Part shown: positions 1 through 53,145 of the stretch, piece after piece | Position numbering within the stretch: position 1 is the stretch's first letter | How the letters are laid out: every line of letters begins with the position of its first letter | Sequence record: MT360681 | Direction: 5' to 3' (one strand) | Origin: Shigella phage 2019SD1 | DNA length: 53,145 nucleotides | Translations under genes and position numbers: made by a program | Notes under the pieces: generated by a model | What the model was told of the DNA's origin: nothing | The model's input: only the letters and a program-made list of their open reading frames with translations | The model's database searches: none

Positions 1-178
1 CGGTAACGTGTTTAAAACGGAATCACGAATCGTTAAGGCTGACGGCTATAATGAGATCTTTAAGGGCGAGAATTGCAAATCGCGAGTAGAGCAACCATTC
101 TACATGCAATCAATGCCATACAAGACTCTTGCTGACTTTTACGAAAAAGATGGCACGGCAAAAGGGTTATTGACGGCA

Positions 179-1375
179 GATGAGGCGGCATTCCGTTCCT
201 TGTGGGATGAGAAGCGACTCAATGCAAAAATTATTGATGCGCTTTGTTGGTCGCGTTTGTTTGGTGGATCTGCAATCATTGCTCTTGTTCAGGATGGGCG
301 AGCGCTCAAATCACCTGTAAAGCCCGGTGCCATGCTGGAAGATGTGCGCGTTTATGATCGTTATCAGATTCGCGTTGAAGCGCGCGAAACTAATCCCCGC
401 AAGGTTCGCTATGGTGAGCCAGTGCTTTACACTGTAACGCCGGTGGAGACTTGCCGGAATACCGGTACACTACACGCGAGTTTGCATTATCGATGGGCAA
501 CGCAATTATTGCGGCGGAAGCAGCAGGCAGTATGGAAAGCTAAAGGACTCGCTGACTTGTGCGATGATGAGGAAGGTGTTAGCGCGGCACGCCTGAGACT
601 TGCGCAGGTTGACGATGAGGGTGGAGTAGGCAAGGCTATTGGTATTGATGCTGAGGATGAGGAATATGATGTTCTTAACTCCGACATTAGCGGAGTTGAT
701 TCTTTCTTGAAAAGAAAATGGATCGCATTGTTTCCCTTTCAGGTATTCATGAAATCATCCAGTAAATCACGAATCGTTAAGGCTGACGGCTATAATGAGA
801 TCTTTAAGGGCGAGAATTGCAAATCGCGAGTAGAGCAACCATTCTACATGCAATCAATGCCATACAAGACTCTTGCTGACTTTTACGAAAAAGATGGCAC
901 GGCAAAAGGGTTATTGACGGATCGCATTGTTTCCCTTTCAGGTATTCATGAAATCATCCTGAAAAATAAAAACGTTGGCGGCGTTAGCGCAAGCCAAAAC
1001 ACGGCGCTTGAAACATTCTATAAACTTATTGAGCGAAAACGCGTTGAGGATTACAAGCCTATTCTTGAATTTCTATTACCGTTCATCATTAGTGAGCAGG
1101 AGTGGAGCATTGAGTTTTCACCTTTGAGCGTGCCTAGCGATAAAGATCAGGCTGAAATTCTGAATAAGAATATCGACTCAATCAGCAAGGCTATTGATGG
1201 TCAGTTCCTTGATGTTGAAGAAGCGCGAGACACGTTGCGAGCAATCGCCCCAAGCGTTAAACTAAAGGACACTAATAAAATCAAGCTGCCGGAGCCAGCG
1301 GAGCCGGAGCCGAGCACACAGGGAATGAGTAGACGCTTTACGGTCAATGGCACGGCCTTGCAGAGTCATCGCTAA
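179..1375 (+). CDS. Portal protein (probable); 5' end wraps to about 53035 at window end; carries a 156-bp displaced duplicate insert at 765-920
   Basis: Long ORF directly downstream of large terminase and upstream of MuF-like head gene; acidic C-terminal tail typical of portals; window positions 1-178 are mosaic copies of other regions. Confidence 0.45.
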   Translation, partial: DEAAFRSLWDEKRLNAKIIDALCWSRLFGGSAIIALVQDGRALKSPVKPGAMLEDVRVYDRYQIRVEARETNPRKVRYGEPVLYTVTPVETCRNTGTLHASLHYRWATQLLRRKQQAVWKAKGLADLCDDEEGVSAARLRLAQVDDEGGVGKAIGIDAEDEEYDVLNSDISGVDSFLKRKWIALFPFQVFMKSSSKSRIVKADGYNEIFKGENCKSRVEQPFYMQSMPYKTLADFYEKDGTAKGLLTDRIVSLSGIHEIILKNKNVGGVSASQNTALETFYKLIERKRVEDYKPILEFLLPFIISEQEWSIEFSPLSVPSDKDQAEILNKNIDSISKAIDGQFLDVEEARDTLRAIAPSVKLKDTNKIKLPEPAEPEPSTQGMSRRFTVNGTALQSHR

Positions 1376-1395
1376 GGAAGTTATTCACAAATATT

Positions 1396-2103
1396 GTGAA
1401 AGTGAAGGGCGTTGTTAAACAATGGCGCTTTCCTGAAGCAAGCGAGCGGCAACTTAGCCGCTCAATTCAGGAGGCAATCAGAGATCTTGTAATTCTCATG
1501 CGCAAGCGAACAAAAGCGATGAAGTTTGACGCAACAGATAATGAGATCAACAGCGCAGAAGATGAAATTAACAGCGGCAACAAATTAACAGCGGCAACTG
1601 ACCTTATAGCTGGCATTGTTTCCACTCTTCCTGCAATCGCGTTGACCATTTATAAATTCAATGCGAAGCAGTTTATCAATGTTGCCAAGTCAACAGGCGG
1701 AAAGGATAACACGGCGGTAATTGTTTTGATCGCGATTGGCGCTAACGCTAACGAGGTGGTATCTGACTGGTCAACAAACATTCGCAATGCAAACTTTCGC
1801 GGAAGCAATGATAAACAGGTTAATGATCTTGCAGAAAAGAGATTTGCTGTTTATAGCTCTTGGGGTAAAACGAGATCAGAAAACATTATCGGCGCGTGGA
1901 ATAGTCGCCTGATGCGCCAGCGCCTTTATGATGCTAAGGTGACTCATTATTTCTGGCATGGAATGTTAGATGATAGAGAGCGCTTGCAGCATGTGTTATG
2001 GGAAGGAAAAAGAATATCGCTTGATGCAATTCATGATTTCCACGGTGAGCCGTGGGGTTGCCGTTGCTGGGCGATTCCAGATTGGAATAATAAAGGAGAG
2101 TAA
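1396..2103 (+). CDS. Head morphogenesis protein (Mu F / SPP1 gp7-like minor head protein)
   Basis: Position after portal; C-terminal region with conserved Cys pair (..GEPWGCRCWAIPDW..) as in MuF-like proteins. Confidence 0.4.
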   Translation: MKVKGVVKQWRFPEASERQLSRSIQEAIRDLVILMRKRTKAMKFDATDNEINSAEDEINSGNKLTAATDLIAGIVSTLPAIALTIYKFNAKQFINVAKSTGGKDNTAVIVLIAIGANANEVVSDWSTNIRNANFRGSNDKQVNDLAEKRFAVYSSWGKTRSENIIGAWNSRLMRQRLYDAKVTHYFWHGMLDDRERLQHVLWEGKRISLDAIHDFHGEPWGCRCWAIPDWNNKGE

Positions 2104-2118
2104 TTAAAACTAAAGTCG

Positions 2119-3384
2119 ATGGCATTCCGGCGCAGATTGCAGAAGCTGTTAAGAAGGCAAAGACTGACGCAGAAGAACATGCCAAGCTGGTTGCAGATGC
2201 AACAGAAATTGGCATCAAGTGTGACGGCTAGCGTCGGGTTAAGGCGCATTTTGATGGACGCTAAAGCGATCAAGGTTACTTACGTCAAAGAAGTCACTGG
2301 CGCTGATATTTCAGAAAAAGCCGATGCATATATTGAAACAGCTTTTGACCTTGCGAAGCAGTCTGATAAAATGGCGGCGCAGCGTAAATCTGTTAAGGGC
2401 GATTCTTTCGAATCTGGCAAGAGTGAAAAACCGACTCCCTTGATCCGACTGCTCGTTATAATGGTTTTAGTGGATCGCCCAATTGTGGCGCGAATTGGTT
2501 TGCAGGAGTACCGCACACCGTATGGAATCAGACGAGAGTTCCGACCAGCCTCAGAGGTGTTTAAGGCTGATTCGCTTGCTACGTTCGCAGGCAAGCCGAT
2601 CACTATTGGTCACGTCACTGTGACGCCAGATAATGCGGATCAAGTTGTCGTTGGTTCATGCGCTGGCGCTGGTGTTCCAAATGGGATTGGCGTTGAAGTT
2701 CCGTTAAGCATTTACTCAAAGCGAGCAATTGAGAGCGCAAAAAGAAAGACACGGCGGAAATTTCAGTTGGTTACACATCGGTTGATATTGACAAGCGGCT
2801 GGGGTAATAATAAAACTGGTGATTACTTGTTTGAGGAAGACCTCAAGGAAGACTGGAAGCCTGATTCTCCTGATTGGGTTAAATTTGACGCCATTCAGAC
2901 GAATATCCGCGTTAATCACATTGCGCTTGTCTTTCGTGGTCGTGCTGGCATTGCCAAATTAAATCTTGATAGCGAACAGGATTTTCCGTATAGTGACGAG
3001 GTTCCAAATGACAAAGGAGATGAGGAAATGACAGTAAAAATCAAACTTGATGGCGCGGTAGAATTTGATGTTCCAAAGGCCGTTGCTGATCATATTGAGG
3101 CGTTAAAGGCAGATGCAAAAGCTGCAACCGAAAAGCTGATGGCCTTGAGGCCGAGCGCGACGCCCGACGCTAAAGCGATCAAGGTTACTTACGTCAAAGA
3201 AGTCACTGGCGCTGATATTTCAGAAAAAGCCGATGCATATATTGAAACAGCTTTTGACCTTGCGAAGCAGTCTGATAAAATGGCGGCGCAGCGTAAATCT
3301 GTTAAGGGCGATTCTTTCGAATCTGGCAAGAGTGAAAAACCGACTCCCTTGATCCGACTGCTCGTTCTATGGGCAATAAGCTAA
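2119..3384 (+). CDS. Head scaffold / prohead protease-like protein; contains displaced ~200-bp duplicate (2262-2460 = 3170-3368)
   Basis: Position between MuF-like gene and capsid genes; charged coiled-coil-like C-terminus; N-terminal 50 aa of this frame look out of frame relative to a better-reading alternative frame. Confidence 0.3.
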   Translation: MAFRRRLQKLLRRQRLTQKNMPSWLQMQQKLASSVTASVGLRRILMDAKAIKVTYVKEVTGADISEKADAYIETAFDLAKQSDKMAAQRKSVKGDSFESGKSEKPTPLIRLLVIMVLVDRPIVARIGLQEYRTPYGIRREFRPASEVFKADSLATFAGKPITIGHVTVTPDNADQVVVGSCAGAGVPNGIGVEVPLSIYSKRAIESAKRKTRRKFQLVTHRLILTSGWGNNKTGDYLFEEDLKEDWKPDSPDWVKFDAIQTNIRVNHIALVFRGRAGIAKLNLDSEQDFPYSDEVPNDKGDEEMTVKIKLDGAVEFDVPKAVADHIEALKADAKAATEKLMALRPSATPDAKAIKVTYVKEVTGADISEKADAYIETAFDLAKQSDKMAAQRKSVKGDSFESGKSEKPTPLIRLLVLWAIS

Positions 3385-4069
3385 TTAAGCCGATGGCGGC
3401 AAGCGGCAAGGCTTACGGTGTTGCAATTCGATCCCACTTCCAGACGACTTCGGCTGACGGTCGAATGATTTATGAATCTGGCAGCGGAATCAACGTAATG
3501 ACTGAGGGCGTGTTTGGATGCGTTACGGTCAGGTTTCTGACACTTCAGCTTATAATATTGATGGCGCTTGTGTTCTTGAGAATGCAGCAGGCAACCAGAA
3601 CAAAAACATTTTTGTTGGTGTTGCAGTCCAGCATGGCGGCGTTGATGAAGGCAAAACAAAGATTTTGGCTAAAGACGCTTCCGCGCCAGCGTTCGGCGCT
3701 ACAATCAAACTTTCTGATGATGGTCAGGTTGATACCGCGTCTGGCACTATCGAAACCAACTGGATCGCGACTGGTGATTTCACCGAGTTTCAAGACTTGA
3801 AGCTGGTAGAGGTTCAGGTGCAAAAGTTCCGGCAGTTTCAGCAGGTTAATAAATATGGCGCTCACTTGGCTAAAGACGCTTCCGCGCCAGCGTTCGGCGC
3901 TACAATCAAACTTTCTGATGATGGTCAGGTTGATACCGCGTCTGGCACTATCGAAACCAACTGGATCGCGACTGGTGATTTCACCGAGTTTCAAGACTTG
4001 AAGCTGGTAGAGGTTCAGGTGCAAAAGTTCCGGCAGTTTCAGCAGGTTAATAAATATGGCGCTCACTGA
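3369..4069 (+). CDS. Head-associated protein (hypothetical; possibly decoration protein); frame change near 3515 and tandem ~214-bp duplication at C-terminus
   Basis: Two overlapping ORFs 3369-3800 and 3518-4069 that read as one protein if a 1-bp indel is assumed; 3662-3876 repeated at 3877-4069. Confidence 0.3.
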
Positions 4070-4094
4070 GCGCCTTTTATATTTGGAGTTTCTC

Positions 4095-4707
4095 ATGAGT
4101 GATTATTCAGTCATTGTTGGCGTTGAGTCGCGGGTGCATGGTCGATTCTTCAATAATGGTGATTAACGGATCTTTCGTGGACTCGTGCATATATGAGGAT
4201 GGTGATCCCGTTAATGTGGTTAGTATAGGTAATGTGTGGTGCTTAACTTCTGAGAGCGAAGCGCCAGAATACGGGGATAAAGTATTTGTTACGCCGGATG
4301 GCGACGCGTCTTACAGCGAAGGTGATTTGCTGAGCGGGTGGTTTTTCACTGGCGATCATTGCGGAGATGAATTTATTGCGCCGGGTAAGATTGTTCGGCT
4401 ATCACATATAACAAATGGATACAAAATAGCCAGTGTTAATGGTGGTCTTGTTATTGGCGTGGCAGTAAGACCGCCGGACTCGTGCATATATGAGGATGGT
4501 GATCCCGTTAATGTGGTTAGTATAGGTAATGTGTGGTGCTTAACTTCTGAGAGCGAAGCGCCAGAATACGGGGATAAAGTATTTGTTACGCCGGATGGCG
4601 ACGCGTCTTACAGCGAAGGTGATTTGCTGAGCGGGTGGTTTTTCACTGGCGATCATATAAAGACTGGCCCCGACTCATACATCGTTGGAGTAAGCTTTAG
4701 CGCATAA
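4095..4707 (+). CDS. Hypothetical structural protein; ~180-bp segment duplicated (4183-4362 = 4480-4660)
   Basis: ATG at 4095 after GGAG-like RBS; frame break after ~23 codons; repeated peptide DSCIYEDGDPVNVVSIGNVW..FFTGDH. Confidence 0.25.
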
Positions 4708-4725
4708 CACAAAATTATGTTGCAC

Positions 4726-4743
4726 GTTTAACAAAAATGCTAT
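4726..4743 (-). promoter_or_regulatory. Conserved promoter-like motif copy (variant), leftward orientation
   Basis: GTTTAACAAAAATGCTAT. Confidence 0.35.
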
Positions 4744-4776
4744 CATTGGGGCGTTACATACTAACAGCCTTTATAT

Positions 4777-5724
4777 ATGGAGGAAGAAATTCCGCCGTCT
4801 ATGGAAAAAGAAAAATTTGATCAGCTAGATGCGGATATTGTTTCCAGCTATCTGGCTACTCGCGGCGTTAAGGGTGATGCTTCTGATATGGGTATCTGGA
4901 CTGCGCAAGAGCTTCACAAGATCCGCTCAGCTGCTTACGAGAAAGAGTATCCGGCAGGTTCTGCGCTTCGTGTATTCCCAGTAACTAATGAGCTTTCTGA
5001 TACTGATAAGACTTTTGAATATCAGATGTTTGACAAGGTTGGTTACGCAAAAATTATCGCTGATTACACCGATGACCTGCCTACCGTTGACGCGCTGATG
5101 TCTAGCGAATTCGGTAAAGTGTTCCGCTTGGGTAACGCGTTCTTGATCTCAATTGACGAAATCAAGGCTGGTCAGCGCACTGGTAAGAGCCTTTCCACTC
5201 GCAAGGCAAACGCAGCGCAAAACGCTCATGATCAGGAAGTTAACCGCACGGTGTTTAAGGGTTCAAAGCCGCACAAGATTATTTCAGTTTTCGATCATCC
5301 TAACTTAACCAAGATTCCATCAACTGGATGGTTGAGCAACGATGAGAACACCAAGTTCCTGAAACGGCTTCGGGCGATCTTGAAAAGGCTATTGAAACTA
5401 TCGAGAAGATCACTAATGGTCAGCACCGCGCAACAAATATCCCGCAAGGTTCTTTCCGTTCGAATGGAAAACACCACTGAAAGTTATCTGGAATACTTCC
5501 AGAAACAAAACAGCGGAATCACCATTGACTCAATCGCAGAGCTTGAGGATATTGATGGCACTGGAACGAAAGGTTGCACGGTATATGAGAAAGACCCGAT
5601 GAACATGTCTATCGAAATTCCAGAAGCATTTAACATGCTTCCGGCGCAACCAAAAGATCTGCATTTCAAAGTTCCGTGCACTTCAAAATGTACTGGTCTG
5701 ACGATTTATCGTCCTTTACGCTAG
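4777..5724 (+). CDS. Major capsid protein (probable), with an internal frame disruption near 5360-5450
   Basis: 315-aa ORF in head module; sequence character of phage major head proteins; an alternative frame reads ..SGDLEKAIETIEKITNGQHRATNIP.. through the region where the main frame looks scrambled. Confidence 0.45.
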   Translation: MEEEIPPSMEKEKFDQLDADIVSSYLATRGVKGDASDMGIWTAQELHKIRSAAYEKEYPAGSALRVFPVTNELSDTDKTFEYQMFDKVGYAKIIADYTDDLPTVDALMSSEFGKVFRLGNAFLISIDEIKAGQRTGKSLSTRKANAAQNAHDQEVNRTVFKGSKPHKIISVFDHPNLTKIPSTGWLSNDENTKFLKRLRAILKRLLKLSRRSLMVSTAQQISRKVLSVRMENTTESYLEYFQKQNSGITIDSIAELEDIDGTGTKGCTVYEKDPMNMSIEIPEAFNMLPAQPKDLHFKVPCTSKCTGLTIYRPLR

Positions 5725-6125
5725 TGCTTATTACTGGCTTGAAAAATCTGATTAATCGTATAACATTTGGGAATCCTTAACTGGATTCCCTTTTTATGGA
5801 GGTTATGAAATGGCTAAAGAAAAACTGTAACGCTAAAGGTTTCCGGCGTGTGTCTTATCATTGTTGATGGTGAGCATCATCATCCGTAAAGAGTTTGACG
5901 TAGAAGAATCAAAATTGAAAACAAGCGCGTTTGAATATCTAATTGCAAAAGGCGATCTGGAGGTTAAAGACAACTCCGCATTGAATGAAGAAATCAAACA
6001 GAAAGCAGCAAGCAAACGTAAAAAGACCCGCGAGAGGGCAAGAGCAAAGCCGAACTTGAAGACGGCGGCATCTATTAATAAAGAGGGCGCTATAAGCGCC
6101 CTTTGTCATATCTGGAGGAAACACA

Positions 6126-6569
6126 ATGGTTGATGAATTTTTCACTGACGCAGAAATCACGCAGCAAATCGTGAAATTGGCGCCACCGATGAAGCAGATT
6201 GATCCAGATTTAATGGAGGCATGGATTGATCTTGCAAAGGAATTTGTTTGCAAGAAGCGGTTTAAAGAATCATATCCCAAAGCGGTTGCTCTTTATACGT
6301 TGCACCTTATGACGCTTGACGGAGCGATGAAGCAAGAAGGGAAAGCGGTTGATGAATTTTTCACTGACGCAGAAATCACGCAGCAAATCGTGAAATTGGC
6401 GCCACCGATGAAGCAGATTGATCCAGATTTAATGGAGGCATGGATTGATCTTGCAAAGGAATTTGTTTGCAAGAAGCGGTTTAAAGAATCATATCCCAAA
6501 GCGGTTGCTCTTTATACGTTGCACCTTATGACGCTTGACGGAGCGATGAAGCAAGAAGGGAAAGCGTAG
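6126..6569 (+). CDS. Hypothetical head-tail connector-like protein; exact tandem 219-bp duplication (6129-6347 and 6348-6566)
   Basis: ORF with 73-aa unit repeated twice in frame. Confidence 0.3.
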
Positions 6570-6633
6570 AGAGTTACTCTCGGCGCGTGGCATCATTTTC
6601 CTGACTGGTGAATTTAGTCAGACTTTTGATCGA

Positions 6634-7130
6634 GTGTCAGGCGAATCTAGCGGAAAAGAGATCAGGCAAACTCCGTGGGGTAAAATGTATGAAACGTTAA
6701 ATCGCAAAAAGGCGGCGGATTTGGCCTTTTACTGGATTTCGGAGGCGCTGCAAATGAACTATAACGAGATCGCAAGAATGGCAACTGAAGGAATAAACTT
6801 CTTCAGTGATGGCAACGGTGAGTTTAAGTGCATAACGCAGCGTGGAAGCGTTGAAATCATCGGAGGCGAAGAAGTAGAAAAGCCAGAGATCAGTGTAATG
6901 ATTAAAGGTTTAATTCGTTCCCCAAAATTCCGCGAGGTTGACGGAGAGACAATACGAGTAACCGATAAGTTGGGAGTTTTAACAACAAGTTTGAAATTAA
7001 GAACGGGTATCATATTGATGTTGATGGTGAATTATATGTTGTAGTTGAAGCAAGGCCAATCAGACAAACAAATGTCACTGTTGCTTATCGGCCTATTTTG
7101 AGAAGGATTTCCGTACATGGCTAAAAACTA
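6634..7130 (+). CDS. Hypothetical head-tail adaptor-like protein (frame disrupted near 7000)
   Basis: ORF 6634-7044 plus better-reading continuation in another frame to about 7130. Confidence 0.25.
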
Positions 7131-7816
7131 CACGATAAGGAATTTCACGGCAACATTGATGCGTGGATAAACGCCGTTGATAATGGCCTGAAAGATTGCG
7201 TGGAGTTGTTCGCCGAAAAGTACACACAGATTTGGTTAAGCGTTCTCCGGTTGATACTGGTCGTTACCGTGCAAACTGGCAGGTAACAGCAAACAAGCCG
7301 CCATTGTATGCGCTTAACCAGTACGATAAGCACGGCGACAAAACTATCGCGGAAGGAAAGCGCGCCATATACGCGATTTTACGAGTTAAGCGTTCTCCGG
7401 TTGATACTGGTCGTTACCGTGCAAACTGGCAGGTAACAGCAAACAAGCCGCCATTGTATGCGCTTAACCAGTACGATAAGCACGGCGACAAAACTATCGC
7501 GGAAGGAAAGCGCGCCATATACGCGATTTTACGAGGTGGTGGCGCAGTAAGAGCCATTTATTTTTCTAACATGCTTATTTATGCTAACGCGCTTGAGTAC
7601 GGTCATTCAAAACAAGCGCCAGCGGGTGTACTTGGGATTGTAGCGGTTAAGTTGAGATCTTATATGGCTGAAGCAATAAAAGAGTCGAGGGCTAAAATGC
7701 ACTATGAATTAATGCTATCGGCGCGTAAAGCGCTGGCGACTGAATACGAAAGCAGATTCATGATCGCTTATGAGAACGTAGAGTTTACGCCACCGGTGAC
7801 GGTTCGCCGTGGTTGA
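7090..7816 (+). CDS. HK97 gp10-like tail/neck component; exact tandem 150-bp duplication (7235-7384, 7385-7534)
   Basis: Motif ..VDTGRYRANW.. and ..IYANALEYGH.. resembling HK97 gp10 family; N-terminus in a different frame suggests indels. Confidence 0.4.
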
Positions 7817-8268
7817 AGTTTGACTATGCCGAAGTTGACACAGAATACTTGTCATTGGATCGCAAATGCGTTTCTTATATTGGAATGATTCAGGTTGGCA
7901 TTGTGTTTCCACCGGTTACGGAACTGACAGGCCGCGCGTTCTCGCTAAAGAGATTGCGCAATTCTTTTACGATGGTAAAATGCTGGAGCATGGTTATATA
8001 TATGAGGGTGCAAGAGTTCACAAGCCGCTCAAGAGTGAAAGCGGTTGGCTTCTCCTGCGTTTCTTATATTGGAATGATTCAGGTTGGCATTGTGTTTCCA
8101 CCGGTTACGGAACTGACAGGCCGCGCGTTCTCGCTAAAGAGATTGCGCAATTCTTTTACGATGGTAAAATGCTGGAGCATGGTTATATATATGAGGGTGC
8201 AAGAGTTCACAAGCCGCTCAAGAGTGAAAGCGGTTGGCTTCTCCTGTAAGATTTTATGTTCGAATTGA
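7813..8268 (+). CDS. Hypothetical tail completion / terminator-like protein; tandem ~189-bp duplication (7866-8054, 8055-8243); reading frame ambiguous
   Basis: Two overlapping ORFs in different frames both span the duplicated unit. Confidence 0.2.
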   Translation: MKFDYAEVDTEYLSLDRKCVSYIGMIQVGIVFPPVTELTGRAFSLKRLRNSFTMVKCWSMVIYMRVQEFTSRSRVKAVGFSCVSYIGMIQVGIVFPPVTELTGRAFSLKRLRNSFTMVKCWSMVIYMRVQEFTSRSRVKAVGFSCKILCSN

Positions 8269-8286
8269 AACAAAGGAGTAAAAATT

Positions 8287-8910
8287 ATGCATTTACCAAA
8301 TGGATCGCAAATTTTCGTTGAGAGCAATCGCGGCAGCGAAATCCAAGCAACGGCAGTGTCAAACGCTAAAGATCCTGTATTCACCGTTGCATCTGGCGGC
8401 ACTACGTACAAGAAAGGTGATTATGTGATCATCACCGCTTCATCTTGGGGTAAGATGATTGATCGTGTTATGCGTGTGAAGGCTGACGGTGAAGAAACAA
8501 GCGTAACTCTTGAAGGTGTAGACACTACTGATCAGAACGTGTTTCCGCACGGCGGTACTGCATCTTTTGCCAAGATTGATGCATGGACGGAGATCCCTTG
8601 CGTTCAGGATTTGTCGCAGGACGGTGGTGAACAGCAATACTACACTTATCAGTGTTTGTCAGATGACCGGGAACAGCAGTTACCTACATATAAGAGCGCC
8701 GTTTCTCTGACATATACTTTTGCTCACGAATACGATAACCCGATCTATCCGCTATTACGTTCAGCAGATGAATCAGGCGAAGTAACCGCTCTTCGCATGT
8801 ATGTACCAAAAGCAAAAGAGATGCGTTGCTGGGCTGGTGTGCTTTCGTTTAACGAGATCCCGCAAACGACCGTTAACGAAATGGAAACTGTTTCCTTTCT
8901 GTATCACTGA
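8287..8910 (+). CDS. Major tail protein (probable)
   Basis: GAGT-like RBS plus ATG at 8287; position immediately upstream of chaperone and tape measure genes; followed by strong terminator. Confidence 0.4.
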   Translation: MHLPNGSQIFVESNRGSEIQATAVSNAKDPVFTVASGGTTYKKGDYVIITASSWGKMIDRVMRVKADGEETSVTLEGVDTTDQNVFPHGGTASFAKIDAWTEIPCVQDLSQDGGEQQYYTYQCLSDDREQQLPTYKSAVSLTYTFAHEYDNPIYPLLRSADESGEVTALRMYVPKAKEMRCWAGVLSFNEIPQTTVNEMETVSFLYH

Positions 8911-8952
8911 AAGGTCGATTCACCTTCCTACCTTCTCAAGTAGAGTAATAAC

Positions 8953-8976
8953 AAGGGGCGTTGCGCCCTTTTTGTT
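8953..8976 (+). terminator. Rho-independent terminator after major tail gene
   Basis: GGGGCG-TTG-CGCCC stem-loop followed by TTTTTGTT. Confidence 0.6.
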
Positions 8977-9011
8977 ACTGTACAATCAAGATACACGATT
9001 CATAATCAATT

Positions 9012-9032
9012 CTTTTAACAAAAAGTGCTATC
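9012..9032 (-). promoter_or_regulatory. Conserved promoter-like motif copy, leftward orientation
   Basis: CTTTTAACAAAAAGTGCTATC. Confidence 0.35.
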
Positions 9033-9043
9033 AAGGGAAAGAA

Positions 9044-9412
9044 ATGTCAAAAATGAAATTGACGATTGGGCCGCTTCCTGACTTTAAGTTACCAGTGAAA
9101 TTTGCAATGCCTAACGGAGAAGATCAAACAATTATCTTCACAGTTCGCCACCGCAAAACAAGTGAGATTCACGAGCGATACACGTCAGATACTCCAATGA
9201 GCGATGTTGAAATGATCACCTTCCTTGCTTCTGGTTGGAATCTTGATGATGAATTTAACGAAGAAAATATTAAACAGCTTCTTGATTACTACCCAGCAAC
9301 AGCAATCGGGTTAACTAGCGCATACATGAAAGCGCTTGCGGGGCAGCGAGTAAAAACTAAAAAGGGCGGTTTACCTGTTTTATCAGAAACCGCCGACAGA
9401 TGCAGAGCTTGA
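9044..9412 (+). CDS. Tail assembly chaperone (lambda G-like)
   Basis: ATG after AAGGGAAAG RBS; ~120-aa acidic protein immediately upstream of tape measure gene; A-AAA-AAG heptamer near 3' end. Confidence 0.5.
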   Translation: MSKMKLTIGPLPDFKLPVKFAMPNGEDQTIIFTVRHRKTSEIHERYTSDTPMSDVEMITFLASGWNLDDEFNEENIKQLLDYYPATAIGLTSAYMKALAGQRVKTKKGGLPVLSETADRCRA

Positions 9413-9632
9413 GGCTGTTGGCCTTACAAGGGCAGACTATGAAGGAGAAGATCCGCCAGAGGTTATATTTGATGAAAGCATGATGCAATCATGGGATATA
9501 TTTTGCGCAATGCAAACGCAATGGAGATGTTCAGGCGGTGGCGCTTACGGATTTGATTATAATGTCTTGCCTATGCTTTTGAGATTTACAAGGTTGAGGA
9601 TCGCGAGATGTCAGAACAATACGCAGGCTTGA
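9375..9632 (+). CDS. Tail assembly chaperone T-domain-like extension (frameshift product, GT-like)
   Basis: Alternative frame reads ..PTDAELEAVGLTRADYEGEDPPEVIFDESMMQSWDIFCAMQTQWRCSGGGAYGFDYNVLPMLLRF.. resembling lambda gpT-type domains; overlaps end of G-like gene and start of tape measure. Confidence 0.35.
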   Translation: MFYQKPPTDAELEAVGLTRADYEGEDPPEVIFDESMMQSWDIFCAMQTQWRCSGGGAYGFDYNVLPMLLRFTRLRIARCQNNTQA

Positions 9633-12286
9633 CGCTTGGGGTTGATGTATCTCAACTCAACAATGCTGTAAAGTCTTTGCAGCAATTCAAAAAGGCAAAC
9701 GACGACGCAAAGGGAAGCGTTGAGAACTTTGTTGATTCAGAGGTTGTTGCAAGGCAAAGAGCTAAACAATTGGCTGAGGAATTGGCGAAGCAGAAACAGG
9801 AATTTAAAGCAATTCAGTCTGCAATAGATCCAACAGCCAGCAAGATGGATAAGTTGCGTCAGGCTGCGACACAGCTTGATGCACTATGGAAAAAGGAATT
9901 GTGCCGGATGATACATTCTTTGAATCCGGATGATACATTCTTTGAATTAGGTTCAATTCTTGAGACACAGCAAAACAAGCTGATCGCAACGAAAAAGGCG
10001 CTAACAGAAGAAGGCCGAGCGGCGATTGAGGAAGCAAAGAATAAAGCGGGGCAGAGGCTGAGGCCAGAAAGTTCATTGCGGCATTACAGGCACAAGCAGA
10101 CGCAGCGGAAAAACAAAATCAGAGCTTGTAGAAATGAGAGCCGCACAACTTGGAGTAGAGCCGCACAACTTGGAGTTAGTGCTGAGGCAGCGCCATTTAT
10201 TGCAAAAATGAAGGAGCAGGAAAAACAAGCCTCAAAACTTGGCGTTTCTATGGGGCAGTACAAGCAAGCAATGGCGCAATTACCAATGCAGATCACTGAC
10301 GTTGTTACTTCTCTTGCTTCAGGAATGCCAGTATGGATGGTCGCAATCCAGCAGGGTGGACAGATCAAGGACTCATTCGGTGGTGTTGCGAATACGTTCA
10401 AAGCACTAATGACATTTGTCACGCCGTTAAGTGTAGGAATGACGGCGCTGACTGGTGCTCTTGGTTATGCTGCATATAATGCATACAAAACAAATGCACA
10501 ACTGAAGGAGATCACAAAACCGTTCAGGGGTAACTGGTCTTTCTGGTCAGAACAATACGCAGGCTTGACGCTTGGGGTTGATGTATCTCAACTCAACAAT
10601 GCTGTAAAGTCTTTGCAGCAATTCAAAAAGGCAAACGACGACGCAAAGGGAAGCGTTGAGAACTTTGTTGATTCAGAGGTTGTTGCAAGGCAAAGAGCTA
10701 AACAATTGGCTGAGGAATTGGCGAAGCAGAAACAGGAATTTAAAGCAATTCAGTCTGCAATAGATCCAACAGCCAGCAAGATGGATAAGTTGCGTCAGGC
10801 TGCGACACAGCTTGATGCACTATGGAAAAAGGAATTGTGCCGGATGATACATTCTTTGAATCTGCAATTTGCGAAGAACACCTATGAGGATATAGGAAAG
10901 ATCGTAAAAGATGCGAATAAGGATATGGCGGAACGAGCAGCACGCATCGACAGAGAAAACCTTTCCTTAAACAGAGTTCGAGCGGCGCAAGAGGCTTTAA
11001 ACAAAGCCATAGAGGATCAGAAGAACGTAGCAAGGACAGCAGACGAAGAGTTGAAAAACGAGCGGCTGAGAACGTTGAGTTCAGGCGAAAAGAGCTTGAA
11101 GAGGCGAAGAAGGCGCAGCAGCAAAGGAGAAAGTTGGCGGAGTTGTAAAAGCACCAACAGAGCAGCTGCAAAAGAAAAGGCCGAGATAGGCGATCAGATT
11201 GTTTTGCAACAGAGAAAGAACAAGCAATACCGGACGGGCTTAAATTCATTCAGCAAACTTCAGATGCCATTGATGCTAAACTTGCGACAGTCTGGAGCTA
11301 CAGATATGCAAATCAAGCGAGAGCTTGAGTTGAAGAAGTTGCGAACTGATTATGTTGCTGGCGGGGTAGTATCGACGATGAAATTTATCAGCAGATGGAA
11401 GCAAAGCGATATGTACGGCAACGTGCAAGATATTGCAAGCGAGGCGCTCAACGGTCTAACCAACCAAATGGCTACATTCCTTGCAACAGGCAAGGCGAAC
11501 TTTAAGAGCTTCGCAACGTCAATCATCCAAATGATTATCCAGATGATCACGAAGATGGTTATCTTTAATGCCATATCTGGTGCGATTGGCGGTGACACTT
11601 GGACGATTGGAAGCCTTCTTAAAATGTTGGATTTGCAACTGGTGGATACACTGGCGACGGCGGGAAGTATGAGCCAGCAGGTGTTGTCCATAAAGGCGAG
11701 TTTGTCAACGAAGGAGGCCACGAAGCGGATCGGAGTTGGAAATCTTTACAAAATGATGCGCGGTTATGCAAATGGCGGCGTTGTTGGTGGCACTTCATAC
11801 ACTGGCGGCGGAATTTCATCAGGAGCAACAAACCTTAATATTGGTGGGATTAGCGTTGATATTAACAACGGAAACGATCCAAAAGGGTTGGAGACTGGCG
11901 TAAAAATGATTTTCACTGATATGATTAAGCGTTCCTGTACGCAGGGTGGGGAAGTTTACGAATTTGTTATGTCTAAGCGGGGTGATAGTGAAACTACGAA
12001 GGAGGCCACGAAGCGGATCGGAGTTGGAAATCTTTACAAAATGATGCGCGGTTATGCAAATGGCGGCGTTGTTGGTGGCACTTCATACACTGGCGGCGGA
12101 ATTTCATCAGGAGCAACAAACCTTAATATTGGTGGGATTAGCGTTGATATTAACAACGGAAACGATCCAAAAGGGTTGGAGACTGGCGTAAAAATGATTT
12201 TCACTGATATGATTAAGCGTTCCTGTACGCAGGGTGGGGAAGTTTACGAATTTGTTATGTCTAAGCGGGGTGATAGTGAAACTTGA
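9608..12286 (+). CDS. Tail tape measure protein; contains displaced duplicate (9612-9925 = 10548-10862), tandem 288-bp C-terminal duplication (11708-11995, 11996-12283) and short tandem repeats near 9900 and 10140
   Basis: 892-aa ORF with hydrophobic segment ..[21 protein letters not shown].. typical of tape measure proteins; position after chaperone genes. Confidence 0.7.
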
Positions 12287-12930
12287 GCAATTCAAATGGT
12301 GCACGCAAACGCAAGGAGGCGGCGGCACTATGACCACATCAAATAACGACAGGAAATCTCATTTGGTAATGGTTACACGCAGGTTGCTTCAGGAGGGTTT
12401 AACACGGTACGCAGGGAGTTTTCCATTGTCTATGTTGGCAAGGATTACAGAGACGTTGTTGACTTCCAAACTTGAGCAATTCAAATGGTGCACGCAAACG
12501 CAAGGAGGCGGCGGCACTATGACCACATCAAATAACGACAGGAAATCTCATTTGGTAATGGTTACACGCAGGTTGCTTCAGGAGGGTTTAACACGGTACG
12601 CAGGGAGTTTTCCATTGTCTATGTTGGCAAGGATTACAGAGACGTTGTTGACTTCCTGAATGGACACAGGCTGAAGCCGTTTTATGGTTTATGCCTGACG
12701 GTCAACCCGGTCTATTCAGGGTAAAATCTGGTAGCGTTGGATTAACTCCAATATCAGCAACCGTTCAGGAAGTGAAAGCAACATTTACTGAGCAATTTAC
12801 ATCAATGCAACCTGACGGTCAACCCGGTCTATTCAGGGTAAAATCTGGTAGCGTTGGATTAACTCCAATATCAGCAACCGTTCAGGAAGTGAAAGCAACA
12901 TTTACTGAGCAATTTACATCAATGCAATAA
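12234..12930 (+). CDS. Minor tail protein (lambda M-like, tentative); two tandem duplications (12282-12470/12471-12659 and 12694-12810/12811-12927)
   Basis: Position between tape measure and L-like gene; split into two ORFs each made of an exactly repeated unit. Confidence 0.3.
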
Positions 12931-12933
12931 TTA

Positions 12934-12959
12934 AAGCCGCCTTTGTGCGGCTTTTTATT
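12934..12959 (+). terminator. Rho-independent terminator-like hairpin
   Basis: GCCGC-CTTTGT-GCGGC followed by TTTTTATT. Confidence 0.45.
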
Positions 12960-12990
12960 GATGGTACAATGTACGAAAGGAGGTGCAATT

Positions 12991-13752
12991 ATGGCTAATG
13001 AAACAACAGGTCGCGCAGACCTTGAAAATTGTCTGCAAAGCCTTTACCCCGGCGAGATTATCACGCTAATTGAGATTGACGGCACAAAGTTTGGCGCAAA
13101 CATTTACCGCATACACAATGAGAACATCTCATACACTGCGGAAGAATTATTGCAGGCGCGAGAAACTGGAGTTCTTCCGCCGAAAGAGATTACATTCCGT
13201 GGCGAGGTTTACGGCGCGCGCCCGTTCGGAATATCTGGAATCAACTTCACAAGCAACGGAAAGGCTGATAAGCCACAATTGATACTATCAAACCTTGATA
13301 GCCAAGTGAGCGCGATGATTCGCAACTTTAACGGCATGATGCAAGCTAAGGTTACAATCTGGATCACGCCAGCGGAATTAATGGGGAAAGATGGCAGCAT
13401 TAAAGATGGAGCCTCAAGAAAGCTGGTTTACTACATTGAGCGCCCAAGCCATTACAATAGAATGATGGCGAAATTTGACCTGACATCGCCTTATGATATG
13501 GATGGAATAATGATTCCTCCGCGAATAACTCAAAGCGTTTGTTATTGGGCGCAGCGTGGATGGTATCGAAGCGGAAAGGGTTGCGGATACAATGGATCGC
13601 GAATGTTTGACAAAGACAACAATCCTGTAACCGATCCATCTCAAGACTTTTGCGCCGGAACTGTAACAGCGTGCAAACTTCGTTTTGGTGCAGATCAGCA
13701 GCTTGATTTTGGCGGTGCACCAGTAGCAAGCCTGTTAAGGAGAAATCAGTGA
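12991..13752 (+). CDS. Minor tail protein L
   Basis: AAGGAGGTG RBS plus ATG at 12991; C-terminal Cys-rich segment CGYNGSRMF..CAGTVTACKLRFG resembles lambda gpL. Confidence 0.65.
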   Translation: MANETTGRADLENCLQSLYPGEIITLIEIDGTKFGANIYRIHNENISYTAEELLQARETGVLPPKEITFRGEVYGARPFGISGINFTSNGKADKPQLILSNLDSQVSAMIRNFNGMMQAKVTIWITPAELMGKDGSIKDGASRKLVYYIERPSHYNRMMAKFDLTSPYDMDGIMIPPRITQSVCYWAQRGWYRSGKGCGYNGSRMFDKDNNPVTDPSQDFCAGTVTACKLRFGADQQLDFGGAPVASLLRRNQ

Positions 13753-13795
13753 AGAGGGTTTTGTTGAAACAGGAGAGCCGCCAAAACACGGTGAC

Positions 13796-14464
13796 ATGAT
13801 TAGTGCAAAAATAAAACTTGAAATAATGCAGCACGTAAAGATGAATACCCGCGCGAGGCGTGCGGTGTTATCACTCAAAAATCACGCGTGCAAAAATACC
13901 ACCGCACATGATGATCCTGAAAACCATTTCGAGATGGACGCAATTGAATACGTTGAGGCGTGTGAAAGTGGCGAGCTTATTGCTGTTGTACATAGCCACA
14001 CTGGAGACGGTGCAAGTACAATCCCAAGCGCCCATGATACATGCATGTGTGATGAAATGGGTGTTTCATGGGTTATTGTGTCATGGCCAGAAGGTGATAT
14101 GAGAATCATTGAGCCTGAATCTCGTCCACTGATTGGTCGCCCGTGGTCGCTTGGTGCTTATGATTGCTGGGGGCTTATTATGGCATGGCACAAGCAACAT
14201 GGCGTTATCCTAAATGATTTCAGGAAACCATATGAATGGTGGAAGCCTGAGCACGGTGAAAATCTTTACCGGAAAATTATCGTTATCTTTCAGCTTTCCG
14301 CGCCAGTGTGGAATCATGCAGGCATTTATCTTGGCAACAATCAATTGCTTCATCATGCCTCTGGCAAGTTGTCAAGGGTTGATTTGTATTCTGGATGGTA
14401 TCAGGAACATGCAAAAATGGTTTGTAGACATAAGGATCTGAAATATGACTTTGAAGGTAATTAA
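13796..14464 (+). CDS. Tail assembly protein K (JAB/MPN plus NlpC/P60-like)
   Basis: ..AVVHSHTGDGAS..SAHD.. JAMM-like motif and downstream Cys/His residues; position between L and I. Confidence 0.65.
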   Translation: MISAKIKLEIMQHVKMNTRARRAVLSLKNHACKNTTAHDDPENHFEMDAIEYVEACESGELIAVVHSHTGDGASTIPSAHDTCMCDEMGVSWVIVSWPEGDMRIIEPESRPLIGRPWSLGAYDCWGLIMAWHKQHGVILNDFRKPYEWWKPEHGENLYRKIIVIFQLSAPVWNHAGIYLGNNQLLHHASGKLSRVDLYSGWYQEHAKMVCRHKDLKYDFEGN

Positions 14465-15041
14465 ATTATCTGGATCTTTAGGCCGAAGATTTGGAGTGTT
14501 TCATAAGCTGGCTGTTGATTCATACCCCGAAGCAATACGCGCACTATCTTCACAGGTGGAAGGATTCAAGGACTACATGCAAAGCGAAGTAGGATCGCGA
14601 ATGCGTTACGCTGTATTTGTTGACGGTAAGAATGTAGGACAGCACGATGAAAAAGCGTGGCAATGCGCAAAGGAAGTGAGGATTATTCCAATCCCAACAG
14701 GTTCAAAGTCTGGCGGGTTGTTTCAGGTTGTTCTTGGTGCGGTTATTATGGCGACTGCATTTTTCACTGGAGGCTCTTCACTTGCGTTGATGGGTGCTTT
14801 TGCATCGTCTGCTTTCATGATGGGTGGTGCTATGGTGCTGGGTGGCGTAATGCAAATGATTTCACCACAGCAAGGCGGGTCGCGGTTATCATCCCAATCA
14901 GCAGAGAATAAGCCGTCTTACGCTTTTGGCGGTGCAGTTAACACAACGGCGGCAGGATACCCAATACCATTGCCATACGGTCAAAGGACCGTCGGCGGAG
15001 CTATCTGGTCGGCTGGGAGTTATGCAGAAGATAAGGCTTAA
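14445..15041 (+). CDS. Tail assembly protein I
   Basis: Small protein with Gly/Ala-rich hydrophobic C-terminal half, positioned between K and J as in lambda. Confidence 0.55.
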   Translation: MTLKVIKLSGSLGRRFGVFHKLAVDSYPEAIRALSSQVEGFKDYMQSEVGSRMRYAVFVDGKNVGQHDEKAWQCAKEVRIIPIPTGSKSGGLFQVVLGAVIMATAFFTGGSSLALMGAFASSAFMMGGAMVLGGVMQMISPQQGGSRLSSQSAENKPSYAFGGAVNTTAAGYPIPLPYGQRTVGGAIWSAGSYAEDKA

Positions 15042-15048
15042 TATAAAA

Positions 15049-15074
15049 GAGTCGCGCGTTGCGCGGCTTTTTGC
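15049..15074 (+). terminator. GC-rich hairpin with T-run after I-like gene
   Basis: CGCGCG-TTG-CGCGG stem followed by CTTTTT. Confidence 0.4.
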
Positions 15075-15150
15075 CCGTATAATTCAACAAATCAAATAGC
15101 ACAAAAGGTGAAAAGCCGAGTTCTACTGGAGGGACGTATACATTGCCTTT

Positions 15151-18100
15151 GTGGCTGAAAATATGATAACGGGCAGTAAGGGTGGATCATCAAAACCTTA
15201 TGTTCCGAAAGAGATGGAAGATAACCTGATCTCAATCAACAAAATCAAAATCCTTCTTGCCGTTTCCGATGGCGAGTGCGATCCAAATTTTACACTTCGC
15301 GATCTGTATCTTGATGATGTTCCGGTAATTGCAGACGACGGAACTGTTAACTACCGTGGTGTGAAAGCTGAATTTCGACACGGAACACAAACGCAAGATT
15401 ACATCCGGGGTTTACTGACACATCAAGCGAAGACGCTGGCGCGTGACATTACGACGACAAATCCTTATGTAATTTCTGTAACCAACAAAACATTATCGGC
15501 TATCAGAATAAAAATTCTAATGCCAACAGGCATTAAGCAAGAGGATAACGGCGATCTTGTAGGTGTTAAGGTCACTTATGCTGTTGATATGGCTGTTGAC
15601 GGAGACTCTTACAAAGAAGTATTGATAGACACCATCGAAGGTAAAACGCGTTCCGGTTACGACAGAAGTCGAAGGATTGACCTTCCGGCATTTAATGATC
15701 GCGTATTGCTTAGGGTTAGAAGGGTTACGGCAGACAGCACATCATCTCGCGTTACTGATCTGATTAAGCTACAAAGTTACGCTGAGGTTATTGATGCAAA
15801 ATTCCGTTACCCTCTGACTGGTCTTGTATACGTTGAATTTGACAGTGAGTTGTTCCTAACCAGATCCACGCTGGCGCGTGACATTACGACGACAAATCCT
15901 TATGTAATTTCTGTAACCAACAAAACATTATCGGCTATCAGAATAAAAATTCTAATGCCAACAGGCATTAAGCAAGAGGATAACGGCGATCTTGTAGGTG
16001 TTAAGGTCACTTATGCTGTTGATATGGCTGTTGACGGAGACTCTTACAAAGAAGTATTGATAGACACCATCGAAGGTAAAACGCGTTCCGGTTACGACAG
16101 AAGTCGAAGGATTGACCTTCCGGCATTTAATGATCGCGTATTGCTTAGGGTTAGAAGGGTTACGGCAGACAGCACATCATCTCGCGTTACTGATCTGATT
16201 AAGCTACAAAGTTACGCTGAGGTTATTGATGCAAAATTCCGTTACCCTCTGACTGGTCTTGTATACGTTGAATTTGACAGTGAGTTGTTCCTAACCAGAT
16301 CCCGAGAGTATCACGGTTCATGGGATGGTACTTTCAAGAAAGCGTGGTCGAACAATCCGGCGTGGGTTCTTTATGACATTATCACAAACCAGCGATACGG
16401 ATTAGATCAGCGAGAACTTGGCGTGCAGGTTGACAAATGGAGTCTTTACGAAGCGGCGCAATACTGCGATCAGAAAGTGCCTGACGGAAAAGGCGGCACA
16501 GAGCCGCGTTATCTATGCGACGTTGTTATTCAAAGCCAGATTGAGGCTTATCAGCTTATTCGTGATATTTGCTCAATCTTCCGAGGCATGAGCTTTTGGA
16601 ATGGGGAGAGCCTGTCAATCGTCATTGATAAGCCGCGCGATCCGTCGTACATCTTCACCAATGACAACGTTGTTGATGGCGATTTTCAGTACACAACAGC
16701 AAGCGAAAAGAGCATGTACACGCAGTGCAACGTGACGTTCGACGACGAACAAAACATGTATCAACAGGACGTGGAGGGCGTATTCGACACTGAGGCAGCA
16801 TTGCGCTTTGGATACAATCCAACAAGCATAACAGCTATCGGATGTACACGCAGGAGTGAGGCTAATCGGCGCGGTAGATGGATACTAAAACCAACTTGCG
16901 CAGCACTACGGGATACTAAAACCAACTTGCGCAGCACTACGGTAAACTTTGCTACTGGACTGGAAGGCATGATCCCATCAATAGGTGATGTTATCGCGGT
17001 GTCAGATAACTTTTACAGCAGCAACCTGAAATTAAACCTTTCAGGGCGCGTGATGGAAGTTTCCGGCTTGCAGGTGTTCGTCCCGTTTAAGATTGACGCG
17101 CGACCGGTGATTTCATTATCATCAACAAGCCTGACGGAAAGCCAGTTAAGCGCACAATCTCAAAGGGTTGTGTCGTGGGATAAAGTACCTTACGCATCGC
17201 TGTATGAAATGCAATGGCGAAAAGGTGATGGCAACTGGCTGAATACACCACAGACCGCAAACAAAGAAATTGAGGTTGAAGGTATTTATTCAGGCAACTA
17301 CCGGCCAAACACTTCATTGTCGGATGCGGTTAAGTTAACTGGCGCGCCGGGCTCCCCACCTTACCAGTCAGCGAAGCTGTCACAATTCTTGACCGGGCGA
17401 TGTAGAACCGGAAGCGGAAACAGATCTCACCCTTACCGGCCAAACACTTCATTGTCGGATGCGGTTAAGTTAACTGGCGCGCCGGGCTCCCCACCTTACC
17501 AGTCAGCGAAGCTGTCACAATTCTTGACCGGGCGATGTAGAACCGGAAGCGGAAACAGATCTCACCCTTACCGGTTTGGCATTCGTGTTAAGTGGGGTAT
17601 GCCAGAAGGGAGCGGAGACACGGCATACATTGAGCTTCACCAGTCGCCAGATGGAACAGCGGAAAACTCAAGCCTGTTAACGCTGATACCATACCCACAA
17701 TATGAATATTGGCACGGTACGCTTCCGGCTGGTCATGTTGTATGGTATCGAATCAGAAGCGTGGACAGGATCGGCAATGTTTCCGGTTGGACGGATTTTG
17801 TTCGCGGCATGGCTTCAGATGATGTTGAGGCTGTTTTAGGCAATATTCTTGATAAGATTTTTGATACAGAAGCAGGAAAGGATCTGAAAGAGAATGCCAT
17901 TGATAGCGCAAACAAAATCAAGGATCAGGCGCAAAGCATCATTCAAAACGCATTGGCGAATGATGCAGACGTTAGGATCATGAGGAAGGAAAACGGAAAA
18001 CGCAAAGCCGAGTTTAGGCAATCAATCCAATTGATCGCAAGTGAAACTGAGGCGCGCGTTACCGCAATGACGCAACTCAAGGCTGAATTTGACGAGGAAA

Positions 18101-18771
18101 TAACCAGCGAAGTAACAAGGCTTGATCAGGCAATTGCAACAGAATCGGAAACGCGAGCAACAGCCATTGAGGAATTGAAATCACAGATTGGTGATGATAT
18201 TCAGGGGCAATTAACGCGGGTTGAGGAAGCGATTGCAAGCGAAACAGAGGCGCGCGTTTCTGCTGATACAGCATTAACAGCGAAGTTTGGAGATGTTGAA
18301 TCAGCGCTGACAGAAAAACTTGATTCATGGGCTGGCGTTAATGGAGTTGGCGCACAGTACGCAATGAAACTTGGATTGACATACAACGGGCAGAAGTACA
18401 GCGCCGGAATGGTCATGCAGTTATCAAACAGCGCTCAAGGGTTGATTTCACAAATACTTTTGATGCTGGAAGATTTGCGATCAGTCGAAAATAACCAAGT
18501 TTTCATCAATAGCTTGTTAGTTAAGGATGGTTCAATAAACAATGCGAAGATTGGAAACTTTATTCAGTCAAATAATTGGGATGGTAACAATGGTTGGCAC
18601 ATAAATAAAAATGGCGATGCGTATCTAATGAATGCAACAGTTAGAGGTTCACTTTACGCATCAAACGGAAATTTTTCTTTTAATGGTACTAACAATACAG
18701 TTGTTATAAATAACAATGGTATAACTGTAAACCTTCCTAATGGCGGTCGCGTTGTTGTTGGTGTTTGGTAA
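15151..18771 (+). CDS. Tail tip / host specificity protein J (central tail fibre); tandem 435-bp duplication (15433-15867, 15868-16302), 135-bp tandem duplication (17301-17435, 17436-17570), 30-bp tandem repeat near 16890
   Basis: Clear similarity by eye to lambda gpJ, e.g. ..WDGTFKKAWSNNPAWVLYDIITNQRYGL..VDKWSLYEAAQYCDQKVPDGKGGTEPRY.. Confidence 0.85.
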   Translation: MAENMITGSKGGSSKPYVPKEMEDNLISINKIKILLAVSDGECDPNFTLRDLYLDDVPVIADDGTVNYRGVKAEFRHGTQTQDYIRGLLTHQAKTLARDITTTNPYVISVTNKTLSAIRIKILMPTGIKQEDNGDLVGVKVTYAVDMAVDGDSYKEVLIDTIEGKTRSGYDRSRRIDLPAFNDRVLLRVRRVTADSTSSRVTDLIKLQSYAEVIDAKFRYPLTGLVYVEFDSELFLTRSTLARDITTTNPYVISVTNKTLSAIRIKILMPTGIKQEDNGDLVGVKVTYAVDMAVDGDSYKEVLIDTIEGKTRSGYDRSRRIDLPAFNDRVLLRVRRVTADSTSSRVTDLIKLQSYAEVIDAKFRYPLTGLVYVEFDSELFLTRSREYHGSWDGTFKKAWSNNPAWVLYDIITNQRYGLDQRELGVQVDKWSLYEAAQYCDQKVPDGKGGTEPRYLCDVVIQSQIEAYQLIRDICSIFRGMSFWNGESLSIVIDKPRDPSYIFTNDNVVDGDFQYTTASEKSMYTQCNVTFDDEQNMYQQDVEGVFDTEAALRFGYNPTSITAIGCTRRSEANRRGRWILKPTCAALRDTKTNLRSTTVNFATGLEGMIPSIGDVIAVSDNFYSSNLKLNLSGRVMEVSGLQVFVPFKIDARPVISLSSTSLTESQLSAQSQRVVSWDKVPYASLYEMQWRKGDGNWLNTPQTANKEIEVEGIYSGNYRPNTSLSDAVKLTGAPGSPPYQSAKLSQFLTGRCRTGSGNRSHPYRPNTSLSDAVKLTGAPGSPPYQSAKLSQFLTGRCRTGSGNRSHPYRFGIRVKWGMPEGSGDTAYIELHQSPDGTAENSSLLTLIPYPQYEYWHGTLPAGHVVWYRIRSVDRIGNVSGWTDFVRGMASDDVEAVLGNILDKIFDTEAGKDLKENAIDSANKIKDQAQSIIQNALANDADVRIMRKENGKRKAEFRQSIQLIASETEARVTAMTQLKAEFDEEITSEVTRLDQAIATESETRATAIEELKSQIGDDIQGQLTRVEEAIASETEARVSADTALTAKFGDVESALTEKLDSWAGVNGVGAQYAMKLGLTYNGQKYSAGMVMQLSNSAQGLISQILLMLEDLRSVENNQVFINSLLVKDGSINNAKIGNFIQSNNWDGNNGWHINKNGDAYLMNATVRGSLYASNGNFSFNGTNNTVVINNNGITVNLPNGGRVVVGVW

Positions 18772-18775
18772 TGCA

Positions 18776-18797
18776 AAGGGGCTTTTGCCCCTTTTTA
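18776..18797 (+). terminator. Rho-independent terminator after J
   Basis: GGGGC-TTTT-GCCCC followed by TTTTT. Confidence 0.6.
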
Positions 18798-18880
18798 ATA
18801 CATATTTGGAGTGAATGGTATAGGCATTGAAATATTTATATTAAATGGAAATTGAGCGCCACTCTGAGTAGAATAGTTAC

Positions 18881-19291
18881 CTACCCTTGTTCCCGGGCAC
18901 TTCTTACGTTGCCACCACTCATGCATACGCCCTTGTATCGAATGTTATTATATCCACCCGTAACTCTACATATCGTACCTGTTCTCAGTATTGGGAAAAA
19001 TCCACCGCACCACTGCCAACCATCATTTATCGCCATAATCCCACCAAGAACAAAAGGACGTCTAACGCTTGAGAAAACTATCTGACCAGCAGGATTGCTC
19101 ATAGTGATTCCCGGCTCTGGGATGTAATCCATGTCGTCTATGTAGATAGCCTGAGATGGAAGGCAAAAGCGGTAGATCCCGGACAATGGGATAACCCAAA
19201 CGTAACTCTGGAATCTGACGGCAACACTATATGGTGCAGAGATGCAAACTATAACGGCATTGATGACGTTGGCGCGAGCGTATACGTGCAA
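18881..19291 (-). CDS. Hypothetical protein (frame uncertain)
   Basis: 136-aa minus-strand ORF in region between J and lipoprotein gene; overlapping ORFs in other frames. Confidence 0.2.
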   Translation of the reverse strand: MHVYARANVINAVIVCISAPYSVAVRFQSYVWVIPLSGIYRFCLPSQAIYIDDMDYIPEPGITMSNPAGQIVFSSVRRPFVLGGIMAINDGWQWCGGFFPILRTGTICRVTGGYNNIRYKGVCMSGGNVRSAREQG

Positions 19292-19563
19292 CTCGTAATA
19301 TTTAATAACACTCCACCACCTCCGTATTATTTAACCAGCTTCCAGAAGGTTAATGATTCAACTGGACGGATAACGGTAGGTAATTTTAACGGGCACGGTG
19401 GAAGGAGGATGAGATTTTATGGCAACTGTTACGAGATACTACCCGCTCAGGCTGGAAATCAGGGGATACTTGTTAACGATTCAACCAACTTTGCAGCGAT
19501 ACCGAATAACGCAAGGTTGATGAGCGCTGCATTTGTTGGAGGCATCCGTGTTAACGGTCAGGC

Positions 19564-19828
19564 TCAGTTGCCAGTCCGGTGTTCCTTTCGGAATGTGGGA
19601 TTACCACTCTTTGGTTTTGATTGATACCTTGCCGCTAAAGTTGCCCGGTCGTCATCGGATGAAAGACCTTTGAATCGCATATCGATTTCTCCAGCCGGAA
19701 CCTTCTTACCATCAACGAATAGCATCATACAAGATCCGTAAGTGTAAGTAACACAGTCGCCATTTTAAGATTCTGAGCACAACCAGTCATGGCAATGGCT
19801 GCAATCAAAACGGGGATTAACTTTTTCA
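19564..19828 (-). CDS. Small lipoprotein, candidate superinfection-exclusion protein (Cor/Llp-like); one internal frame change
   Basis: TAAGGAGA RBS, ATG at 19828 (minus), N-terminus MKKLIPVLIAAIAMTGC with lipobox; promoter motif copy 19886-19904 upstream; located next to tail tip gene. Confidence 0.45.
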
Positions 19829-19885
19829 TGTTGGTGTCTCCTTAGTTGTTGTTAGTTGTAACTATACATGATCTTACGGTAGGCG

Positions 19886-19904
19886 TTTAGCAAAAGTGCT
19901 ATTC
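19886..19904 (-). promoter_or_regulatory. Conserved promoter-like motif copy upstream of lipoprotein gene
   Basis: Minus-strand reading AATAGCACTTTTGCTAAAC followed ~20 nt later by TATAGT and RBS. Confidence 0.5.
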
Positions 19905-19929
19905 TGTTCTTTTGTTCCCCAGTGTTCTC

Positions 19930-20130
19930 AAATCTGCGGAGGCTTAAATTTAGCTCAAAAAGTGAACAGCAATAGAGCGCTATACATACATATAAATATA
20001 TATACATACATATAAATCAATAAGTTAGTAGTATATATATTTATATTTGTTTTTCTTGTTATCTATGTTTTGTGTGATTTTATGTGTCTGGTAATTTTTA
20101 TGTGGTTGTGTATTCGAGGCTAAAGATTAC
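19930..20130. promoter_or_regulatory. AT-rich repetitive intergenic region at strand switch (candidate promoter cluster or origin-like region)
   Basis: Repeats ATACATACATATAAATA and TTATGTG/GTGGTTGTGT units; no ORF. Confidence 0.3.
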
Positions 20131-20135
20131 GATGC

Positions 20136-21314
20136 GTGTCAGTGTTTGTGTTAACTAGCCAAACGGCGCTTGCTGCAAAACTGAACTCATTTGGCCTGAA
20201 AGGTACAACCGGAAAGACTTATCCAGATCTTATCAAAATGATGGTTGATTGCGGAGAAGACCTTAACGTTATGTGGTTGATTGAGATGATCGCAGAAAGT
20301 CAAGCGGGGCCGATGGGGTTAAGTTCTATATATCTATATCCGGCGCAAATAGAGGAACAAGAGAACAAAAAGACAACACTGATATTTATCAATCACTTAC
20401 ACGTAAGTTTTGTTATCCAAGTTGGTGAGAACGTTGTTGGAACAGAAAAACAAAATAACTATAATAAGTTTATGGCGTACACCAGCGAAGAAATGAGCAA
20501 CGAGCTTTATCACGATCCAGAAGCGTGGACGGCTGATTATGTTAGCGGCTCAAGCCCGGCAGAGATTTACAGCACATGCCCGGCAGCGTGGAAGTTCAAG
20601 CCGCGCGACGATAAGAGCAAAGCGCTAGTTTTCGGTACGCAGTCGCATACCAACTTTGAAAGCAAGGAGCTTTTCGAAAAACCTATCGACGTGCGCCAGC
20701 GACAGAAGACTTTAAGGATCCGTGGCAATGCGCCGGTTCTTGAATCCATACCTGAACATAACGCATGTATGAATAGCAAGACAGCACAACGTGAATTATC
20801 GCTATTCGGTGAAATTAACGGCGTAAAAGTCAAAGTTCGATGCGATCACGTTGACGTAACAAAGAACGTCAACGCAACGCTGATTGATGGTTACGATGAA
20901 AAAGGCCAGCCGATTTGCAGAGATATTATTTATCCAGAGGCCATTGTGATCACAGACTACAAAACCACAATGAGCGCTAATCCGGCTGAGTTTATGCGCC
21001 CGGCTTACAATCACGGCTATTATTTAAAAATGGCGTTGCAATGTGATTTATTCAGGAAAGCATATCCAGAAGAAAAGCGACCTATAGTTGTGCGCCTGTT
21101 AGCGCAAGAGAAGAAAGAGCCTTATTTGCCGTTGGCTTTCCGCATGAACAACGAGCAATTGAAGATCGGGCGCATTCAGTACATGAGCGTGATTAACCAG
21201 TTTGCCATGTGCCAGCAACATGACGTTTGGCCTTCTTATTCAAACGGTGAGCCGGAGGTTTGCCTTGACACTCCTGATTGGGTGCGCCGCCAGTTTAAGC
21301 AATATCTTATTTAA
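20136..21314 (+). CDS. PD-(D/E)xK family nuclease, putative recombination exonuclease (start uncertain, possibly near 20460)
   Basis: Motifs ..VRCDHVDV.. and ..IVITDYKTT.. suggest a PD-(D/E)xK catalytic core; adjacent to Erf-like and SSB genes. Confidence 0.3.
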   Translation: MSVFVLTSQTALAAKLNSFGLKGTTGKTYPDLIKMMVDCGEDLNVMWLIEMIAESQAGPMGLSSIYLYPAQIEEQENKKTTLIFINHLHVSFVIQVGENVVGTEKQNNYNKFMAYTSEEMSNELYHDPEAWTADYVSGSSPAEIYSTCPAAWKFKPRDDKSKALVFGTQSHTNFESKELFEKPIDVRQRQKTLRIRGNAPVLESIPEHNACMNSKTAQRELSLFGEINGVKVKVRCDHVDVTKNVNATLIDGYDEKGQPICRDIIYPEAIVITDYKTTMSANPAEFMRPAYNHGYYLKMALQCDLFRKAYPEEKRPIVVRLLAQEKKEPYLPLAFRMNNEQLKIGRIQYMSVINQFAMCQQHDVWPSYSNGEPEVCLDTPDWVRRQFKQYLI

Positions 21315-21395
21315 TCGGCACAAATAGCTAAACAAATGAAAAATGCGGTGTTATAATTCACCGCATAAGTTAACAACAAGCGTGAGGAAATAAAC

Positions 21396-21674
21396 ATGGA
21401 AAACAAACAAGTGTCAGATGTGGCAGTTCATATTAACAATTTTGCAACTGGCATGGCTATGTTGCTTCGTGACTTTGTGGCGCCACTTGATCCAACAGAA
21501 GGCGAAGAAGAAATGGAGTACATCAGAAAAGTAATGGATGCAGTCGATAATGTCGTACTTATTGCAACAATGAGCGAAGACAACGATGAAGCAATCAAGG
21601 CGGTAAAAGAAAGTTCTGATCGCATGATGGAAAATCTGATTAAATTACACACCAAAGAAGAAACAAAGCACTAA
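21396..21674 (+). CDS. Hypothetical acidic protein
   Basis: GTGAGGAAA RBS plus ATG; 92-aa ORF. Confidence 0.4.
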   Translation: MENKQVSDVAVHINNFATGMAMLLRDFVAPLDPTEGEEEMEYIRKVMDAVDNVVLIATMSEDNDEAIKAVKESSDRMMENLIKLHTKEETKH

Positions 21675-21747
21675 CAGCAATAAGGCGGCGAAAGCCGCCA
21701 TTAATCACGGGAATTAATCTGCCGTACTTGATGCAATCACTCCAGCA

Positions 21748-22338
21748 TTGAAACTATCAGAGCAATTCGACAAGGTTTTACCAGCACTGCATAAGGCGCG
21801 TAGTTTGTTTGTAAAGGTGAAAAGGATAAGCAAAACACGCACCTCAAAACCGTTACGCAACGCTAATGATAACGAGCTAATGTTGATGCAGGACATGATT
21901 GAAAGCGAACAACCAAACAGAATTAAGGTTGAGACAACAGTTCTTCATGTTTCCGGTCAGTGGGTAAAATTCTATGCTGAATTACCAATCGTTAAAAACG
22001 ATCCTCAAGGTGTAGGATCTGCATTCACATACGCGCGTCGTTATGCAGCAGCAGCAGCATTTGGCTTAAGCCGGGCAGACGATGACGCGCAGATTGCCGT
22101 TAAATCTGCGAACGACTGGAAACGTGACATTGAGAAATGCGAAAGCGTGAACGAATTACAAGAAGTGCTTAAGTCAGCATGGAAGGCAAGCGATCCGGCA
22201 AGCAAGCAGGTAATTAAAGAGCATTACGAAAAACGCAAGGCAGAGCTTGAGATCGGAAAAGCACGAGGATTTAATCCAGCGCAACCAAAGCAAAATCTTG
22301 CCTCGCCAGAAGTTGACACAAAAACGACGAGCAAGTAA
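21748..22338 (+). CDS. Single-strand annealing protein, Erf-like
   Basis: Segment ..[20 protein letters not shown].. resembles the conserved core of ERF family proteins; N-terminal part may be frame-disrupted. Confidence 0.45.
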
Positions 22339-22372
22339 AATCACAAAGTATCACTGATTTTGAATAATTGAC

Positions 22373-22395
22373 ATGGGGCGATTGCGCCCTTTTTA
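22373..22395 (+). terminator. Rho-independent terminator
   Basis: GGGGCG-ATTG-CGCCC followed by TTTTT. Confidence 0.5.
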
Positions 22396-22409
22396 CAGGA
22401 GAATGAATA

Positions 22410-22934
22410 ATGCATATCATTACTGGTGAGATCCGAAAAGAGCCGCGAGTAAAGCAAATGCCTAACGGCAGCACACTTTATGTGGTTGAACTTTCAGAGC
22501 GATACAAAGATAAAGATGGAAACTGGCAATATACAAACTACAGTTTCTTTTTAATGCGAAAACAGAAGGTCTTAAGGGTTGGTATGATGAGGCGTTCCGG
22601 TTGGCAAGGTTATTTCTGTATCTTGCATATCATTACTGGTGAGATCCGAAAAGAGCCGCGAGTAAAGCAAATGCCTAACGGCAGCACACTTTATGTGGTT
22701 GAACTTTCAGAGCGATACAAAGATAAAGATGGAAACTGGCAATATACAAACTACAGTTTCTTTTTAATGCGAAAACAGAAGGTCTTAAGGGTTGGTATGA
22801 TGAGGCGTTCCGGTTGGCAAGGTTATTTCTGTATCTTGTGACACTCTGCGCATTGAAACGCGAGAACACAACGGAAAGATGTATGACAAAGCAATCAACC
22901 TCCTATGGACTTTGACGACGATATTCCTTTCTGA
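22410..22934 (+). CDS. ssb: Single-stranded DNA-binding protein; exact tandem 213-bp duplication of N-terminal OB-fold segment and frame disruption before the C-terminal tail
   Basis: CAGGAGAATGAATA plus ATG; N-terminal ..TGEIRKEPRVKQMPNGSTLYVVELSERYKDKDGNWQYT.. OB-fold-like; a downstream frame ends ..MDFDDDIPF-stop, the hallmark SSB acidic tail. Confidence 0.55.
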
Positions 22935-22940
22935 TCAACA

Positions 22941-22963
22941 AAGGGGCATTACGCCCCTTTTTC
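22941..22963. terminator. Bidirectional hairpin terminator between convergent genes
   Basis: GGGGC-ATTAC-GCCCC with T-run on plus strand and A-run upstream. Confidence 0.5.
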
Positions 22964-23221
22964 ACTTTCAGCCATCCCAAGCACGGCAATAACCTTAACA
23001 GCAATTCGCTTTGCAAGTTCAGTTTGATGAGCGTTAAGTTTTCCAGTGGTCATTATTGACAGCATTCCGCTCATACTTCCAAGTCCGTTAAAATCTGAAA
23101 TTGCCGATTTCATAATTGATATTGGTGAATGACCTTCGTCAGCTATTGTGTGCGCTCTCTCTGACAGGTCTTTAACCACCTGATCTATTCCTTCACTTTT
23201 CGTCATTTTCTTTTCCTTCAT
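22949..23221 (-). CDS. Hypothetical protein
   Basis: 90-aa minus-strand ORF. Confidence 0.3.
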   Translation of the reverse strand: MKEKKMTKSEGIDQVVKDLSERAHTIADEGHSPISIMKSAISDFNGLGSMSGMLSIMTTGKLNAHQTELAKRIAVKVIAVLGMAESEKGA

Positions 23222-23843
23222 GAGTTGATTGCTGTTCTGGCATTACAGGCCATGGGCTAATTGATTCCCTTTCTGCTACTGGCTTTTCAGGTTCAATTCC
23301 TAAAAACTTTCCTACAAACTCACCAACAAAATTTGAGCTATCGCTTACATAAACATGCATCCTGTCCAGATCTGCAACAGTAACGCTATTTGGTGCAATC
23401 ATGATCCTCTGCTGGTGAAAACCGATATACATCACATTGGCTGGACGTTCAAGAGTCCCCATATTTGGCGCAATTACGCCCATTATCCAACAATAATGAA
23501 TATTGCCATCAAGAGGCTCACATCCGGCGTTAAGCCAGTTTACTTTCTGGTGTGGGAATGCCATTGATGAATCAGTAGCGTCACGCCGTAACGACCATTT
23601 AACGCCGCCAATCTCAATAATTTGTTTAGGCCTCATTCCGTTGAATTGAGTCACGCCAGCGCCATTTTGATTAATGTTTTGCATTACTACTCGCGGCAAA
23701 TGCACGCTCGGTAACAGGTAACGCAACGCGAGATCTGATTCGCCAACAGTTTGCTGATTCTCAGGCTGTTTTGATTTGCGATATGAAAGCTCAGTTGCAG
23801 GAAGCGCGTTTTGCTCTTTCTCAGGCAAACCAGACCGCTGCAC
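23193..23843 (-). CDS. Hypothetical protein (216 aa)
   Basis: Minus-strand ORF; upstream end runs into perfect palindrome. Confidence 0.3.
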   Translation of the reverse strand: MQRSGLPEKEQNALPATELSYRKSKQPENQQTVGESDLALRYLLPSVHLPRVVMQNINQNGAGVTQFNGMRPKQIIEIGGVKWSLRRDATDSSMAFPHQKVNWLNAGCEPLDGNIHYCWIMGVIAPNMGTLERPANVMYIGFHQQRIMIAPNSVTVADLDRMHVYVSDSSNFVGEFVGKFLGIEPEKPVAERESISPWPVMPEQQSTHEGKENDEK

Positions 23844-24003
23844 TGAATTGCAAAATCAACCGTGTCGAGCAATTGGTAAACTTCAAGTTGCCTACTCCTC
23901 AGACTCCGCCTACTGGCTGTTGCGCAACAGCCAGTAGGCGGAGTCTGAGGAGTAGGCAACTTGAAGTTTACCAATTGCTCGACACGGTTGATTTTGCAAT
24001 TCA
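23844..24003. repeat. Perfect 160-bp palindrome (two 80-bp inverted arms, centre at 23923/23924)
   Basis: Right arm is exact reverse complement of left arm. Confidence 0.85.
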
Positions 24004-24399
24004 ATATAAAACATTTGTCAGCGATATGTAAGCAACTGGCATAAAGACGAAAAAGCGCAGCCTGAGCCGCGCTTGAGTTAAAAGATTGCATCCTCTCAGA
24101 TATGATTGGAGTTGATGAAAACGGCGAGGAGTACGTTGATCATCAAATTGAAACGGATCGCACAGATGACACTCTGGCGCTCGATAGCAACGTTATGCTA
24201 ACTGATATGGCTTGCGCTATGGTTTACATGGGAGGGATGATCGAAAACCAGAAAAAGGAGATAGACGAATTAAAGGCGGCTGTTGCTGCACTGCTCAATA
24301 AAACTTTACTCCCTACTGGTGGTGGTTTTGGTGGCGAAGCTGGCGCGGCTGGTCTTGGCGGCGCTGTTGGCGGCCTGATTGGGTCATGGTTTGGTAACG

Positions 24400-24870
24400 G
24401 CTTTAATGGTCGTGGTGGTTATGGTGGTGATGGTGCGGCTGTTGCTGTCGGTGCTAACGCTGTTCTTGATGGTATTAATAACATCCAGACAGGTGTAAAC
24501 AACCCGGTCTGCAAACTCTGCAAGGCCAAAACTCCACAAACCTTGCCGTTGAGCGCTCCGCCGCATCAACCTTTAACGGCATTACCAGCCAGAATACGCA
24601 AAACCTGCTTGCATCGGTGCAAGGCTTCGCCGGACCATAACAGGAGACCGGTACAAGTTTCACATATTGGGAATCGACATTCATCATATCTTGAGCAATC
24701 AGGCCGTAACGCTGAATGTCATCTCGCTTATACTTAAACATTGTCGGAAGCCATTGCATGACGCGATCATAACTTTCTTTTCCATCCGTATAAACGATGT
24801 CTTTTTCAGATCTCTGTCAGACGTTGGATTTTTGCAAAATCGTAGTTTCCTGTTCCAAACTGGCCATTAC
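24400..24870 (-). CDS. Fragment resembling the C-terminal intramolecular chaperone (peptidase S74-like) domain of tail fibres/spikes
   Basis: Minus-strand translation ..SEKDIVYTDGKESYDRVMQWLPTMFKYKRDDIQRYGLIAQDMMNVDSQYVKLVPV..; no clear start; downstream frame breaks. Confidence 0.35.
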
Positions 24871-25104
24871 CGACGGTGGGTTTTGACGAGCAATCTCTAT
24901 GCTAGACAGATCTGAAAGGTTCGCATCTTTTCTTAGTAGATTTTCAGCATTAAGGCTTTTAGCAAATTCCTCAGCCTCATTTCGCGCCGTAACAGCGCCG
25001 TTTTTGCAGTTTCAGCGGCGTTATTTGCAGATTGAGCGCCAGTCAGACAAACGGCGTGGTCTGGTACGTATTATACAGAGTATGTTCCTTTTACGCTGAA
25101 ATCT

Positions 25105-25156
25105 GACGCTTGTCCGGTTCTGTAAATTGCGCAATTTACAGAACCGGACAAGCGTC
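25105..25156. repeat. Perfect 52-bp palindrome
   Basis: GACGCTTGTCCGGTTCTGTAAATTGC / GCAATTTACAGAACCGGACAAGCGTC. Confidence 0.8.
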
Positions 25157-25337
25157 AAAACAACGACGCAGGATGGTCGCCAATCGTTTGTGGAGGTAGT
25201 CAGTCGCAATGGGGTTATGCTCTAAAATCAGCTTTCGGAACTATTGCTAATAACCAAGCTTGGCCTGATACAGCTATACACCACTCATTCGCCCCGGTGC
25301 AACAATCTTTTTCATTGATGCACCGTTTCAAGCGGCT

Positions 25338-27494
25338 GTGATTGGTGATAACGCTCATAACAGGATGTTTTATTTTCTCATACCGGGACGTCGGGTTGGT
25401 CCTTTTGATAGTGTTGGTGCTAATACGATTATTTACTCGCCAGACGGATCTTATAGGTTGGTTATCAGAGATGACGGATTACTAGTTTATCAGAAAGGTG
25501 ACGGAACTGAAACCAAGCCATTTGAAATTGCGACTGGTGGGACTGGGGCAACTGATGCAGCAGGTGCTCGCAATAATCTTGGGCTTGGCAGCTATACACC
25601 ACTCATTCGCCCCGGTGCAACAATCTTTTTCATTGATGCACCGTTTCAAGCGGCTGTGATTGGTGATAACGCTCATAACAGGATGTTTTATTTTCTCATA
25701 CCGGGACGTCGGGTTGGTCCTTTTGATAGTGTTGGTGCTAATACGATTATTTACTCGCCAGACGGATCTTATAGGTTGGTTATCAGAGATGACGGATTAC
25801 TAGTTTATCAGAAAGGTGACGGAACTGAAACCAAGCCATTTGAAATTGCGACTGGTGGGACTGGGGCAACTGATGCAGCAGGTGCTCGCAATAATCTTGG
25901 GCTTGGGACTGGGCAAGACGTTCAATTTAAGAGCATTACGGCTACAGACGGCGATATTCTAGTTCCGCAAACTCACGTTGTAGGATGTAAAACTAATACT
26001 GGCGGTAACAAAAATATCTATCTGACGAACTTACCGGAGAATCAACTTCAGGTGGGTGGGACTGGCGCTCAATCTGCAAATAACGCCGCTGAAACTGCAA
26101 AAACGGCGCTGTTACGGCGCGAAATGAGGCTGAGGAATTTGCTAAAAGCCTTAATGCTGAAAATCTACCATGTATTGCTGGGCGACGCTCAAGGTTATAT
26201 CACTGGATACGATACGAAATGGCGAGAGCAATTAACACTCATTCGCCCCGGTGCAACAATCTTTTTCATTGATGCACCGTTTCAAGCGGCTGTGATCAGT
26301 GAAGTTATCAGCGATACACAAATCCGCGCTATCACAACTGGCGGCGCTGAAATTGGGCGGAGCAACTACATTATTTTGCTGCATGACTCAATCACTGTTG
26401 ATGGCCCGGCGCAAGATGTTGCGGAAACTCTGCGTTACTATCAAAGCAAAGAAACTCAGATCGAGGAAGCTATTGAATTTTTCAAAAACTTTGATCTAAA
26501 ACAGTTGCAAGATCTGGCTAATCAGGTTAAAGGTGATGCAGAGAAAACAGCCAATGATCGTGCTGCTACTGAACAACTGAAAAACGACACTCAACATATA
26601 AAGGATTCTGCTGTTGCTGAAACAAACCAGATTAAAGCAGACACTAACGCAATCAAGGCGCAAACACAACAGATTAAAGATTCTGCGATAACGGAAGTTA
26701 ATTCCGCACGCGATCAAGGTGTTTTAGCTGTAAACCAGACTAAAGATCAGGCTGTTTCAGAAATGAATCAGATAAAGGGTGATGTTTCGAATCTGAAAAC
26801 GAAGCTATTTCAGCAAGGGATTCAGCCCAGCAATACATGGCAATGGACGCTCAAGGTTATATCACTGGATACGATACGAAATGGCGAGAGCAATATCAGT
26901 GAAGTTATCAGCGATACACAAATCCGCGCTATCACAACTGGCGGCGCTGAAATTGGGCGGAGCAACTACATTATTTTGCTGCATGACTCAATCACTGTTG
27001 ATGGCCCGGCGCAAGATGTTGCGGAAACTCTGCGTTACTATCAAAGCAAAGAAACTCAGATCGAGGAAGCTATTGAATTTTTCAAAAACTTTGATCTAAA
27101 ACAGTTGCAAGATCTGGCTAATCAGGTTAAAGGTGATGCAGAGAAAACAGCCAATGATCGTGCTGCTACTGAACAACTGAAAAACGACACTCAACATATA
27201 AAGGATTCTGCTGTTGCTGAAACAAACCAGATTAAAGCAGACACTAACGCAATCAAGGCGCAAACACAACAGATTAAAGATTCTGCGATAACGGAAGTTA
27301 ATTCCGCACGCGATCAAGGTGTTTTAGCTGTAAACCAGACTAAAGATCAGGCTGTTTCAGAAATGAATCAGATAAAGGGTGATGTTTCGAATCTGAAAAC
27401 GAAGCTATTTCAGCAAGGGATTCAGCCCAGCAATACACATGCGTTTTCTCCCGTGTTGCATGTTAATGTCAATGCAGATAATAGCATTTGCTAA
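25338..27494 (+). CDS. Long tail fibre protein; 318-bp tandem duplication (25271-25588, 25589-25906), 600-bp tandem duplication (26297-26838 and 26897-27438) and frame disruption near 26100
   Basis: N-terminal ..GGTGATDAAGARNNLGLG.. motif common to phage tail fibres; long coiled-coil-like repeats rich in A/T/N/Q/K. Confidence 0.6.
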   Translation: MIGDNAHNRMFYFLIPGRRVGPFDSVGANTIIYSPDGSYRLVIRDDGLLVYQKGDGTETKPFEIATGGTGATDAAGARNNLGLGSYTPLIRPGATIFFIDAPFQAAVIGDNAHNRMFYFLIPGRRVGPFDSVGANTIIYSPDGSYRLVIRDDGLLVYQKGDGTETKPFEIATGGTGATDAAGARNNLGLGTGQDVQFKSITATDGDILVPQTHVVGCKTNTGGNKNIYLTNLPENQLQVGGTGAQSANNAAETAKTALLRREMRLRNLLKALMLKIYHVLLGDAQGYITGYDTKWREQLTLIRPGATIFFIDAPFQAAVISEVISDTQIRAITTGGAEIGRSNYIILLHDSITVDGPAQDVAETLRYYQSKETQIEEAIEFFKNFDLKQLQDLANQVKGDAEKTANDRAATEQLKNDTQHIKDSAVAETNQIKADTNAIKAQTQQIKDSAITEVNSARDQGVLAVNQTKDQAVSEMNQIKGDVSNLKTKLFQQGIQPSNTWQWTLKVISLDTIRNGESNISEVISDTQIRAITTGGAEIGRSNYIILLHDSITVDGPAQDVAETLRYYQSKETQIEEAIEFFKNFDLKQLQDLANQVKGDAEKTANDRAATEQLKNDTQHIKDSAVAETNQIKADTNAIKAQTQQIKDSAITEVNSARDQGVLAVNQTKDQAVSEMNQIKGDVSNLKTKLFQQGIQPSNTHAFSPVLHVNVNADNSIC

Positions 27495-27495
27495 G

Positions 27496-27516
27496 TCAAA
27501 AAACCCGCAATGCGGG
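27496..27516 (-). terminator. Hairpin with T-run on minus strand
   Basis: CCCGC-AAT-GCGGG preceded by AAAAAA on plus strand. Confidence 0.35.
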
Positions 27517-27535
27517 GCGAAAGTAGCAGTGACAT

Positions 27536-28470
27536 GATCCAACCAACTCCGGTATCATTACCGCACACGTTGCAGATCGCACCGCCATCGCCTTTTTATC
27601 GCCAAGTTTATCCGTCCATCTGAAGCGATCCTTTCCGCCGCAGTGGGGCTTTTCATTGATGAAGAAGGTAAACAGTCTTTTCTAGCAAAGGACTACACGC
27701 GCGGGTCGGTTGTGAGAACAGGAAACACCGATAAGACTATCTATCTTTGCGTTGACTGGATTGATGCGCAACATATTCACCTTGCAACTGGTCAAGAGGT
27801 TTGGGCCTGCTTCGATGCAACTAATATTGAGATTGTAGCTTACAGGTATAAAGGCAACAGAAGAATGCGAGTTGTCTGTAAGAGTACAGACCGTGACGCT
27901 ATCATAGCTGCCGAGGAAAGAGGTCTTGAAATTATGATGCCGATTAATGATAATTACAGGCAAGGGATAGACAGGAAGGTTTACAAACCTGAATCTCTTC
28001 TCAAGCTAACCGGAGAACCTTACAGCGAAGTGATCAATATTTTGGGCCGTTTTCTTGGGAAAGTTCCACAGGACTATAGAATCAAGGCAAATAAGCGAGT
28101 ATCTCGTGATTCTGGTTATTCGTTTGGGAAACAGGCAAGTCATGAATGCTGCGAGCGCGTTATGTCAAAAACATTAAAATTTGATCGCACGCCGTTAAGC
28201 ACATATGAAGGAATATACCCGCCTGAAGATGGTTATTATGAATGCGGCGTAAAAGATGGTCGATACATTCACGCGTTACCATGTTACCGGTGCATTCAGA
28301 TGAAATTGATGATGAAATGTGCAATGTGCTTTTCATTGATGAAGAAGGTAAACAGTCTTTTCCCCCACTGCGGCGGAAAGGATCGCTTCAGATGGACGGA
28401 TAAACTTGGCGATAAAAAGGCGATGGCGGTGCGATCTGCAACGTGTGCGGTAATGATACCGGAGTTGGTT
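27536..28470. repeat. Segment bounded by ~115-bp perfect inverted repeats (27536-27650 and 28354-28470) plus 34-bp direct repeats (27648-27682, 28320-28353)
   Basis: Exact reverse-complement identity of the two outer arms. Confidence 0.8.
27643..28319 (+). CDS. Hypothetical protein encoded inside the inverted-repeat-flanked segment
   Basis: Open frame across the internal segment; GTG start; no recognisable motifs. Confidence 0.25.
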
Positions 28471-28622
28471 GGATCACAAGATTGATGCTTGCCGTTAAAA
28501 ACTTCATTTGGAAGACCGCAAATACTTTGTAGCGCCTCACGCCACAATCCTTGCATATATGGGAGTACATCTTCCTTTTGATAAACCATAAAGTTTTCGT
28601 TATTCATATACACCTCAAACAA
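28354..28622 (-). CDS. Hypothetical protein, N-terminal part only (frame ends inside inverted repeat)
   Basis: Minus-strand start at 28622; protein-like N-terminus MFEVYMNNENFMVYQKEDVLPYMQGLWREALQ.. Confidence 0.25.
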
Positions 28623-28645
28623 AAAGCCTGACAGATGATAACATC

Positions 28646-29158
28646 ATGCCGGGCATTGTTTTTCTTATTGAGTATTACGGCAGCGTGTCAGCAATGTCAA
28701 GCCGTGCTTTTAGTCCAGCGCGAAAGAACAGCGAATCGCGGTATCAACTGGCAAGATTGACAAACGCACAATCAATGGCAATAACGGAACTCGACGGGGT
28801 AAAGATAAGAAAAGCGCAAGCGCCCTACAGGATACTATGTTTTAAAAGAGCAAAGCGTCTTAACGTTAGCCAGCAAACTGTAAATCAGTGGCGTGTTCGC
28901 GGTATGATTTCAGCCGCTGGCGCTCAAAAGGTGCATAACGATTACAAGAAATATGGTTGTCAAGGCTATCGCGCGTCATTCTGCCGTCCAGACCTGCGAT
29001 TTGATTCCAATGGAAAACCGCTCACAAAGAGATGTGATAAGCGTGAAATGTTGCGAGTAGTAAGAATGTCAGATTATGAACCCGGCGGATTCCTGTATAA
29101 ACCTGAAAGCACTAATTGCCATTATTCATTCTCCAATAGCATTTTTGTTAAACAATGA
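28646..29158 (+). CDS. Hypothetical DNA-binding protein (HTH-like)
   Basis: Segment ..RLNVSQQTVNQWRVRGMIS.. resembles a helix-turn-helix. Confidence 0.3.
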   Translation: MPGIVFLIEYYGSVSAMSSRAFSPARKNSESRYQLARLTNAQSMAITELDGVKIRKAQAPYRILCFKRAKRLNVSQQTVNQWRVRGMISAAGAQKVHNDYKKYGCQGYRASFCRPDLRFDSNGKPLTKRCDKREMLRVVRMSDYEPGGFLYKPESTNCHYSFSNSIFVKQ

Positions 29159-29241
29159 TTTAATGATTGTGTATTATACACGCCAAATGGCATTACTCAA
29201 AGGTTTTAGATATTGCGGCAAGGGTATGCAGACATTGCGAC

Positions 29242-30568
29242 ATGATTCCAAACATTGAAAAGCAAATATCAGCACTTGGTGAAGCGGTAATTAAATCCAT
29301 TCAGGAGCGATTCACTGTTGGCGAGGTTGTGCCTTACCCTTACCAGTGCGTTGCATACGCTGAGATCGCAAAGCGTATGAAAAATTATAAGCATCCATTC
29401 TTTGTTAAAGCGTCCGTATCGGCTGGCAAAACATTGATGTTTGCAATGGTTGCTCACCAGTGCCGGAAAATGGGATTAAAACGCAGGACTGAAGACAAAA
29501 GCGCATACTTTCCGATTGTTGTTGGTGCTGAGGGTACTGTAGTTAATGGACTGTTTAAAGCGCTTGGCGACTATGTTCCGCACGTTATCGGGATTGACGA
29601 GTGTCACCGGTGGATTGGGAAGACCTTGCCGACGCAAACAACGAAGAAAGGCGAAAAAGTACCAAATCCAGATTATGACATAACAAAGGGAAGCAGGAAC
29701 AGAAATACAGAGTTCCTGATTGGCGAGGATGGCTTGCCAATGGAGGGAACAGGCCGCACACAATACACTGTCATTATCATGGAAATGATGCGCCGCTGCC
29801 GGAAAGCATATGGTCATGAACTGCGCATCTTTGGTATGACTGGATCGGAGTTTCGCGGCGTAGTCCCGATCCCGGTAGAAGACAAAAGCAGAAAGGATTC
29901 TGGCGTGAACAGGTTACTAATATTGATACCAACTACCCCAACAAATTTTGGCGACGTTGGCGATCTAGGGTATGACCTTTCAGAGTTTGAGGCATCCAGT
30001 GAGGATGGAGTTGCAGACTTTGACGCTAAAACGCTTCGCAGGATGGAACAAAAATTCATGAAGAAGCGACCATGCAGGAGAAAGGCACTGCAAAGAGGCA
30101 GCGGCAGCATTGCCACCGGAACGACTTACAGGATCATTACTGGTAAAACTGGCGACAACCAGCGCAAGGAGTGGCTGAGGGAAGCATACGAAGGGAAGGT
30201 AAAATACATCTTCCGTGTTCAGGCGCTAACAACTGGCGTTAACGTGCCGTTTTGGGATACGTCTGTTATTCTGCGCAAGATTGGATCGCTAACTTTGCTG
30301 ATTCAGCTTTTAGGTCGCGGAATGCGACTACTTAAGAAGTGGCATAAGGAGCAAGGATTCAAGAAAGATGATCACCTCGTCATGGATTTTTCAGGAACGA
30401 TGGACGAGTTAGGGAGCTTTATTTTGATCCGATACTGGAGCAGGCGCAGCACCAGAAGCGATTCAGGAACGGTAAAGATCCGAAGCCGTGCCCTATTTGC
30501 GGAACTCTTAATAGCTATTATGCTCGCCGTTGTATGCACGCACGTAGACGAAAACGACAACAGATGTG
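29242..30568 (+). CDS. SF2 helicase (DEAH-type) with C-terminal zinc ribbon; frame disruption near 30420
   Basis: Walker A-like ASVSAGKT, DECH box (..IGIDECHRW..), motif VI-like ..LIQLLGRGMRL..; alternative frame ends ..KPCPICGTLNSYYARRCMHARRRKRQQM-stop. Confidence 0.6.
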
Positions 30569-30724
30569 AGTGGTTCTTTAAATTCAGGACATGTGATGAT
30601 CAGATTGACCCGCGCACTAAAAGATTATTCAGCGCGGCTGTGGAACTAAAATCATTGATTGACCCAAACGAGAAGTTAAGCGGAAAGCACTATACAAAAA
30701 CGACTGGTTCGGTGCAATCTTTCT

Positions 30725-31206
30725 CTGTTGACATGACGAAAAACCAGAAAGGGATAATATTTAATTATGAGCTTTCCGATGGCATAGACACTTTCAGGGC
30801 GAGAGAGATATTTTCCCTGAATCTGAAAGCCAAATTTGCCGCGCAAAATGGCGAAGCGTTGCTCTTAAGCACATACCAGATCGCCGTGTTGCTGGCATGG
30901 TGGCGAGCTATCGTAATGCAAGAAAAATCATTGATTGACCCAAACGAGAAGTTAAGCGGAAAGCACTATACAAAAACGACTGGTTCGGTGCAATCTTTCT
31001 CTGTTGACATGACGAAAAACCAGAAAGGGATAATATTTAATTATGAGCTTTCCGATGGCATAGACACTTTCAGGGCGAGAGAGATATTTTCCCTGAATCT
31101 GAAAGCCAAATTTGCCGCGCAAAATGGCGAAGCGTTGCTCTTAAGCACATACCAGATCGCCGTGTTGCTGGCATGGTGGCGAGCTATCGTAATGCAAGAA
31201 AAATAA
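30725..31206 (+). CDS. Small hypothetical protein with hydrophobic C-terminus, present as two exact tandem copies (276-bp unit)
   Basis: Repeated peptide MTKNQKGIIFNYELSDGIDTFRAREIFSLNLKAKFAAQNGEALLLSTYQIAVLLAWWRAIVMQEK. Confidence 0.25.
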
Positions 31207-31303
31207 TGCAATATGTGAATCACATCATGCCACCATCGCGTGTGACTCACCGCAAGACTAGCAAGGAGAAGATAATTTGTACAAGAAGGAGTTTAATTAT
31301 GGC

Positions 31304-31808
31304 AATGACTGATAAAGGCGATTATCTGGAGTTTTACGAAAGAGATCCGACGGATACGCTAAAGGAGGAATCACACCAGATCGGGGCGTTTCAATGGTTA
31401 ACTTATGCTCATCCTGAATTTCTTGCCGGCATACGAAAACGAGGGCGACAAGGGATCGCCACCGCAATGATGGATCAGCAAGCAGGACTCGTTAAGGGAG
31501 TAAGTGATTTCATCATCCTGATTGGATTAAAGGCCGTTATCCGTTCGCGGCAAGCAATGACTGATAAAGGCGATTATCTGGAGTTTTACGAAAGAGATCC
31601 GACGGATACGCTAAAGGAGGAATCACACCAGATCGGGGCGTTTCAATGGTTAACTTATGCTCATCCTGAATTTCTTGCCGGCATACGAAAACGAGGGCGA
31701 CAAGGGATCGCCACCGCAATGATGGATCAGCAAGCAGGACTCGTTAAGGGAGTAAGTGATTTCATCATCCTGATTGGATTAAAGGCCGTTATCCGTTCGC
31801 GGCAATAG
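31304..31808 (+). CDS. Hypothetical nuclease-like protein (VRR-NUC-like, tentative); exact tandem 252-bp duplication (31303-31554, 31555-31806)
   Basis: AGGAG RBS plus ATG at 31304; ..GLVKGVSDFIILIG.. loosely resembles VRR-NUC motif. Confidence 0.3.
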
Positions 31809-31900
31809 AGATGAAGCGCGTCAATAAGTCCGGCAAGGGAAAGGCTTCACCAGTCAGCAAGGAAATAACACCAGTTCAACAAGCAGCAGGTAATTAAGAA

Positions 31901-32653
31901 ATGGCGCAATCCTTCGCGCCTGTTTTAACAAAAGTGCTATTTCATCATGTATTCTACAGCGATCATGAATTGCTTATATCCGTATGTTACGGCAGCGAAT
32001 CCGCCAAGCTCACGCACGCGGCGCAAGAAGGCTTTAGTAAAGAAACTGAAGTGACATTTGAACAAATAGAACGAGAAACATTCATTGGCAATGCTCTTGC
32101 TACTGGAGGCCATTACCGTGCCGTTAAACCAAATCAATATTATAAAGTCACTGGCAACCGCTATAACGGCAGCAACACGCCTGACATTGTGCGCGATTTG
32201 TGGTCCACGCCGTCAGAGGTTGTCGAATGGATGGAAAGCGAATACGGTGATTATGACATCGACGCGGCGGCAAGCAAAGAAAACGCTGTATGTGAAAAAT
32301 TCTACAGCAAGGAAACAAATTGCTTAAAGCGTTGGTGGGGTAGTAATAAGCATATCTGGCTGAATCCACCGTACAGCAATATAACGCCTTTCGTTAAGAA
32401 AGCGATTGAGCAAATGGAGCACAATAACCAGATCGACATTCTGTTGCCTTGCGACACATCGACAGGATGGTTTTATGAGGCACAACAGAAAGCAGCGGAA
32501 ATCATCTGGATCACTGGCGAAGTTTACCGGAGGACGGAACAGAATATTCCCGCACAGGACGCCTTGCTTTCACTTCAGCGCTTACAGGTAAACCAGTGCA
32601 GGAAACAACAAAGGAAGCGTTATTTTCATCATGCGCGAACTGAAAGAAGGTGA
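31901..32653 (+). CDS. dam: DNA N6-adenine methyltransferase (phage Dam family); C-terminus probably frame-disrupted
   Basis: ..WSTPSEV..DIDAAAS..HIWLNPPYS.. motifs (NPPY catalytic motif) as in phage Dam-type methyltransferases. Confidence 0.6.
   Translation: MAQSFAPVLTKVLFHHVFYSDHELLISVCYGSESAKLTHAAQEGFSKETEVTFEQIERETFIGNALATGGHYRAVKPNQYYKVTGNRYNGSNTPDIVRDLWSTPSEVVEWMESEYGDYDIDAAASKENAVCEKFYSKETNCLKRWWGSNKHIWLNPPYSNITPFVKKAIEQMEHNNQIDILLPCDTSTGWFYEAQQKAAEIIWITGEVYRRTEQNIPAQDALLSLQRLQVNQCRKQQRKRYFHHARTERR
31921..31942 (-). promoter_or_regulatory. Conserved promoter-like motif copy, leftward orientation, inside start of Dam ORF
   Basis: TGTTTTAACAAAAGTGCTATTT. Confidence 0.3.
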
Positions 32654-32968
32654 GCAGCAGAAAACGCGATACGTTAAGATCAGCGACATTTGCCCGTCTG
32701 TGGCAGAGCGTCGAGCAAGAAAGCGGAGTTAATATCATGCAGAAAGAAAGAAGCGTTTATTTAAATGAAACTGGCGAGTGGTTGCTATTTCGCGCTATGG
32801 TTTGCGAAGCGCTTGATAAAACGATTTCATAAAACCGCTATTAGGTTGCGATCCGTGGGAGTTTACAAGCGCGCTTGACATGAGCTTTGAGGAAACAAGA
32901 AAACTACCGCTTGAAAATGGCATGAGCAGATCGGTAAAGACTTGCAAGAGTTTTACGAATCCGCGTCA

Positions 32969-32990
32969 AAATAGCACTTTTGTTAAAACG
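32969..32990 (+). promoter_or_regulatory. Conserved promoter-like motif copy
   Basis: AAATAGCACTTTTGTTAAAACG followed by hairpin GCCCGG..CGGGC and CATAAT. Confidence 0.5.
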
Positions 32991-33043
32991 CCCGGCCTTG
33001 TGTCGGGCATAATTATTTCATCAAAACGAACAAGAGGAAAACA

Positions 33044-33223
33044 AAATGGTTGTTTACGATCCACGCGCTTTTAAAATTGCCCAAGAAGTTTCACGCGAAT
33101 CTGTTGCTGGCGGTTCTGCTAACGGCTATCAGTTTGATTGGTCGGCAGCAATGACCTTGCTTAAGGTTGCATATGGTCACGCGCCAATTAAAACAGCGGA
33201 GGAATATTATAAGCATGAAGGTT
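33044..33223 (+). CDS. Small hypothetical protein
   Basis: AGAGGAAAACAAA plus ATG, downstream of promoter motif copy at 32969-32990. Confidence 0.3.
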
Positions 33224-33457
33224 GAACAAGGTAGGCAGGCCGTATGGGATCACGCAAAGGAATGTGGGATCTCTGAAGACATAGCCGGGATAGCAAAATA
33301 TTTTGATATTGCTGACATAAGCATTATAAGCGGCGACAAAATGACTTTTCTCAATGAACGACCGCGCAAAATGCATCGCGTCCCAGCAATACCAACAAAG
33401 ATTGATTTCAAAGAGGCTATGGCGAAAATTCGCGAGCCGCGCAAATACTACAAATGA
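33215..33457 (+). CDS. Small hypothetical protein
   Basis: ORF with GGAGGA upstream. Confidence 0.3.
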   Translation: MKVEQGRQAVWDHAKECGISEDIAGIAKYFDIADISIISGDKMTFLNERPRKMHRVPAIPTKIDFKEAMAKIREPRKYYK

Positions 33458-33555
33458 GGATTATTATCATGTGGCGTTTGTTACTTTTGCCCTTACCTGT
33501 TATGATGGCGATCTCTATTGTGTATGTTGTCATAATGAGATAAGGAGAATTTTTG

Positions 33556-33733
33556 ATGAAGCAAATCAAAATCACAGATGAACAATTTATCAATGAGCGC
33601 AAGCAGGAAAGACATATAAGCAGATCGCTAATGAGTATGGCATGAACGTTCGAAGCATTGAGCGCCGCGCGGCACGATTAGCAAAGAAGGAGAGATTGAC
33701 ACAAAAGGTGCGCCGGATTTGGGATTGCTCGTG
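33556..33733 (+). CDS. Small HTH-like DNA-binding protein (one frame disruption)
   Basis: AAGGAGAA RBS plus ATG; alternative frame reads ..GKTYKQIANEYGMNVRSIERRAARLAKKE.. Confidence 0.3.
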
Positions 33734-33806
33734 AATCTGTTTTACGACGCGCCAACGGTGAAGAAGTAAGATTCAGATAATTGAAGGCAACCACGACCAA
33801 AGCGGC

Positions 33807-34997
33807 ATGAGATGGACAATCACCACTCGCGACAAAGAACAGCTAGAAGCATTAATGCAGGCCGCTATGGATGCATTTAGCGAAGAAGTTCCGCGACTTG
33901 ATCCGCAACCGGAATCACAAAAGGATTATAGCGAGACGTTATCACTGTATCCGATCTTTGATATGCACCGGGCGCAATGGCGCATAAGCATGAATGCGGC
34001 GAGAACTGGGATACAGCAACAGCAGAGCGCGAATAATTTCATTGATTATTCCATCCAGTGCGCGCCGGATAGCGAAAAGGCTGTTTTGCTGATTGGTGGT
34101 GACATGCTGCATAGTGACGGCACGGAAGCGGTGACACCTGCAAGCGGTCACGTATTGGATCAAGATAGTCGATACGCAAAACTTGTTTATGTTGCCATCC
34201 GGTCAGTGCGTCGAGCAATAGCAAAGCTGTTATCAAAACATAAAACGAGATGGACAATCACCACTCGCGACAAAGAACAGCTAGAAGCATTAATGCAGGC
34301 CGCTATGGATGCATTTAGCGAAGAAGTTCCGCGACTTGATCCGCAACCGGAATCACAAAAGGATTATAGCGAGACGTTATCACTGTATCCGATCTTTGAT
34401 ATGCACCGGGCGCAATGGCGCATAAGCATGAATGCGGCGAGAACTGGGATACAGCAACAGCAGAGCGCGAATAATTTCATTGATTATTCCATCCAGTGCG
34501 CGCCGGATAGCGAAAAGGCTGTTTTGCTGATTGGTGGTGACATGCTGCATAGTGACGGCACGGAAGCGGTGACACCTGCAAGCGGTCACGTATTGGATCA
34601 AGATAGTCGATACGCAAAACTTGTTTATGTTGCCATCCGGTCAGTGCGTCGAGCAATAGCAAAGCTGTTATCAAAACATAAAACGATCTGGTTGCGCGCA
34701 GCAATGGCGGCAGCATATGAGAATGAGCCGCGAGTGCATGTTGATGTTTCTCCGCGAGTAGTTCATCACACGCAATATGGCAAAACATTCCCGCATACCA
34801 TCATCTGGTTGCGCGCAGCAATGGCGGCAGCATATGAGAATGAGCCGCGAGTGCATGTTGATGTTTCTCCGCGAGTAGTTCATCACACGCAATATGGCAA
34901 AACATTCCCGCATACCATCATGGGCACACTATCCGCAAACCTGAAACATTGGCGGCAAAGATGCATACGCTGCGCGCGAGTACATAGCACTATATAA
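33807..34997 (+). CDS. Hypothetical protein; exact tandem 438-bp duplication (33810-34247, 34248-34685) and 117-bp tandem duplication (34686-34802, 34803-34919)
   Basis: 396-aa ORF composed largely of repeated units. Confidence 0.3.
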   Translation: MRWTITTRDKEQLEALMQAAMDAFSEEVPRLDPQPESQKDYSETLSLYPIFDMHRAQWRISMNAARTGIQQQQSANNFIDYSIQCAPDSEKAVLLIGGDMLHSDGTEAVTPASGHVLDQDSRYAKLVYVAIRSVRRAIAKLLSKHKTRWTITTRDKEQLEALMQAAMDAFSEEVPRLDPQPESQKDYSETLSLYPIFDMHRAQWRISMNAARTGIQQQQSANNFIDYSIQCAPDSEKAVLLIGGDMLHSDGTEAVTPASGHVLDQDSRYAKLVYVAIRSVRRAIAKLLSKHKTIWLRAAMAAAYENEPRVHVDVSPRVVHHTQYGKTFPHTIIWLRAAMAAAYENEPRVHVDVSPRVVHHTQYGKTFPHTIMGTLSANLKHWRQRCIRCARVHSTI

Positions 34998-35012
34998 ATC
35001 ATCAATTTAATT

Positions 35013-35040
35013 GGGCGAGGCATTTTGCTTCGCCCTTTTT
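35013..35040 (+). terminator. Hairpin terminator upstream of lysis genes
   Basis: GGGCGAG-GCATTTTGC-TTCGCCC followed by TTTTTATT. Confidence 0.4.
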
Positions 35041-35112
35041 ATTCCTTTTGTGCGTTCAATGGTTAGGATACAGTCAATTAATTGTTGACTTTTATCTACA
35101 GGAGATCTAATC

Positions 35113-35327
35113 ATGAAAGATTTTTAAACGCTGTAACTTCAGGCACTGGCGGCGCGTCAATCACTGGCGCTGTAACTGGTCAAACAACTATTGCAATAGC
35201 CAGCTTGGTTTTGATGGCTGCATTTGGTATGTGGGGCGCTTATCTTCGTTGGCGTGATAGTAAGGCGCTACGTGACGCTCTTGAATGCGGTGATATTAAG
35301 AAAGCTATTGAGATCAGAGGTAAATAA
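35113..35327 (+). CDS. Holin (start codon present but frame interrupted after 4 codons)
   Basis: CAGGAGATCTAATC plus ATG; translation ..GGASITGAVTGQTTIAIASLVLMAAFGMWGAYLRWRDSK.. with transmembrane segment and charged C-terminus. Confidence 0.45.
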
Positions 35328-35935
35328 TGAGTATAAAACAAAGAAACGTACACACAGAGAGAGTGCGATGCGCTACTGGCAAAGCATATCAAGATCGCAA
35401 AGGATGAAGTTGATAAACGTGTAAAGGTTGATATCCCTGATACAATGACCGCTGCGGCTTTTGGCGTTGCTCTTGCTCTTACTTCTCCATTACTGGAGGA
35501 AATAGAAGGAGTAAAACATAAACCGTACAAAGATATTGCTGGAATATGGACGGTTTGCGCCGGAATAACTGGACCTGACGTAATGCCGACCGCTGCGGCT
35601 TTTGGCGTTGCTCTTGCTCTTACTTCTCCATTACTGGAGGAAATAGAAGGAGTAAAACATAAACCGTACAAAGATATTGCTGGAATATGGACGGTTTGCG
35701 CCGGACGCGCAGCGATGTATTCATTCACATACAATGCTGGCACTGGTGCTTTTAGAAATTCAACCATGCTTAAGCTGATTAATAACGGTCGTTATATGGA
35801 AGCGTGCAATCAGTTATGGCGATGGACAAAATACACCAATCCAAAACAGGAAAGAAAGAAACGTCTAAAGGACTGCGCAACCGCCGCGCGGTGGAATTTA
35901 AATATTGCATTAAGGATCTGTAATCATGAGAAAGT
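35327..35935 (+). CDS. Endolysin, GH24 lysozyme-like; tandem ~141-bp duplication (35447-35587, 35588-35710) and frame disruption near N-terminus
   Basis: ..LEEIEGVKHKPYKDIAGIWTVCAG.. matches the E-G..Y.D..G..T.G.G lysozyme catalytic region; C-terminal ..FTYNAGTGAFRNSTMLKLINNGRYMEACNQLWRW.. Confidence 0.55.
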
Positions 35936-36026
35936 TATCAGCAATCGCGATCGCTGTTATTTAATATGCGTGGTTGTGTTAATTGTGCTGATTTGTCTTT
36001 ACTGGAGAGAAGAAAAGGAGGCTTAA
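35927..36026 (+). CDS. Small membrane protein (possible spanin fragment)
   Basis: ATG at 35927 overlapping end of endolysin; hydrophobic stretch; frame interrupted. Confidence 0.2.
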
Positions 36027-36040
36027 CGCCTCCTTTGTTA
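36015..36040. terminator. Bidirectional rho-independent terminator between endolysin region and convergent minus-strand gene
   Basis: GGAGGC-TTAAC-GCCTCC followed by TTTGTTA. Confidence 0.55.
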
Positions 36041-36280
36041 TTCAATTCTCTTTACAGTAACCAACAAAACGCCGTCATCATCACACAAATTATGCTCTGA
36101 TATGTTAAACGCTCGCATGTCAGAATGAATGAGCGTTAACATTGCGTGCATGAAGTCTTCATGTGAGATTTGAGAAGTAGCGCAAAACTTAAGAATTTCA
36201 TCTATCAGTTTACTTTCCATGATTTTCATGATAACCAAGTTTAGCCTCTGCTTGTTCTCTTGCCATAATTGCATCATCAA
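36038..36280 (-). CDS. Hypothetical protein (80 aa)
   Basis: Minus-strand ORF ending at the bidirectional terminator. Confidence 0.4.
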   Translation of the reverse strand: MMMQLWQENKQRLNLVIMKIMESKLIDEILKFCATSQISHEDFMHAMLTLIHSDMRAFNISEHNLCDDDGVLLVTVKRIE

Positions 36281-36324
36281 TGCTTGAAAATAATCCTAAA
36301 TGAACACTCTTACCTTTATCATAT

Positions 36325-36978
36325 ATGGTTGCATGCCATTTTTTCTTTCTTCCTCCAGCACACCCCTATTCCATTGTCATATATAAATATTTTATTCCAA
36401 TCGATTGGAATAAAATATTTATATATGACAATGGAATATTGTGGGAAATGCACAATGGAAAAATACCAGAAGGAATGGAGATAGATCATATATGGCACAA
36501 TAGGTGGGATAACAGGATTGAAAATTTAAGGCTTGCATCAAGATTAGAGAACAGCAAAAACGTATCTCTACTAAAAAGAAATAAATCTGGTAGGGTTGGG
36601 GTGTGCTGGAGGAAGAAAGAAAGGTGGAGAAACAGAAGGGGAAAAGCAAAGCACGGAAGCGTTGCTGGATGTGTAGATAAAAATGGCTATGTAAGAATAA
36701 GGTATAATGGTGTATTGCTTTTGGCACATAGGATAATATGGGAAATGCACAATGGAAAAATACCAGAAGGAATGGAGATAGATCATATATGGCACAATAG
36801 GTGGGATAACAGGATTGAAAATTTAAGGCTTGCATCAAGATTAGAGAACAGCAAAAACGTATCTCTACTAAAAAGAAATAAATCTGGTAGGGTTGGGGTG
36901 TGCTGGAGGAAGAAAGAAAAAATGGCATGCAACCATATACATATCTTTTCCTTAGAGCTTTTATTTGTTGTCTATTAA
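36325..36978 (+). CDS. HNH homing endonuclease with AP2-like DNA-binding domain; internal ~180-297-bp duplication (36442-36620 approx = 36739-36917)
   Basis: ..NGYVRIRYNGVLLLAHRIIWEMHNGKIPEGMEIDHIWHNRWDNRIENLRLASRLENSKN.. classic HNH motif; ..KSGRVGVCWRKK.. AP2-like. Confidence 0.65.
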   Translation: MVACHFFFLPPAHPYSIVIYKYFIPIDWNKIFIYDNGILWEMHNGKIPEGMEIDHIWHNRWDNRIENLRLASRLENSKNVSLLKRNKSGRVGVCWRKKERWRNRRGKAKHGSVAGCVDKNGYVRIRYNGVLLLAHRIIWEMHNGKIPEGMEIDHIWHNRWDNRIENLRLASRLENSKNVSLLKRNKSGRVGVCWRKKEKMACNHIHIFSLELLFVVY

Positions 36979-36996
36979 CATTTGACGTAAACAGTT

Positions 36997-37500
36997 CTTC
37001 ATCGCTCATTTCTCCGATCCGTAAAACATCCCTAACCCATTCGTTTTGCATACCTTCCGGGCTGTAAAGTTCAAACGAGAAAGGTCGATTTGCGGATCCT
37101 TTCTTACACCAGAACTTTCCATCAACTCCATCTGCTGCATTCAGGAACTGAACTGAGCGAGCAATGTTGCGCGCCAACTTTCCAACAACATCAACATCAT
37201 TGCCAAGAGAAATTACAGGGTAGCGATCATTTCCGTTATTAACATCATTAACCTCACCCCAAAAGCTGGACGATTGACGGTATCCGTTTGCCTGAATGGA
37301 CACGCGCACCGGAGACAATCCTTGTGCATCAGCTAATTCGATAATTTGTTTTGGTGTTAGTTTGTTGGTTTCAAACGAAAAATTCGAGTTGATGGAAAGT
37401 TCTGGTGTAAGAAAGGATCCGCAAATCGACCTTTCTCGTTTGAACTTTACAGCCCGGAAGGTATGCAAAACGAATGGGTTAGGGATGTTTTACGGATCGG
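36997..37500. repeat. Fold-back structure: ~95-bp perfect inverted repeats (36997-37090 and 37405-37500) flanking a ~315-bp segment that codes on the minus strand
   Basis: 37405-37500 is the exact reverse complement of 36997-37090; best reading frame of the enclosed segment is on the minus strand whereas the continuing gene is on the plus strand. Confidence 0.8.
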
Positions 37501-38747
37501 AGAAACTTGGACGCTTCACGGTTGAGTATCACGGAACGGATCAGCCGACCGCTCTTTATGTTGTCACAAGCCAGCCTCCTTCAACTGGTAAATCTGCCGT
37601 TAACAGCCCGGCACTTGCTCCAATGGTTGCAGAAGTAGAAAGAATTAACGATCAGCGAAAGAAGGAAAGAAAAAGATTCAGGCAAAGTTGGCAGGTCTTG
37701 CAAAAGAGACTTGGACGCTTCACGGTTGAGTATCACGGAACGGATCAGCCGACCGCTCTTTATGTTGTCACAAGCCAGCCTCCTTCAACTGGTAAATCTG
37801 CCGTTAACAGCCCGGCACTTGCTCCAATGGTTGCAGAAGTAGAAAGAATTAACGATCAGCGAAAGAAGGAAAGAAAAAGATTCAGGCAAAGTTGGCAGGT
37901 CTTGCAAAAGAGAAGCAAAACATACATTAGCGCCGCCAACGCTTCTGGCTATGCTGGTGATGATGCTGAAATGGGTAAACTAATCGAGATCATCACTCGA
38001 CACGGCAAGGCTAATAAGGGGATCTTGAATGTGCGCGCCATATATGAGGCTGCACGAAAAGTTAAGCCGTTTGTTGGTCAGGCTGGCGTAATGAAGCGTA
38101 TGGAAACGCAACTGCTGCCGATGCTTGAAGAAAGAAATTATATTTGTGTGATTAATGGCGTTGTTTTTGTAAATCCAACATTGCTGGGGAGTGAATCAAA
38201 CATCCAGCTTAAGATCAGCAAATCAGCAATGCGAGTTCTTAACATGGCTCGTCAGGAGATGGAACCGCACCTTGCTGATGGAGGAAAGTATTCGCATACA
38301 ATGCTGCGCGGCGCGCTTGGCAAAATGGATAAGCAGGTGATCAGGATTGCTTCAGTTTTGCACACTATCCGCAACTGGTTTAATCGGCGGATACCCTCAA
38401 AAGTCGAAAGAGATCTGAAAGCATGGGATCACGGTCATGTTTCTATAGCTCGTGCAAACGCTGACAACAATATGAGTTTTAAAGCTCTTGGCTGTATGGC
38501 GGTAATTGCCCGTGATGAAACAATCAATGCCATCATGGATGCAGGATCGCGCGGTATCGGTGTGAGTGAGCGTTATTTGCTTGTGCGTGAGGAATCATTT
38601 TGTGACATCGTTTTCCCTGTGTCCGACACCACGCCGGAAGGACTTGCAAGAATCAACAATCGCCGGGGTAACTTTGCTGTGATTTCAGACGAGGCAACGA
38701 GTATTAACAGCCTTATTGATGATAACTCCTTTTTGATGCGGCAATAA
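37500..38747 (+). CDS. Putative replication protein with P-loop-like motif (primase/helicase-type, tentative); tandem 204-bp duplication (37506-37709, 37710-37913); native N-terminus probably lies in the inverted segment upstream
   Basis: ..VVTSQPPSTGKSAV.. Walker A-like; long ORF in replication region. Confidence 0.3.
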   Translation, partial: EKLGRFTVEYHGTDQPTALYVVTSQPPSTGKSAVNSPALAPMVAEVERINDQRKKERKRFRQSWQVLQKRLGRFTVEYHGTDQPTALYVVTSQPPSTGKSAVNSPALAPMVAEVERINDQRKKERKRFRQSWQVLQKRSKTYISAANASGYAGDDAEMGKLIEIITRHGKANKGILNVRAIYEAARKVKPFVGQAGVMKRMETQLLPMLEERNYICVINGVVFVNPTLLGSESNIQLKISKSAMRVLNMARQEMEPHLADGGKYSHTMLRGALGKMDKQVIRIASVLHTIRNWFNRRIPSKVERDLKAWDHGHVSIARANADNNMSFKALGCMAVIARDETINAIMDAGSRGIGVSERYLLVREESFCDIVFPVSDTTPEGLARINNRRGNFAVISDEATSINSLIDDNSFLMRQ

Positions 38748-38769
38748 TACCGCACCAATGCTACCCGCA

Positions 38770-38788
38770 TTTAACAAAAATGCTATTT
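38770..38788 (-). promoter_or_regulatory. Conserved promoter-like motif copy (variant), leftward orientation
   Basis: Minus-strand reading AAATAGCATTTTTGTTAAA followed by stem-loop TGCGG-TATTATT-CCGCA. Confidence 0.4.
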
Positions 38789-39128
38789 GATCCGCTCTAT
38801 GCTAACTAAGATTTTTCTGGTTCCCTTGCGCTATGGCAATGCGCGGTTACGGAATCAGCAAAATCAAAATAAAGTGATTTGTGGTAAGAAAGACCAATCA
38901 GCCACCCAACCATCGTTTTCTTTATTGGCCTGACTATATCGCCGTGATTGAAGGTTTTGTTGCCGAATGAGTCACCTTATAGCGATATTCTGGTAACGCT
39001 TTCCTTCTTTGAAATGCTTTTTGCACGGGATCTTGTGATCTACAAAGGTGCATTTAATTGTTTTGTTTTGATATGACGATAGTCAGACTCAACAGCGTTT
39101 TGCCACTTACTACCCTTTGTAATGTTCT

Positions 39129-39239
39129 TTACCCGAATTGTTCCAACTCGATCACATCATCGCTACCAGAAATTTTTTCGTATACGGTTTTATAGCGCCC
39201 GCTCATCAAAACGTTGGTTTTATTGCAGATAACTTTCAT
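39129..39239 (-). CDS. Small hypothetical protein (36 aa) or N-terminal remnant of a disrupted gene
   Basis: GGAGAAATAAACG plus ATG (minus strand) 50 bp downstream of promoter motif copy at 39293-39314. Confidence 0.25.
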   Translation of the reverse strand: MKVICNKTNVLMSGRYKTVYEKISGSDDVIELEQFG

Positions 39240-39292
39240 CGTTTATTTCTCCTTTCGTTTCGGTGAAGTGATTATGCCGTGCTTTTACACCG

Positions 39293-39314
39293 CTTTTAAC
39301 AAAAGTGCTATTTT
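39293..39314 (-). promoter_or_regulatory. Conserved promoter-like motif copy
   Basis: Minus-strand reading AAATAGCACTTTTGTTAAAAG then stem CGGTG..CACCG enclosing CATAAT, RBS and ATG. Confidence 0.55.
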
Positions 39315-39386
39315 GCGTTTGCTTCAAATACTGCGCGAGCAAAACCGCGCGGAGTGAGGGAGCGTAATTGTTTTGTTCTGGCAGAC

Positions 39387-39845
39387 TTACCGCATACTGC
39401 GCGAGGCCCTCATCATTGGATAACGGCTTGCGTTCCGGTTCGATAAATCCGTTGCCGCACCAGATAGCCGTCCTTTTGTGTAGCCATCCTTTAGCGGCAT
39501 CTTGTGGTGAAAAGATCCATCGGATTCGTCAAGGTAGTTACCAAAGTCGCGCGGATTGAAATAAAAATCAGGCTTGCGCCATAGCGTTGATAGTCGGCCT
39601 ACAGGATTCTCAGCCATCCATGGAACACCGAAATGATTCCCGACAGTTTCAACCATGATTGCATTTTTGAGAGCAACCTTAATATCATCATCGCTTCGCG
39701 CGTGCTTGATTCCTGATTGGGCAAACATGGTGCAGTCTGGAAACCCAAATACAATATCTGGTTTTGGAATATCCATATTACTGATTCTTTCAATGAAATT
39801 TTCATCAATCCACATATTCACATAATGCAGATTTTCATGCCTCAT
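39387..39845 (-). CDS. Hypothetical protein with loose resemblance to C5-cytosine methyltransferase motifs IV and VI (tentative)
   Basis: ..DIVFGFPDCTMFAQSG.. about 40 aa before ..WMAENPVGRL..; no motif I found. Confidence 0.2.
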   Translation of the reverse strand: MRHENLHYVNMWIDENFIERISNMDIPKPDIVFGFPDCTMFAQSGIKHARSDDDIKVALKNAIMVETVGNHFGVPWMAENPVGRLSTLWRKPDFYFNPRDFGNYLDESDGSFHHKMPLKDGYTKGRLSGAATDLSNRNASRYPMMRASRSMR

Positions 39846-39978
39846 CTTAATGAAATATTCGCCGTGATTGCCTTCATCAGAAAACTTCCAACCCCAAAGA
39901 ACATTACTTGCAGATAACTTTCATCGTTTATTTCTCCTTTCGTTTCGGTGAAGTGATTATGCCGTGCTTTTACACCGC

Positions 39979-40000
39979 TTTTAACAAAAGTGCTATTTTG
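39979..40000 (-). promoter_or_regulatory. Conserved promoter-like motif copy inside 102-bp displaced duplicate (39225-39326 = 39911-40012)
   Basis: Identical to copy at 39293-39314. Confidence 0.4.
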
Positions 40001-40377
40001 CGTTTGCTTCATTAAAGCAATAGCATTGATAGCCAGCCTTCGCATATTCAAGCAGCATGATTCCAGATCCATCAAACATTGAGTAAGCAACTTAACAATC
40101 ATCGTTGATCTGCAAATGCAGCGCCGCGTAAAGTAATCGTGCCAATTCATTTCATCACCTTAAAACGGAAAGCATCGCGGGCAGTTAGGATCGAAGTTGC
40201 ATCCGCAATCATTAACAATCATCGTTGATCTGCAAATGCAGCGCCGCATTCATTATCCATATCCATTTCACCAAGCGCATCATCAAGCGTCCTGATTTTA
40301 TATGCTACTTCAAGCGCGGCCTCTTTATTCAGCCCAGCATCTTCCGCTTTTGCAGTCGCTCAAAAATCCATCCCGCT

Positions 40378-40487
40378 CATTTCATAAACTCCTTGATAAC
40401 AATCATAATAATAGCAAGACCAGCAGTGACAACTAAAAGACCAGCAAGGCCAATCATCACGCCAAATAAAATATCAAGAAATTTCAT
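40378..40487 (-). CDS. Small hydrophobic membrane protein (36 aa)
   Basis: Minus-strand ATG after AGGTGA-like RBS; translation MKFLDILFGVMIGLAGLLVVTAGLAIIMIVIKEFMK. Confidence 0.3.
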
Positions 40488-40536
40488 CATTATTATCACC
40501 TTTATTTAAAGGGAGGCTAAACCTCCCGTTTATTAA

Positions 40537-40763
40537 TTAGATAGCCTTCCAGCTTTCAATAAACATGCTGTTTTCTTCCAGCAGTTTAATCAATTCTTCG
40601 CGTGTATATTTGCGGATTTTACTACCGGATGTGAGCCAACAACAAATACACCTTTACCGCTCGTGATTGTTAACTGATTGATTCCGCAAGATTTATCCAT
40701 CTTAATGGCGACGCGGTGATGTGCATCAACAGTGTGCATGATGTTAGTTACTTTAGCTTTCAT
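40537..40763 (-). CDS. Hypothetical protein (frame disruption near 3' end)
   Basis: Minus-strand ATG preceded by promoter motif variant at 40818-40837 and TATAGT hexamer. Confidence 0.3.
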
Positions 40764-40817
40764 TATGCAATCCTCATTATATTTGGTGTGTTAACTATAC
40801 CGTGTTTTAGAAATATT

Positions 40818-40837
40818 GTTTAGCAATTCGTGCTATC
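40818..40837 (-). promoter_or_regulatory. Conserved promoter-like motif copy (CGAATTG variant)
   Basis: Minus-strand reading GATAGCACGAATTGCTAAAC followed by TATAGT. Confidence 0.45.
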
Positions 40838-40937
40838 AGTTGAAATAGCCGTGGCGCTTTGCTCGCTTGCCGTCTCCGCCATAATGATCATTTGCAACGG
40901 CTACCATCCGTGCATTATGGAATATTATTAGCTTCAT

Positions 40938-41219
40938 CTAATTAATGCCAACAACGTTAAAACTTACAACTTTTGTTCCGCTAAACACATACGCTTCAAC
41001 AGATCCACCAAATAAACTGATTTTTCCCTTGCCGTACTGCGCATTCATATTGCGCCAAACCGTAATGTTAGAACATGACGCGTTACCATTCTTGATAAGA
41101 TTATCAATCTTTTTCCTTAGATCATGATAATCAAGCCAGAATCTATAAGCGCGTTGTTTAATTCGCGCCGCCTTGATTGTTTCGGCTGAGTTTTTAAAAT
41201 CGCTGTTTTTGTAGGCCAT
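40938..41219 (-). CDS. Hypothetical protein (93 aa)
   Basis: Minus-strand ORF. Confidence 0.4.
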   Translation of the reverse strand: MAYKNSDFKNSAETIKAARIKQRAYRFWLDYHDLRKKIDNLIKNGNASCSNITVWRNMNAQYGKGKISLFGGSVEAYVFSGTKVVSFNVVGIN

Positions 41220-41412
41220 TACACAACCTCCATAATAGTATTGAATCCACGCAGTTTGAAAGCATTGCCATGTTTAACAACGTTCCATGTCAGGCCGGAG
41301 TGATACGCAACCATATCATCAAGATCAATGGTGATGATAGCTCCTTTCTTAAAGATTCCTTTCTCGTGAGTGGTGTCACGATGTACAACTTTAACATCAA
41401 CTTGATTTTCCA
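41219..41412 (-). CDS. Hypothetical protein (64 aa)
   Basis: AGGATTTAAAG plus ATG (minus) downstream of promoter motif 41468-41489 and stem-loop with TATATT. Confidence 0.4.
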
Positions 41413-41551
41413 TCTTTAAATCCTCGTTCGTTGTCGATGCGCTTAATATACCAATCAGAGGCGCATCGGTTTTAACAAAAGTGCTATTAGTCCAGAATTC
41501 GATTTCGCGCTCGCCAGTTAACGGATCTTTAATCCAGAATCCGAGCGGCAT
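41413..41551 (-). CDS. Small hypothetical ORF reading through the promoter motif (stop not resolved)
   Basis: Strong GAAGGAGAAATAAAG RBS plus ATG at 41551 (minus). Confidence 0.2.
41468..41489 (-). promoter_or_regulatory. Conserved promoter-like motif copy
   Basis: Minus-strand reading TAATAGCACTTTTGTTAAAACC then 7-bp stem GATGCGC..GCGCATC enclosing TATATT. Confidence 0.55.
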
Positions 41552-41564
41552 CTTTATTTCTCCT

Positions 41565-41808
41565 TCATTGCTGATCGCGTTTAACTGCCCACAGAACATC
41601 GCAGGACTCGTTAATGAATTTTGCCATGCGTTTATCATCACCAGCAGGAATTAGCGCGTTAAACTCGCGTTTGCTACTGAACACAGTCACTTTATGGAAT
41701 GATGCGAACGGCATCGACGGGAACTCTACTGTTTGCGTCAAGATCCGCAATCCCATCTTTTGGCCCCACCGGCCTCTGCAACTTCAAAATCCACTTCATT
41801 AATCATTT
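41565..41808 (-). CDS. Hypothetical protein (frame disruption near start)
   Basis: Minus-strand ORF 41565-41756 with in-context ATG at about 41808 in a neighbouring frame. Confidence 0.25.
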
Positions 41809-42075
41809 CTTGATCTCCTCAGCAATAAACTTCAGTACTTTGCGCAAAAACACTTCGTTATTGATGGTCGCTGGCAATTCCTCTTTCACTTCTTGCGGCA
41901 GGTAAACGTTGTTATGCCGTGTTAAGCAATCGTAGTTGATACGATAAGAGCAAAGCCACTCGCAATCGTTATCCGCTTCCCAAATGCAGAGTTGCAGAAC
42001 ATCACCGAAATCCTCAACAGTCAGATCCAGACCGTGACGTTTTGCAAAGTTGAAAGTGGTTTTGCTGATGTTCAT
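41803..42075 (-). CDS. Hypothetical protein (90 aa), first gene of minus-strand early block
   Basis: AGGAGATAGCA plus ATG (minus) downstream of promoter motif 42137-42157. Confidence 0.45.
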   Translation of the reverse strand: MNISKTTFNFAKRHGLDLTVEDFGDVLQLCIWEADNDCEWLCSYRINYDCLTRHNNVYLPQEVKEELPATINNEVFLRKVLKFIAEEIKK

Positions 42076-42136
42076 TGCTATCTCCTGATGGGTATCTCGT
42101 TTCGATGTGTCTAATGTACCCGATCAGGGCAATTCA

Positions 42137-42157
42137 GTTTTAACAAAAGTGCTATTT
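42137..42157 (-). promoter_or_regulatory. Conserved promoter-like motif copy
   Basis: Minus-strand reading AAATAGCACTTTTGTTAAAAC then imperfect stem enclosing TACATT, RBS AGGAGA, ATG. Confidence 0.55.
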
Positions 42158-42229
42158 GCTGACTGGTCATTATTCCAACTATTCCATTAATCAGGAATAA
42201 CAGGAATAAATCATTCGCGATCACCGGAT

Positions 42230-42740
42230 TGTGAGAACTTGAGTTTGATCAATTTTAATCAAGTGATTAACTTTTTGTGTGGAGGGATAGAGAAATGCGG
42301 TCCTCTTGCGCCCTTTCCGGCAATCCCGGCGCGCACATCTGTTATCTTCTGTTATCGCTGTTATGCGTGTTATTCCGGCGTGGAATCGCATAACAAAAAT
42401 AACAAGATAAATCCATATAACATACTAAAAATAAGGATTATTTATTTATATGTATCTATAAATTACTATCTGTTATGTGTGTTGTGTGGTCATATTGATG
42501 TCTGATGTATTCTTGGTGATTGTGTGTGGTTGTGTGTTGGCAGGTATGTATATATGGGGTGGGGGCGAATCCGCGCATTTTTAGATAACACGCCAAAATA
42601 ACATTGATTTATAAGGAGAAAAACGAGAATCTTGTTGTGTTCTGAAAAGGCAACATTGAAAAACTGCCAATAACAATAAAAACATTTGACGCGCCAGAAT
42701 GGTAAATGATAATGCAGCCACTGAATCACGAGAGGGTATA
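42230..42740. promoter_or_regulatory. Divergent intergenic control region between minus-strand and plus-strand early gene blocks; AT-rich with GTGT-rich repeats
   Basis: No ORFs; repeats similar in style to 19930-20130 (TTATGTGTG, GTGGTTGTGTGTTGG). Confidence 0.4.
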
Positions 42741-42744
42741 AAGC

Positions 42745-43085
42745 ATGAGTGAATCTGTATTTACAAATGAGCTTCGCAAGGTTGCGACTGCGCTCGCATC
42801 TGGAACACATGAATCTATTCAGATACCTGAAAGATGGGTAAGGCAGCACCGGAGGGTAAGAAGTCAGCCAGCAATGCCGGATCATATCTGCGTCAGATTA
42901 TGGGGCGCGTTCCAGAAGTGGCGGAGAAGGGTAGAGTTTCAGTATCAAAGAAACCTTACGGCCCTGATAGCGAATATTTCGGCGAAAATTACTTTGATGT
43001 GGCGATTGTTAGTGCGCCTAATCGCAGGGTGTACAACAAGGCGGCGCTTGAGAAGGCTGTAGCGAAAGCAAAACGCCGTTGCTGA
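42745..43085 (+). CDS. Hypothetical early protein (frame change near 42835)
   Basis: GAGAGGGTATAAAGC plus ATG; two overlapping ORFs that join into one with a 1-bp correction. Confidence 0.35.
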
Positions 43086-43223
43086 GTCAATGCTTAAAGT
43101 TTCACCAAGCCCGGCGAACTACTCGCCAGATGAATATGAAACACTTGCTAAGGCGATTGCAGACTTTCACGCGATCATTAAAGAAACATATCTTAACGAT
43201 GAGGAGAATTTGACTCTGACCGG

Positions 43224-43244
43224 AAATAGCACTTTTGTTAAAAC
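43224..43244 (+). promoter_or_regulatory. Conserved promoter-like motif copy
   Basis: AAATAGCACTTTTGTTAAAAC followed by CATAAT and hairpin, then RBS and ATG at 43323. Confidence 0.55.
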
Positions 43245-43322
43245 TCAAAAACGATAACCAAGCATAATAAATCACATAGGGCGGCACGGCGTCGCCCACA
43301 AAACCAATCAGGAGAAATCACC

Positions 43323-43607
43323 ATGTTAAAACTTGCTGACATCAAATTCCCAATCACCTTCGAATCTCGCGGAGTTGGTCATTTCATTTTACCGATGAGA
43401 AAACATGCCATAAGGTTTGGTCGCATAGCGACAAGTCAGAGCCATCAACTATGGAAATTGATCACTTCATTGATAAGCATAATCAGCACTACATCTCATA
43501 TAAAGACTACGGCTACGCAATGCCGCTACACCTGTTTGCACTATAAGCCATACAAAGGCCGTGTTACCAGTGCGCTCACCGGAACGCGCAGAGATTCCGA
43601 TTGTTGA
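43323..43607 (+). CDS. Hypothetical early protein, paralogous N-terminus to next gene
   Basis: AGGAGAAATCACC plus ATG; ..IKFPITFESRGVGHF.. vs ..IKYPITFHTVGNS.. in next gene. Confidence 0.3.
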   Translation: MLKLADIKFPITFESRGVGHFILPMRKHAIRFGRIATSQSHQLWKLITSLISIISTTSHIKTTATQCRYTCLHYKPYKGRVTSALTGTRRDSDC

Positions 43608-43631
43608 GATGAAAACCTGCGACTATAAAAA

Positions 43632-44774
43632 TTGTGGTGCTTAAGCGTGGATAACATCAAGTATCCGATCACGTTCCACACGGTTGGTAACTCAACTATT
43701 CGATTCACATCTCGCGACAATGGCGTTTATAGCGACGGTCAGAAATCAGAGTTGAAAGTTGATTTCTTTGTCAATGGTCACAACAAATTCAATCCGCACA
43801 ACGAAAAAGATAAGGTGTACTACGTGGAAGATATTACAAAACACTTGTTTGGCGAAACTCCATTCGGCGGCGGGAAGACGTCAATTCAACAAATCATTGA
43901 CGATCAGATCCGCAAGGCAGCCGTTGAAATGAAAGCGCCCGGAGGCTGGCGTATTGATAAGGGCGCCTTTACCATTCAAGAAATCGTAACGCAGGGCGCG
44001 ATTGAAGACATGCCGCTTGGCGCTTCAATCATCGGCATCAAAGACGACAACGGCGACTGGCAGGATGTTTCATTCCTGTTAAGCAGATCGAAGTACACGA
44101 CGACCTGTTTTGCCTCCCGGCGCATCATGGCAGCTACAAGGGCAAAGCCTTTGCCGCAGAGCTTGACATCAAGCGCGGAACGATTGTTAAGTGGAAGGCA
44201 AAAGTGTAAAGATAACATCAAGTATCCGATCACGTTCCACACGGTTGGTAACTCAACTATTCGATTCACATCTCGCGACAATGGCGTTTATAGCGACGGT
44301 CAGAAATCAGAGTTGAAAGTTGATTTCTTTGTCAATGGTCACAACAAATTCAATCCGCACAACGAAAAAGATAAGGTGTACTACGTGGAAGATATTACAA
44401 AACACTTGTTTGGCGAAACTCCATTCGGCGGCGGGAAGACGTCAATTCAACAAATCATTGACGATCAGATCCGCAAGGCAGCCGTTGAAATGAAAGCGCC
44501 CGGAGGCTGGCGTATTGATAAGGGCGCCTTTACCATTCAAGAAATCGTAACGCAGGGCGCGATTGAAGACATGCCGCTTGGCGCTTCAATCATCGGCATC
44601 AAAGACGACAACGGCGACTGGCAGGATGTTTCATTCCTGTTAAGCAGATCGAAGTACACGACGACCTGTTTTGCCTCCCGGCGCATCATGGCAGCTACAA
44701 GGGCAAAGCCTTTGCCGCAGAGCTTGACATCAAGCGCGGAACGATTGTTAAGTGGAAGGCAAAAGTGTAAATAG
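43632..44774 (+). CDS. Hypothetical early protein; exact tandem ~561-bp duplication (43650-44210, 44211-44771); C-terminus frame-disrupted
   Basis: 380-aa ORF consisting of two identical 187-aa units. Confidence 0.35.
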   Translation: MWCLSVDNIKYPITFHTVGNSTIRFTSRDNGVYSDGQKSELKVDFFVNGHNKFNPHNEKDKVYYVEDITKHLFGETPFGGGKTSIQQIIDDQIRKAAVEMKAPGGWRIDKGAFTIQEIVTQGAIEDMPLGASIIGIKDDNGDWQDVSFLLSRSKYTTTCFASRRIMAATRAKPLPQSLTSSAERLLSGRQKCKDNIKYPITFHTVGNSTIRFTSRDNGVYSDGQKSELKVDFFVNGHNKFNPHNEKDKVYYVEDITKHLFGETPFGGGKTSIQQIIDDQIRKAAVEMKAPGGWRIDKGAFTIQEIVTQGAIEDMPLGASIIGIKDDNGDWQDVSFLLSRSKYTTTCFASRRIMAATRAKPLPQSLTSSAERLLSGRQKCK

Positions 44775-44790
44775 CACGAATTGTTAAAAC
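44769..44790 (+). promoter_or_regulatory. Conserved promoter-like motif copy (CGAATTG variant)
   Basis: AAATAGCACGAATTGTTAAAAC followed by GGCC-GTATAAT-GGCC. Confidence 0.55.
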
Positions 44791-44841
44791 TCAAATGTGG
44801 GGCCGTATAATGGCCTCACTTTCAACGAAGGGGATAAAACG

Positions 44842-45062
44842 ATGTACATTAACAAGAATATGAAATGCGTTTCCGTTAACTATGGTTGTGCTGGAATGTT
44901 CAAGCCCGGCGAAATCTATACGGCGCAGAAACTGAAATCATCAACCTGATCCTTTTACGTAAGCAACAGTAAGGGACATCGCATGTTCCTGAACGGCGGA
45001 GAAGGCACTAAGGTTATGGCGCACGCCATGGTGATTGCTGAATTTGAGGAAGTGAAGAAATG
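44842..45062 (+). CDS. Small hypothetical protein (frame disruption)
   Basis: AAGGGGATAAAACG plus ATG downstream of promoter motif 44769-44790. Confidence 0.3.
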
Positions 45063-45063
45063 A

Positions 45064-45609
45064 TTGTCTACGTTAAAATACGAATTTGAACTTTGGGGCA
45101 GCAAATACCATTTTTCCACGAGCAAGCCGATTGTTATCGTTGATCTGGACGGCACTTTATCCGATGGAGCGCATCGCTTGCACCTGCTTCCGACAGAAGA
45201 TTTGCACCTTACAGAAAGCTGGTCTGAGTTCAACAAAGCGGCTGTTGGAGATTCGCCGATCAAGAGTACGGTTGCAGTGGTTAACGGTTTGTGGATGTCA
45301 GGATTTGCCATTGTTATCCTGACCGGACGCAGCGACGAAGTTATGGCGGATACCTGCAAGTGGCTTAGTGAAAGCGGCGTCAAGTACGATGCGTTAATCA
45401 TGCGCCGCAAGAAAGACAACCGCAAAGATACGATCATCAAAGAAGAAGTATTGCGCGCTATCGGACTGGAAAACATTGTGTGCGCTTTTGATGATTCGCC
45501 GAACGTGGTTAAGCACTTCCGCAGCCCGGGAATCACAACCTATCAGGTGACGGAATACGACAAGCCACATAGTCACATCCAATCGCACGGCGTGGAGGAA
45601 TTAAAATGA
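45064..45609 (+). CDS. HAD-superfamily phosphatase-like protein (possible nucleotide or polynucleotide 3'-phosphatase)
   Basis: ..IVIVDLDGTLSDG.. DxDGT motif I of HAD hydrolases. Confidence 0.4.
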   Translation: MSTLKYEFELWGSKYHFSTSKPIVIVDLDGTLSDGAHRLHLLPTEDLHLTESWSEFNKAAVGDSPIKSTVAVVNGLWMSGFAIVILTGRSDEVMADTCKWLSESGVKYDALIMRRKKDNRKDTIIKEEVLRAIGLENIVCAFDDSPNVVKHFRSPGITTYQVTEYDKPHSHIQSHGVEELK

Positions 45610-45767
45610 CACGGATTCTATTTGTGATTATCACAAGCTACAATTCAGCCGCCATTGAGTCTCGCGAGTTCCACGGTGAATCAAGATGTCAGGCCGCGAG
45701 AGAGCAAGTGATTTTGCATATGTCAGATAACGATAAAGAAGTTGAAGCATTCTGCGTTCGTAAATAG
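45606..45767 (+). CDS. Small hypothetical protein
   Basis: ATG overlapping previous stop; stop codon embedded in promoter motif 45763-45782. Confidence 0.3.
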   Translation: MTRILFVIITSYNSAAIESREFHGESRCQAAREQVILHMSDNDKEVEAFCVRK

Positions 45768-45782
45768 CACTTTTGCAAAACA
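45763..45782 (+). promoter_or_regulatory. Conserved promoter-like motif copy
   Basis: AAATAGCACTTTTGCAAAAC followed by GGGCTT-GCGGTATAGT-AAGCCC. Confidence 0.55.
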
Positions 45783-45836
45783 GATTATCGGGCTTGCGGT
45801 ATAGTAAGCCCATCGACAACAAACGAGGATTGAATC

Positions 45837-46133
45837 GTGGTTAATAAAGTTGAGTTTTTCAAAGCGGTAGAAAAGATTGACGGCGCGCCAAGTTTCTTTG
45901 CTATCCATTCCATTGACGGCGAAGACGTTGCATACAACGTGATTAGTCGAGACGGTATATCAAAACTTAGCGACCGGTGGGTTATATTGTGGCGAACGGT
46001 AAATGTGCATGGCGGTTATATTGTGGCGAACGGTAAATGTGCATGGCTAGATTCGCAACTAGAGCCGCGCCGCCGCGACATGCAAAATCCAGTTCTGCTT
46101 TACACGCTGGTAATTGAAGGAGTCAACAAATGA
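45837..46133 (+). CDS. Hypothetical protein; 41-bp tandem repeat at about 45968-46049
   Basis: GTG start after ACGAGGA RBS. Confidence 0.35.
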   Translation: MVNKVEFFKAVEKIDGAPSFFAIHSIDGEDVAYNVISRDGISKLSDRWVILWRTVNVHGGYIVANGKCAWLDSQLEPRRRDMQNPVLLYTLVIEGVNK

Positions 46134-46315
46134 TTTGGTTACTTGTATTTTTATTGGTTTTCTTTTATATTTCAGGATTATTCATATTCCGCGCATTGGT
46201 TAAAGTGTGTGATTGCACTGATAAAGATCAGCCTCTTGTTCTGATGTTCTGGTTTGTGTGGTTTTGGGTGGCGCTTTACCAGATTGTGCGGGATGAAAGC
46301 GGCTTTAAGTGGTGA
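46130..46315 (+). CDS. Small membrane protein
   Basis: Hydrophobic N-terminal half MIWLLVFLLVFFYISGLFIF. Confidence 0.35.
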   Translation: MIWLLVFLLVFFYISGLFIFRALVKVCDCTDKDQPLVLMFWFVWFWVALYQIVRDESGFKW

Positions 46316-46397
46316 TTCTTACTATAGCGCATTCATGCAGTGAAGAAGAAGCGCTACAGCTACGACGAGCACCGCGAGAGCGTCGTTTAAACAGCCT

Positions 46398-46946
46398 ATG
46401 TTTGATATTGCATTCTCAATGCTTGGCGTTTACCGATATGACGAGTTCATTGATCTGTATTTTGATATTGCATTCTCAATGCTTGGCGTTTACCGATATG
46501 ACGAGTTCATTGATCTGTATAACGACCGCGAGCAGAAAGAAAAGCCTCAAGCAATCTTGCAAGGAAAGTCGCCGCGCCAGTTCATGATCTGGATTAGCGA
46601 AGAAGTCATGAAGCCAGCTTTTGGCGAGCAGTATTTCGGAAATCGCATGGTTGAGCAAGTGCACGAGATGTACAGAGATTTGGCTGTTGTAATTAGTGAT
46701 GGCGGATTCACTGAAGAAATCAAGCCGCTCATTAAGGCAGGCCATGAAGTTCACATTTGCAGACTGCATCGCGAAGGTTTTACGTTTGATGGCGATTCGC
46801 GAAACTATATTGACCTGAGCGGATACCATCACCGAGTAAAACATTACGACTTCACAATGATTGATGGCGATCCAGAAAAACTGTTGACGAGATCATCAAA
46901 ACTATCCAGTGGAAACACATTAAGATCAAATAGCACGAATTGCTAA
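46398..46946 (+). CDS. Hypothetical protein; 63-bp tandem duplication at N-terminus (46398-46460, 46461-46523)
   Basis: ORF; stop embedded in promoter motif 46928-46949. Confidence 0.3.
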   Translation: MFDIAFSMLGVYRYDEFIDLYFDIAFSMLGVYRYDEFIDLYNDREQKEKPQAILQGKSPRQFMIWISEEVMKPAFGEQYFGNRMVEQVHEMYRDLAVVISDGGFTEEIKPLIKAGHEVHICRLHREGFTFDGDSRNYIDLSGYHHRVKHYDFTMIDGDPEKLLTRSSKLSSGNTLRSNSTNC

Positions 46947-46949
46947 AAC
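46928..46949 (+). promoter_or_regulatory. Conserved promoter-like motif copy (CGAATTG variant)
   Basis: AAATAGCACGAATTGCTAAAAC followed by GGTT-GCGGTATAGT-AACC. Confidence 0.55.
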
Positions 46950-47005
46950 AGATTAAAGGGGTTGCGGTATAGTAACCACACACCAAGCAACGAAAGGAAA
47001 TGACA

Positions 47006-47299
47006 ATGCGAGTTTTAATTGTTTACGAAACAAATCCAGACGGCGTCAATTTCTATGATATCGAAATGACAAGCGAACAATATGAGATCGTGAAAACCGC
47101 GCAAGGTAAGTTTATTAATTGCCACGAGGACACGCCGGGGACTGAATACCTCAACATTGCGCTATGTTCAAATCTTGAATATCTGGACGAATGCGATCAG
47201 TCTCTTCCTCATGCGTGCGCATGGAAAGATAAAACAATCATTGATCTGGAAAACCCAGCCAAGTTTGATGCAATCATTTACACTGGGATTATGTGCTAA
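47006..47299 (+). CDS. Hypothetical protein
   Basis: AAAGGAAATGACA plus ATG; downstream of promoter motif. Confidence 0.45.
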   Translation: MRVLIVYETNPDGVNFYDIEMTSEQYEIVKTAQGKFINCHEDTPGTEYLNIALCSNLEYLDECDQSLPHACAWKDKTIIDLENPAKFDAIIYTGIMC

Positions 47300-47319
47300 A
47301 TAGCACGAATTGCCAAAAG
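47298..47319 (+). promoter_or_regulatory. Conserved promoter-like motif copy (CGAATTG variant)
   Basis: AAATAGCACGAATTGCCAAAAG followed by TATAAT. Confidence 0.5.
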
Positions 47320-47373
47320 CGGGGTGCAATGCCTCGCTATAATGCAAACACCAATCAACGAGAGGGCTTGAAC

Positions 47374-47778
47374 ATGTTAGAACTTCACAAAATCCGCGTA
47401 GGCACAAAATTTGTTGTAACACGGGTATGTGGTGAGATGTGCGGTATTCGTAAAGGCGAGATTGTAACGGCTTCAGATCGCTATATCGGATCGACCAAAG
47501 AGTTTAACAGACCACGCATCAAGAATGGCTATATCATAACTCGCCGTTTGGGATTTGATCATTATTGCGTAGTGGCAACTCAAGGCGTTTTGATTGAGCT
47601 TAAGCGAATCAGCGATCATCGCGGCTGCCATATTAAGACAATGAAAACACCATTTCAGCGAGCGCGATACGATGCGCGACGGATGCGCCGACTTGCTCGA
47701 AATGCGATCAAGTTCAAAAAGCACGGCAGTAATTTTTACAGAACGTACAAAGGGATTGCGCGAAATGATGGGAAATAA
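47374..47778 (+). CDS. Hypothetical basic protein
   Basis: GAGAGGG RBS plus ATG; downstream of promoter motif 47298-47319. Confidence 0.45.
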   Translation: MLELHKIRVGTKFVVTRVCGEMCGIRKGEIVTASDRYIGSTKEFNRPRIKNGYIITRRLGFDHYCVVATQGVLIELKRISDHRGCHIKTMKTPFQRARYDARRMRRLARNAIKFKKHGSNFYRTYKGIARNDGK

Positions 47779-47908
47779 CAACAACGCAACCAATCCTAAG
47801 CCGCCATTTGATTTTCATGAAATCATGATTGTGTTATTCTTGATTCTCTTAGTTTTTATTCAGTGAGGGCAGCACTATGGTTTTAATGCACTAAAACGAA
47901 TCTTCACT

Positions 47909-48265
47909 ATGGAGTTCAATAGCTACAGTGAGGCGCGTGAATACGCTAAAAATTGCACAAGTTCATACCTTACAAGCTGCGTTTGCTGGTTGTCAAAAGT
48001 GCGACGTATGGGATCACGTATGAAAAGAGTAATTATCACTTTTATTGCCCTTATCGCTGGTTCCCATTTGGCTTATGGGTATAGCGGCATTGTTGAGTCA
48101 GTCGGCGGAATGATTATCTTCTGGCTGGCGCATATTACGGCTACGGCGATGGATTTAAAATGGCAAGCGTTACATCCTGACCGGGAAGAAATAATGTTTA
48201 ACCGCGCCGCTTCGGTGGCGCTAAAAGGAGGAAACAAATGGCTAAAAGCAATCGTAAGATGTTGA
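47909..48265 (+). CDS. Hypothetical membrane protein (start uncertain, possibly 48020)
   Basis: Hydrophobic segments ..VIITFIALIAGSHLAYGYSGIVESVGGMIIFWLAHI.. Confidence 0.3.
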   Translation: MEFNSYSEAREYAKNCTSSYLTSCVCWLSKVRRMGSRMKRVIITFIALIAGSHLAYGYSGIVESVGGMIIFWLAHITATAMDLKWQALHPDREEIMFNRAASVALKGGNKWLKAIVRC

Positions 48266-48525
48266 TTAACGCATTCGAAAAGGCAGCGCTTGAGCGTGGT
48301 TGGAATGACTCATTCCACACAGCAAATTGCATCCGACGTTACGGATTCAAGAATTGCCGCTCTTGGGCGCGTCAAATGGCTTCATGGTATGATCTTGATG
48401 CGCATTACCTTGATATGGATTGCGCCCTTGTTGAAATGATTGAGCAGGCCGCACTAGAGGATCGACCATTAACGCAATCTGATTTTGACGATTTTGTGCG
48501 CGATGAAATCTATTACATGAGCTAA
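48238..48525 (+). CDS. Hypothetical protein
   Basis: AAAGGAGGAAACAA plus ATG; stop overlaps promoter motif 48523-48543. Confidence 0.45.
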   Translation: MAKSNRKMLINAFEKAALERGWNDSFHTANCIRRYGFKNCRSWARQMASWYDLDAHYLDMDCALVEMIEQAALEDRPLTQSDFDDFVRDEIYYMS

Positions 48526-48543
48526 TAGCACTTTTGTTAAAAC
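48523..48543 (+). promoter_or_regulatory. Conserved promoter-like motif copy
   Basis: TAATAGCACTTTTGTTAAAAC followed by stem-loop GAGG..CCTC. Confidence 0.5.
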
Positions 48544-48599
48544 TTCCGCGAGGGCATTTGTTAAAGTGTCCTCATTGAAGCGAAACAGAGGAAATCAAA

Positions 48600-48812
48600 A
48601 TGAAAATTCGAATCACCGGGGTTGACATTGACCGCAACGACGGAAGCATTACCCTTGAGCAATGCGGGTTCAAAGTTGGTGACATTGTAGATGTTGACGG
48701 ATTCTTTCGCGATGGTTCTTACTGCGTGTTGGCAATCCGCAACACGGAAGAAATTCGAATCGGTGATAACATCGGCGTAAACCATGACGAATGCGAGGTA
48801 GTAGAAGAATGA
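48600..48812 (+). CDS. Hypothetical protein
   Basis: AGAGGAAATCAAA plus ATG downstream of promoter motif. Confidence 0.45.
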   Translation: MKIRITGVDIDRNDGSITLEQCGFKVGDIVDVDGFFRDGSYCVLAIRNTEEIRIGDNIGVNHDECEVVEE

Positions 48813-49110
48813 TCACGATTAACCTTTCAGAAGAGCAAGCAAAGAAACTCCTGCACGCTGTAGGTTCTCGTGCACTTTGCGGATCAACTGATGAAATGAT
48901 TATTGATCATGAGGTTGCAAGAGAGCTTTTACTCAGCTTGATCAAAAATTCTCACCACGTCCGACTGACGCGGCAGAAACTGCAAAATGGCTTGCTGAGA
49001 ATGGATACACGGCTTTAAAAGTTCATAACTGGAAGCGAAAGCGCAAAAGACTGCTGATCGTGTATCTGGTGTTGTTTCTCGCTGCATTATGGTTGATGTG
49101 GAGAAATTAA
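48809..49110 (+). CDS. Hypothetical protein with C-terminal transmembrane segment (frame disruption)
   Basis: Alternative frame ends ..KRKRLLIVYLVLFLAALWLMWRN. Confidence 0.3.
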
Positions 49111-49111
49111 A

Positions 49112-49360
49112 ATGATTTACATTCACACTTACGGGATCGGGAAGTTTGCCAACAAGCAGATCCGAAATATTTACGACGCGCTCGACGATGCGAAAGAACA
49201 GCAACGCGTTTTAGGTGGTGTCATTCAGGCTTTTGAGTCGGTGGAAAATATTGATGACGATCTTGCCGAGCGAGAGTACATAAAGGAGCTTGTCGTTGAT
49301 GAAGTGTCTTGCATTATCGACGAGTTGAGCACTGACGCGCCGATTCGCAAGAAACCTTGA
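49112..49360 (+). CDS. Hypothetical acidic protein
   Basis: 82-aa ORF. Confidence 0.4.
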   Translation: MIYIHTYGIGKFANKQIRNIYDALDDAKEQQRVLGGVIQAFESVENIDDDLAEREYIKELVVDEVSCIIDELSTDAPIRKKP

Positions 49361-49634
49361 GCACGGTTCGTCGGAATGGGATTGCTGGAAGGTTAAGACG
49401 CTAAACAATCTCCGCAATATCCTTTATGGAAAATTTAACGAAAGCGAATAGCTCTTAGGGAGCCTCAATAGCACTTTGACGAGGCATTTTTAGGTAAGGT
49501 GATTCAATGGATAACTACATAAAGCCGTCGCAGTGGTGCGCACAGAAGTAAGAGGAAGCATTAGAGCGCGGCGATACTGAAACAGCAATGCACTATTTCG
49601 AAATGTACAACTTGTGGAAGGGTAGAGGTCTGTA

Positions 49635-49868
49635 ATGTTTGGAATGAACGAGGCACAATTCAACGCTGCAAAACGCCGGGCTAAGAAGTGCGGCGAGGCA
49701 ATGAAGGCGGATGTGGAAAAGCGCGGGAAGTATGTTGATGAAGTTATGAAGGGCATTATTGCCGAACATTATCAGCCAGTTGCGCCAATGCTGACAATCA
49801 CCCAATTCATCTGGTTGTGTGGTTATCTTCGTGGGAGATGGGGAACGCATTTGACCGCGAATGATTGA
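49635..49868 (+). CDS. Hypothetical protein
   Basis: 77-aa ORF. Confidence 0.4.
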   Translation: MFGMNEAQFNAAKRRAKKCGEAMKADVEKRGKYVDEVMKGIIAEHYQPVAPMLTITQFIWLCGYLRGRWGTHLTAND

Positions 49869-50008
49869 CAAATATTTCCTGATTGGTTAACATCTTCGGC
49901 GTTTACATAAGAGCGGCGTTAGTGCCGAACGGGTGGCGCGGTTGCCACGCAACAACGGCGATATGCAGGTTTTACCGTAAGACGTATCGCCTTTTTATAG
50001 GTGAATAT

Positions 50009-50242
50009 ATGGAAAAGTACAAATTAACTTTCATGTTTAACAGTATGGTGATGAATCCATTAAATGGTTACGCTTGCAATAGCTTTTCTGTTACCGTTAA
50101 TGAGGATGAAATTGATGATGATGGTAAATTTATTCGAATAGGTGATTACATTTATCCTATTCACAATATCAATTGCATCAAGCGCGAGATTGTTAAAGAT
50201 GAAGTACAAAGTAAAGCTGACAATCAGGCGAATGGGGCGTAA
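50009..50242 (+). CDS. Hypothetical protein
   Basis: AGGTGAATAT plus ATG. Confidence 0.35.
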   Translation: MEKYKLTFMFNSMVMNPLNGYACNSFSVTVNEDEIDDDGKFIRIGDYIYPIHNINCIKREIVKDEVQSKADNQANGA

Positions 50243-50381
50243 TTGCTCGTCATGCAGACAAAGTTTTGAATGTGAGGTTGAAGCGCGCGGAGAGCTTGAG
50301 GCGGCAGCAAGAGCAAAAGAGTTGTCCGGCGCTAATCAAGACACTCACCAGTTTTCAATAGATCTTGTAAGGAAAATATCA

Positions 50382-50492
50382 TGAGTTCTGTAATTATTGG
50401 TTTGGTTGCTTTAATCGTTGGTGTTCTAATCGGCTTTGTTGCTGTATCTTTCGTGGTGGCTGTTGGCGTTCGCTATAAGTCAAAAAGGTGAA
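50382..50492 (+). CDS. Small membrane protein (36 aa)
   Basis: AAGGAAAATATC plus ATG; translation MSSVIIGLVALIVGVLIGFVAVSFVVAVGVRYKSKR. Confidence 0.3.
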
Positions 50493-50623
50493 TTTGCTTT
50501 AGCGTTTTGGGATGAAGAGCAGAAAGTTTGGCAGGTTCGCGGTCACTATTTATCAATCGGTGGCAGGATTCACAGCACTATGAAAACAAATCCAGAGAAA
50601 GTAAAATACAAGTATTGACCAAC

Positions 50624-50649
50624 TACCCGCCAAATGGCGGGTTTTTATT
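50624..50649 (+). terminator. Rho-independent terminator closing the early gene block
   Basis: CCCGCC-AAATG-GCGGG followed by TTTTTATT. Confidence 0.6.
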
Positions 50650-50809
50650 GCCTGCAATTTGTCTATAATGATGCTTTGTTATAAAGGAGGGCGCATTATG
50701 GCTAAAACGTTAAGCCAGTAGTAAAGGCTTGCAATTTTAAAAACTATATAATAAGCAATATGGCGATATAGCAAAAGGGAAGTATTTAAATTAATGGCAG
50801 TTCAGGAGT

Positions 50810-51250
50810 ATGACAAAGGCGCACAAGTACACGCCGGAACAGGTATTTGATCTGGCTGTGCGTTACTTTACGTGGGCCGAGGAAAACCATATAGAGGCTG
50901 CGGAAACTGCATCCTTTCAGGGTGACGTATACGAAAGCAAGATTCACAAGCCGCGCGTGTTCACCTTAAATGGATTCCGCTTATTCGCTGGCCTTTCTGC
51001 TTCCGTACTTGAAAAATGGCGACGTGAGCGAGGATTCAGCGAGGTTATGGACTTTATTGACGGCGTTGTTTATGAGCAAAAATTCCAGCTTGCCGCAAAC
51101 AATATTGTTAACGCCGGATTCATTGGTAAGGAGATCGGCATTGAAAAGCCAGCTACCGTTACCATTGAGAATAACACAAGCGCCAGCGTTGACGCTGTAA
51201 CGGCGGATGAAGTCAAAGAGGCGGTAATTGACATTCTGGAGAAGATATAA
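50810..51250 (+). CDS. Terminase small subunit (probable)
   Basis: 146-aa ORF immediately upstream of large terminase; N-terminal ..YTPEQVFDLAVRYFTWAEEN.. typical of small terminase DNA-binding regions. Confidence 0.5.
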   Translation: MTKAHKYTPEQVFDLAVRYFTWAEENHIEAAETASFQGDVYESKIHKPRVFTLNGFRLFAGLSASVLEKWRRERGFSEVMDFIDGVVYEQKFQLAANNIVNAGFIGKEIGIEKPATVTIENNTSASVDAVTADEVKEAVIDILEKI

Positions 51251-51257
51251 TGCTGAT

Positions 51258-51520
51258 ATGATCAAGATCAATCCCGTTCAGCGAGATAAAGATAAGGTTA
51301 CGCGAGCAATGGACGCAGCGCCAGTAATGCGCGCCGGACGCGTGGCACTTCCAGAATATCATCCTATGCTGGCTGAGATACTCGCTGAAGTTGCGGCGTT
51401 CACATTCGATGATTCGCATCCTCATGATGATATTGTTGATAACATCATTGATGCTGTTAACATTGAAATGAACATGGCAGATGATCCGGTAGGAAGAATG
51501 AAAAATTGGCAGGTTTGCGG
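51258..51520 (+). repeat. Displaced copy of the large-terminase C-terminal coding segment (more complete than the copy at 52796-52980), fused to a promoter-motif copy
   Basis: 51258-51520 matches 52796-52980 except that the downstream copy lacks ~75 bp; occupies the position where the terminase N-terminus would be expected. Confidence 0.75.
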
Positions 51521-51523
51521 AAC

Positions 51524-51545
51524 AAATAGCACGAATCGACAAACC
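51524..51545 (+). promoter_or_regulatory. Conserved promoter-like motif copy (variant) upstream of large terminase reading frame
   Basis: AAATAGCACGAATCGACAAACC. Confidence 0.3.
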
Positions 51546-51589
51546 AATATAGGAAGACTTAACAGCGGCGCAAAACGCGCCGTTAAGGA

Positions 51590-52982
51590 AATGAGCGAAT
51601 ATTCATTCGAAAAGATGATCCGCATTTGGTTTCAACTTCTCGGGGCAAAGGTTCTTAGGAAACTGGCATTTCAGTTACCTATGCAGCGAAGTGCAGGAGC
51701 TATGGCCGGAAAGCTGGCAAAGGCGAGCGCAAAGGACTTGATTGTAACCGATGTCGGCAAGGTTAAATTGCAAGTTAACTCGCGTTCTATCGGTGGTCAG
51801 GTTACTGGTCTGCGTGGCGGCTACATGGATGATGGATTTACTGGTATGCTGGTTCTTGATGATCCAGACAAGCCGGATGACATGCTTTCTAAGGTGAAGC
51901 GCGAAGCCGGACACATGCGCCTAAAGAACACGGTGCGATCACGTCGAATGAAGGACACAACGCCAATCGTAATGGTCCAGCAACGGCTACACGTCAATGA
52001 TTCAACATGGTTCATGACAAACGGCGGCATGGGCGGCATCCAGTTTAAGGTGGTCAGTATTCCGGCGCTCGTTACTAAGGAATATCGCGAAACGCTTCCT
52101 GATTGGTTAAAGCCTGAGTTTGATCGCGATGTTTTATCCAGTAAGCCAGTAATGATTGATGGTGTTGCTCATTATTCATTCTGGCCTGCTAAGAAAGCGC
52201 GGAGGAATTACTTGCACTTCGAAATGCTGATCCGTACACGTTCGCCAGTCAGTATCAGCAACAGCCTGTTGCGCTTGGCGGTAACGTGTTTAAAACGGAG
52301 TGGTTTCAGTATTACGGCAGCAGCGAGAAATGCACGCTACCAAAACCGGATCGCTTTGAGTATACATTTATCACGGTTGATACCGCGCAGAAAACGGGTG
52401 AGCTTAACGACTACTCCGTATAAAGATCGCGTTTACTTCATTGATGGTGTTCGCGGAAAATGGGAAGCACCAGACCTTGAAACTAATTTTGTTGCGTTCG
52501 TTAATCAGTGCTGGAAGCGTAATAAAGAATGCGGAACGTTGCGAAGGATTCATGTTGAAGATAAGTCATCTGGCACTGGCTTGATTCAGAGCGCAGCGAA
52601 AAAATTATATAAAGATCGCGTTTACTTCATTGATGGTGTTCGCGGAAAATGGGAAGCACCAGACGAAACTAATTTTGTTGCGTTCGTTAATCAGTGCTGG
52701 AAGCGTAATAAAGAATGCGGAACGTTGCGAAGGATTCATGTTGAAGATAAGTCATCTGGCACTGGCTTGATTCAGAGCGCAGCGAAAAATTATGATCAAG
52801 ATCAATCCCGTTCAGCGAGACTGGCTGAGATACTCGCTGAAGTTGCGGCGTTCACATTCGATGATTCGCATCCTCATGATGATATTGTTGATAACATCAT
52901 TGATGCTGTTAACATTGAAATGAACATGGCAGATGATCCGGTAGGAAGAATGAAAAAATTGGCAGGTTTGCGGAACAAATAA
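51590..52982 (+). CDS. Terminase large subunit (N-terminal region uncertain; internal frame change near 52195; 180-bp tandem duplication 52425-52610 approx)
   Basis: ..ADPYTFASQYQQQPVALGGNVFKTEWFQYYG.. and C-terminal ..FTFDDSHPHDDIVDNIIDAVN.. typical of terminase nuclease domain; Walker A-like ..SRGKGS.. only visible in a shifted frame near 51600. Confidence 0.55.
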
Positions 52983-52985
52983 TCA

Positions 52986-53012
52986 AAGGCTGGTAAATCC
53001 AGCCTTTTTATT
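52986..53012 (+). terminator. Rho-independent terminator after large terminase
   Basis: AGGCTGG-TAAAT-CCAGCCT followed by TTTTATT. Confidence 0.6.
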
Positions 53013-53034
53013 GAGGAAAGATATACCAGAGGAA

Positions 53035-53145
53035 ATGGTTTCCCGGCTTTACTGTTGACGGCGTGGCAGATGAGGCGGCATTCCGTTCCTTGTGGGATGA
53101 GAAGCGACTCAATGCAAAATTATTGATGCGCTTTGTTGGTCGCGT
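53035..53145 (+). CDS. Portal protein N-terminal segment (continues at position 179 after wrap)
   Basis: ATG at 53035 after AGGAAAG-like RBS and terminase terminator; downstream sequence identical to 179-255 apart from one A-run length difference; the frame needs a 1-bp correction. Confidence 0.35.

Follow-up and report, generated by a model that had tools for sequence, protein, structure and literature searches.

Perfect palindromes in the deposited genome of Shigella phage 2019SD1: almost certainly artefacts of how the record was built

The deposited genome of Shigella phage 2019SD1 (MT360681) carries a perfect 160-bp palindrome inside a reading frame, and a second, shorter one close to its tail-fibre gene. 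The question raised by this locus is whether such dyads are elements of the phage DNA, products of the sequencing chemistry, or products of how the deposited sequence was put together. The window analysed here is the whole contig of 53,145 nt, which is identical with the viral contig IMGVR_UViG_2974632794_000001. It represents a Hanrivervirus (Drexlerviridae, T1-like) with ~94-95% identity, by BLAST, to slyngel, SFP17, pSf-1, vojen, and others.

The palindromes and the genes they are made of

The long palindrome has the form given in the first-pass annotation, a description made from the sequence alone: two arms of 80 nt each (23844-23923 and 23924-24003), 100% complementary, with a spacer of zero and a centre that reads ...GGCTGTTGC|GCAACAGCC.... 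Its placement inside a minus-strand ORF is likewise borne out (23687-24091, 134 aa). By symmetry, a plus-strand ORF (23771-24031) also encloses it, and both of these ORFs are chimeric. The second palindrome, first described as 52 bp at 25105-25156, exists and is perfect, but that description covers its inner part; the true extent is 54 bp (25104-25157, 27+27 nt, loop zero). A third zero-loop palindrome, of 72 bp (36+36 nt), lies in an HNH endonuclease gene. The window also contains four long perfect inverted repeats whose arms (109, 114, 120, and 45 nt) are separated by loops, and ~30 perfect direct duplications of 57-561 nt are spread across its length. The two palindromes noted at first are part of a contig-wide phenomenon and not isolated elements. 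The coordinates of the features are collected in Table 1.

Both arms of the 160-bp palindrome come from a gp39-like gene, the left one being the last 80 nt of a block of this gene that is flipped to sense. The native 3' end of the gene is ...CCT ACT GGC TGT TGC GGC TGA, and the arm stops at the codon boundary after TGC. The centre of the palindrome is located at this boundary (...TGT TGC|), after which the closest relatives go on with GGC TGA and some others read directly ...TGC TAA, which places the centre one codon before the stop of the closest relatives. It would fall exactly at the ORF end on the unproven assumption that the 2019SD1 gene ends ...GCC*, like the related loci L018, L019, and L022. 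At 24003, where the right arm stops on its outer side and the native sequence would go on with GTG..., there is codon alignment on neither strand, and the junction microhomology of the fold-back at the centre is ~2 nt. Slyngel 27157-27548, which holds gp38 and the gp39 terminator, is missing from the contig at this locus, and so is the native terminator of the relatives (AAGCGCCTTTCGGGGCGCTTTT). Further to the right, a tail-fibre fragment stops where its native continuation is TAA, and the gp39-like gene from codon 5 onwards (24303-24635) continues the reading frame of that fragment, giving the chimeric published ORF29 (24102-24737).

The native place of the intergenic block between these pieces is downstream of the tail-fibre gene. 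On its minus strand the block has a terminator-like hairpin (24053-24074; AAGCGCGGCTCAGGCTGCGCTT followed by TTTCGTCTTT), which is probably the genuine tail-fibre terminator.

The centre of the 54-bp palindrome lies exactly between the position of the tail-fibre ATG and codon 2, with the arms arranged head-to-head; relatives at this site read ...GCGC ATG GCA ATT TAC... and have no dyad. The chimeric ORF30 to its right remains open over at least 8 rearrangement junctions, and the scrambled primase that follows is flanked on both sides by a perfect 114-nt inverted repeat.

The gene that bears the third palindrome is an HNH homing-endonuclease gene (HNH_3 and a weak AP2 match) at 36013-36978, between the lysis genes and the helicase, and is scrambled in the 2019SD1 contig. 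It is also found in Fulano1 (locus L027, 1501-1974), the BEK phages, and tonnikala and is absent from slyngel and SFP17, a real strain difference.

Table 1. Features of the 2019SD1 window discussed in the text, with positions in the window unless another sequence is named
Feature	Position	Strand	Basis or remark
gp39-like gene (encoding a glycine-rich hypothetical protein), C-terminal ~69 codons flipped to sense	23716..23923	+	= slyngel 27757->27549 (BLAST block map)
Right arm of the 160-bp palindrome, same 80 nt in native unflipped orientation	23924..24003	-	slyngel 27549->27629
Native intergenic block	24004..24083		slyngel 28336-28417, abutting the right arm, ~700 nt skipped
Fragment from the C-terminus of the tail fibre (Peptidase_S74 chaperone region), flipped to sense	24097..24302	+	last sense codon (...LLNK) kept, stop removed
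gp39-like gene from codon 5, directly after an ATG	24303..24635	+	native preceding sequence ...TCAGATATG
Arm of a perfect 109-nt inverted repeat (partner 26060-26168)	24936..25044		internal tail-fibre segment, SFP17 11544-11653, both orientations present
54-bp palindrome, left arm: tail-fibre codons 2-10 in antisense	25104..25130	-	reference comparison
54-bp palindrome, right arm: tail-fibre codons 2-10 in sense (GCA ATT TAC AGA ACC GGA CAA GCG TCA = AIYRTGQAS)	25131..25157	+	SFP17 10855 ATG, 10858 GCA...
Perfect tandem duplication, 318 nt x2	25271..25906	+	inside chimeric 'tail fibre' ORF30 (25338-27494)
Scrambled primase: 3 blocks flipped to sense in reference left-to-right order (C-terminal, middle, N-terminal)	27535..28476		published ORF31
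Third palindrome, head-to-head HNH endonuclease codons 2-13 (GAT TGG AAT... = DWNKIFIYDNGI)	36367..36438		centre exactly after the native ATG position
Doubled-body ORF8	6126-6569		perfect tandem
Doubled-body ORF11	7866-8249		perfect tandem
Doubled-body ORF16	12276-12659		perfect tandem
Doubled-body ORF17	12691-12930		perfect tandem
Doubled-body ORF26	22410-22841		perfect tandem
Doubled-body ORF34	31299-31808		perfect tandem
Doubled-body ORF58	43647-44774		perfect tandem
Motif GTTTTAACAAAAAGTGCTATT, copies in the window	31922, 32970, 39293, 39978, 41469, 42137, 43225, 48524		weaker copies at 19884, 29135, 38768
Motif GTTTTAACAAAAAGTGCTATT, copies in slyngel (L001)	369, 34712, 35732, 38964, 41808, 43859, 46145, others

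Relatives and the biological roles of palindromes

Some phages use palindromes as operators, terminators, and protelomerase targets. The dyads of 2019SD1 are present in the sequence as deposited, and the long one had been read in the first-pass annotation as a possible cruciform, origin-associated, or protein-binding element and the short one as a bidirectional terminator or an operator; a hairpin-telomere-type site would belong to the same family of readings. Comparison with relatives speaks against all of them. In 14 relatives the 80-nt arm is single-copy; a stop codon comes 0-2 codons after it, with an intrinsic terminator behind the stop in most of them. A perfect inverted repeat of at least 25 nt is found in the homologous region of none of 24 related sequences (2 complete relatives and 22 related IMG/VR loci), and for this reason chance cannot produce the palindromes. 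A 70-nt query across the 160-bp centre found, among 50,697 phage genomes, no record covering more than 51% of it, that is, one arm at most; the centre was found in no metagenome contig searched; and among viral contigs a 30-mer across it matches only IMGVR_UViG_2974632794_000001. Absence from close relatives and from independent assemblies, as is expected of an artefact, is what these searches found.

An intrinsic terminator is recognised by a short G+C-rich stem, a loop of 3-8 nt, a T-tract after the stem, and an intergenic position conserved in relatives. Neither palindrome was called by the terminator scan: the stems are 27 and 80 bp with a loop of zero, followed by AAAACAACG and ATATAAAAC in place of a T-tract, so a bidirectional intrinsic terminator does not describe them. 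An operator or protein-binding site would be a regulatory dyad conserved among related phages; the relatives are without the dyad, and the sequence is coding, the short palindrome being two copies of tail-fibre codons 2-10. Similarly, a cruciform, origin, or hairpin-telomere element would be maintained in the lineage together with its cognate enzyme; the dyad is absent in the lineage, and no protelomerase was found in the reference annotations of the relatives. Protelomerase sites belong to other phage groups.

Long perfect palindromes are targets of SbcCD in E. coli-type hosts and known to be unstable in SbcCD+ cells (PMC3315005, PMC4787754). In 2019SD1 each of the palindromes consists of coding sequence from a single gene, present in sense and in antisense, essential neighbours are replaced, and the portal, capsid, primase, and helicase genes of the surrounding genome are scrambled and could not be functional. 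NCBI itself marks the assembly as unverified. With the palindromes of biology (SbcCD substrates of E. coli and lambda, operators, intrinsic terminators, protelomerase telRL), these dyads share perfect symmetry only; unlike them, they are unconserved, not intergenic, devoid of loop and T-tract, and composed of duplicated coding sequence. A real biological palindrome is therefore an extremely unlikely reading of either dyad.

The disorder is not confined to the palindromes. In BLAST comparison with slyngel and SFP17 the global order of the genome is kept, and ~110 local blocks of 30-3,000 nt are duplicated, deleted, swapped, or flipped. The copies of the repeats are 100% identical and have the same one-base deletions in both; copies that agree down to shared errors and stand ~5% away from the relatives are the pattern that an artefact would leave. 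An artefact of the pipeline of a whole sequencing project was considered and rejected, since the sibling IMG isolate-type contigs 2974510867 and 2974592037 are clean over the region compared.

About 20 phage records labelled Campylobacter jejuni match the T1-like coliphage genome of 2019SD1, an unexpected host, which suggests that these records are mislabelled or contaminated.

Sequencing errors and the codon alignment of junctions

The genome of 2019SD1 was sequenced on an ONT GridION R9.4 from a ligation library, base-called with Albacore 2.3.1, and assembled with Canu 1.8, and short-read polishing was not used (PMC8590004). Canu gave a 'single scaffold of 73,606 bp', after which a '53.15 Kb genome' is reported, with genes called by RASTtk using glimmer3, prodigal, and genemark (PMC8590004). 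The ORF coordinates in Table S1 of that paper are the coordinates of the MT360681 window. An exact look-up of ORF products identified the chimeric proteins QJT70558.1 and QJT70560.1, to which NCBI gives the name 'UNVERIFIED_ASMBLY: ... [Shigella phage 2019SD1]'.

The ends of the contig overlap one another (175-229 = 53065-53119; 227-256 = 53116-53145; 1-21 = 52279-52299), which fits an imperfectly cut circularly permuted or concatemeric assembly, such as the reported 73.6-kb scaffold.

Against slyngel, the contig has 171 one-base deletions and 10 insertions, compared with 18 and 12, and zero at CCWGG, in a control pair of real phages. The deletions of the contig fall in homopolymers of at least 4 in 96 cases and at CCWGG in 25. 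Homopolymer and Dcm-site deletions are documented classes of ONT consensus error of that period (PMC6591954), and the deletion profile, as read from the sequence, has the signature of an unpolished nanopore consensus. In this respect the record is like other UNVERIFIED_ASMBLY entries of GenBank and unpolished R9.4 genomes, with the flag as a prefix on its proteins and deletions in homopolymers and at Dcm sites. Ordinary unpolished nanopore assemblies, however, are frameshifted but collinear, whereas the 2019SD1 record is also rearranged, in a manner that is aware of codons and ORFs. Neither Canu nor basecalling errors would produce a codon-aware rearrangement.

The same class of error is visible in a conserved motif of ~21 nt (GTTTTAACAAAAAGTGCTATT), of which there are about a dozen copies, in both orientations, in intergenic regions of Hanriverviruses. 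Its copies lie ~20-25 nt from a TATAAT-like box, the opposite strand reading AATAGCAC-TTTTTG-TTAAAAC...CATAAT. From its sequence and spacing it looks like a family of sigma-70-type promoters with a conserved upstream element, and like real biology. All 8 exact or 1-mismatch copies in the window read A4 where relatives have A5, a systematic homopolymer deletion; hence the idea of a 20-nt motif unique to the window was rejected, the motif being a real, conserved one in which A5 has systematically become A4.

Individual junctions show the frame being restored. For example, a CCAGG deletion shifts the frame that reaches 15432/15433, where it would run into TGA; the contig drops 'TG' and restarts at the next codon of the true frame. 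Compensating indel pairs also occur, such as -1 with about -65 (= -66) and -1 with -17 (= -18). In the major capsid gene (4777-5724), a 17-nt stretch, TGATTCCGCCGTCTATG, is gone from its native site in the middle of the gene, and directly ahead of the capsid ATG there is an insertion of TTCCGCCGTCT, a capsid piece of 14-17 nt having been relocated. A -1 deletion ~95 nt upstream compensates (sum -18), and another -1 close to the 3' end of the gene leaves the protein truncated.

Across the contig, the breakpoints are aligned with codons and located at the starts and stops of ORFs, as an ORF-based artefact predicts. Perfect direct repeats of at least 50 nt have a spacing divisible by 3 in 30 of 31 cases, and tandem duplications with unambiguous ends start exactly at a codon boundary of the spanning ORF in 7 of 8. 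Duplication junctions are free of stops on the plus strand in 33/33 cases within +-60 nt and in 32/33 within +-90 nt, where random joins give 58% and 42%. Among the 84 junctions that are non-collinear with the relatives, the native codon next to the block end is a stop at 30 (background 4.7%, p=8e-19), and the native codon preceding the block start is ATG, GTG, or TTG at 38 (background 5.7%, p=3e-25). Seven of the first 68 published ORFs, which were those scored for body doubling, have the exact structure START+body+body+STOP (ORF8, 11, 16, 17, 26, 34, and 58). Likewise, a duplication starts right after the start codon in ORF10, 40, and 64 and ends right before the stop codon in ORF4, 15, and 33. 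In the large minus-strand genes (primase, helicase, tail fibre, and regulator) the blocks are flipped to sense and their left-to-right order is kept; the 'primase' ORF that results is nevertheless uninterrupted. All three zero-loop palindromes are located at ORF ends, and two of them, in the tail-fibre and HNH endonuclease genes, are centred exactly between ATG and codon 2.

A reference-based bookkeeping of the frame at junctions gave 20 in-frame against 38 out-of-frame and was discarded, as small indels near alignment ends shift the phases and known in-frame tandem duplications were scored as 'out'; the reference-free tests were used instead. Four short perfect tandem duplications (9904-9947, 10137-10176, 16880-16942, and 45980-46047) have periods of 22, 20, 31, and 34 nt, which are not multiples of 3, and do not fit a rule of ORF bodies.

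These alignments bear on the idea that the palindromes are physical fold-back chimeras in molecules or reads (ligation inverted chimeras, unsplit template-complement reads, or amplification chimeras) that Canu carried over. The data are indeed nanopore data from a ligation library, and the mean read length is only 1.9 kb (PMC8590004; reads SRS7234126). Palindromic chimeric reads are documented for ligation preparation and for whole-genome amplification with long reads, and they give artificial, perfect, spacerless inverted duplications like those of 2019SD1, the problem addressed by Pacasus (PMC13141652, PMC6218980, PMC13265396). However, the breaks of fold-back reads should ignore reading frames and genes, and the junctions here are not random with respect to either: all three zero-loop centres are codon-aligned, with two of them exactly between ATG and codon 2, and the chance of such centres is estimated at ~1e-5 (~80 gene starts in ~50 kb). 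Chimeric reads also usually have long arms, unlike the 27-80 nt found here, and fold-back cannot explain the dozens of codon-aligned direct duplications bounded by start and stop codons. Furthermore, at a coverage of ~1,800x (92 Mb over ~51 kb, from the figures of PMC8590004), rare chimeras should lose in the consensus. Of the earlier suggestion of a fold-back artefact, the artefact survives, in the form of codon-aligned joins at ORF termini and not of random physical fold-backs, which are very unlikely to be the source.

A genuine but defective population, in which recombined non-viable molecules were packaged beside the wild type and dominated the reads, would superficially match a genome whose global order is kept and whose local order is scrambled, as local illegitimate recombination might leave it. 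This reading fails at the breakpoints, which are pinned to starts and stops with the codons removed: no known mechanism of recombination or replication takes out start and stop codons and duplicates the bodies of ORFs. Selection on frame, moreover, cannot act on scrambled proteins, for example a primase in the order C-terminal, middle, and N-terminal, and the phage was plaque-purified and grows lytically (PMC8590004). Such a population is exceedingly improbable. A related idea, selection for in-frame duplications in a viable phage, was rejected because it requires only a length divisible by 3, which does not explain codon-aligned breakpoints and the removal of starts and stops, and because essential genes are scrambled. 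It is exceedingly improbable that real DNA molecules of 2019SD1 carry the palindromes, with perhaps some of the duplications, for example as packaged products of aberrant replication or recombination; if true, it would mean that a T1-like phage tolerates or generates long perfect palindromes at gene ends.

Probable rebuilding from ORF pieces and its consequences

Both palindromes are almost certainly absent from the phage DNA and are artefacts of how the deposit was built. The observations behind this conclusion are the junction anatomy, the alignment with codons and ORFs, the nanopore error profile, the absence from relatives, the identity of the record, and the NCBI flag. As to the way it came about, one-base deletions in the Canu consensus would have broken genes into short ORF fragments, and between the 73.6-kb scaffold and the 53,145-bp deposit the sequence was most likely rebuilt or edited at the level of ORFs. 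The units would have been ORF bodies, each without its start and stop codons, and they would have been joined codon to codon, usually in sense and often twice. Plus-strand ORF bodies placed twice would give the perfect in-frame tandem duplications. For minus-strand genes, a copy flipped to sense beside an unflipped copy would give a perfect zero-loop palindrome centred on an ORF terminus: head-to-head joining at codon 2 would yield the 54-bp (tail-fibre) and 72-bp (HNH endonuclease) palindromes, and tail-to-tail joining at the last codons the 160-bp palindrome of the gp39-like gene. Overlapping operations could have truncated arms and left the longer inverted repeats with loops.

This description of ORF-based editing is held with somewhat lower confidence than the artefact itself, because 35 of the 84 junctions show neither the start nor the stop signal and because some short duplications have periods of 20-34 nt. 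The evidence shows what kind of operation took place but not which tool or person carried it out; we infer software or manual ORF-based editing as the cause, as well as the step responsible. A simple concatenation of sorted ORFs explains the tandem duplications, the block flips with order kept, and the 35-nt repeat at 27648/28328, but fails on swaps, retained stop codons, and intergenic blocks, and is kept as an approximate description. Jumps driven by k-mers (de Bruijn or Eulerian mis-traversal, or high-order Markov copying) were rejected, with a junction microhomology of only 0-9 nt. A generative origin at the level of 3-mer tokens was rejected as well: the duplication starts are not in one global phase, some periods are not multiples of 3, and the record is a real GenBank deposit of 2020-21.

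Among known procedures, protein- or ORF-guided assembly and frameshift repair of the Plass/PenguiN type (PMC11443906) come close, with codon-to-codon joins, fragments in sense, and preserved ORFs. Unlike the outcome in 2019SD1, the removal of starts and stops and the doubling of whole bodies are not described for them, and the only programs listed in the report of the phage are Albacore, Canu, and RAST (PMC8590004). PenguiN was reportedly published after the deposit of 2019SD1. Mis-assembly or mis-editing of a record is a familiar kind of problem, and NCBI has already flagged this entry; its ORF-aware flavour is unusual, and it is not biology.

The palindromes have no biological significance, and the value of the finding lies in data hygiene. 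The scrambled sequence is now present in IMG/VR (as a UViG), in RefSeq-style proteins (YP_0099014xx), in UniRef, and in nr. For example, the tail-fibre/gp39 fusion (24102-24737) is YP_009901419.1 and UniRef100_A0A6M5CDP4, and the product of the scrambled primase (27643-28485) is YP_009901421.1 and UniRef100_A0A6M5CEI8. Such chimeric proteins, together with the doubled ORFs, can seed false families, repeats, and 'novel architectures'. Perfect repeats with a period divisible by 3 and bounded by start and stop codons, along with zero-loop palindromes at ORF termini, offer a cheap reference-free screen for records of this kind. For 2019SD1 itself, what was concluded from its set of ORFs, for instance that polyvalence is explained by multiple tail-fibre proteins (PMC8590004), should be re-examined after re-assembly.

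What the first reader, a model, noticed from the sequence alone, without database searches (positions are those of the whole stretch)
24400..25338. Tail fibre C-terminal chaperone-like domain lies on the opposite strand upstream of the fibre gene, together with an inverted fibre fragment
The minus strand at 24400-24870 encodes ..RYGLIAQDMMNVDSQYVKL.., resembling the self-cleaving intramolecular chaperone (S74-like) domain that normally forms the C-terminus of a fibre or spike. Here it is detached and inverted relative to the plus-strand fibre gene (25338-27494). In addition, 24928-25038 is the exact reverse complement of 26046-26160 inside the fibre gene. This could reflect a real separate divergently transcribed fibre or spike gene, but the exact inverted copy argues for rearrangement artefact.
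Basis: partly seen in the sequence, partly recalled or inferred. Interest (0 to 1): 0.45.

Follow-up and report, generated by a model that had tools for sequence, protein, structure and literature searches.

The report
Scrambled phage tail-fibre locus artefact
The "inverted" tail-fibre chaperone domain is genuine fibre sequence, but its odd placement is one of roughly a hundred cut, flip and duplicate scars in a nanopore-only genome record (Shigella phage 2019SD1) that NCBI already labels an unverified assembly, so it tells us nothing about phage biology.

Summary
The minus strand at about 24640-24890 encodes a Peptidase_S74 intramolecular-chaperone core: 25.9 bits as it stands, 35 bits once two 1-nt deletions are corrected. 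A 109-nt exact inverted repeat exists at 24936-25044 / 26060-26168.

In every relative the lateral tail fibre lies on the minus strand in window orientation. The S74 piece is therefore a remnant still in native orientation. The 718-aa plus-strand "fibre gene" is a patchwork of flipped and duplicated N-terminal blocks with no S74.

The window is the whole of Shigella phage 2019SD1 (MT360681): ONT R9.4, Albacore and Canu, no polishing, now labelled UNVERIFIED_ASMBLY. It has 0 CCWGG sites against 115 in phage vojen, and long homopolymers are truncated.

About 120 colinearity breaks are superimposed across the genome. In 26 of 27 exact direct repeats of at least 100 nt the spacing is a multiple of 3. 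Eleven of 18 tandem duplications end just before an in-frame stop, and 9 of the 10 stops tested exist only because of nanopore frameshifts. The scrambling was therefore done on the error-containing digital sequence.

Verdict: not a real feature. Interest is low, apart from database hygiene.

The parts
23716..23923 (+). C-terminal part (aa 164-232) of the Gly/Cys-rich hypothetical protein that natively follows the fibre gene (homolog of SFP17_019 / vojen gp58). It is flipped to the plus strand and ends at the last codons before the native stop.
   Evidence: blastx 98.6% aa; blastn against vojen 35189->34981, inverted
23924..24003 (-). Exact reverse-complement partner of 23844-23923. Together they form a 160-nt perfect palindrome with no spacer. 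This arm is in native orientation.
   Evidence: the repeat finder I3; exact-repeat scan
24004..24088 (-). Native-orientation intergenic DNA that lies immediately 3' of the fibre stop codon in relatives. It includes the fibre's intrinsic-terminator-like hairpin on the minus strand (24074-24053).
   Evidence: blastn against vojen 35767-35854; terminator scan; alignment to SFP17 9679-9760
24089..24104 (+). About 13 nt with no match to the reference loci held (SFP17, JakobBernoulli, ESh4, vojen), plus the ATG that starts deposited ORF SD1_29. TCAGATATG matches codons 2-4 of the Gly-rich protein, so the assignment to that gene's start is tentative.
   Evidence: Table S1 of PMC8590004
24098..24302 (+). 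Last 68-71 aa of the fibre, the C-terminal helical part of the intramolecular chaperone domain (...IGVDENGEEY...KAAVAALLNK). It is flipped to the plus strand, ends exactly at the last sense codon, and is fused in frame to the next block.
   Evidence: blastx to SFP17 aa 636-706, 88.7%; blastn to ESh4 88%; junction sequence
24303..24635 (+). Gly-rich protein aa 5-115, flipped. The block starts at the codon after Met4 (ATG). It contains a net 1-nt loss at a garbled CCTGG site near 24505. It ends exactly before the TGA that this frameshift would create in the native continuation.
   Evidence: blastx 100% aa in two frames; sequence comparison with vojen gp58
24102..24737 (+). Deposited ORF SD1_29 (211 aa, 'hypothetical protein'). 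It is a chimera of the fibre C-terminal fragment, the Gly-rich protein fragment, and read-through of the antisense of the S74 block.
24640..24890 (-). The S74 core (PF13884) of the fibre, in native orientation, including the ...YDFAKNPT-SDRDLK-KDIV... cleavage motif. It is broken into three frames by two A6->A5 deletions and carries a CCAGG->CCGG deletion near its 3' end. It is not annotated in the deposit.
   Evidence: Pfam; blastn to ESh4 93% with 2 homopolymer gaps; three-frame translation
24880..25045 (-). Fibre aa about 230-285 in native orientation. 24936-25044 is the exact reverse complement of 26060-26168.
25104..25157 (.). 54-nt perfect palindrome (27+27, no spacer) built from the fibre's first codons (aa 2-10).
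   Evidence: the repeat finder I4
25159..25283 (+). Distal fibre fragment (about aa 456-501 in vojen numbering, 46-48% aa identity), flipped to the plus strand.
   Evidence: blastx
25271..25906 (+). Exact 318-nt tandem duplication (25271-25588 / 25589-25906) inside the composite ORF.
25338..27494 (+). Deposited ORF SD1_30 (718 aa, 'tail fiber protein' in RefSeq). It is a composite of at least 8 flipped fibre blocks in non-native order: aa 30-51, 287-353, 30-51, 287-394, 244-266, 12-244, 10-27, 49-240. It has no S74.
26060..26168 (+). Plus-strand arm of the 109-nt exact inverted repeat (fibre aa about 230-266).
26295..27437 (+). 543-nt exact direct repeat (26295-26837 / 26895-27437, spacing 600) of the fibre N-terminal coiled-coil region.
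27533..28476 (+). Primase (SD1_31) rebuilt from three ORF fragments, each flipped in place, so it reads C-terminal, middle, N-terminal. It has a 35-nt overlap duplication and a 114-nt exact inverted repeat (27535-27648 / 28363-28476). It shows the same process acting on a non-fibre gene next door.

Best explanation
What it is. The minus-strand sequence is the real C-terminal intramolecular-chaperone (Peptidase_S74) domain of this Hanrivervirus's lateral tail fibre. In an intact phage it sits colinear at the 3' end of a roughly 2-kb minus-strand fibre gene. From published work on the family, it helps the fibre trimer fold and is cut off at the Ser of the SDRDLK motif.

Why it looks detached. 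The window is the deposited genome of Shigella phage 2019SD1 (MT360681 = IMGVR_UViG_2974632794_000001), and that record is not a faithful copy of the phage DNA. Two layers of artefact are present.

Layer 1 is an unpolished nanopore consensus. Every Dcm site (CCWGG) is garbled, homopolymers of 6 or more are shortened, and genes are broken into ORF fragments.

Layer 2 is an ORF-aware cut-and-paste applied afterwards to that error-laden digital sequence. ORF bodies or parts of them were duplicated in tandem, flipped in place, swapped or fused. This usually happened between a start codon and a stop codon, so long ORFs stay open.

Effect at the fibre locus. Three pieces stayed in native orientation: aa 2-10, about 230-285, and the S74 core. 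The last 70 aa were flipped and fused to the downstream Gly-rich protein, giving ORF SD1_29. Most of the N-terminal half was flipped and duplicated into the 718-aa ORF SD1_30.

Shown versus inferred. Shown: the S74 identity, the native orientation in relatives, the nanopore error signature, and the anchoring of block ends to error-created ORF ends. Inferred: that the second layer was software or manual editing after assembly. Who did it, and with what tool, is unknown.
For: Identity. The junction 24302|24303 occurs in exactly one IMG/VR contig, of length 53145. ORFs 25338-27494, 24102-24737 and 27643-28485 are exact matches to QJT70559/58/60 of Shigella phage 2019SD1, named 'UNVERIFIED_ASMBLY'. 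Table S1 of PMC8590004 lists the same coordinates.

Method. GridION R9.4, Albacore 2.3.1, Canu 1.8, no short-read polishing. A 73,606-bp scaffold was reduced to 53.15 kb without description.

Error layer. There are 0 CCWGG sites in 53 kb, against 115 in vojen. A/T runs of 6 or more number 6 against 66. Of 148 small indels, 140 are deletions in the window; 28 lie at CCWGG and 70 in homopolymers of 4 or more. Non-triplet gaps run at 4.9 per kb, against 0.5-1.0 per kb between natural relatives.

Scrambling layer. There are about 120 colinearity breaks against vojen. In 26 of 27 exact direct repeats of at least 100 nt, and in 18 of 18 tandem duplications with period of at least 60, the spacing is divisible by 3. 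Seven of 8 duplications with unambiguous ends start at codon phase 0. Eleven of 18 end right before an in-frame stop (null 1.2%), 11 of 18 start right after ATG/GTG/TTG (null 5.8%), and 7 are whole ORF bodies. Nine of 10 of those stops are not the native gene stop and are out of frame in vojen.

Uniqueness. Twenty related loci (16 from IMG/VR, 4 from GenBank) have no exact repeat of 60 nt or more and about 2 CCWGG per kb.

Fibre locus. The joined halves are colinear in 292 of 296 phage records. The fibre is on the strand opposite to exoVIII and the helicase in 4 annotated relatives. A native-orientation terminator lies at 24074-24053.
Against: No reads were available, so no junction was tested at read level. 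The paper does not describe any editing step, so the 'ORF-aware editing' is inferred from pattern only.

Not every junction is codon-aligned or ORF-anchored. Examples are the 318-nt duplication at 25271, the 80-nt palindrome arms, and the 685-nt-spaced repeat at 39223/39908. Some breaks could therefore stem from the Canu contig itself. My attempt to derive the fibre-locus layout from a short series of simple operations failed.

The reference-based frame test was confounded by indels and is not used.
Confidence: 0.88

Rival explanations
1. Ordinary mis-assembly. Chimeric nanopore reads from ligation-based native barcoding (mean read length 1.9 kb), or Canu consensus errors, produced the inversions and duplications. 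No later editing was involved.
For: Library preparation was ligation-based with short reads. Canu gave a 73.6-kb scaffold for a roughly 51-kb phage. Fold-back palindromes with no spacer (23844-24003, 25104-25157, 36367-36438) resemble chimeric-read artefacts. A few junctions are not codon-aligned.
Against: Neither ligation nor an assembler knows reading frames. Yet 18 of 18 tandem periods are multiples of 3, 11 of 18 units abut an in-frame stop, and 7 are exact ORF bodies. The ORF ends used are ones created by basecalling frameshifts. Microhomology at junctions is 0-6 nt, so there is no k-mer or overlap signature.
Confidence: 0.07
2. Real biology. The fibre locus carries a programmed invertible segment of the Mu G / P1 C / shufflon type, or a diversity-generating system, that flips or copies fibre C-terminal cassettes. 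The S74 piece would then be an alternative exon.
For: A 109-nt exact inverted repeat flanks about 1 kb of fibre sequence. Fibre pieces lie on both strands. Invertible fibre cassettes are well known in other phages (own knowledge).
Against: No invertase or reverse transcriptase was found. The window is covered by vojen-homologous blocks, and vojen's annotation names no invertase or reverse transcriptase. The ORFs I scanned in the larger non-vojen stretches gave DUF6453, HNH_3, Gp54 or no Pfam hit.

The pieces on the two strands are unique, complementary parts of one gene, not alternative paralogous C-termini. Identical scars occur in portal, terminase, tape measure, primase, helicase, SSB and other genes. 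Repeats are 100% identical, so there is no TR/VR pattern. Sixteen related IMG/VR loci show none of it.
Confidence: 0.02
3. A genuinely separate, divergently transcribed fibre or spike gene that ends in its own S74 domain.
For: An ORF of 94 aa (24475-24759, minus strand) contains the S74 core.
Against: The S74 domain lacks its own C-terminal 70 aa, which lie flipped at 24098-24302. The upstream minus-strand sequence jumps from fibre aa about 548 back to aa 285 and then to aa 10. The frame is broken twice by homopolymer deletions. No relative has a second such gene here.
Confidence: 0.01

Closest known systems
Lateral tail fibre of Hanrivervirus / T1-like Drexlerviridae (SFP17_018, vojen gp59, ESh4 URY10767, JakobBernoulli bas07_0036 'lateral tail fiber protein')
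   Same: The N-terminal 240 aa are 96-97% identical. The S74 core and C-terminal helix are 79-89% identical. The neighbours are the same: primase and regulator upstream, Gly-rich protein downstream, and a terminator after the stop.
   Different: In relatives it is one colinear 615-742 aa gene on the strand opposite to exoVIII and the helicase. Here it is cut into 12 or more blocks on both strands with exact duplications, and no intact ORF exists.
C-terminal intramolecular chaperone domains of phage fibres and spikes: Pfam PF13884 / MEROPS S74; K1F endosialidase CIMCD; T5-like L-shaped tail fibre
   Same: A profile match above the gathering score. An SDRDLK motif with Ser and Lys five residues apart, which corresponds to the Ser/Lys dyad of S74 as I recall it from MEROPS. 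A weak sequence match to the C-terminus of a solved L-shaped tail fibre, 8hqz_d residues 956-1052, E 0.0017.
   Different: In this record the domain is split, partly inverted and frameshifted, so it could not act as encoded. No structure prediction was made.
Invertible tail-fibre segments (Mu G segment/Gin, P1 C segment/Cin, shufflons)
   Same: Inverted repeats within a fibre locus, and fibre coding sequence on both strands.
   Different: There is no recombinase and no alternative C-terminal cassettes. The repeats are 109 nt of ordinary coding sequence rather than short crossover sites. The same scars occur genome-wide.
Unpolished ONT R9.4 assemblies of Dcm+ E. coli / Shigella-grown DNA
   Same: Systematic loss or garbling of CCWGG, homopolymer under-calling, and an excess of 1-2-nt deletions. 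The method is confirmed in PMC8590004.
   Different: Such assemblies are normally colinear with relatives. The codon-phased, ORF-anchored duplications and flips seen here are not a known property of basecallers or of Canu.

Membership tests
Peptidase_S74 / intramolecular chaperone domain (PF13884) | Profile HMM match above Pfam's gathering score | tested here: met
   25.9 bits as encoded and 35.0 bits after frame correction, against a cut-off of 22
Peptidase_S74 / intramolecular chaperone domain (PF13884) | Self-cleavage motif with Ser and a Lys five residues downstream (S-D-x-R-x-K; the dyad is from my own knowledge of MEROPS S74) | tested here: met
   NPT-SDRDLK-KDIV is visible on the minus strand. 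It is separated from the flanking residues by two 1-nt homopolymer deletions.
Peptidase_S74 / intramolecular chaperone domain (PF13884) | Located at the C-terminus of a trimeric fibre or spike protein, colinear with the shaft | tested here: not met
   Met in 292 of 296 phage records for the joined halves. In this record the domain is split at about aa 634/636, its end is flipped, and it is not joined to a shaft. The failure is attributed to the record, not to the phage.
Peptidase_S74 / intramolecular chaperone domain (PF13884) | Autoproteolytic release and chaperone activity | not testable with these tools
   Needs protein expression.
Site-specific invertible fibre segment (Gin/Cin/Hin type, shufflon) | Adjacent serine or tyrosine recombinase gene | tested here: not met
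   vojen's annotation, which covers the homologous blocks of the window, names no invertase. The ORFs scanned in the larger non-vojen stretches gave DUF6453, HNH_3, Gp54 or no Pfam hit.
Site-specific invertible fibre segment (Gin/Cin/Hin type, shufflon) | Alternative, paralogous C-terminal cassettes in opposite orientation, sharing a constant N-terminal part | tested here: not met
   The pieces on the two strands are non-overlapping parts of a single fibre. The only shared part is a 109-nt exact copy.
Site-specific invertible fibre segment (Gin/Cin/Hin type, shufflon) | Rearrangement confined to the fibre locus | tested here: not met
   About 120 colinearity breaks across the whole 53 kb.
Diversity-generating retroelement | Reverse transcriptase plus a template/variable repeat pair differing at adenines | tested here: not met
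   No reverse transcriptase is named in vojen's annotation or hit in the non-vojen ORFs scanned. All repeats are 100% identical.
Unpolished nanopore (R9.4) consensus | Systematic errors at Dcm (CCWGG) sites and under-called homopolymers | tested here: met
   0 against 115 CCWGG sites. A/T runs of 6 or more number 6 against 66. Of 148 small indels, 140 are deletions. The method is stated in PMC8590004.

The most novel reading that the evidence does not exclude
The scars are physical. The sequenced lysate would have been dominated by massively rearranged, non-viable (defective or hitch-hiking) T1-like genomes whose breakpoints track reading frames, implying an unknown frame-sensing rearrangement process. 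This would require the nanopore-type frameshifts to be real mutations as well, because the block ends follow them.
Probability: 0.01. Interest if true: 0.7.

Novelty: not a real feature. Interest (0 to 1): 0.06.

Why it matters
It matters for data hygiene, not for biology. The scrambled record sits in IMG/VR as a complete UViG. Its chimeric proteins carry RefSeq and UniRef accessions: YP_009901420.1 / A0A6M5CCJ3 'tail fiber protein', YP_009901421.1 'DNA primase', and YP_009901416.1 'SSB', which is a doubled truncated body.

Scans for inverted fibre cassettes, shufflons, repeat proteins, gene fusions or novel domain orders will return false positives from it. The published inferences about 'multiple putative tail fiber proteins' and gene orientation (64 rightward, 13 leftward) rest on this sequence.

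NCBI's UNVERIFIED_ASMBLY label already warns users, but the derived databases do not carry that label.

Tried and rejected
1. A reference-based codon-phase test of every junction gave 32 in phase against 50 out of phase. It is invalid because about 5 indels per kb against vojen shift the mapped phase. I replaced it with tests on the window's own exact repeats.

2. I looked for an unscrambled parent of this fibre allele. A 47-mer and a 36-mer from the S74 block occur only in this contig in IMG/VR and nowhere in the metagenome contigs. MT360681 is not in the phage collection.

3. I searched papers for the IMG taxon id and found nothing. The identity came from an exact protein look-up instead.

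4. I considered a language-model-generated or simulated sequence before the provenance was known. I dropped this once the record was traced to a wet-lab ONT project.

5. I tried to derive the 24004-24640 layout from one or two simple inversions. No short series of operations reproduces it.

6. I considered a motif-driven breakpoint preference as a frame-blind explanation for codon phasing. The junction contexts share no motif other than start and stop codons.
Full report
1. THE OBSERVATION

ORF listing and repeat finding show a 94-aa minus-strand ORF (24475-24759) containing RYGLIAQDMMNVDSQYVKL. They also show a 109-nt perfect inverted repeat at 24936-25044 / 26060-26168.

The minus-strand peptide hits Pfam Peptidase_S74 above the gathering score: 25.9 bits against a cut-off of 22, profile positions 5-57 of 58. 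The 718-aa plus-strand ORF (25338-27494) has no significant Pfam hit. The native fibre of phage SFP17 has S74 at residues 575-629 of 706. So the described sequence features are real.

2. WHAT THE NATIVE LOCUS LOOKS LIKE

The window is 94-97% identical, in pieces, to Hanriverviruses (Drexlerviridae), including SFP17, vojen, ESh4 and JakobBernoulli. In all four annotated relatives the order is exoVIII-Erf-SSB on one strand. Four small genes, the lateral tail fibre, primase and regulator follow on the other strand. The helicase is then back on the first strand.

In the window, exoVIII/Erf/SSB and the helicase are on the plus strand. The native fibre orientation is therefore minus. The minus-strand S74 piece, the minus-strand fibre fragment at 24880-25045, the fragment at 25104-25130 and the minus-strand terminator at 24074-24053 all lie in ascending reference order in native orientation. 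The plus-strand 'fibre gene' is the part that has been turned round.

3. ANATOMY OF 23.7-27.5 kb

- 23716-23923: C-terminus of the Gly/Cys-rich protein that natively follows the fibre, flipped to plus.
- 23924-24003: its exact palindromic partner.
- 24004-24088: native-orientation intergenic DNA with the fibre terminator.
- 24098-24302: the fibre's last about 70 aa, flipped to plus and ending exactly at the last sense codon (K).
- 24303-24635: fused in frame to the previous block. It is the Gly-rich protein from the codon after Met4 to aa 115. It has a net 1-nt loss at a garbled CCTGG site. It ends exactly before the TGA that this frameshift would expose.
- 24640-24890 (minus): ...GNYDFAK|NPTSDRDLKK|DIVYTDGKESYDRVMQWLPTMFKYKRDDIQRYGLIAQDMMNVDSQYVKLVP.., the S74 core. 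Two A6->A5 deletions split it over three frames. It also carries a CCAGG->CCGG deletion.
- 24880-25045 (minus): fibre aa about 230-285.
- 25104-25157: a 54-nt palindrome of the fibre's first codons.
- 25159-27437 (plus): flipped fibre blocks in the order aa 456-501, 30-51, 287-353, 30-51, 287-394, 244-266, 12-244, 10-27, 49-240. This stretch includes a 318-nt exact tandem duplication and a 543-nt exact repeat.

When the two S74 halves are joined and the two homopolymer deletions corrected, the domain scores 35 bits over profile 1-57/58. It matches a single colinear piece at the 3' end of fibre genes in 292 of 296 phage records, best 89% to ESh4. It weakly matches the C-terminus of a solved L-shaped tail fibre, 8hqz_d.

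4. THE SCRAMBLING IS GENOME-WIDE

Tiling the window on vojen gives about 120 breaks of colinearity. These are tandem duplications, swaps of adjacent blocks, in-place inversions and deletions. They affect portal, head protease, capsid, tape measure, J-like tail protein, exoVIII, SSB, primase, regulator, both helicases, terminase and others.

There are 27 exact direct repeats of at least 100 nt and 7 exact inverted repeats or palindromes of at least 45 nt. Sixteen related IMG/VR loci and four GenBank loci have no exact repeat of 60 nt or more.

5. FIRST ARTEFACT LAYER: NANOPORE CONSENSUS ERRORS

- The window has 0 CCWGG sites; vojen has 115.
- A/T runs of 6 or more: 6 in the window, 66 in vojen.
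- 140 of 148 small indels are deletions in the window. Of these, 28 are at CCWGG and 70 are in homopolymers of 4 or more.
- Non-triplet gaps run at 4.9 per kb, against 0.5-1.0 per kb among natural relatives.
- A conserved 21-nt motif with A5 in relatives appears with A4 at the window sites where it was found.

6. SECOND LAYER: THE REARRANGEMENTS FOLLOW ORFS

- In 26 of 27 long exact direct repeats, and in 18 of 18 tandem duplications with period of at least 60, the spacing is divisible by 3. By my arithmetic the chance of 18 of 18 is about 3e-9.
- 7 of 8 duplications with unambiguous ends begin at codon phase 0.
- 11 of 18 end immediately before an in-frame stop (null 1.2%), and 11 of 18 begin immediately after ATG/GTG/TTG (null 5.8%).
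- 7 duplicate exactly an ORF body between its start and stop codons.
- 9 of 10 such stops are not the native stop of the homologous vojen gene. They are out-of-frame triplets that become stops only after an upstream nanopore-type frameshift.

The neighbouring primase shows the same logic. Three ORF fragments are each flipped in place, so the ORF reads C-terminal, middle, N-terminal. One block ends at the last sense codon. Another ends just before a frameshift-created TAG. A 35-nt overlap between fragments is duplicated.

Block boundaries that depend on basecalling errors cannot be properties of the DNA molecule, and no assembler is frame-aware. I therefore infer that the scrambling was applied to the digital sequence after assembly.

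7. PROVENANCE

The junction 24302|24303 is found in one IMG/VR contig, IMGVR_UViG_2974632794_000001, which is 53145 nt long, the same length as the window. Exact protein look-up identifies the ORFs as SD1_29, 30, 31, 32 and others of Shigella phage 2019SD1. They carry RefSeq and UniRef accessions and the GenBank prefix 'UNVERIFIED_ASMBLY'.

The paper (PMC8590004) reports GridION R9.4, Albacore 2.3.1 and Canu 1.8, with no short-read polishing and a mean read length of 1.9 kb. A 73,606-bp scaffold 'revealed' a 53.15-kb genome. Accession is MT360681 and reads are SRS7234126. Its Table S1 lists ORF29 at 24102-24737, ORF30 at 25338-27494 and ORF31 at 27643-28485, identical to window coordinates. 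The S74 fragment is not annotated there. No step explaining the rearrangements is described.

8. RIVALS

A frame-blind mis-assembly fits the palindromes and the odd scaffold size, but not the codon and ORF anchoring. A programmed invertible fibre segment or a DGR fails for four reasons:
- no recombinase or reverse transcriptase;
- no alternative cassettes;
- 100% identical repeats;
- the same scars occur in unrelated genes.

A separate divergent spike gene fails because the domain is itself cut, frameshifted and lacks a shaft.

9. VERDICT

The feature is not a biological arrangement. It is a symptom of a corrupted public record that NCBI has already flagged. Interest is low. The practical value is a warning that its chimeric 'tail fiber', 'primase', 'SSB' and other proteins persist in RefSeq-derived, UniRef and IMG/VR resources.

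Noticed in passing
whole window (1-53145): There are no CCWGG (Dcm) sites at all, against 115 in phage vojen, and almost no homopolymers of 6 or more. This is a clean signature of unpolished R9.4 nanopore consensus.
   Followed up: yes
31923(+), 32969(-), 39294(+), 39979(+), 41470(+), 42138(+), 43224(-), 48523(-): A conserved roughly 20-nt motif, TTTTAACAAAAGTGCTATTT, is scattered on both strands. Relatives carry it as TTTTAACAAAAAGTGCTATTT (6 copies in vojen). It is probably a regulatory repeat of Hanriverviruses. Its function was not examined.
   Followed up: partly
36325-36978 (+): An HNH_3 homing-endonuclease ORF (E 1e-39) lies in a 745-nt stretch absent from vojen. It has itself been doubled (297-nt period) and is flanked by a 72-nt perfect palindrome (36367-36438) and 45-nt inverted repeats.
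   Followed up: partly
18884-19621: A DUF6453 gene is split. Profile positions 69-154 are on the plus strand (19073-19621) and positions 207-283 are on the minus strand (18884-19330). This is another flipped fragment outside the fibre locus.
   Followed up: partly
22410-22841 (+): The deposited 'single-stranded DNA binding protein' SD1_26 (143 aa) is M plus two identical copies of a 71-aa body. That body ends at a premature stop 232 nt before the native SSB stop.
   Followed up: yes
27533-28485: The deposited primase (280 aa) reads C-terminal part, middle, N-terminal part. There is a 114-nt exact inverted repeat at 27535-27648 / 28363-28476.
   Followed up: yes
1-256 and 52279-53145: The contig ends overlap imperfectly. 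175-229 equals 53065-53119 and 227-256 equals 53116-53145, offset by 1 nt. 1-21 equals 52279-52299. The record starts inside the portal gene, so it was cut from a permuted or concatemeric scaffold.
   Followed up: no
41222-41650 (-): An ORF with a Pfam Gp54 'phage antiviral trigger protein' domain (E 9e-36) lies in a stretch with no DNA match to vojen.
   Followed up: no
24303-24635 and relatives (SFP17_019, vojen gp58): The gene downstream of the fibre encodes a 234-aa protein with a Gly-rich N-terminus and Cys clusters (CCCE...GCCG), and it has no Pfam hit. It is conserved next to the fibre in all relatives. Its role is unknown.
   Followed up: no

Follow-up and report, generated by a model that had tools for sequence, protein, structure and literature searches.

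An apparent invertible segment beside a tail fibre reading frame in Shigella phage 2019SD1 is very probably a mis-built copy of the DNA primase gene

Background

Does the record of Shigella phage 2019SD1 (sequence record MT360681) carry an invertible host-range switch of the kind found in phages Mu and P1? The window analysed here, a stretch of 53,145 nt, represents nearly all of the genome of a T1-like phage (genus Hanrivervirus), with 90-97% identity to Shigella phages pSf-1 and SFP17, Escherichia phages vojen and egaa, and others. Near its middle, perfect inverted repeats enclose a coding segment that adjoins an open reading frame (ORF) homologous to tail fibre genes. This is the layout of the Mu G/Gin and P1 C/Cin systems. 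In Mu, the G segment is bounded by repeats of 34 bp with a crossover core of two bases, the gin gene adjoins it, and the alternative tail fibre genes S/U and S'/U' lie inside (PMC4406740). An earlier, sequence-only reading of the window had described this locus and had judged an inversion artefact more likely than such a switch.

Repeats and the gene to which they belong

A repeat search, confirmed by BLAST of the window against itself, identified an inverted repeat at 27535-27648 and 28363-28476, with arms of 114 nt that are 100% complementary and 714 nt apart. The same searches identified a 100% identical direct repeat of 35 nt at 27648-27682 and 28328-28362. The true common unit of the direct repeat is 34 nt. 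The 35th base, G at positions 27648 and 28328, is a chance extension, and the G at 27648 is counted twice, as it is also the last base of the left inverted arm. A perfect inverted repeat of 114 nt cannot be due to chance. The earlier reading was correct in reporting a perfect inverted repeat (given as about 115 bp) and placed its left arm within 1-2 nt, but its right arm was off by 6-9 nt. Likewise, its 34-bp direct-repeat unit stands, but the right copy, given as 28320-28353, was off by 8-9 nt. The open frame that it saw on the plus strand of the interior corresponds to ORF 27643-28485 (280 aa).

Comparison with pSf-1 and SFP17 reveals that the repeat region consists of pieces of one gene, that of a DNA primase homologous to gp1 of pSf-1. 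The pSf-1 gp1 protein is 310 aa long, contains the Pfam domain Zn_Ribbon_Prim at aa 39-79 (E = 1.7e-12) and matches PHROG 510, 'DNA primase' (E = 1.9e-107). The pieces, designated here as blocks N, Z, M and C of the gene and T for the intergenic region, are as follows:

27438-27534, minus strand, native orientation: block T, primase-to-tail-fibre intergenic region; matches pSf-1 1206-1307, plus strand (93%), and SFP17 L001 4561-4461
27521-27504 (stem, then a T-run), minus strand: primase terminator, inside block T
27535-27648, minus strand, native orientation: native copy of block Z, the left inverted arm; pSf-1 1992-2108, plus strand, 98.3%
27649-28002, plus strand, flipped: block C, primase aa ~193-310; pSf-1 1665-1311 reversed, 96.6%
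28003-28362, plus strand, flipped: block M, primase aa 84-~203; pSf-1 1991-1631 reversed, 97.2%
28363-28476, plus strand, flipped: second copy of block Z, the right inverted arm; pSf-1 2112-1994 reversed, 97.5%
28477-28607, minus strand, native orientation: block N, primase aa 1-44, with the ATG at 28607; pSf-1 2110-2240, plus strand, 97.9%
28608-28663, minus strand, native orientation: primase upstream region; part of a match of 28477-28663 to pSf-1 2110-2297

The block order in the relatives is N-Z-M-C-T. The minus strand of the window reads N-rcZ-rcM-rcC-Z-T, where rc denotes a flipped block, and the flipped blocks C, M and Z stand in plus-strand coordinate order. This arrangement contains five novel junctions within 1.1 kb: T/Z at 27534|27535, Z/C at 27648|27649, C/M at 28002|28003, M/Z at 28362|28363 and Z/N at 28476|28477. 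The inverted repeat represents the two copies of block Z, one in each orientation, and the direct repeat represents the 34 nt common to the end of block M and the start of block C.

Block Z is the Zn-ribbon part of the primase (aa 45-82, 114 nt), 27535-27648 being the exact reverse complement of 28363-28476. It carries an A6->A5 deletion, visible as T5 at 27593-27597. The flipped copy translates as PHCGGKDRFRWTDKLGDKK, followed by a frameshift. To its right stands CAA, a TTG start codon when read on the other strand. Block C begins with the left copy of the direct repeat (its first 34 nt), translates in frame 1 as LFIDEEGKQSF...KPESLL and ends on the last sense codon, without the stop codon; positions 209-316 of the PHROG 510 profile match aa 4-111 of the plus-strand ORF in this block. 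Block M ends with the right copy of the direct repeat (its last 34 nt). It translates as KLTGEPY...ALPCY and is out of frame thereafter, a 1-nt deletion near 28287-28291 shifting the frame. Only half of the Zn_Ribbon_Prim motif is recognizable in the plus-strand ORF (aa 241-256), with 22.8 bits versus 47.8 bits in pSf-1. Block N translates as MNNENF...NGKHQS.

All four parts of the Hanrivervirus primase (pSf-1 gp1/SFP17_017; PHROG 510) are thus present in the window at 96-98% nucleotide identity, and the upstream region and the terminator are also kept. They differ from the natural gene in that the parts stand in the wrong order and orientation, one of them is duplicated, the stop codon is absent and there are three 1-nt deletions. 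An intact, collinear primase ORF (~310 aa with a complete Zn-ribbon) is absent from the window: the ORF starting from the ATG at 28607 has 103 aa and is nonsense past aa 44. No intact product is possible from these scrambled parts.

These assignments bear out the suggestion that the native gene runs from right to left, from a primase start near 28.6 kb to a terminator near 27.5 kb, but they move its landmarks. The minus-strand start proposed at 28622 does exist as the TTG of a mechanical ORF (28296-28622), but the primase ATG, as judged by homology, is the one at 28607. A minus-oriented terminator also exists, not at 27496-27516 as had been claimed but, in a terminator scan, at 27521-27504, followed by TTTTTT. 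The interior does lie opposite to the native orientation, as had been noticed, although it is composed of three separately flipped blocks (C, M and Z) plus an extra native Z, rather than one inverted segment. A simple inversion of the primase body would yield rcC-rcM-rcZ; the window has rcZ-rcM-rcC and the extra Z.

Comparison with related phages

When the blocks are re-joined as N+Z+M+C+T, they match the whole primase region of pSf-1 at 96%. In 83 of 85 phage records, the re-joined N+Z+M+C sequence finds an unbroken full-length match (100% coverage), with identity up to 97.0% (97.0% to pSf-1 gp1). As for the window's own arrangement, no related phage record covers 80% of it in one place. In a control comparison, SFP17 and pSf-1 are collinear across the region, forming one alignment of 5,100 nt (97.3%), and pSf-1 compared with itself has only six short imperfect repeats and no long perfect ones.

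A 34-mer spanning the Z/C junction was found in only one IMG/VR contig, IMGVR_UViG_2974632794_000001 (53,145 nt), which is the window itself; the piece compared is identical to window 26749-33379. The scramble is therefore already present in that public record. A search for the unscrambled parent, that is, a native Z-M junction with the alleles of the window, gave no hit in IMG/VR or in metagenome contigs. The exact products of two ORFs of the window were looked up as well, and neither has an entry.

Single-nucleotide deletions and block boundaries

Alignment of the window to pSf-1 covers 36.3 kb and shows 138 one-nt deletions in the window versus 14 one-nt insertions. Half of the deletions sit in homopolymers of at least 5 nt, and there is roughly one frameshift per 200 nt. 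Examples of one-nt deletions can be seen at 27593-27597, ~28287-28291, 4738, 5747 and 12956. Errors that are dominated by deletions and fragment genes have been described for MinION assemblies (PMC12007338). The window resembles such long-read assemblies with homopolymer deletions in its 138:14 excess and in the splitting of genes into short overlapping frames. However, such errors alone do not rearrange a sequence, whereas here fragments of ORFs have been moved, flipped, duplicated or dropped.

Three such deletions fall in the primase gene, namely C5->C4 where N meets Z, A6->A5 within Z and CCTTG->CCGG within M. In the re-joined primase, the deletions create three overlapping small frames, and the blocks are exactly the interiors of these ORFs: TTG+Z (114 nt)+TGA, ATG+M (360 nt)+TAG and GTG+C (354 nt)+TAA. 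In the re-joined sequence, each of the six block ends (of Z, M and C) falls directly after a start codon or directly before a stop codon, the probability of which by chance is ~(3/64)^6 = 1e-8. Three of the six boundary codons (TTG before Z, TGA after Z and TAG after M) are in frame only through 1-nt deletions relative to pSf-1 and SFP17. Blocks M and C begin after the second and the fifth candidate start codon of their frames, respectively. The breakpoints thus follow features peculiar to the error-bearing sequence, and the arrangement is absent from the relatives, which are naturally collinear. Because biological breakage could not know frames that were made by errors, an ORF-aware computational step is the best explanation of these breakpoints.

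Rearrangements elsewhere in the window

The primase is not the only gene affected. BLAST against pSf-1 breaks the window into ~110 blocks, of which 25 are reversed; pieces are swapped locally, duplicated or deleted, and the same kind of scrambling affects the genes for helicase, large terminase and tail fibre. In self-comparison, the window contains 7 inverted near-perfect repeat pairs, including palindromes, in agreement with the fold-back duplications that the earlier reading had seen outside the locus, and 38 direct pairs as well. The spacing is divisible by three in 30 of the 38 direct pairs (p = 1e-8), among them all but one of the pairs of at least 100 nt, and every tandem duplication of at least 100 nt. 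Seven of 17 tandem duplications have exactly the structure start codon-U-U-stop codon with U open (p ~1e-11), meaning that the interior of an ORF is doubled and its frame unbroken. Several further inverted repeats have a reverse-complemented stop codon on one side and a reverse-complemented start codon on the other (TCA...CAT or TTA...CAT), a pattern also seen at the primase; 37009-37128, for example, lies between TCA and CAT. The individual features are as follows:

12694-12927, 12279-12656, 31302-31805, 43650-44771, 6129-6566, 7869-8246 and 22413-22838: start-U-U-stop tandem duplications, U = 117-561 nt
37009-37128 / 37386-37505; 36322-36438 and 36895-36939; 24936-25044 / 26060-26168: other inverted repeats and palindromes, all perfect
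23844-24003, 25104-25157 and 36367-36438: perfect palindromes with zero spacer

The tail fibre ORF next to the primase blocks, 25338-27494 (718 aa), is a mosaic of flipped and duplicated pieces, all from the N-terminal half of an SFP17-type tail fibre gene (L001 4559-5768). It includes a 318-nt tandem duplication and a 543-nt repeat spaced 600 nt apart, and its stop codon falls in a reverse-complemented intergenic region. In the relatives, the primase gene lies upstream of the tail fibre gene, both on the same strand. The locus had been described as lying immediately downstream of the tail fibre gene. This is correct insofar as an ORF with tail fibre homology adjoins it, but the adjacency itself is artefactual.

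Three other observations were made in the contig. In the large terminase gene, 51258-53023, the C-terminal end (pSf-1 26870-27164) is set ahead of the N-terminus (25585-25728), and there are also a 204-nt deletion (pSf-1 25729-25932) and a duplicated stretch. An 82-nt direct repeat, 175-256 / 53065-53145 (98.8%, one gap), joins the start region of the contig and its very end, which is consistent with overlapping ends of a circularly permuted assembly. Finally, a conserved 20-nt motif, TTTTAACAAAAGTGCTATTT, is present in 12 copies on both strands (at most 3 mismatches; 0.01 expected by chance), namely at 29134-29153, 31923-31942, 32969-32988, 39294-39313, 39979-39998, 42138-42157, 43224-43243 and 5 more positions. 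In the self-comparison of pSf-1, short inverted repeats are found at positions corresponding to this motif. Probably the motif serves these phages as a natural promoter- or operator-type element and is not tied to the scramble.

Is there an invertible switch?

A genuine host-range or phase switch beside the tail fibre gene, comparable to Mu G or P1 C, would account for the layout of the locus, although the resemblance is superficial. In Mu and P1 the crossover sites are short, whereas the arms here are 114 nt of primase coding sequence, taken from the interior of one ORF. The segment between them encodes primase aa 84-310 and not alternative ends of a tail fibre, and the neighbouring tail fibre ORF, as described above, owes its position to the artefact. 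The absence of a serine invertase near the segment had been pointed out before, and the genome-wide search for a recombinase found none either. A tblastn search of the window for a serine invertase, using an approximate Mu Gin query, produced a best match of 13 aa (E = 4.2). The annotations of pSf-1 and SFP17, to which 94.8% of the window is homologous (the largest unmatched gaps being 430 and 350 nt), contain no invertase or integrase.

In a switch of the Mu or P1 type, each orientation yields a functional product. When the segment between the arms was flipped in silico, the ORF from the primase ATG had 103 or 93 aa, depending on the orientation, with nonsense past residue 44, compared with 310 aa natively; the gene is intact in neither orientation. 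Moreover, the arrangement is missing from 85 related phages. A true invertible switch is effectively excluded, and we see next to no chance that the locus is one. The preference of the sequence-only reading for an artefact over a switch of the Mu G or P1 C type is upheld, with primase blocks that are mis-joined at ORF boundaries and no invertase to move them.

Origin of the arrangement

Very probably, then, the feature is a mis-built copy of the DNA primase gene, made by an ORF-aware computational step, and not a biological element. The underlying sequence is a Hanrivervirus genome with many 1-nt homopolymer deletions, such as unpolished long-read sequencing produces. These deletions split the primase into the overlapping frames TTG-Z-TGA, ATG-M-TAG and GTG-C-TAA. 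We infer that an ORF-aware step then wrote the interior of each minus-strand frame in the sense direction, without its start and stop codons, and that the sense interiors were set one behind another in plus-strand coordinate order. The sequence itself shows how both repeats come about: frames M and C overlap by 34 nt, and this overlap now stands at each outer end of the flipped pair, as the direct repeat, while frame Z is present in a native and a sense copy, which are the two arms of the 114-nt inverted repeat.

Some features do not follow from one simple rule. The native Z beside the terminator and the loss of native C and M call for ad hoc steps, and some rearrangements elsewhere in the window have no flanking start or stop codons. 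These points count against the explanation, as do the starts of M and C behind the second and fifth candidate start codons and the failure to find an unscrambled parent. Several deterministic rules were tried: replacing minus-strand ORFs by their sense interiors, adding a sense copy behind each native one, and flipping pieces in place one by one. The order T, rcZ, C, M, Z, N results from none of them. Three other technical explanations were rejected. Mis-joining in a De Bruijn graph would leave k-1 overlaps, and the microhomology at the junctions is 0-3 nt. A global triplet register, as might arise from 3-mer tokenised generation, fits the five primase junctions, all at coordinates ≡ 1 mod 3, but the others share no single register. 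A raw single long read does not agree with duplicate copies that are 100% identical.

Inverted and tandem duplications may also arise with no ORF-aware software at all, if the assembly took up wet-lab or sequencing chimeras, generated by strand-displacement amplification or as nanopore template-complement fold-back reads. Fold-back artefacts of amplification and of long-read sequencing are known to give inverted duplications and perfect palindromes. The window shares with them perfect palindromes and inverted duplications that are missing from related genomes, and the zero-spacer palindromes at 23844-24003, 25104-25157 and 36367-36438 in particular resemble fold-back products. The long-read error profile of the base sequence and the microhomology of only 0-3 nt at the junctions also point in this direction. 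However, chimeras are blind to reading frames, yet block ends coincide with start and stop codons and the lengths of duplications are divisible by three; junctions that are codon-precise and frame-preserving are not explained by random template switching. In addition, the flipped blocks rise in coordinate order, whereas fold-backs would zig-zag back, and it is implausible that ~100 chimeric junctions would persist in one consensus. We consider this origin unlikely. The breakpoints at start and stop codons argue for ORF-aware software rather than chimeric fold-back reads.

Alternatively, the DNA may physically exist as deposited, as a hyper-rearranged genome that is either non-viable or engineered. 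The duplicate copies are identical, as they would be in a consensus of really duplicated DNA, and the window retains homologues of the exonuclease VIII and Erf-like genes of pSf-1. If the arrangement were real, a RecE-like exonuclease and an Erf-like annealing protein could flip the 714-bp interior through the 114-bp repeats by homologous recombination. Against this stands the scrambling of the primase, helicase, tail fibre and large terminase genes together. Furthermore, the breakpoints hinge on frames made by sequencing-type deletions, the arrangement is absent from every relative compared and, to our knowledge, no biological process cuts at start and stop codons. Physical existence of this DNA is accordingly very unlikely in our view. 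The more specific proposition that the contig is a faithful copy of a genome which derives from a Hanrivervirus and in which an engineered or other process moved pieces at the boundaries of ORFs has an even slimmer chance of being true; if it were, recombination could act on the 114-bp inverted repeat and flip the primase interior.

Conclusions

With an ORF-aware computational artefact as the preferred explanation, the locus holds neither a new invertible element nor a host-range switch. The main significance of the finding concerns data quality: the public record IMGVR_UViG_2974632794_000001 should be flagged as what is very probably a frame-aware scramble of an error-rich Hanrivervirus genome. 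Searches for invertible segments, repeat proteins, domain duplications or new gene orders may be misled by the perfect inverted repeats, palindromes and in-frame duplications of this record, which leave frames open. Such records can be recognized by a reusable signature: breakpoints fall on start and stop codons of ORFs that errors have created, and the lengths of duplications are divisible by three.

Follow-up and report, generated by a model that had tools for sequence, protein, structure and literature searches.

The window analysed here, the whole 53,145-nucleotide stretch of Shigella phage 2019SD1 (sequence record MT360681), is the genome of a Tempevirinae phage (T1-like, Drexlerviridae). 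It contains two DNA methyltransferase genes, for a T1-type Dam and a compact Dcm-like enzyme, which are the standard Tempevirinae complement. Neither gene is new, and the biology is ordinary; what is poor is the record. The best overall explanation, to which we assign a probability of about 0.85, is that this standard pair is interrupted only by artefacts found all over the contig, and that the loss of CCWGG sites from the sequence is the nanopore Dcm miscall. Compared with the window, Hanrivervirus and Warwickvirus phages show 90-95% DNA identity and carry both methyltransferase genes at matching positions. A sequence-only reading had treated positions 31901-39845 as a single feature. Instead, the region holds two separate genes about 7 kb apart, and between them lie unrelated genes: small ORFs, a phosphoesterase, holin/endolysin, an HNH endonuclease and a helicase. 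Neither of the ORFs delimited in that reading is a gene, ORF 31901-32653 being a chimera and ORF 39387-39845 a central fragment.

The T1-type Dam (N6-adenine, GATC) methyltransferase gene extends on the plus strand from its ATG to the true stop codon (31901..32732) and is interrupted. The prediction of a Dam-type N6-adenine methyltransferase was correct. The Dam profile search proposed along with it, when run, gave 168.2 bits and E 1.6e-49 for ORF 31901-32653 against the Pfam Dam family PF05869 (cut-off 28.1 bits), and the same ORF scored 134.7 bits against the NCBIfam family TIGR01712, phage_N6A_met (cut-off 97.05 bits). Both motifs on which the prediction was based, DIDAAAS (32255-32275, plus strand) and the catalytic-type NPPYS (32363-32377, plus strand), were found in this ORF. 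They belong to an in-frame core (32036..32527, plus strand) corresponding to reference residues 2-165, with 95% identity over 166 aa. In a tblastn comparison with the window, the Dam protein of phage JakobBernoulli is covered over 100% of its 233 aa, in three frames. The product stitched from these frames is 95.7% identical to this intact relative over 233 aa, and 66% identical to T1 Dam YP_003925.1 over 218 aa (E 2.7e-112).

ORF 31901-32653 is chimeric. Firstly, the Dam ATG is immediately followed by an inverted block (31904..32035) that corresponds to JakobBernoulli L001 2819-2954 (blastn minus-strand match, 97% identity) and consists of the final (3') part of the VRR-NUC gene located upstream, together with intergenic DNA. 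This block, 135/132 nt in the window versus 136 nt in the reference, supplies residues 2-45 of the ORF, which are spurious. Secondly, the Dam domain is split by two 1-nt deletions, after which the remainder of the profile is found in two other frames: the ORF matches PF05869 profile positions 1-118 of 169, and the intact relative matches positions 1-152. In the nucleotide alignment, the first deletion (32527..32530, plus strand) turns the reference CCAGG, a Dcm site, into CCGG and falls into the class of CCWGG miscalls; the second (32601..32602, plus strand) turns GGG into GG, a homopolymer contraction. Finally, residues ~211-250 of the ORF are frameshift read-through, the true gene end being at 32732. 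The C-terminal 43 codons and the stop codon are in the third reading frame (32601..32732, plus strand) and are identical at all 44 positions, stop included.

T1 Dam is known to methylate GATC, as shown with a T1 dam deletion and by digesting DNA from a dam- host with DpnI/MboI; host Dam methylates T1 DNA only partially, and full methylation requires the phage enzyme, which also affects burst size (PMC10470545). Judging from such homologs, the window enzyme would take the methyl group of AdoMet and place it on the adenine N6 of GATC, with NPPY as its catalytic loop. It would complete the methylation of phage DNA left partial by host Dam, would support burst size, and may block GATC-cutting restriction enzymes.

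The second gene (39308..40102, minus strand) encodes a compact Dcm-like C5-cytosine methyltransferase, a Warwickvirus-type allele of the family phrog_757, and is also interrupted. ORF 39387-39845 (minus strand) had been called, tentatively, a C5-cytosine methyltransferase, and the call had been graded as weak. The call is right, and the grade was too low: the ORF matches phrog_757, annotated as "DNA methyltransferase", with E 8e-38, whereas the E-values of intact alleles are 1.4e-77 and 6.8e-85. It is not the extent of the gene, as the homolog covers 40102-39308. This central fragment does contain the sequences noted earlier as similar to motifs IV and VI, namely FPDCTMFAQSG and ENPVG. The Cys of the catalytic motif FPDCT (39743-39729, minus strand) is invariant and equivalent to C82 of the K42 Dcm, and the Glu of ENPVG (39611-39597, minus strand) is invariant and equivalent to E128. 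Motif I, which had been described as lacking, is displaced by an artefactual insert, not absent. The motif I-like FDGSG of the AdoMet-binding loop, with D-G-S-G nearly invariant in the family, is encoded in the same frame at 40076-40062 (minus strand), beyond an insert of 129 nt. The C-terminal segment GKSARTKQLRSLTPRGFARAVFEANAK and the stop codon (39308..39391, minus strand) are in the third reading frame and include a motif IX-like sequence RSLTPRGFARA, supported by family conservation. The start of the gene is probably the ATG at 40102. This position follows the family consensus MxKV(V/A)(W/Y)S and assumes an AAA-to-AA contraction at 40093-40092.

The family comprises 607 homologs, with the catalytic Cys, ENPVG and K-[K/R]-T invariant. 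An AlphaFold model has pLDDT 87.9, and C5 methyltransferases head the results of the fold search, which identifies a C5-methyltransferase fold. Profile searches gave a mixed result: phrog_757 was matched, and PF00145 stayed below its gathering score on the alleles scanned individually. The Pfam search of ORF 39387-39845 and of the BEK12A allele gave no PF00145 hit, and the Hanrivervirus allele has E 0.085 and 12.7 bits (cut-off 22). The NCBIfam search of the family gave no hit, and the sequence-profile search for a solved structure in PDB found none. Such results would fit an ORF that resembles C5-methyltransferase motifs by chance and is no methyltransferase remnant at all. However, this explanation is refuted and deserves practically no credence. 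Besides the phrog_757 match and the fold search, the ORF is 95% identical to intact natural proteins of 228 aa, and weak PF00145 matches occur in 7 of 25 family members at E up to 1 (best E 3.1e-6). Moreover, a homolog, the Dcm of phage K42, makes 5mC as determined by LC-MS, its target being attributed to CCWGG (bioRxiv 10.1101/2023.08.16.553469).

As far as the homologs indicate, the invariant Cys of F-P-x-C-T in the ~228-aa Dcm-like enzyme would attack the cytosine C6, and the Glu of E-N-P-V-G would protonate N3, yielding 5mC; this scheme is based on the fold and on the homology to K42 Dcm. An anti-restriction role of both phage enzymes can reasonably be inferred. The Dcm-like enzyme may protect against EcoRII-type enzymes, with the triggering of retron Ec86 as its cost. 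The latter, a consequence opposite to protection, is the documented one.

The Dcm-like gene is interrupted in several places. Alignment to relatives reveals an artefactual insert of 129 nt, or 43 codons, with four stop codons (39881..40009, minus strand). The first part of the insert duplicates ~39220-39326, which comprises the 3' end of the gene itself and downstream DNA. The second part is a 27-nt piece (39907-39881, coding for VLWGWKF) relocated from the 3' part of the gene; it has 28 nt in the reference. The original site of this piece is occupied by a 12-nt filler CTCGCGCAGTAT (39394..39405, minus strand), which according to the alignment duplicates a stretch closer to the 3' end. Finally, an A5-to-A4 contraction (39474..39477, minus strand) causes a frameshift at the conserved substrate-binding motif T-K-[K/R]-T, equivalent to K175/K176 of K42 Dcm. 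TKR is encoded in the window gene, and the frameshift lands exactly there.

The damage to both methyltransferase genes is a sequencing/assembly artefact. Of the 39 reference proteins compared with the contig, most are found there only in pieces, which lie in different frames, on different strands or in blocks out of order; terminase, prohead protease, tape measure, primase and both helicases are among these proteins. Single-base indels in the contig, mostly in homopolymers, comprise 124 deletions versus 5 insertions, with 59 of the deletions in runs of 5-7; the corresponding numbers in a control pair of natural genomes are 1 and 0. There are 6 homopolymer runs of length at least 6 in the window versus 65 in a relative. 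The contig also contains 38 near-perfect duplications. Their lengths are multiples of 3 only in error-containing coordinates, and thus they arose after sequencing. Offsets of direct repeats of at least 100 nt are multiples of 3 in all cases (27/27), and among 17 fully aligned units, 12 have a reference-equivalent length that is not divisible by 3. Three classes of artefacts run through the whole contig: single-base deletions in homopolymers, miscalls at each CCWGG, and duplications, inversions and relocations of codon-multiple blocks that took place after base-calling. The error pattern points to nanopore as the sequencing platform.

One could also assume that both genes are true pseudogenes, with, for example, dcm lost under retron selection and dam decaying. 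Frameshifts and inserts are indeed present in both. In addition, K42 Dcm triggers retron Ec86, and K42 escapers of this retron carry dcm deletions, including one of 1 bp, and a promoter-proximal change (bioRxiv 10.1101/2023.08.16.553469). However, lesions of the same types are seen in most genes, essential ones such as those listed above among them, and a phage with the sequence as written could not be viable. The point lesions CCAGG to CCGG, GGG to GG and A5 to A4 belong to the global error classes, and the lengths of the block lesions are divisible by 3 only if counted in the error-containing sequence (135 versus 136 nt and 27 versus 28 nt). Pseudogenes are therefore highly improbable, with a small chance left, given the documented escape by a 1-bp deletion, that dcm alone is genuinely inactivated. 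As the two genes are interrupted only by artefact classes found throughout the contig, the real phage most likely has both in intact form.

The window contains no CCWGG sites in 53 kb, compared to about 49 expected and 113 in a relative that is ~95% identical; an unbiased k-mer scan ranks CCWGG as the most extreme outlier (z = -15.3). Not one of the 73 aligned reference sites is unchanged, and the alterations are stereotyped and strand-symmetric. About a third of the changes are 1-2-nt deletions inside genes, and the remaining ones are substitutions of CCAGG by CCGGG or CCGTG and of CCTGG by CCCGG or CACGG. The number of CCSGG sites increases from 5 in the relative to 54 in the window. The conservation of GATC sites is 81%, equal to the 4-mer baseline of 80%, and the error footprint is thus uninformative on GATC methylation. 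The loss of CCWGG matches the known nanopore miscall at Dcm 5mC and suggests that the sequenced DNA carried 5mC at essentially every CCWGG. A miscall at consensus level would require methylation in most molecules.

The absence of CCWGG could instead be biological, the sites having been purged in response to EcoRII-type restriction or retron triggering, and then it would be uninformative on methylation. Zero sites over this length would fit extreme restriction avoidance. However, in the close relatives the 113 sites amount to over-representation, and every aligned site is changed, either by deletions within genes or by the same few substitutions, with CCSGG rising accordingly. Selection would favour synonymous changes, not frameshifts, and the pattern fits the published nanopore Dcm miscall. 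Purging has very little chance of being the cause.

Most E. coli K-12-type hosts are dcm+, and the footprint might come from host Dcm alone, the phage enzyme having another target or being irrelevant to it. The window allele shares only 47% identity with the K42/Hanrivervirus enzyme, the putative target-recognition stretch being among the differences. The k-mer scan found no second depleted motif assignable to the Dcm-like enzyme; not every 5mC context causes miscalls. On the other hand, every CCWGG is miscalled here, and by analogy with T1, where methylation by host Dam is partial and the phage enzyme is needed, this argues against the host acting alone. Also, CCWGG is the reported target of the characterised family member. 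On balance, an origin from the host alone has somewhat less than an even chance. Host Dcm would probably fall short of full methylation on a fast-replicating virulent phage, and for this reason the phage enzyme is considered as the CCWGG methylator. That the divergent Warwickvirus-type allele, with its F-P-D-C-T and 47% identity to K42 Dcm, is itself a CCWGG-specific C5 methyltransferase is a tentative suggestion, and the odds are slightly against it. If true, the two types have the same target although their putative recognition stretches differ, and the Warwickvirus-type allele, too, should trigger retron Ec86.

With T1 (YP_003925.1, M.EcoT1Dam type) the window shares the gene order helicase, VRR-NUC-like gene, dam. 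The motifs D-(I/L)-D-A-A-A and N-P-P-Y-S are present in both proteins, in the form DLDAAAS and NPPYS in T1. Only the window copy has the inverted 132-135-nt block and the two 1-nt deletions, which are attributed to artefacts of the record. As for the record itself, ONT consensus sequences have errors at Dcm-methylated CCAGG/CCTGG sites and in homopolymers (Wick et al. 2019, PMC6591954). These two dominant classes are common to the window, whereas the total loss of sites (0 of 73 aligned sites surviving) and the block duplications and inversions set it apart, the latter being undescribed there.

The closest natural alleles of the Dcm-like gene are those of the Escherichia phages BEK7, BEK12A and JLBYU19 (Warwickvirus; putative cytosine methyltransferases of 228-236 aa). 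DNA identity is 91-92% to BEK7 and BEK12A and 88-92% if JLBYU19 is included; outside the insert, 155 of 163 residues are identical to the BEK12A protein. These genes are intact, whereas the window gene is interrupted. Homing endonuclease genes lie next to the gene in BEK12A and JLBYU19, whereas the window is Hanrivervirus-like upstream of it.

Canonical C5 methyltransferases (PF00145: M.HhaI, M.HaeIII, E. coli Dcm, DNMT3A/B) share with this family the motif I-like FDGSG, the catalytic Cys, the ENV-type ENPVG and the motif IX-like RSLTPRGFARA. However, they are longer than 300 aa, compared to 228 aa for the window-type enzyme. Where the canonical target-recognition domain would sit, between K-[K/R]-T and RSLTPR, the family has ~35 residues. 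Its protein ends right after the motif IX-like segment and is without a recognisable motif X, unlike the canonical enzymes. Directly before the catalytic Cys, the family has D, S or P, and the canonical enzymes have a near-universal Pro. The canonical motif numbers are putative for this family, and the motif spacing presumably resembles that of M.HhaI.

The enzymes of K42 and of the BASEL Hanrivervirus phages (236 aa, e.g. QXV80729.1 of JakobBernoulli) have the family phrog_757 and the genomic position in common with the window allele. They are 47% identical to it (33% in the tblastn alignment) and have F-P-P-C-T instead of F-P-D-C-T. The stretch between motifs VIII and IX, from K-[K/R]-T to RSLTPRGFARA, differs between the two types, and only the window copy is split by the 129-nt insert and frameshifts. 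The residues mutated in K42 Dcm, namely the invariant Cys C82, the ENPVG Glu E128 and K175/K176 of K-[K/R]-T, are all common to the window allele.

The whole window, including the stretch 31901-39845, matches T1-like phages of the Tempevirinae with approximately 90-95% DNA identity. Relatives include herni, slyngel and JakobBernoulli (Hanrivervirus) and BEK7, BEK12A and JLBYU19 (Warwickvirus). In intact relatives a helicase gene and a VRR-NUC gene are followed by the gene of a 233-aa "Dam-like N6-adenine methyltransferase", and some 6 kb beyond it, on the opposite strand, comes the gene of a 236-aa "Dcm-like C5 cytosine methyltransferase". Thus the stretch that the sequence-only reading treated as one region of DNA modification functions consists of two separate genes with unrelated genes in between. 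Both are already known and ordinary for the Tempevirinae, being annotated in many genomes of the subfamily, and functional data have been published for both enzyme types, the T1-type Dam (PMC10470545) and the compact Dcm-like protein (bioRxiv 10.1101/2023.08.16.553469). The observation is confirmed in part and its interpretation supported in part: the genes are real, and it is the poor quality of the public record that accounts for their broken state and odd ORF boundaries. An exact match to a junction sequence identified the window in IMG/VR as the contig IMGVR_UViG_2974632794_000001, of the same 53,145-bp length, and this stored copy is contained in the window without a single difference, lesions included. 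Approximately 20 unannotated ~50-kb "Campylobacter phage" records assigned to the host Campylobacter jejuni, among them MG065636, MG065649, MG065657, MG065680 and MG065681, share about 89-91% identity with the window and represent genomes of the T1-like coliphage type, for which this host label is unexpected.

The ORF 31901-32653 contains both motifs by which it had been recognized as Dam-like, DIDAAAS and NPPYS, and the profile searches agree with this assignment (Pfam PF05869, E 1.6e-49; NCBIfam TIGR01712, 134.7 bits against a cut-off of 97.05). A phmmer search of the Dam protein against PDB produced only noise. The ORF is chimeric. Just after the Dam ATG there is an inverted block of 132-135 nt, which copies the end of the VRR-NUC gene and the intergenic region, normally situated just upstream, and encodes 45 spurious residues. 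Past this block the coding sequence is 95% identical as far as residue 166. It is then interrupted by two 1-nt deletions causing frameshifts, one at 32527-32530, where CCAGG of the reference is replaced by CCGG, and one at 32601-32602, where GGG becomes GG; the true stop is at 32732. The stitched product is 95.7% identical to the JakobBernoulli Dam over all 233 residues and 66% identical to the T1 Dam, YP_003925.1 (E 3e-112). By the DpnI/MboI criterion, T1 DNA grown on a dam- host is still G6mATC-methylated; deletion of dam in T1 abolishes this methylation and decreases the burst size to about 60% (PMC10470545). The suggestion that such modification genes are typical of T1-like phages holds for Dam and fails for the second enzyme, as a search of T1 for the Dcm-like gene found none.

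On the minus strand, the ORF 39387-39845, suspected to be a fragment of a methyltransferase, indeed matches phrog_757 "DNA methyltransferase" (E 8e-38), a family of compact Dcm-like proteins. No Pfam match was found for this ORF or for the adjacent ORF 39842-40150. A tblastn search with intact proteins extends the homology from approximately 40102 to 39308. Motif I had been reported as lacking; however, nucleotides 40076-40062 encode a motif I-like loop, FDGSG, in frame with the ORF. The closest natural allele is that of BEK12A (91-92% DNA identity), and the lesions were defined by alignment to it. Firstly, codon ~31 is followed by an insert of 129 nt (43 codons), in which there are four stop codons. 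Its first part duplicates the 3' end of this same gene along with downstream DNA, and its second part is a 27-nt piece taken out of the 3' part of the gene. Secondly, the original site of this piece is occupied by a 12-nt filler. Finally, a contraction of A5 to A4 falls exactly on the conserved T-K-R-T motif. With the insert left out, the protein is identical to that of BEK12A in 155 of 163 residues.

In Warwickvirus, the Dcm-like gene is flanked by genes of homing endonucleases. One is directly upstream and overlaps its start (reference loci L003 and L004, 974-1501), and in BEK12A a second one is located about 260 nt downstream (L003, 2440-2961). Such an arrangement hints at a hotspot of mobile endonucleases and of allele exchange.

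The two methyltransferase genes are not the only damaged ones, since most genes of the window are fragmented. When 39 proteins of a related phage were searched in the window, most were recovered as several pieces in differing frames, strands or order, including the terminase large subunit, prohead protease, tape measure, tail tip and both helicases; the primase is represented by eight pieces on both strands. The DUF3987 helicase gene (37139-38990), encoded on the minus strand in relatives, is split into at least seven blocks, most of which are inverted and have changed places, and 204 nt are duplicated in tandem at 37501-37913; this scrambling has created the long plus-strand ORF 37296-38747, which is therefore artefactual. 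Duplication and rearrangement also affect the endolysin gene (35343-35920). In the window (noted at 35962-36040) no match was found for the spanin gene of the relatives, nor for the 223-aa protein that follows their tail-tip gene; these absences may be real differences or deletions due to the same artefact. An ORF of an HNH_3 homing endonuclease (36325-36978; PF13392, E 1.2e-39) with an internal duplication of ~190 nt separates the lysis genes from the helicase; the G+C content is low there (0.36), and no counterpart of this DNA is present in JakobBernoulli and herni. The window ends, 175-256 and 53065-53145, form an 82-nt direct repeat (98.8% identity), and portal-gene sequence is present at both, which suggests that the assembly was circular or circularly permuted and had its break point within the portal gene.

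The fragmentation is accounted for by three classes of artefacts: small indels, CCWGG miscalls and block rearrangements. In approximately 35 kb of aligned sequence there are 124 single-base deletions against five single-base insertions, with 59 of the deletions falling within homopolymer runs of 5-7; the same comparison of two natural genomes yielded one deletion and no insertions. Homopolymer runs of at least 6 number six in the window and 65 in a relative.

As to the second class, the window has no CCWGG sites, whereas its composition predicts about 49 and the relative has 113. None of the 73 reference sites in the alignment is unchanged, and the patterns are few and strand-symmetric: CCAGG is replaced by CCGGG, CCGTG or CC-GG, and CCTGG by CCCGG, CACGG or CC-GG. 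Many of these changes shift reading frames, and one of the two Dam frameshifts (CCAGG to CCGG) is a miscall of this kind. When all 4- to 6-mers were scanned without bias, CCWGG was the strongest outlier (z = -15.3), followed by homopolymers alone. Homopolymer deletions and miscalled Dcm-methylated CCAGG/CCTGG, the two classes seen here, are the two dominant consensus errors of Oxford Nanopore default base-callers (PMC6591954). The absence of CCWGG from the consensus thus suggests that the sequenced DNA was 5mC-methylated at essentially every CCWGG, and in this sense the error pattern carries methylation information. It is indirect evidence relevant to the restriction-sensitivity assays that had been proposed. 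GATC, retained at 81% of sites, is at the 4-mer baseline and is uninformative on GATC methylation. Candidates for a second footprint were CACAG (37% conserved, z = -4.8) and AGAC. The changes at these sites are substitutions of ordinary, heterogeneous kinds, and AGACC, CAGAG, GCAC and TCGA show values close to the baseline; the second footprint was rejected, and CACAG reflects ordinary divergence. The intact JakobBernoulli genome is strongly enriched in CCWGG (113 sites, about 48 expected from dinucleotide shuffles) and also in GATC (283 and about 179, respectively); T1, without the Dcm-like gene, has 83 CCWGG sites.

The third class comprises 38 direct and four inverted repeat pairs of at least 30 nt, nearly all 100% identical and mostly tandem, e.g. 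at 3665-4067, 11708-12283, 15433-16302, 26295-27437, 31302-31805, 33809-34686 and 43650-44771. All 27 direct repeats of at least 100 nt have offsets that are multiples of 3, and this rule is true solely in the error-containing coordinates of the window: tandem units of 201, 219, 189, 288, 189, 435, 213, 252 and 117 nt correspond to 202, 220, 190, 289, 190, 436, 215, 256 and 118 nt of the reference. In 12 of 17 fully aligned units the two lengths differ by a non-multiple of 3. The blocks in the methyltransferase genes follow suit (135 and 136 nt for the inverted Dam block, 27 and 28 nt for the Dcm-like piece). Thus the copying occurred after the base-calling errors, and the block duplications are computational and not a property of the phage DNA. 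Template switching is unsupported, as the junction microhomology is just 0-6 nt, mostly 0-2. A fixed 3-nt grid from position 1, as in a 3-mer-tokenised process, does not fit either: modulo 3, the unambiguous duplication starts take every one of the three residues, and no constant phase is seen among the four inverted pairs. The codon-multiple duplications may have come from a step of assembly or correction that takes proteins or codons into account, or from deliberate in-silico manipulation.

As the damage to the two methyltransferase genes belongs to the three artefact classes common to the whole window, both are most likely intact in the real phage. No viable phage can be encoded by the contig as deposited, and gene-level inference should not rely on it; "novel" ORFs, repeats and pseudogenes derived from IMGVR_UViG_2974632794_000001 are suspect.

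The Dcm-like family has 607 matches. The Cys of F-P-[D/S/P]-C-T and the E-N-P-V-G motif are invariant, D-G-S-G is near-invariant, and R-S-L-T-P-R-G-F-A-R-A is conserved. Fold comparison of a 228-residue member gave 14.1 for DNMT3B, 12.0 for both the prophage C5 enzyme 3g7u and DNMT3A, 11.7 for the C5-carboxymethyltransferase 8yf3, 11.0 for M.HhaI and 10.1 for M.HaeIII. These C5 enzymes align over 176-198 of 228 residues, and generic Rossmann methyltransferases over about 125-145. A member of the family has been studied in the Drexlerviridae phage K42, which is 95% identical to BASEL Bas06 and has a 711-bp dcm gene. K42 Dcm triggers the retron Ec86; it introduces 5mC into the retron msDNA, as seen by LC-MS, the effect is lost upon mutation of the msDNA CCWGG site, and loss of dcm is a route of phage escape. 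Superposition with DNMT3A assigned C82, E128 and K175/K176 as catalytic and substrate-binding residues (bioRxiv 10.1101/2023.08.16.553469). All these residues map exactly onto invariant columns of our family alignment, and hence the assignment of the family to C5-cytosine methyltransferases is sound. The tentative C5 call for the second ORF is thus borne out by phrog_757, the fold comparison and the K42 data.

The CCWGG methylation may be due to the host Dcm or to the phage Dcm-like enzyme, and two analogies favour the latter. CCWGG is the target reported for K42 Dcm (bioRxiv 10.1101/2023.08.16.553469), and T1 DNA is methylated just partially by the host Dam (PMC10470545). However, identity between the window allele and the K42-type protein is just 47%, and CCWGG is a candidate target for this allele.

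Sequence profiles hardly recognise the family: PF00145 is below the gathering score on both Dcm-like alleles, and only 7 of 25 diverse members match it, weakly (best E 3.1e-6). NCBIfam lacks a model of the family and matches neither allele, and the family profile produced only noise against all PDB sequences (E 1.3). The C5 models of Pfam and NCBIfam thus miss this family despite its C5 fold and proven activity, and annotation by profiles alone will under-call it. Compared to canonical C5 methyltransferases, the family has no large recognition domain, most members have no Pro-Cys dipeptide, and the protein ends with the motif IX-like segment; within the C5 fold the family is thus compact and atypical.

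Follow-up and report, generated by a model that had tools for sequence, protein, structure and literature searches.

The genome of Shigella phage 2019SD1 (record MT360681; the window is the whole stretch analysed, 53,145 nt) carries a short motif at many places, and the question is what this motif does and whether a protein of the phage or of its host reads it. The phage is T1-like, belongs to the Drexlerviridae and is ~91% identical to phage damhaus, and, judged by its sequence, the motif is the 21-nt intergenic repeat already published for T1-like phages and not a new one. The 2024 paper on phage TLS gives the same repeat with the consensus aaATAGCACnnnTTGnTAAAA, notes it in T1, Rtp and Rogue1 too, lists its function as an open question, and raises a stoperator, an enhancer-binding site and a UP element as possible roles (PMC11447400). 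The TLS repeat resembles the present one in this consensus, in its ~18 intergenic copies per genome oriented with transcription, in lying ~76 nt before start codons, and in its T, G and A subgroups; however, its description does not include the fixed 18-nt link to a -10 hexamer, the hairpins or the marbox match reported below, and the T subgroup is one base shorter in the window, which is attributed to sequence error.

The motif family proposed in the initial annotation is real, and all its listed copies exist; boxes are also found in six reference genomes of relatives (damhaus, T1, TLS, Rtp, KP36 and ESP2949-1, the set used for the marbox and geometry counts). The loose pattern ATAGCA[CT]-N2-5-TG[CT][TCA]AAA found 18 matches in the window, 1-3 nt from every copy listed previously except that at 51524; the copies at 51524, 15104 and 49466 hold the ATAGCAC half alone, and an extra copy at 29136 (+) had been overlooked. 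The N3 motif as originally typed matched 4 copies at ≤3 mismatches vs 0.03 expected, but left the remaining copies unmatched, because the spacer is one T shorter in most window copies. The two spacer sub-variants (CTTTTG and CGAATTG) did not hold up as real lengths, since the relatives have a constant N3 (TTT, GAA, TAA or AAA in damhaus, KarlJaspers, T1, TLS, Rtp and KP36); the short CTTTTG variant arises because runs of ≥5 bases are shortened throughout the window, and we attribute the one-base-short boxes to sequence error. The copies in the window are as follows.

4720-4746, + strand: capsid-gene promoter with an embedded box, TTGCAC (4720-4725)-N15-TGCTATCAT, -10 hexamer 4741-4746, upstream of the major capsid gene; the box itself at 4725-4743 on the - strand
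9012-9031, - strand: left-pointing box between the major tail gene terminator and the RBS of the next gene; weak -10 TATCTT (8988-8993) at 18 nt
15097-15116, + strand: partial A-type copy ATAGCACAAAAGGTGAAAAG directly over the RBS of a tail protein J-like gene
19827-19902, - strand: full cassette of the leftward cor superinfection-exclusion homologue; box 19884-19902, -10 TATAGT 19861-19866, ATG 19827-19829
29136-29177, + strand: cassette upstream of the helicase gene; box 29136-29154, -10 TATTAT 29172-29177
31896-31940, - strand: box 31922-31940 with spacer hairpin GGCGCGAAGGATTGCGCC, in an inverted segment of the window
32971-33048, + strand: cassette; box 32971-32989, spacer hairpin GCCCGGC/GTCGGGC (-13.2 kcal/mol), -10 CATAAT 33008-33013, ATG 33046
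38744-38786, - strand: cassette; box 38768-38786, -10 TATTAT 38744-38749 within a stem-loop (-11.6 kcal/mol)
39237-39311, - strand: cassette; box 39293-39311, -10 CATAAT 39271-39276, ATG 39237-39239
39922-39996, - strand: exact duplicate of the 39237-39311 cassette, one of the window's duplicated segments
40761-40836, - strand: GAA-variant cassette; box 40817-40836, -10 TATAGT 40794-40799, ATG 40761-40763, without hairpin
41411-41487, - strand: cassette; box 41469-41487, -10 TATATT 41445-41450 inside the stem GATGCGC/GCGCATC, ATG 41411-41413
42073-42155, - strand: cassette; box 42137-42155, weak spacer hairpin, -10 TACATT 42113-42118, ATG 42073-42075
43226-43325, + strand: cassette; box 43226-43244, -10 CATAAT 43263-43268, without promoter hairpin, leader stem-loop GGGCGGCACGGCGTCGCCC, ATG 43323
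44771-44844, + strand: GAA-variant cassette; box 44771-44790, -10 TATAAT 44806-44811 in a stem-loop (-14.8 kcal/mol), ATG 44842
45764-45839, + strand: cassette; box 45764-45782, -10 TATAGT 45800-45805 within GGGCTT/AAGCCC (-14.9 kcal/mol), GTG 45837
46930-47008, + strand: GAA-variant cassette; box 46930-46949, -10 TATAGT 46968-46973 in a stem-loop (-8.2 kcal/mol), ATG 47006
47300-47376, + strand: GAA-variant cassette; box 47300-47319, spacer hairpin, -10 TATAAT 47338-47343, ATG 47374
48525-48602, + strand: cassette; box 48525-48543, weak -10 TAAAGT 48562-48567 in a 10-bp stem-loop (-14.2 kcal/mol), ATG 48600
49469-49485, + strand: partial copy, the ATAGCAC half alone
51527-51546, + strand: degenerate copy ATAGCACGAATCGACAAACC ahead of the small terminase gene, lacking a -10 at 18 nt

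Compact sigma70 promoter cassettes of T1-like phages are the best explanation for the motif, each copy forming the putative upstream half of one. The cassette spans ~75 nt and runs from an upstream stop codon through the 20-bp box, an 18-nt spacer, the -10 hexamer and a conserved leader to the start codon. The box, ATAGCAC-N3-TTGYTAAAAC, covers ~-50 to -31 in one fixed orientation, with A-51 to A-48, C-44, T-40 and T-36 nearly fixed, and the cassettes have no -35 element. Of the 93 perfect matches in the six reference genomes, 70 have the best -10 hexamer at exactly 18 nt from the end of the 20-mer and 10 more have it at 17 or 19 nt; in the window, -10-like hexamers lie 15-20 nt past the box; the 39237-39311 spacer, for instance, measures 16 nt against 18 in damhaus, whose two CCWGG sites are intact. 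G is found at -14 in 59/69 copies, and ~7 nt beyond the hexamer the cassettes have a predicted CA start site, with A as the start in 58/69, followed by the ~25-nt leader AUCGAAACGA...GGAG and the start codon. The RBS and start codon noted earlier downstream of the motif are thus present, with a median of 75 nt from box start to start codon, and the motif in the cassettes does follow the orientation of the downstream gene; the upstream stop codon is indeed embedded in the box, but mostly as the TAG of aTAGcac (35/79) and not as TAA. The rigid spacing, the G at -14, the CA start, the RBS leader and the orientation bear out the suggestion of a host sigma70-type promoter with an upstream regulator site, and support the view that this site would take the place of the -35. 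We infer with considerable confidence that the cassettes are promoters carrying an activator site.

The stem-loops are significant yet limited to some copies. The initial annotation placed the -10 hexamer in a stem-loop throughout, which applies to 6 of the 17 distinct window copies and to ~40% of copies in relatives, but not to the others; in about another third the hairpin lies inside the spacer, abutting the -10, and the remainder have none. A folding energy ≤-8 kcal/mol was reached by 62% of cassettes, vs 27% after swapping arms between cassettes and 6% after shuffling; stem sequences vary between copies while complementarity is kept, and the T1 and KP36 records list several of the stem-loops as rho-independent terminators. 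Nor is a -10 within or beside a hairpin unusual for phages, as had been thought, since the stem-loops of the promoter-early stem-loop (PeSL) elements, composite promoter-terminator cassettes of T4-type phages, mostly lie between -35 and -10 or over the -10 (PMC2839356, PMC4122927). PeSLs likewise join a sigma70-type promoter to a G/C-rich stem-loop and are concentrated among small early ORFs; however, where the T1-like cassettes have the box, PeSLs carry a -35 close to consensus with A/T-rich DNA upstream, and their terminator, promoter and gene-shuffling roles come from experiment, whereas for the T1-like cassettes we infer them. Most likely, the G+C-rich stem-loops, built from the free positions of spacer and discriminator, would work at the RNA level as terminators or attenuators of transcripts running on from the preceding gene, in the manner of the PeSL cassettes.

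As to the reader of the box, both variants, GCACTTTTTGTTAAA and GCACGAATTGCTAAA, fit every specified position of the published marbox 5'-gcannwwntgnnaaa-3'. Perfect marbox matches number 20 in damhaus, 20 in T1, 19 in TLS, 14 in Rtp, 14 in KP36 and 8 in ESP2949-1, against 0.3-0.8 expected from shuffled genomes; 7 to 18 copies per T1-like genome have class II geometry, while phage lambda has 1 perfect match and 0 with this geometry. The micF promoter of the E. coli chromosome reads ACAGCACTGAATGTCAAAAC-N18-TAGAAT-N7-+1, so that the phage box shares 15 of 20 bases with the micF box, the same 18-nt distance to the -10 and the forward orientation. Position 19 of the box is A, unlike the Y of the older marbox consensus, which counts against the marbox reading, although micF has A there too. 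In the literature the micF box is centred at ~-41.5, and Rob contacts G-47 and A-45. On these sequence comparisons, what is novel here is that the box appears as a marbox match in six reference genomes, with micF-like orientation and spacing. The resemblance to class II marbox promoters such as micF extends to the 20-bp asymmetric box with GCAC and YAAA sites, placed forward and overlapping the -35 position, and to the canonical -10 18 nt away without a recognisable -35; in contrast to them, 50 kb of phage DNA holds 8-20 such candidate MarA/SoxS/Rob sites, the box hardly varies, and the phage cassettes are fused to terminator-like hairpins and a common leader. In the window as given, the half-sites of most boxes stand one base too close, which counts against the marbox reading, although we put this down to sequence error.

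We consider that the cassettes may be sigma70 promoters and that host MarA, SoxS or Rob may activate them, a proposal with about an even chance of being right. The box would be a class II marbox to which a host activator of the MarA family would bind as a monomer, with its two helix-turn-helix motifs on GCAC (~-47 to -44) and YTAAA (~-37 to -33); in E. coli the candidates are Rob, MarA and SoxS, and in Klebsiella RamA as well. The activator would replace sigma region 4 on the -35, touch sigma region 4 and the alpha-CTD, and recruit RNA polymerase as at micF, and early and middle genes could then be transcribed without a phage-encoded factor. If so, early and middle gene output would track the stress and multidrug-resistance state of the host; the marbox match in sequence and position suggests that phage early genes may be wired to the bacterial antibiotic-stress switch. 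The earlier label of a phage-specific promoter class is doubtful, as the box fits the host marbox perfectly with micF class II geometry, and neither a sigma factor nor an RNA polymerase nor a MarA-like protein of the phages turned up: tblastn, phmmer and a small family HMM, with the MarA query checked against PDB entry 1BL0, detected no MarA/SoxS/Rob-like protein encoded in seven genomes (best E-value 0.15), and in TLS neither a polymerase gene nor a sigma gene was found by its authors (PMC11447400). Unstressed cells contain little MarA or SoxS, and during standard growth Rob is for the most part aggregated and inactive; that T1-like phages nevertheless grow well in plain broth counts against these activators. 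A Keio single-knockout screen with the TLS-like phage LL5 showed no need for rob, marA or soxS, a result that is not decisive, as paralogues could replace each other and the promoters may have basal activity. The phage box is also far more uniform than host marboxes, which counts against the MarA/SoxS/Rob reading; this uniformity could mean a more specific protein reader, and could also reflect the TAG stop-codon role together with homogenisation by recombination between cassettes.

Such a more specific reader could be a phage-encoded DNA-binding protein, either an activator replacing the -35 contact or a stoperator-like repressor of early genes, which we regard as rather unlikely. It could be the conserved Cro/YdaS-like regulator beside the primase gene, present with a single Cro-like helix-turn-helix in every genome, or an uncharacterised small early protein, and it would accord with the uniform box, with the single host knockouts of rob, marA and soxS lacking a phage phenotype, and with the inverted repeat TAGCA-N5-TGCTA of the GAA variant, which would suit a dimer. 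However, conservation is asymmetric, C-44 and the AAAAC tail having no symmetric partners, the box keeps one orientation and a fixed 18-nt distance to the -10, and the Pfam matches of the Cro/YdaS-like regulator fall below the curated threshold; moreover, the perfect marbox match and micF geometry would be coincidence, and another starter would be required if nearly all early promoters depended on a phage protein. The model for such an activator is the T4 middle promoter, whose MotA box, centred near -30, is read by phage MotA with AsiA (sigma appropriation). T4 middle promoters similarly keep the sigma70 -10, replace the -35 by an activator-read box and occur in many copies per genome, but their box lies near -30 vs near -41 in T1-like phages, and no homologues of MotA or AsiA or comparable factors were found here. 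The stoperators of mycobacteriophage L5, raised by the TLS authors together with enhancer-binding sites (PMC11447400), are also many asymmetric repeats oriented with transcription genome-wide; in contrast, they are repressor sites of a temperate phage, inside transcribed regions and without a fixed -10 link, whereas T1-like phages are virulent and their box stands at a fixed distance from the -10.

A box needing no factor, i.e. a UP-element-like or displaced -35-like contact of RNA polymerase strengthened by a partial extended -10 (G at -14), seems improbable to us. UP elements cover ~-59 to -38, whereas the box lies at -50 to -31; its TTGYTA is 22 nt from the -10, which exceeds the usual sigma70 spacer range, its invariant positions contain G/C (GCAC, TG) and no A/T tract, and alpha-CTD binding would not explain a 20-bit marbox match. 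Yet A/T tracts (TTTTT, AAAA) occur in the alpha-CTD-binding region, many copies have G at -14, the phages can grow without host stress, and the TLS authors mention UP elements (PMC11447400). It is very improbable that the cassettes are only portable homology blocks, shuffling small early genes like PeSLs and kept alike by gene conversion, with a box that has no reader. They do reach from a stop codon to a start codon and border early ORFs that are small and variable, identical cassettes occur across genera (TLS 6478 and damhaus 41313, both identical to that at 48525 in the window; T1 3535 and KP36 7253), partial copies sit on RBSs as if left over from recombination, and PeSLs offer a precedent for gene shuffling. 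Recombination alone, however, would not keep 17 box positions and the 18-nt distance fixed across subfamilies while spacer and stems vary freely, and it can be compatible with promoter function. Equally remote is a role in RNA, with box and hairpin as a processing, stability or antitermination signal (like boxA/boxB) in read-through transcripts: the box does lie at the 3' end of the upstream coding region with a stable hairpin next in most copies, and A-type boxes occur on RBSs, where a promoter is impossible, but the distance from box to -10 is kept whether the hairpin precedes or surrounds the hexamer, about a quarter of cassettes have no hairpin, and hairpin sequences are not conserved.

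Apart from the cassettes read here as promoters, a few copies call for their own account. Four leftward copies had been thought to point to antisense transcription or an orientation-independent role; three have an ordinary explanation, and only that at 9012 stays unexplained. The copy at 31921 lies in a window inversion (31901-32035 aligns in reverse to damhaus 24570-24435, and in damhaus the copy, at 24530, stands on the + strand ahead of dam). That at 19886 would drive the leftward cor; its damhaus counterpart at 13215(-) lies before the Cor gene annotated at 12914-13141(-). That at 4726 is embedded in the rightward capsid promoter: its box (4725-4743) forms on the + strand the spacer and extended -10 of this promoter and has no conserved -10 on the - strand, and T1, TLS, damhaus and ESP2949-1 all keep the arrangement TTGACN-16 nt-TGCTATNAT, of which KP36 has a degenerate form. 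The 9012 box is conserved in damhaus (2394-) and T1 (18850-), while Rtp instead has a normal forward cassette there. The cassette at 29136 has orthologues in damhaus (22006), T1 (36444), TLS (35843) and KP36 (36458). The copy at 15097-15116 was rejected as a promoter, as it sits on the RBS of the tail protein J-like gene; the same arrangement of an A-type copy over an RBS recurs at T1 25021, TLS 24908 and damhaus 8291, and a T1 box at 8362 lies directly over the terS RBS.

The repeat that recurs in the window, hereafter the box (ATAGCAC-N3-TTGYTAAAAC, with T, G (GAA) and A variants differing in the spacer), is a real family but already a published one. The 2024 paper on phage TLS describes a 21-nt direct repeat with the consensus aaATAGCACnnnTTGnTAAAA, present as 18 intergenic copies that follow the direction of transcription, lie about 76 nt ahead of start codons and fall into T, G and A subgroups; it states the same repeat for T1, Rtp and Rogue1, suggests stoperators, enhancer-binding sites or UP elements as its role, and names the function of the repeat as an open question about T1-like phages (PMC11447400). 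No paper besides the TLS one was found for the motif string in the searched literature. The window contains 18 full copies of this consensus, the GAA copies being exact and the T copies one T short, which is consistent with base runs being shortened throughout the window, and the copies are intergenic, transcription-directed and about 76 nt before the start, with the exceptions of 4743, 9031 and 31940. Every position listed in the initial annotation except 51524 was recovered among 18 matches to a loose pattern; the motif as typed there, with N3, occurs in only four places at three or fewer mismatches, against 0.03 expected. The sites at 51524, 15104 and 49466 retain the ATAGCAC half only, and an additional copy, absent from that list, lies at 29136.

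Window positions 32000-50000 match T1-like phages by megablast, the top match being Escherichia phage damhaus (Drexlerviridae, subfamily Tempevirinae, genus Hanrivervirus) at 91% identity over 75% of the query, and the comparisons here cover damhaus, T1, TLS, Rtp, Klebsiella phage KP36 and Cronobacter phage ESP2949-1, plus part of KarlJaspers. Alignment with damhaus gives 206 single-base gaps, in about 190 of which the base is absent from the window, mostly from A, T or G runs or from the middle of CCWGG; there are no CCWGG sites in the window versus 83-115 in the relatives, and runs of at least six bases are almost absent. Some segments are inverted relative to damhaus, the long ORFs are open, yet with locally frame-shifted patches, and exact duplications (150 to more than 300 nt, many of them tandem) form at least 27 families, with a start-to-start spacing that is a multiple of 3 in every one of the 20 families listed. 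Examples of the exactly duplicated segments are:

43650-43949 and 44211-44510
26295-26594 and 26895-27194
11708-11995 and 11996-12283
17304-17437 and 17439-17572

The window does not faithfully reproduce a natural genome, and its duplications are what the initial annotation called a copy-paste artefact. The box copies at 39311 and 39996 are identical duplicates; the box copies themselves are no artefact, since the natural relatives have them at the same places. The comparison with damhaus and KarlJaspers also removes the two spacer lengths that had been distinguished, as the short CACTTTTG reads CACTTTTTG in damhaus, KarlJaspers, T1, TLS, Rtp and KP36, where the spacer from ATAGCAC to TTG is always 3 nt. 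As a separate observation, this T1-like coliphage sequence also matches 20 GenBank records named 'Campylobacter phage' (e.g. A16a, A15a and A118), with 89-90% identity across about half of the query in the four listed; this suggests that their host is mislabelled or that they are contaminated.

In the two early blocks, a -10-like hexamer comes after every box copy, and then a leader that is rich in purines and contains an RBS, before the start codon. The anatomy of this cassette, which runs from the upstream stop codon through the box, an 18-nt spacer, the -10 hexamer and the leader to the start codon, was defined on the 93 sites in the six reference genomes that perfectly match the marbox as published, 5'-gcannwwntgnnaaa-3'. 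The distance from the box to the best -10 is 18 nt in 70 of the 93, 17 nt in eight and 19 nt in two. Conservation was measured on 69 high-scoring cassettes with 18-nt spacing, with positions counted from the -10 hexamer, and with A at -11 and T at -7 fixed by selection; beyond the selected positions, A-51 to A-48, C-44, T-40, T-36 and A-32 are conserved, G stands at -14 in 59, C at -1 in 43 and A at +1 in 58 of these cassettes, and the leader after +1 is A-rich. No -35 hexamer is present, its position being occupied by AAAACN. Among 79 cassettes of the relatives, the upstream ORF ends at the TAG of aTAGcac in 35 and abuts the box in 13 more, and the start codon lies at a median of 75 nt from where the box begins. 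The proposal of a phage-specific promoter class stands in part: that the cassettes are promoters is well supported by their sequence, whereas 'phage-specific' is doubtful.

The doubt arises in part from the match to the host marbox. In class II promoters, as described in the literature, a forward marbox lies over the -35 and no -35 is recognisable; at micF the box is centred at about -41.5, with GCAC as the A site and CAAA as the B site, and Rob contacts G-47 and A-45. The phage variants GCACTTTTTGTTAAA and GCACGAATTGCTAAA fit the marbox at every specified position. Perfect matches number 20 in damhaus, 20 in T1, 19 in TLS, 14 in Rtp, 14 in KP36 and eight in ESP2949-1, against 0.3-0.8 expected from shuffled genomes, and 7-18 per reference genome have a -10 at 17-19 nt, while in phage lambda the only perfect match lacks class II geometry. 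The window as given has only seven, because its T runs are shortened. The phage box is forward over the -35 position, with GCAC at about -47 to -44 as in micF, and a canonical sigma70 -10 follows with no recognisable -35. The micF promoter, read from an E. coli chromosome, consists of ACAGCACTGAATGTCAAAAC, 18 nt, TAGAAT, 7 nt and the start, so that its spacing is identical to the 18 nt of the phages and 15 of 20 box bases are shared. The older marbox consensus is AYnGCACnnWnnRYYAAAYn; it fits the phage box save at position 19, where micF too has the A of the phages. What this analysis adds is this exact class II marbox match, which leads to a specific and cheap test.

A MarA/SoxS/Rob-like protein was not found among the ORFs of 40 aa or more in the window and the six reference genomes, whether by tblastn, phmmer or a small family HMM (best E-value 0.15). 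The MarA query was checked against PDB entry 1BL0 and matches it at 2e-84. The conserved regulator of these phages, adjoining the primase gene, has a single Cro/YdaS-like helix-turn-helix, with Pfam scores below threshold:

window 28646-29158; T1 35979-36431: Cro/YdaS-like regulator, conserved, divergent from the helicase gene

The helicase gene itself carries a box in its promoter. The TLS authors report that they found neither an RNA polymerase nor a sigma gene (PMC11447400). The hosts of these phages are all Enterobacteriaceae, in which MarA, SoxS, Rob and RamA occur. Since the hosts are of this group and no such phage regulator was found, a host MarA-family activator driving the cassette promoters would be the simplest reading. 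We propose, tentatively and with somewhat less than even weight, that a whole family of virulent enterobacterial phages, the Drexlerviridae, may use 8-20 canonical class II marbox promoters for the transcription of their early and middle genes, borrowing host MarA, SoxS, Rob or RamA and having no factor of their own. Rob is the constitutively present member of the MarA family; in unstressed cells it is reported to be largely aggregated, which counts against a host activator, as does the phage box being far more uniform than host sites. A Keio screen with the T1-like (TLS-like) phage LL5 gave no rob, marA or soxS hit and weighs in the same direction, tempered by the redundancy of these paralogues, which were knocked out singly. 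In the searched literature we found no link between marboxes and T1-like or Drexlerviridae phages, no transcription start data for Drexlerviridae, and no account of transcription control in T1-like phages.

Other readings of the box fit less well. The resemblance of TAGCAC-N3-TTGC to a sigma54 promoter, whose consensus is TGGCAC-N5-TTGCW with GG at -24 and GC at -12, fails in that AG stands in place of GG, the spacing between the blocks is 2 nt shorter, and the -10 downstream is a conserved one of the sigma70 type. TTGYTA is not a -35, since its 22-nt distance from the -10 is too great, and IHF or LysR-type sites fit poorly, as judged by eye only. UP elements bind alpha-CTD through an A/T-rich tract that covers about -59 to -38; the box, spanning -50 to -31 with GCAC and TG among its invariant positions, is not of that kind. 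N4-type hairpin promoters have a short stem and a conserved 3-nt loop and are read by a phage-encoded virion RNA polymerase, and they are excluded because the loops here are of 4-12 nt, on variable stems, and no RNA polymerase gene is annotated in T1-like genomes. A symmetric operator for a Cro-like dimer is discernible as TAGCA-N5-TGCTA in the GAA variant only, with asymmetric flanks, and was rejected as a description of the box; it survives as part of a rival explanation.

The hairpins of the cassettes were analysed by folding the spacer, the hexamer and 8 further nt of 79 cassettes. The mean folding energy is -9.1 kcal/mol; it rises to -5.8 if cassettes exchange their downstream arms and to -3.8 after shuffling, and 62% of cassettes reach -8 kcal/mol or lower, versus 27% of the arm-swapped and 6% of the shuffled sequences. 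In about a third, the hairpin is confined to the 18-nt spacer and its 3' arm abuts the -10; the T1 and KP36 records annotate several such spacer hairpins as rho-independent terminators, whose U tract is supplied by the -10 together with the T-rich discriminator. In about 40%, the spacer pairs with the discriminator, and often also with the last hexamer bases, placing the -10 in or at the loop, and perfect stems of at least 6 bp in this layout amount to 24%, versus 1.5% in the arm-swap control. The stems vary between copies of one genome (e.g. GGGGTA/TACCCC, AAGGCC/GGCCTT and GGGAGT/ACTCCC), and stems that differ yet stay complementary indicate that the pairing, not the sequence, is kept.

Presentation of the -10 in a hairpin loop, which the initial annotation had regarded as general and unusual, applies to six of the 17 distinct window copies, the others not enclosing the hexamer, and has a precedent in the promoter-early stem-loop (PeSL) cassettes of T4-type phages. 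Those cassettes extend from stop codon to start codon with a sigma70 promoter and a stem-loop, mostly between -35 and -10 or over the -10, the stem-loops terminate transcription in reporter tests, and shuffling of genes is mediated by the cassettes (PMC2839356, PMC4122927). The cassettes described here are likewise repeated stop-to-start units with a sigma70-type promoter, an SD sequence and a stable stem-loop, which occurs in both of these positions; unlike in PeSL, the box takes the place of the near-consensus -35 with its A/T-rich upstream region. By analogy, the hairpins would act on RNA read through from the upstream gene, and appear to be built from the sole freely variable positions of the cassette. 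Alternatively, they may have a role at the DNA level, e.g. in pre-melting of the -10.

The four leftward copies of the structural region had been taken as possible signs of antisense transcription or of an orientation-independent role. Three of them are accounted for as follows, and the one at 9031 is unexplained:

19902, leftward: drives the leftward cor gene
31940, leftward, in an inverted segment: the damhaus counterpart points rightward, to the dam gene
4743, reversed: inside a rightward promoter upstream of the capsid gene

This capsid promoter is composed of TTGACN, a 16-nt spacer formed by the reversed box, and TGCTATNAT, its extended -10 being ATAGCA in reverse complement. The promoter has been kept in T1, TLS, damhaus and ESP2949-1, with a degenerate form in KP36, and a leader hairpin with a T run lies downstream of it, just before the RBS:

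window 4720-4779; T1 15055-15142: capsid promoter with leader hairpin, near-consensus sigma70, layout conserved in five genomes

It could be a regulated late promoter, either attenuated or repressed. A marbox within the promoter spacer is reported to repress at pbpG, so the same factor could hold the capsid promoter down; speculatively, a box-binding factor would keep it low early in infection. A-type or degenerate boxes are also seen at the RBS of the tail J-like and small terminase genes, directly over it or just upstream, where a promoter role is impossible, and these may be recombination relics or have another role:

window 15097-15116 and 51527-51546; T1 25021 and 8362: boxes at an RBS

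The class II marbox reading reduces the question of repeat function to a few standard experiments. If it is true, phage genes would be expressed more strongly in cells that are under stress or are multidrug-resistant through mar or ram derepression, and the reversed box of the capsid promoter could switch early to late expression as replicating genomes titrate the activator. These phages would then be a clear case of a virulent phage whose gene expression is tied to host antibiotic-stress regulators. Such a tie would matter for combining phages with antibiotics, and also for deploying T1-like phages of Klebsiella and E. coli against multidrug-resistant strains, in which MarA or RamA is often overproduced. 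If the marbox reading is wrong, the cassettes still define a promoter class of this phage family and still extend PeSL-type promoter-terminator cassettes beyond T4-type phages.

Most leaders are conserved as CAUCGAaACGA...GGAG (e.g. 41413-41444 on the minus strand and 45806-45836), and their ACGAGGA part is, by eye, loosely like a CsrA-type GGA site. In some cassettes, an alternative leader with the G+C-rich stem-loop CACATAGGGCGGCACGGCGTCGCCC and its variants replaces the usual AUCGAAACGA leader:

window 43270-43300: cassette with CACATAGGGCGGCACGGCGTCGCCC-type leader
ESP2949-1, near 22188, 20826 and 27376: cassettes with CACATAGGGCGGCACGGCGTCGCCC-type leader
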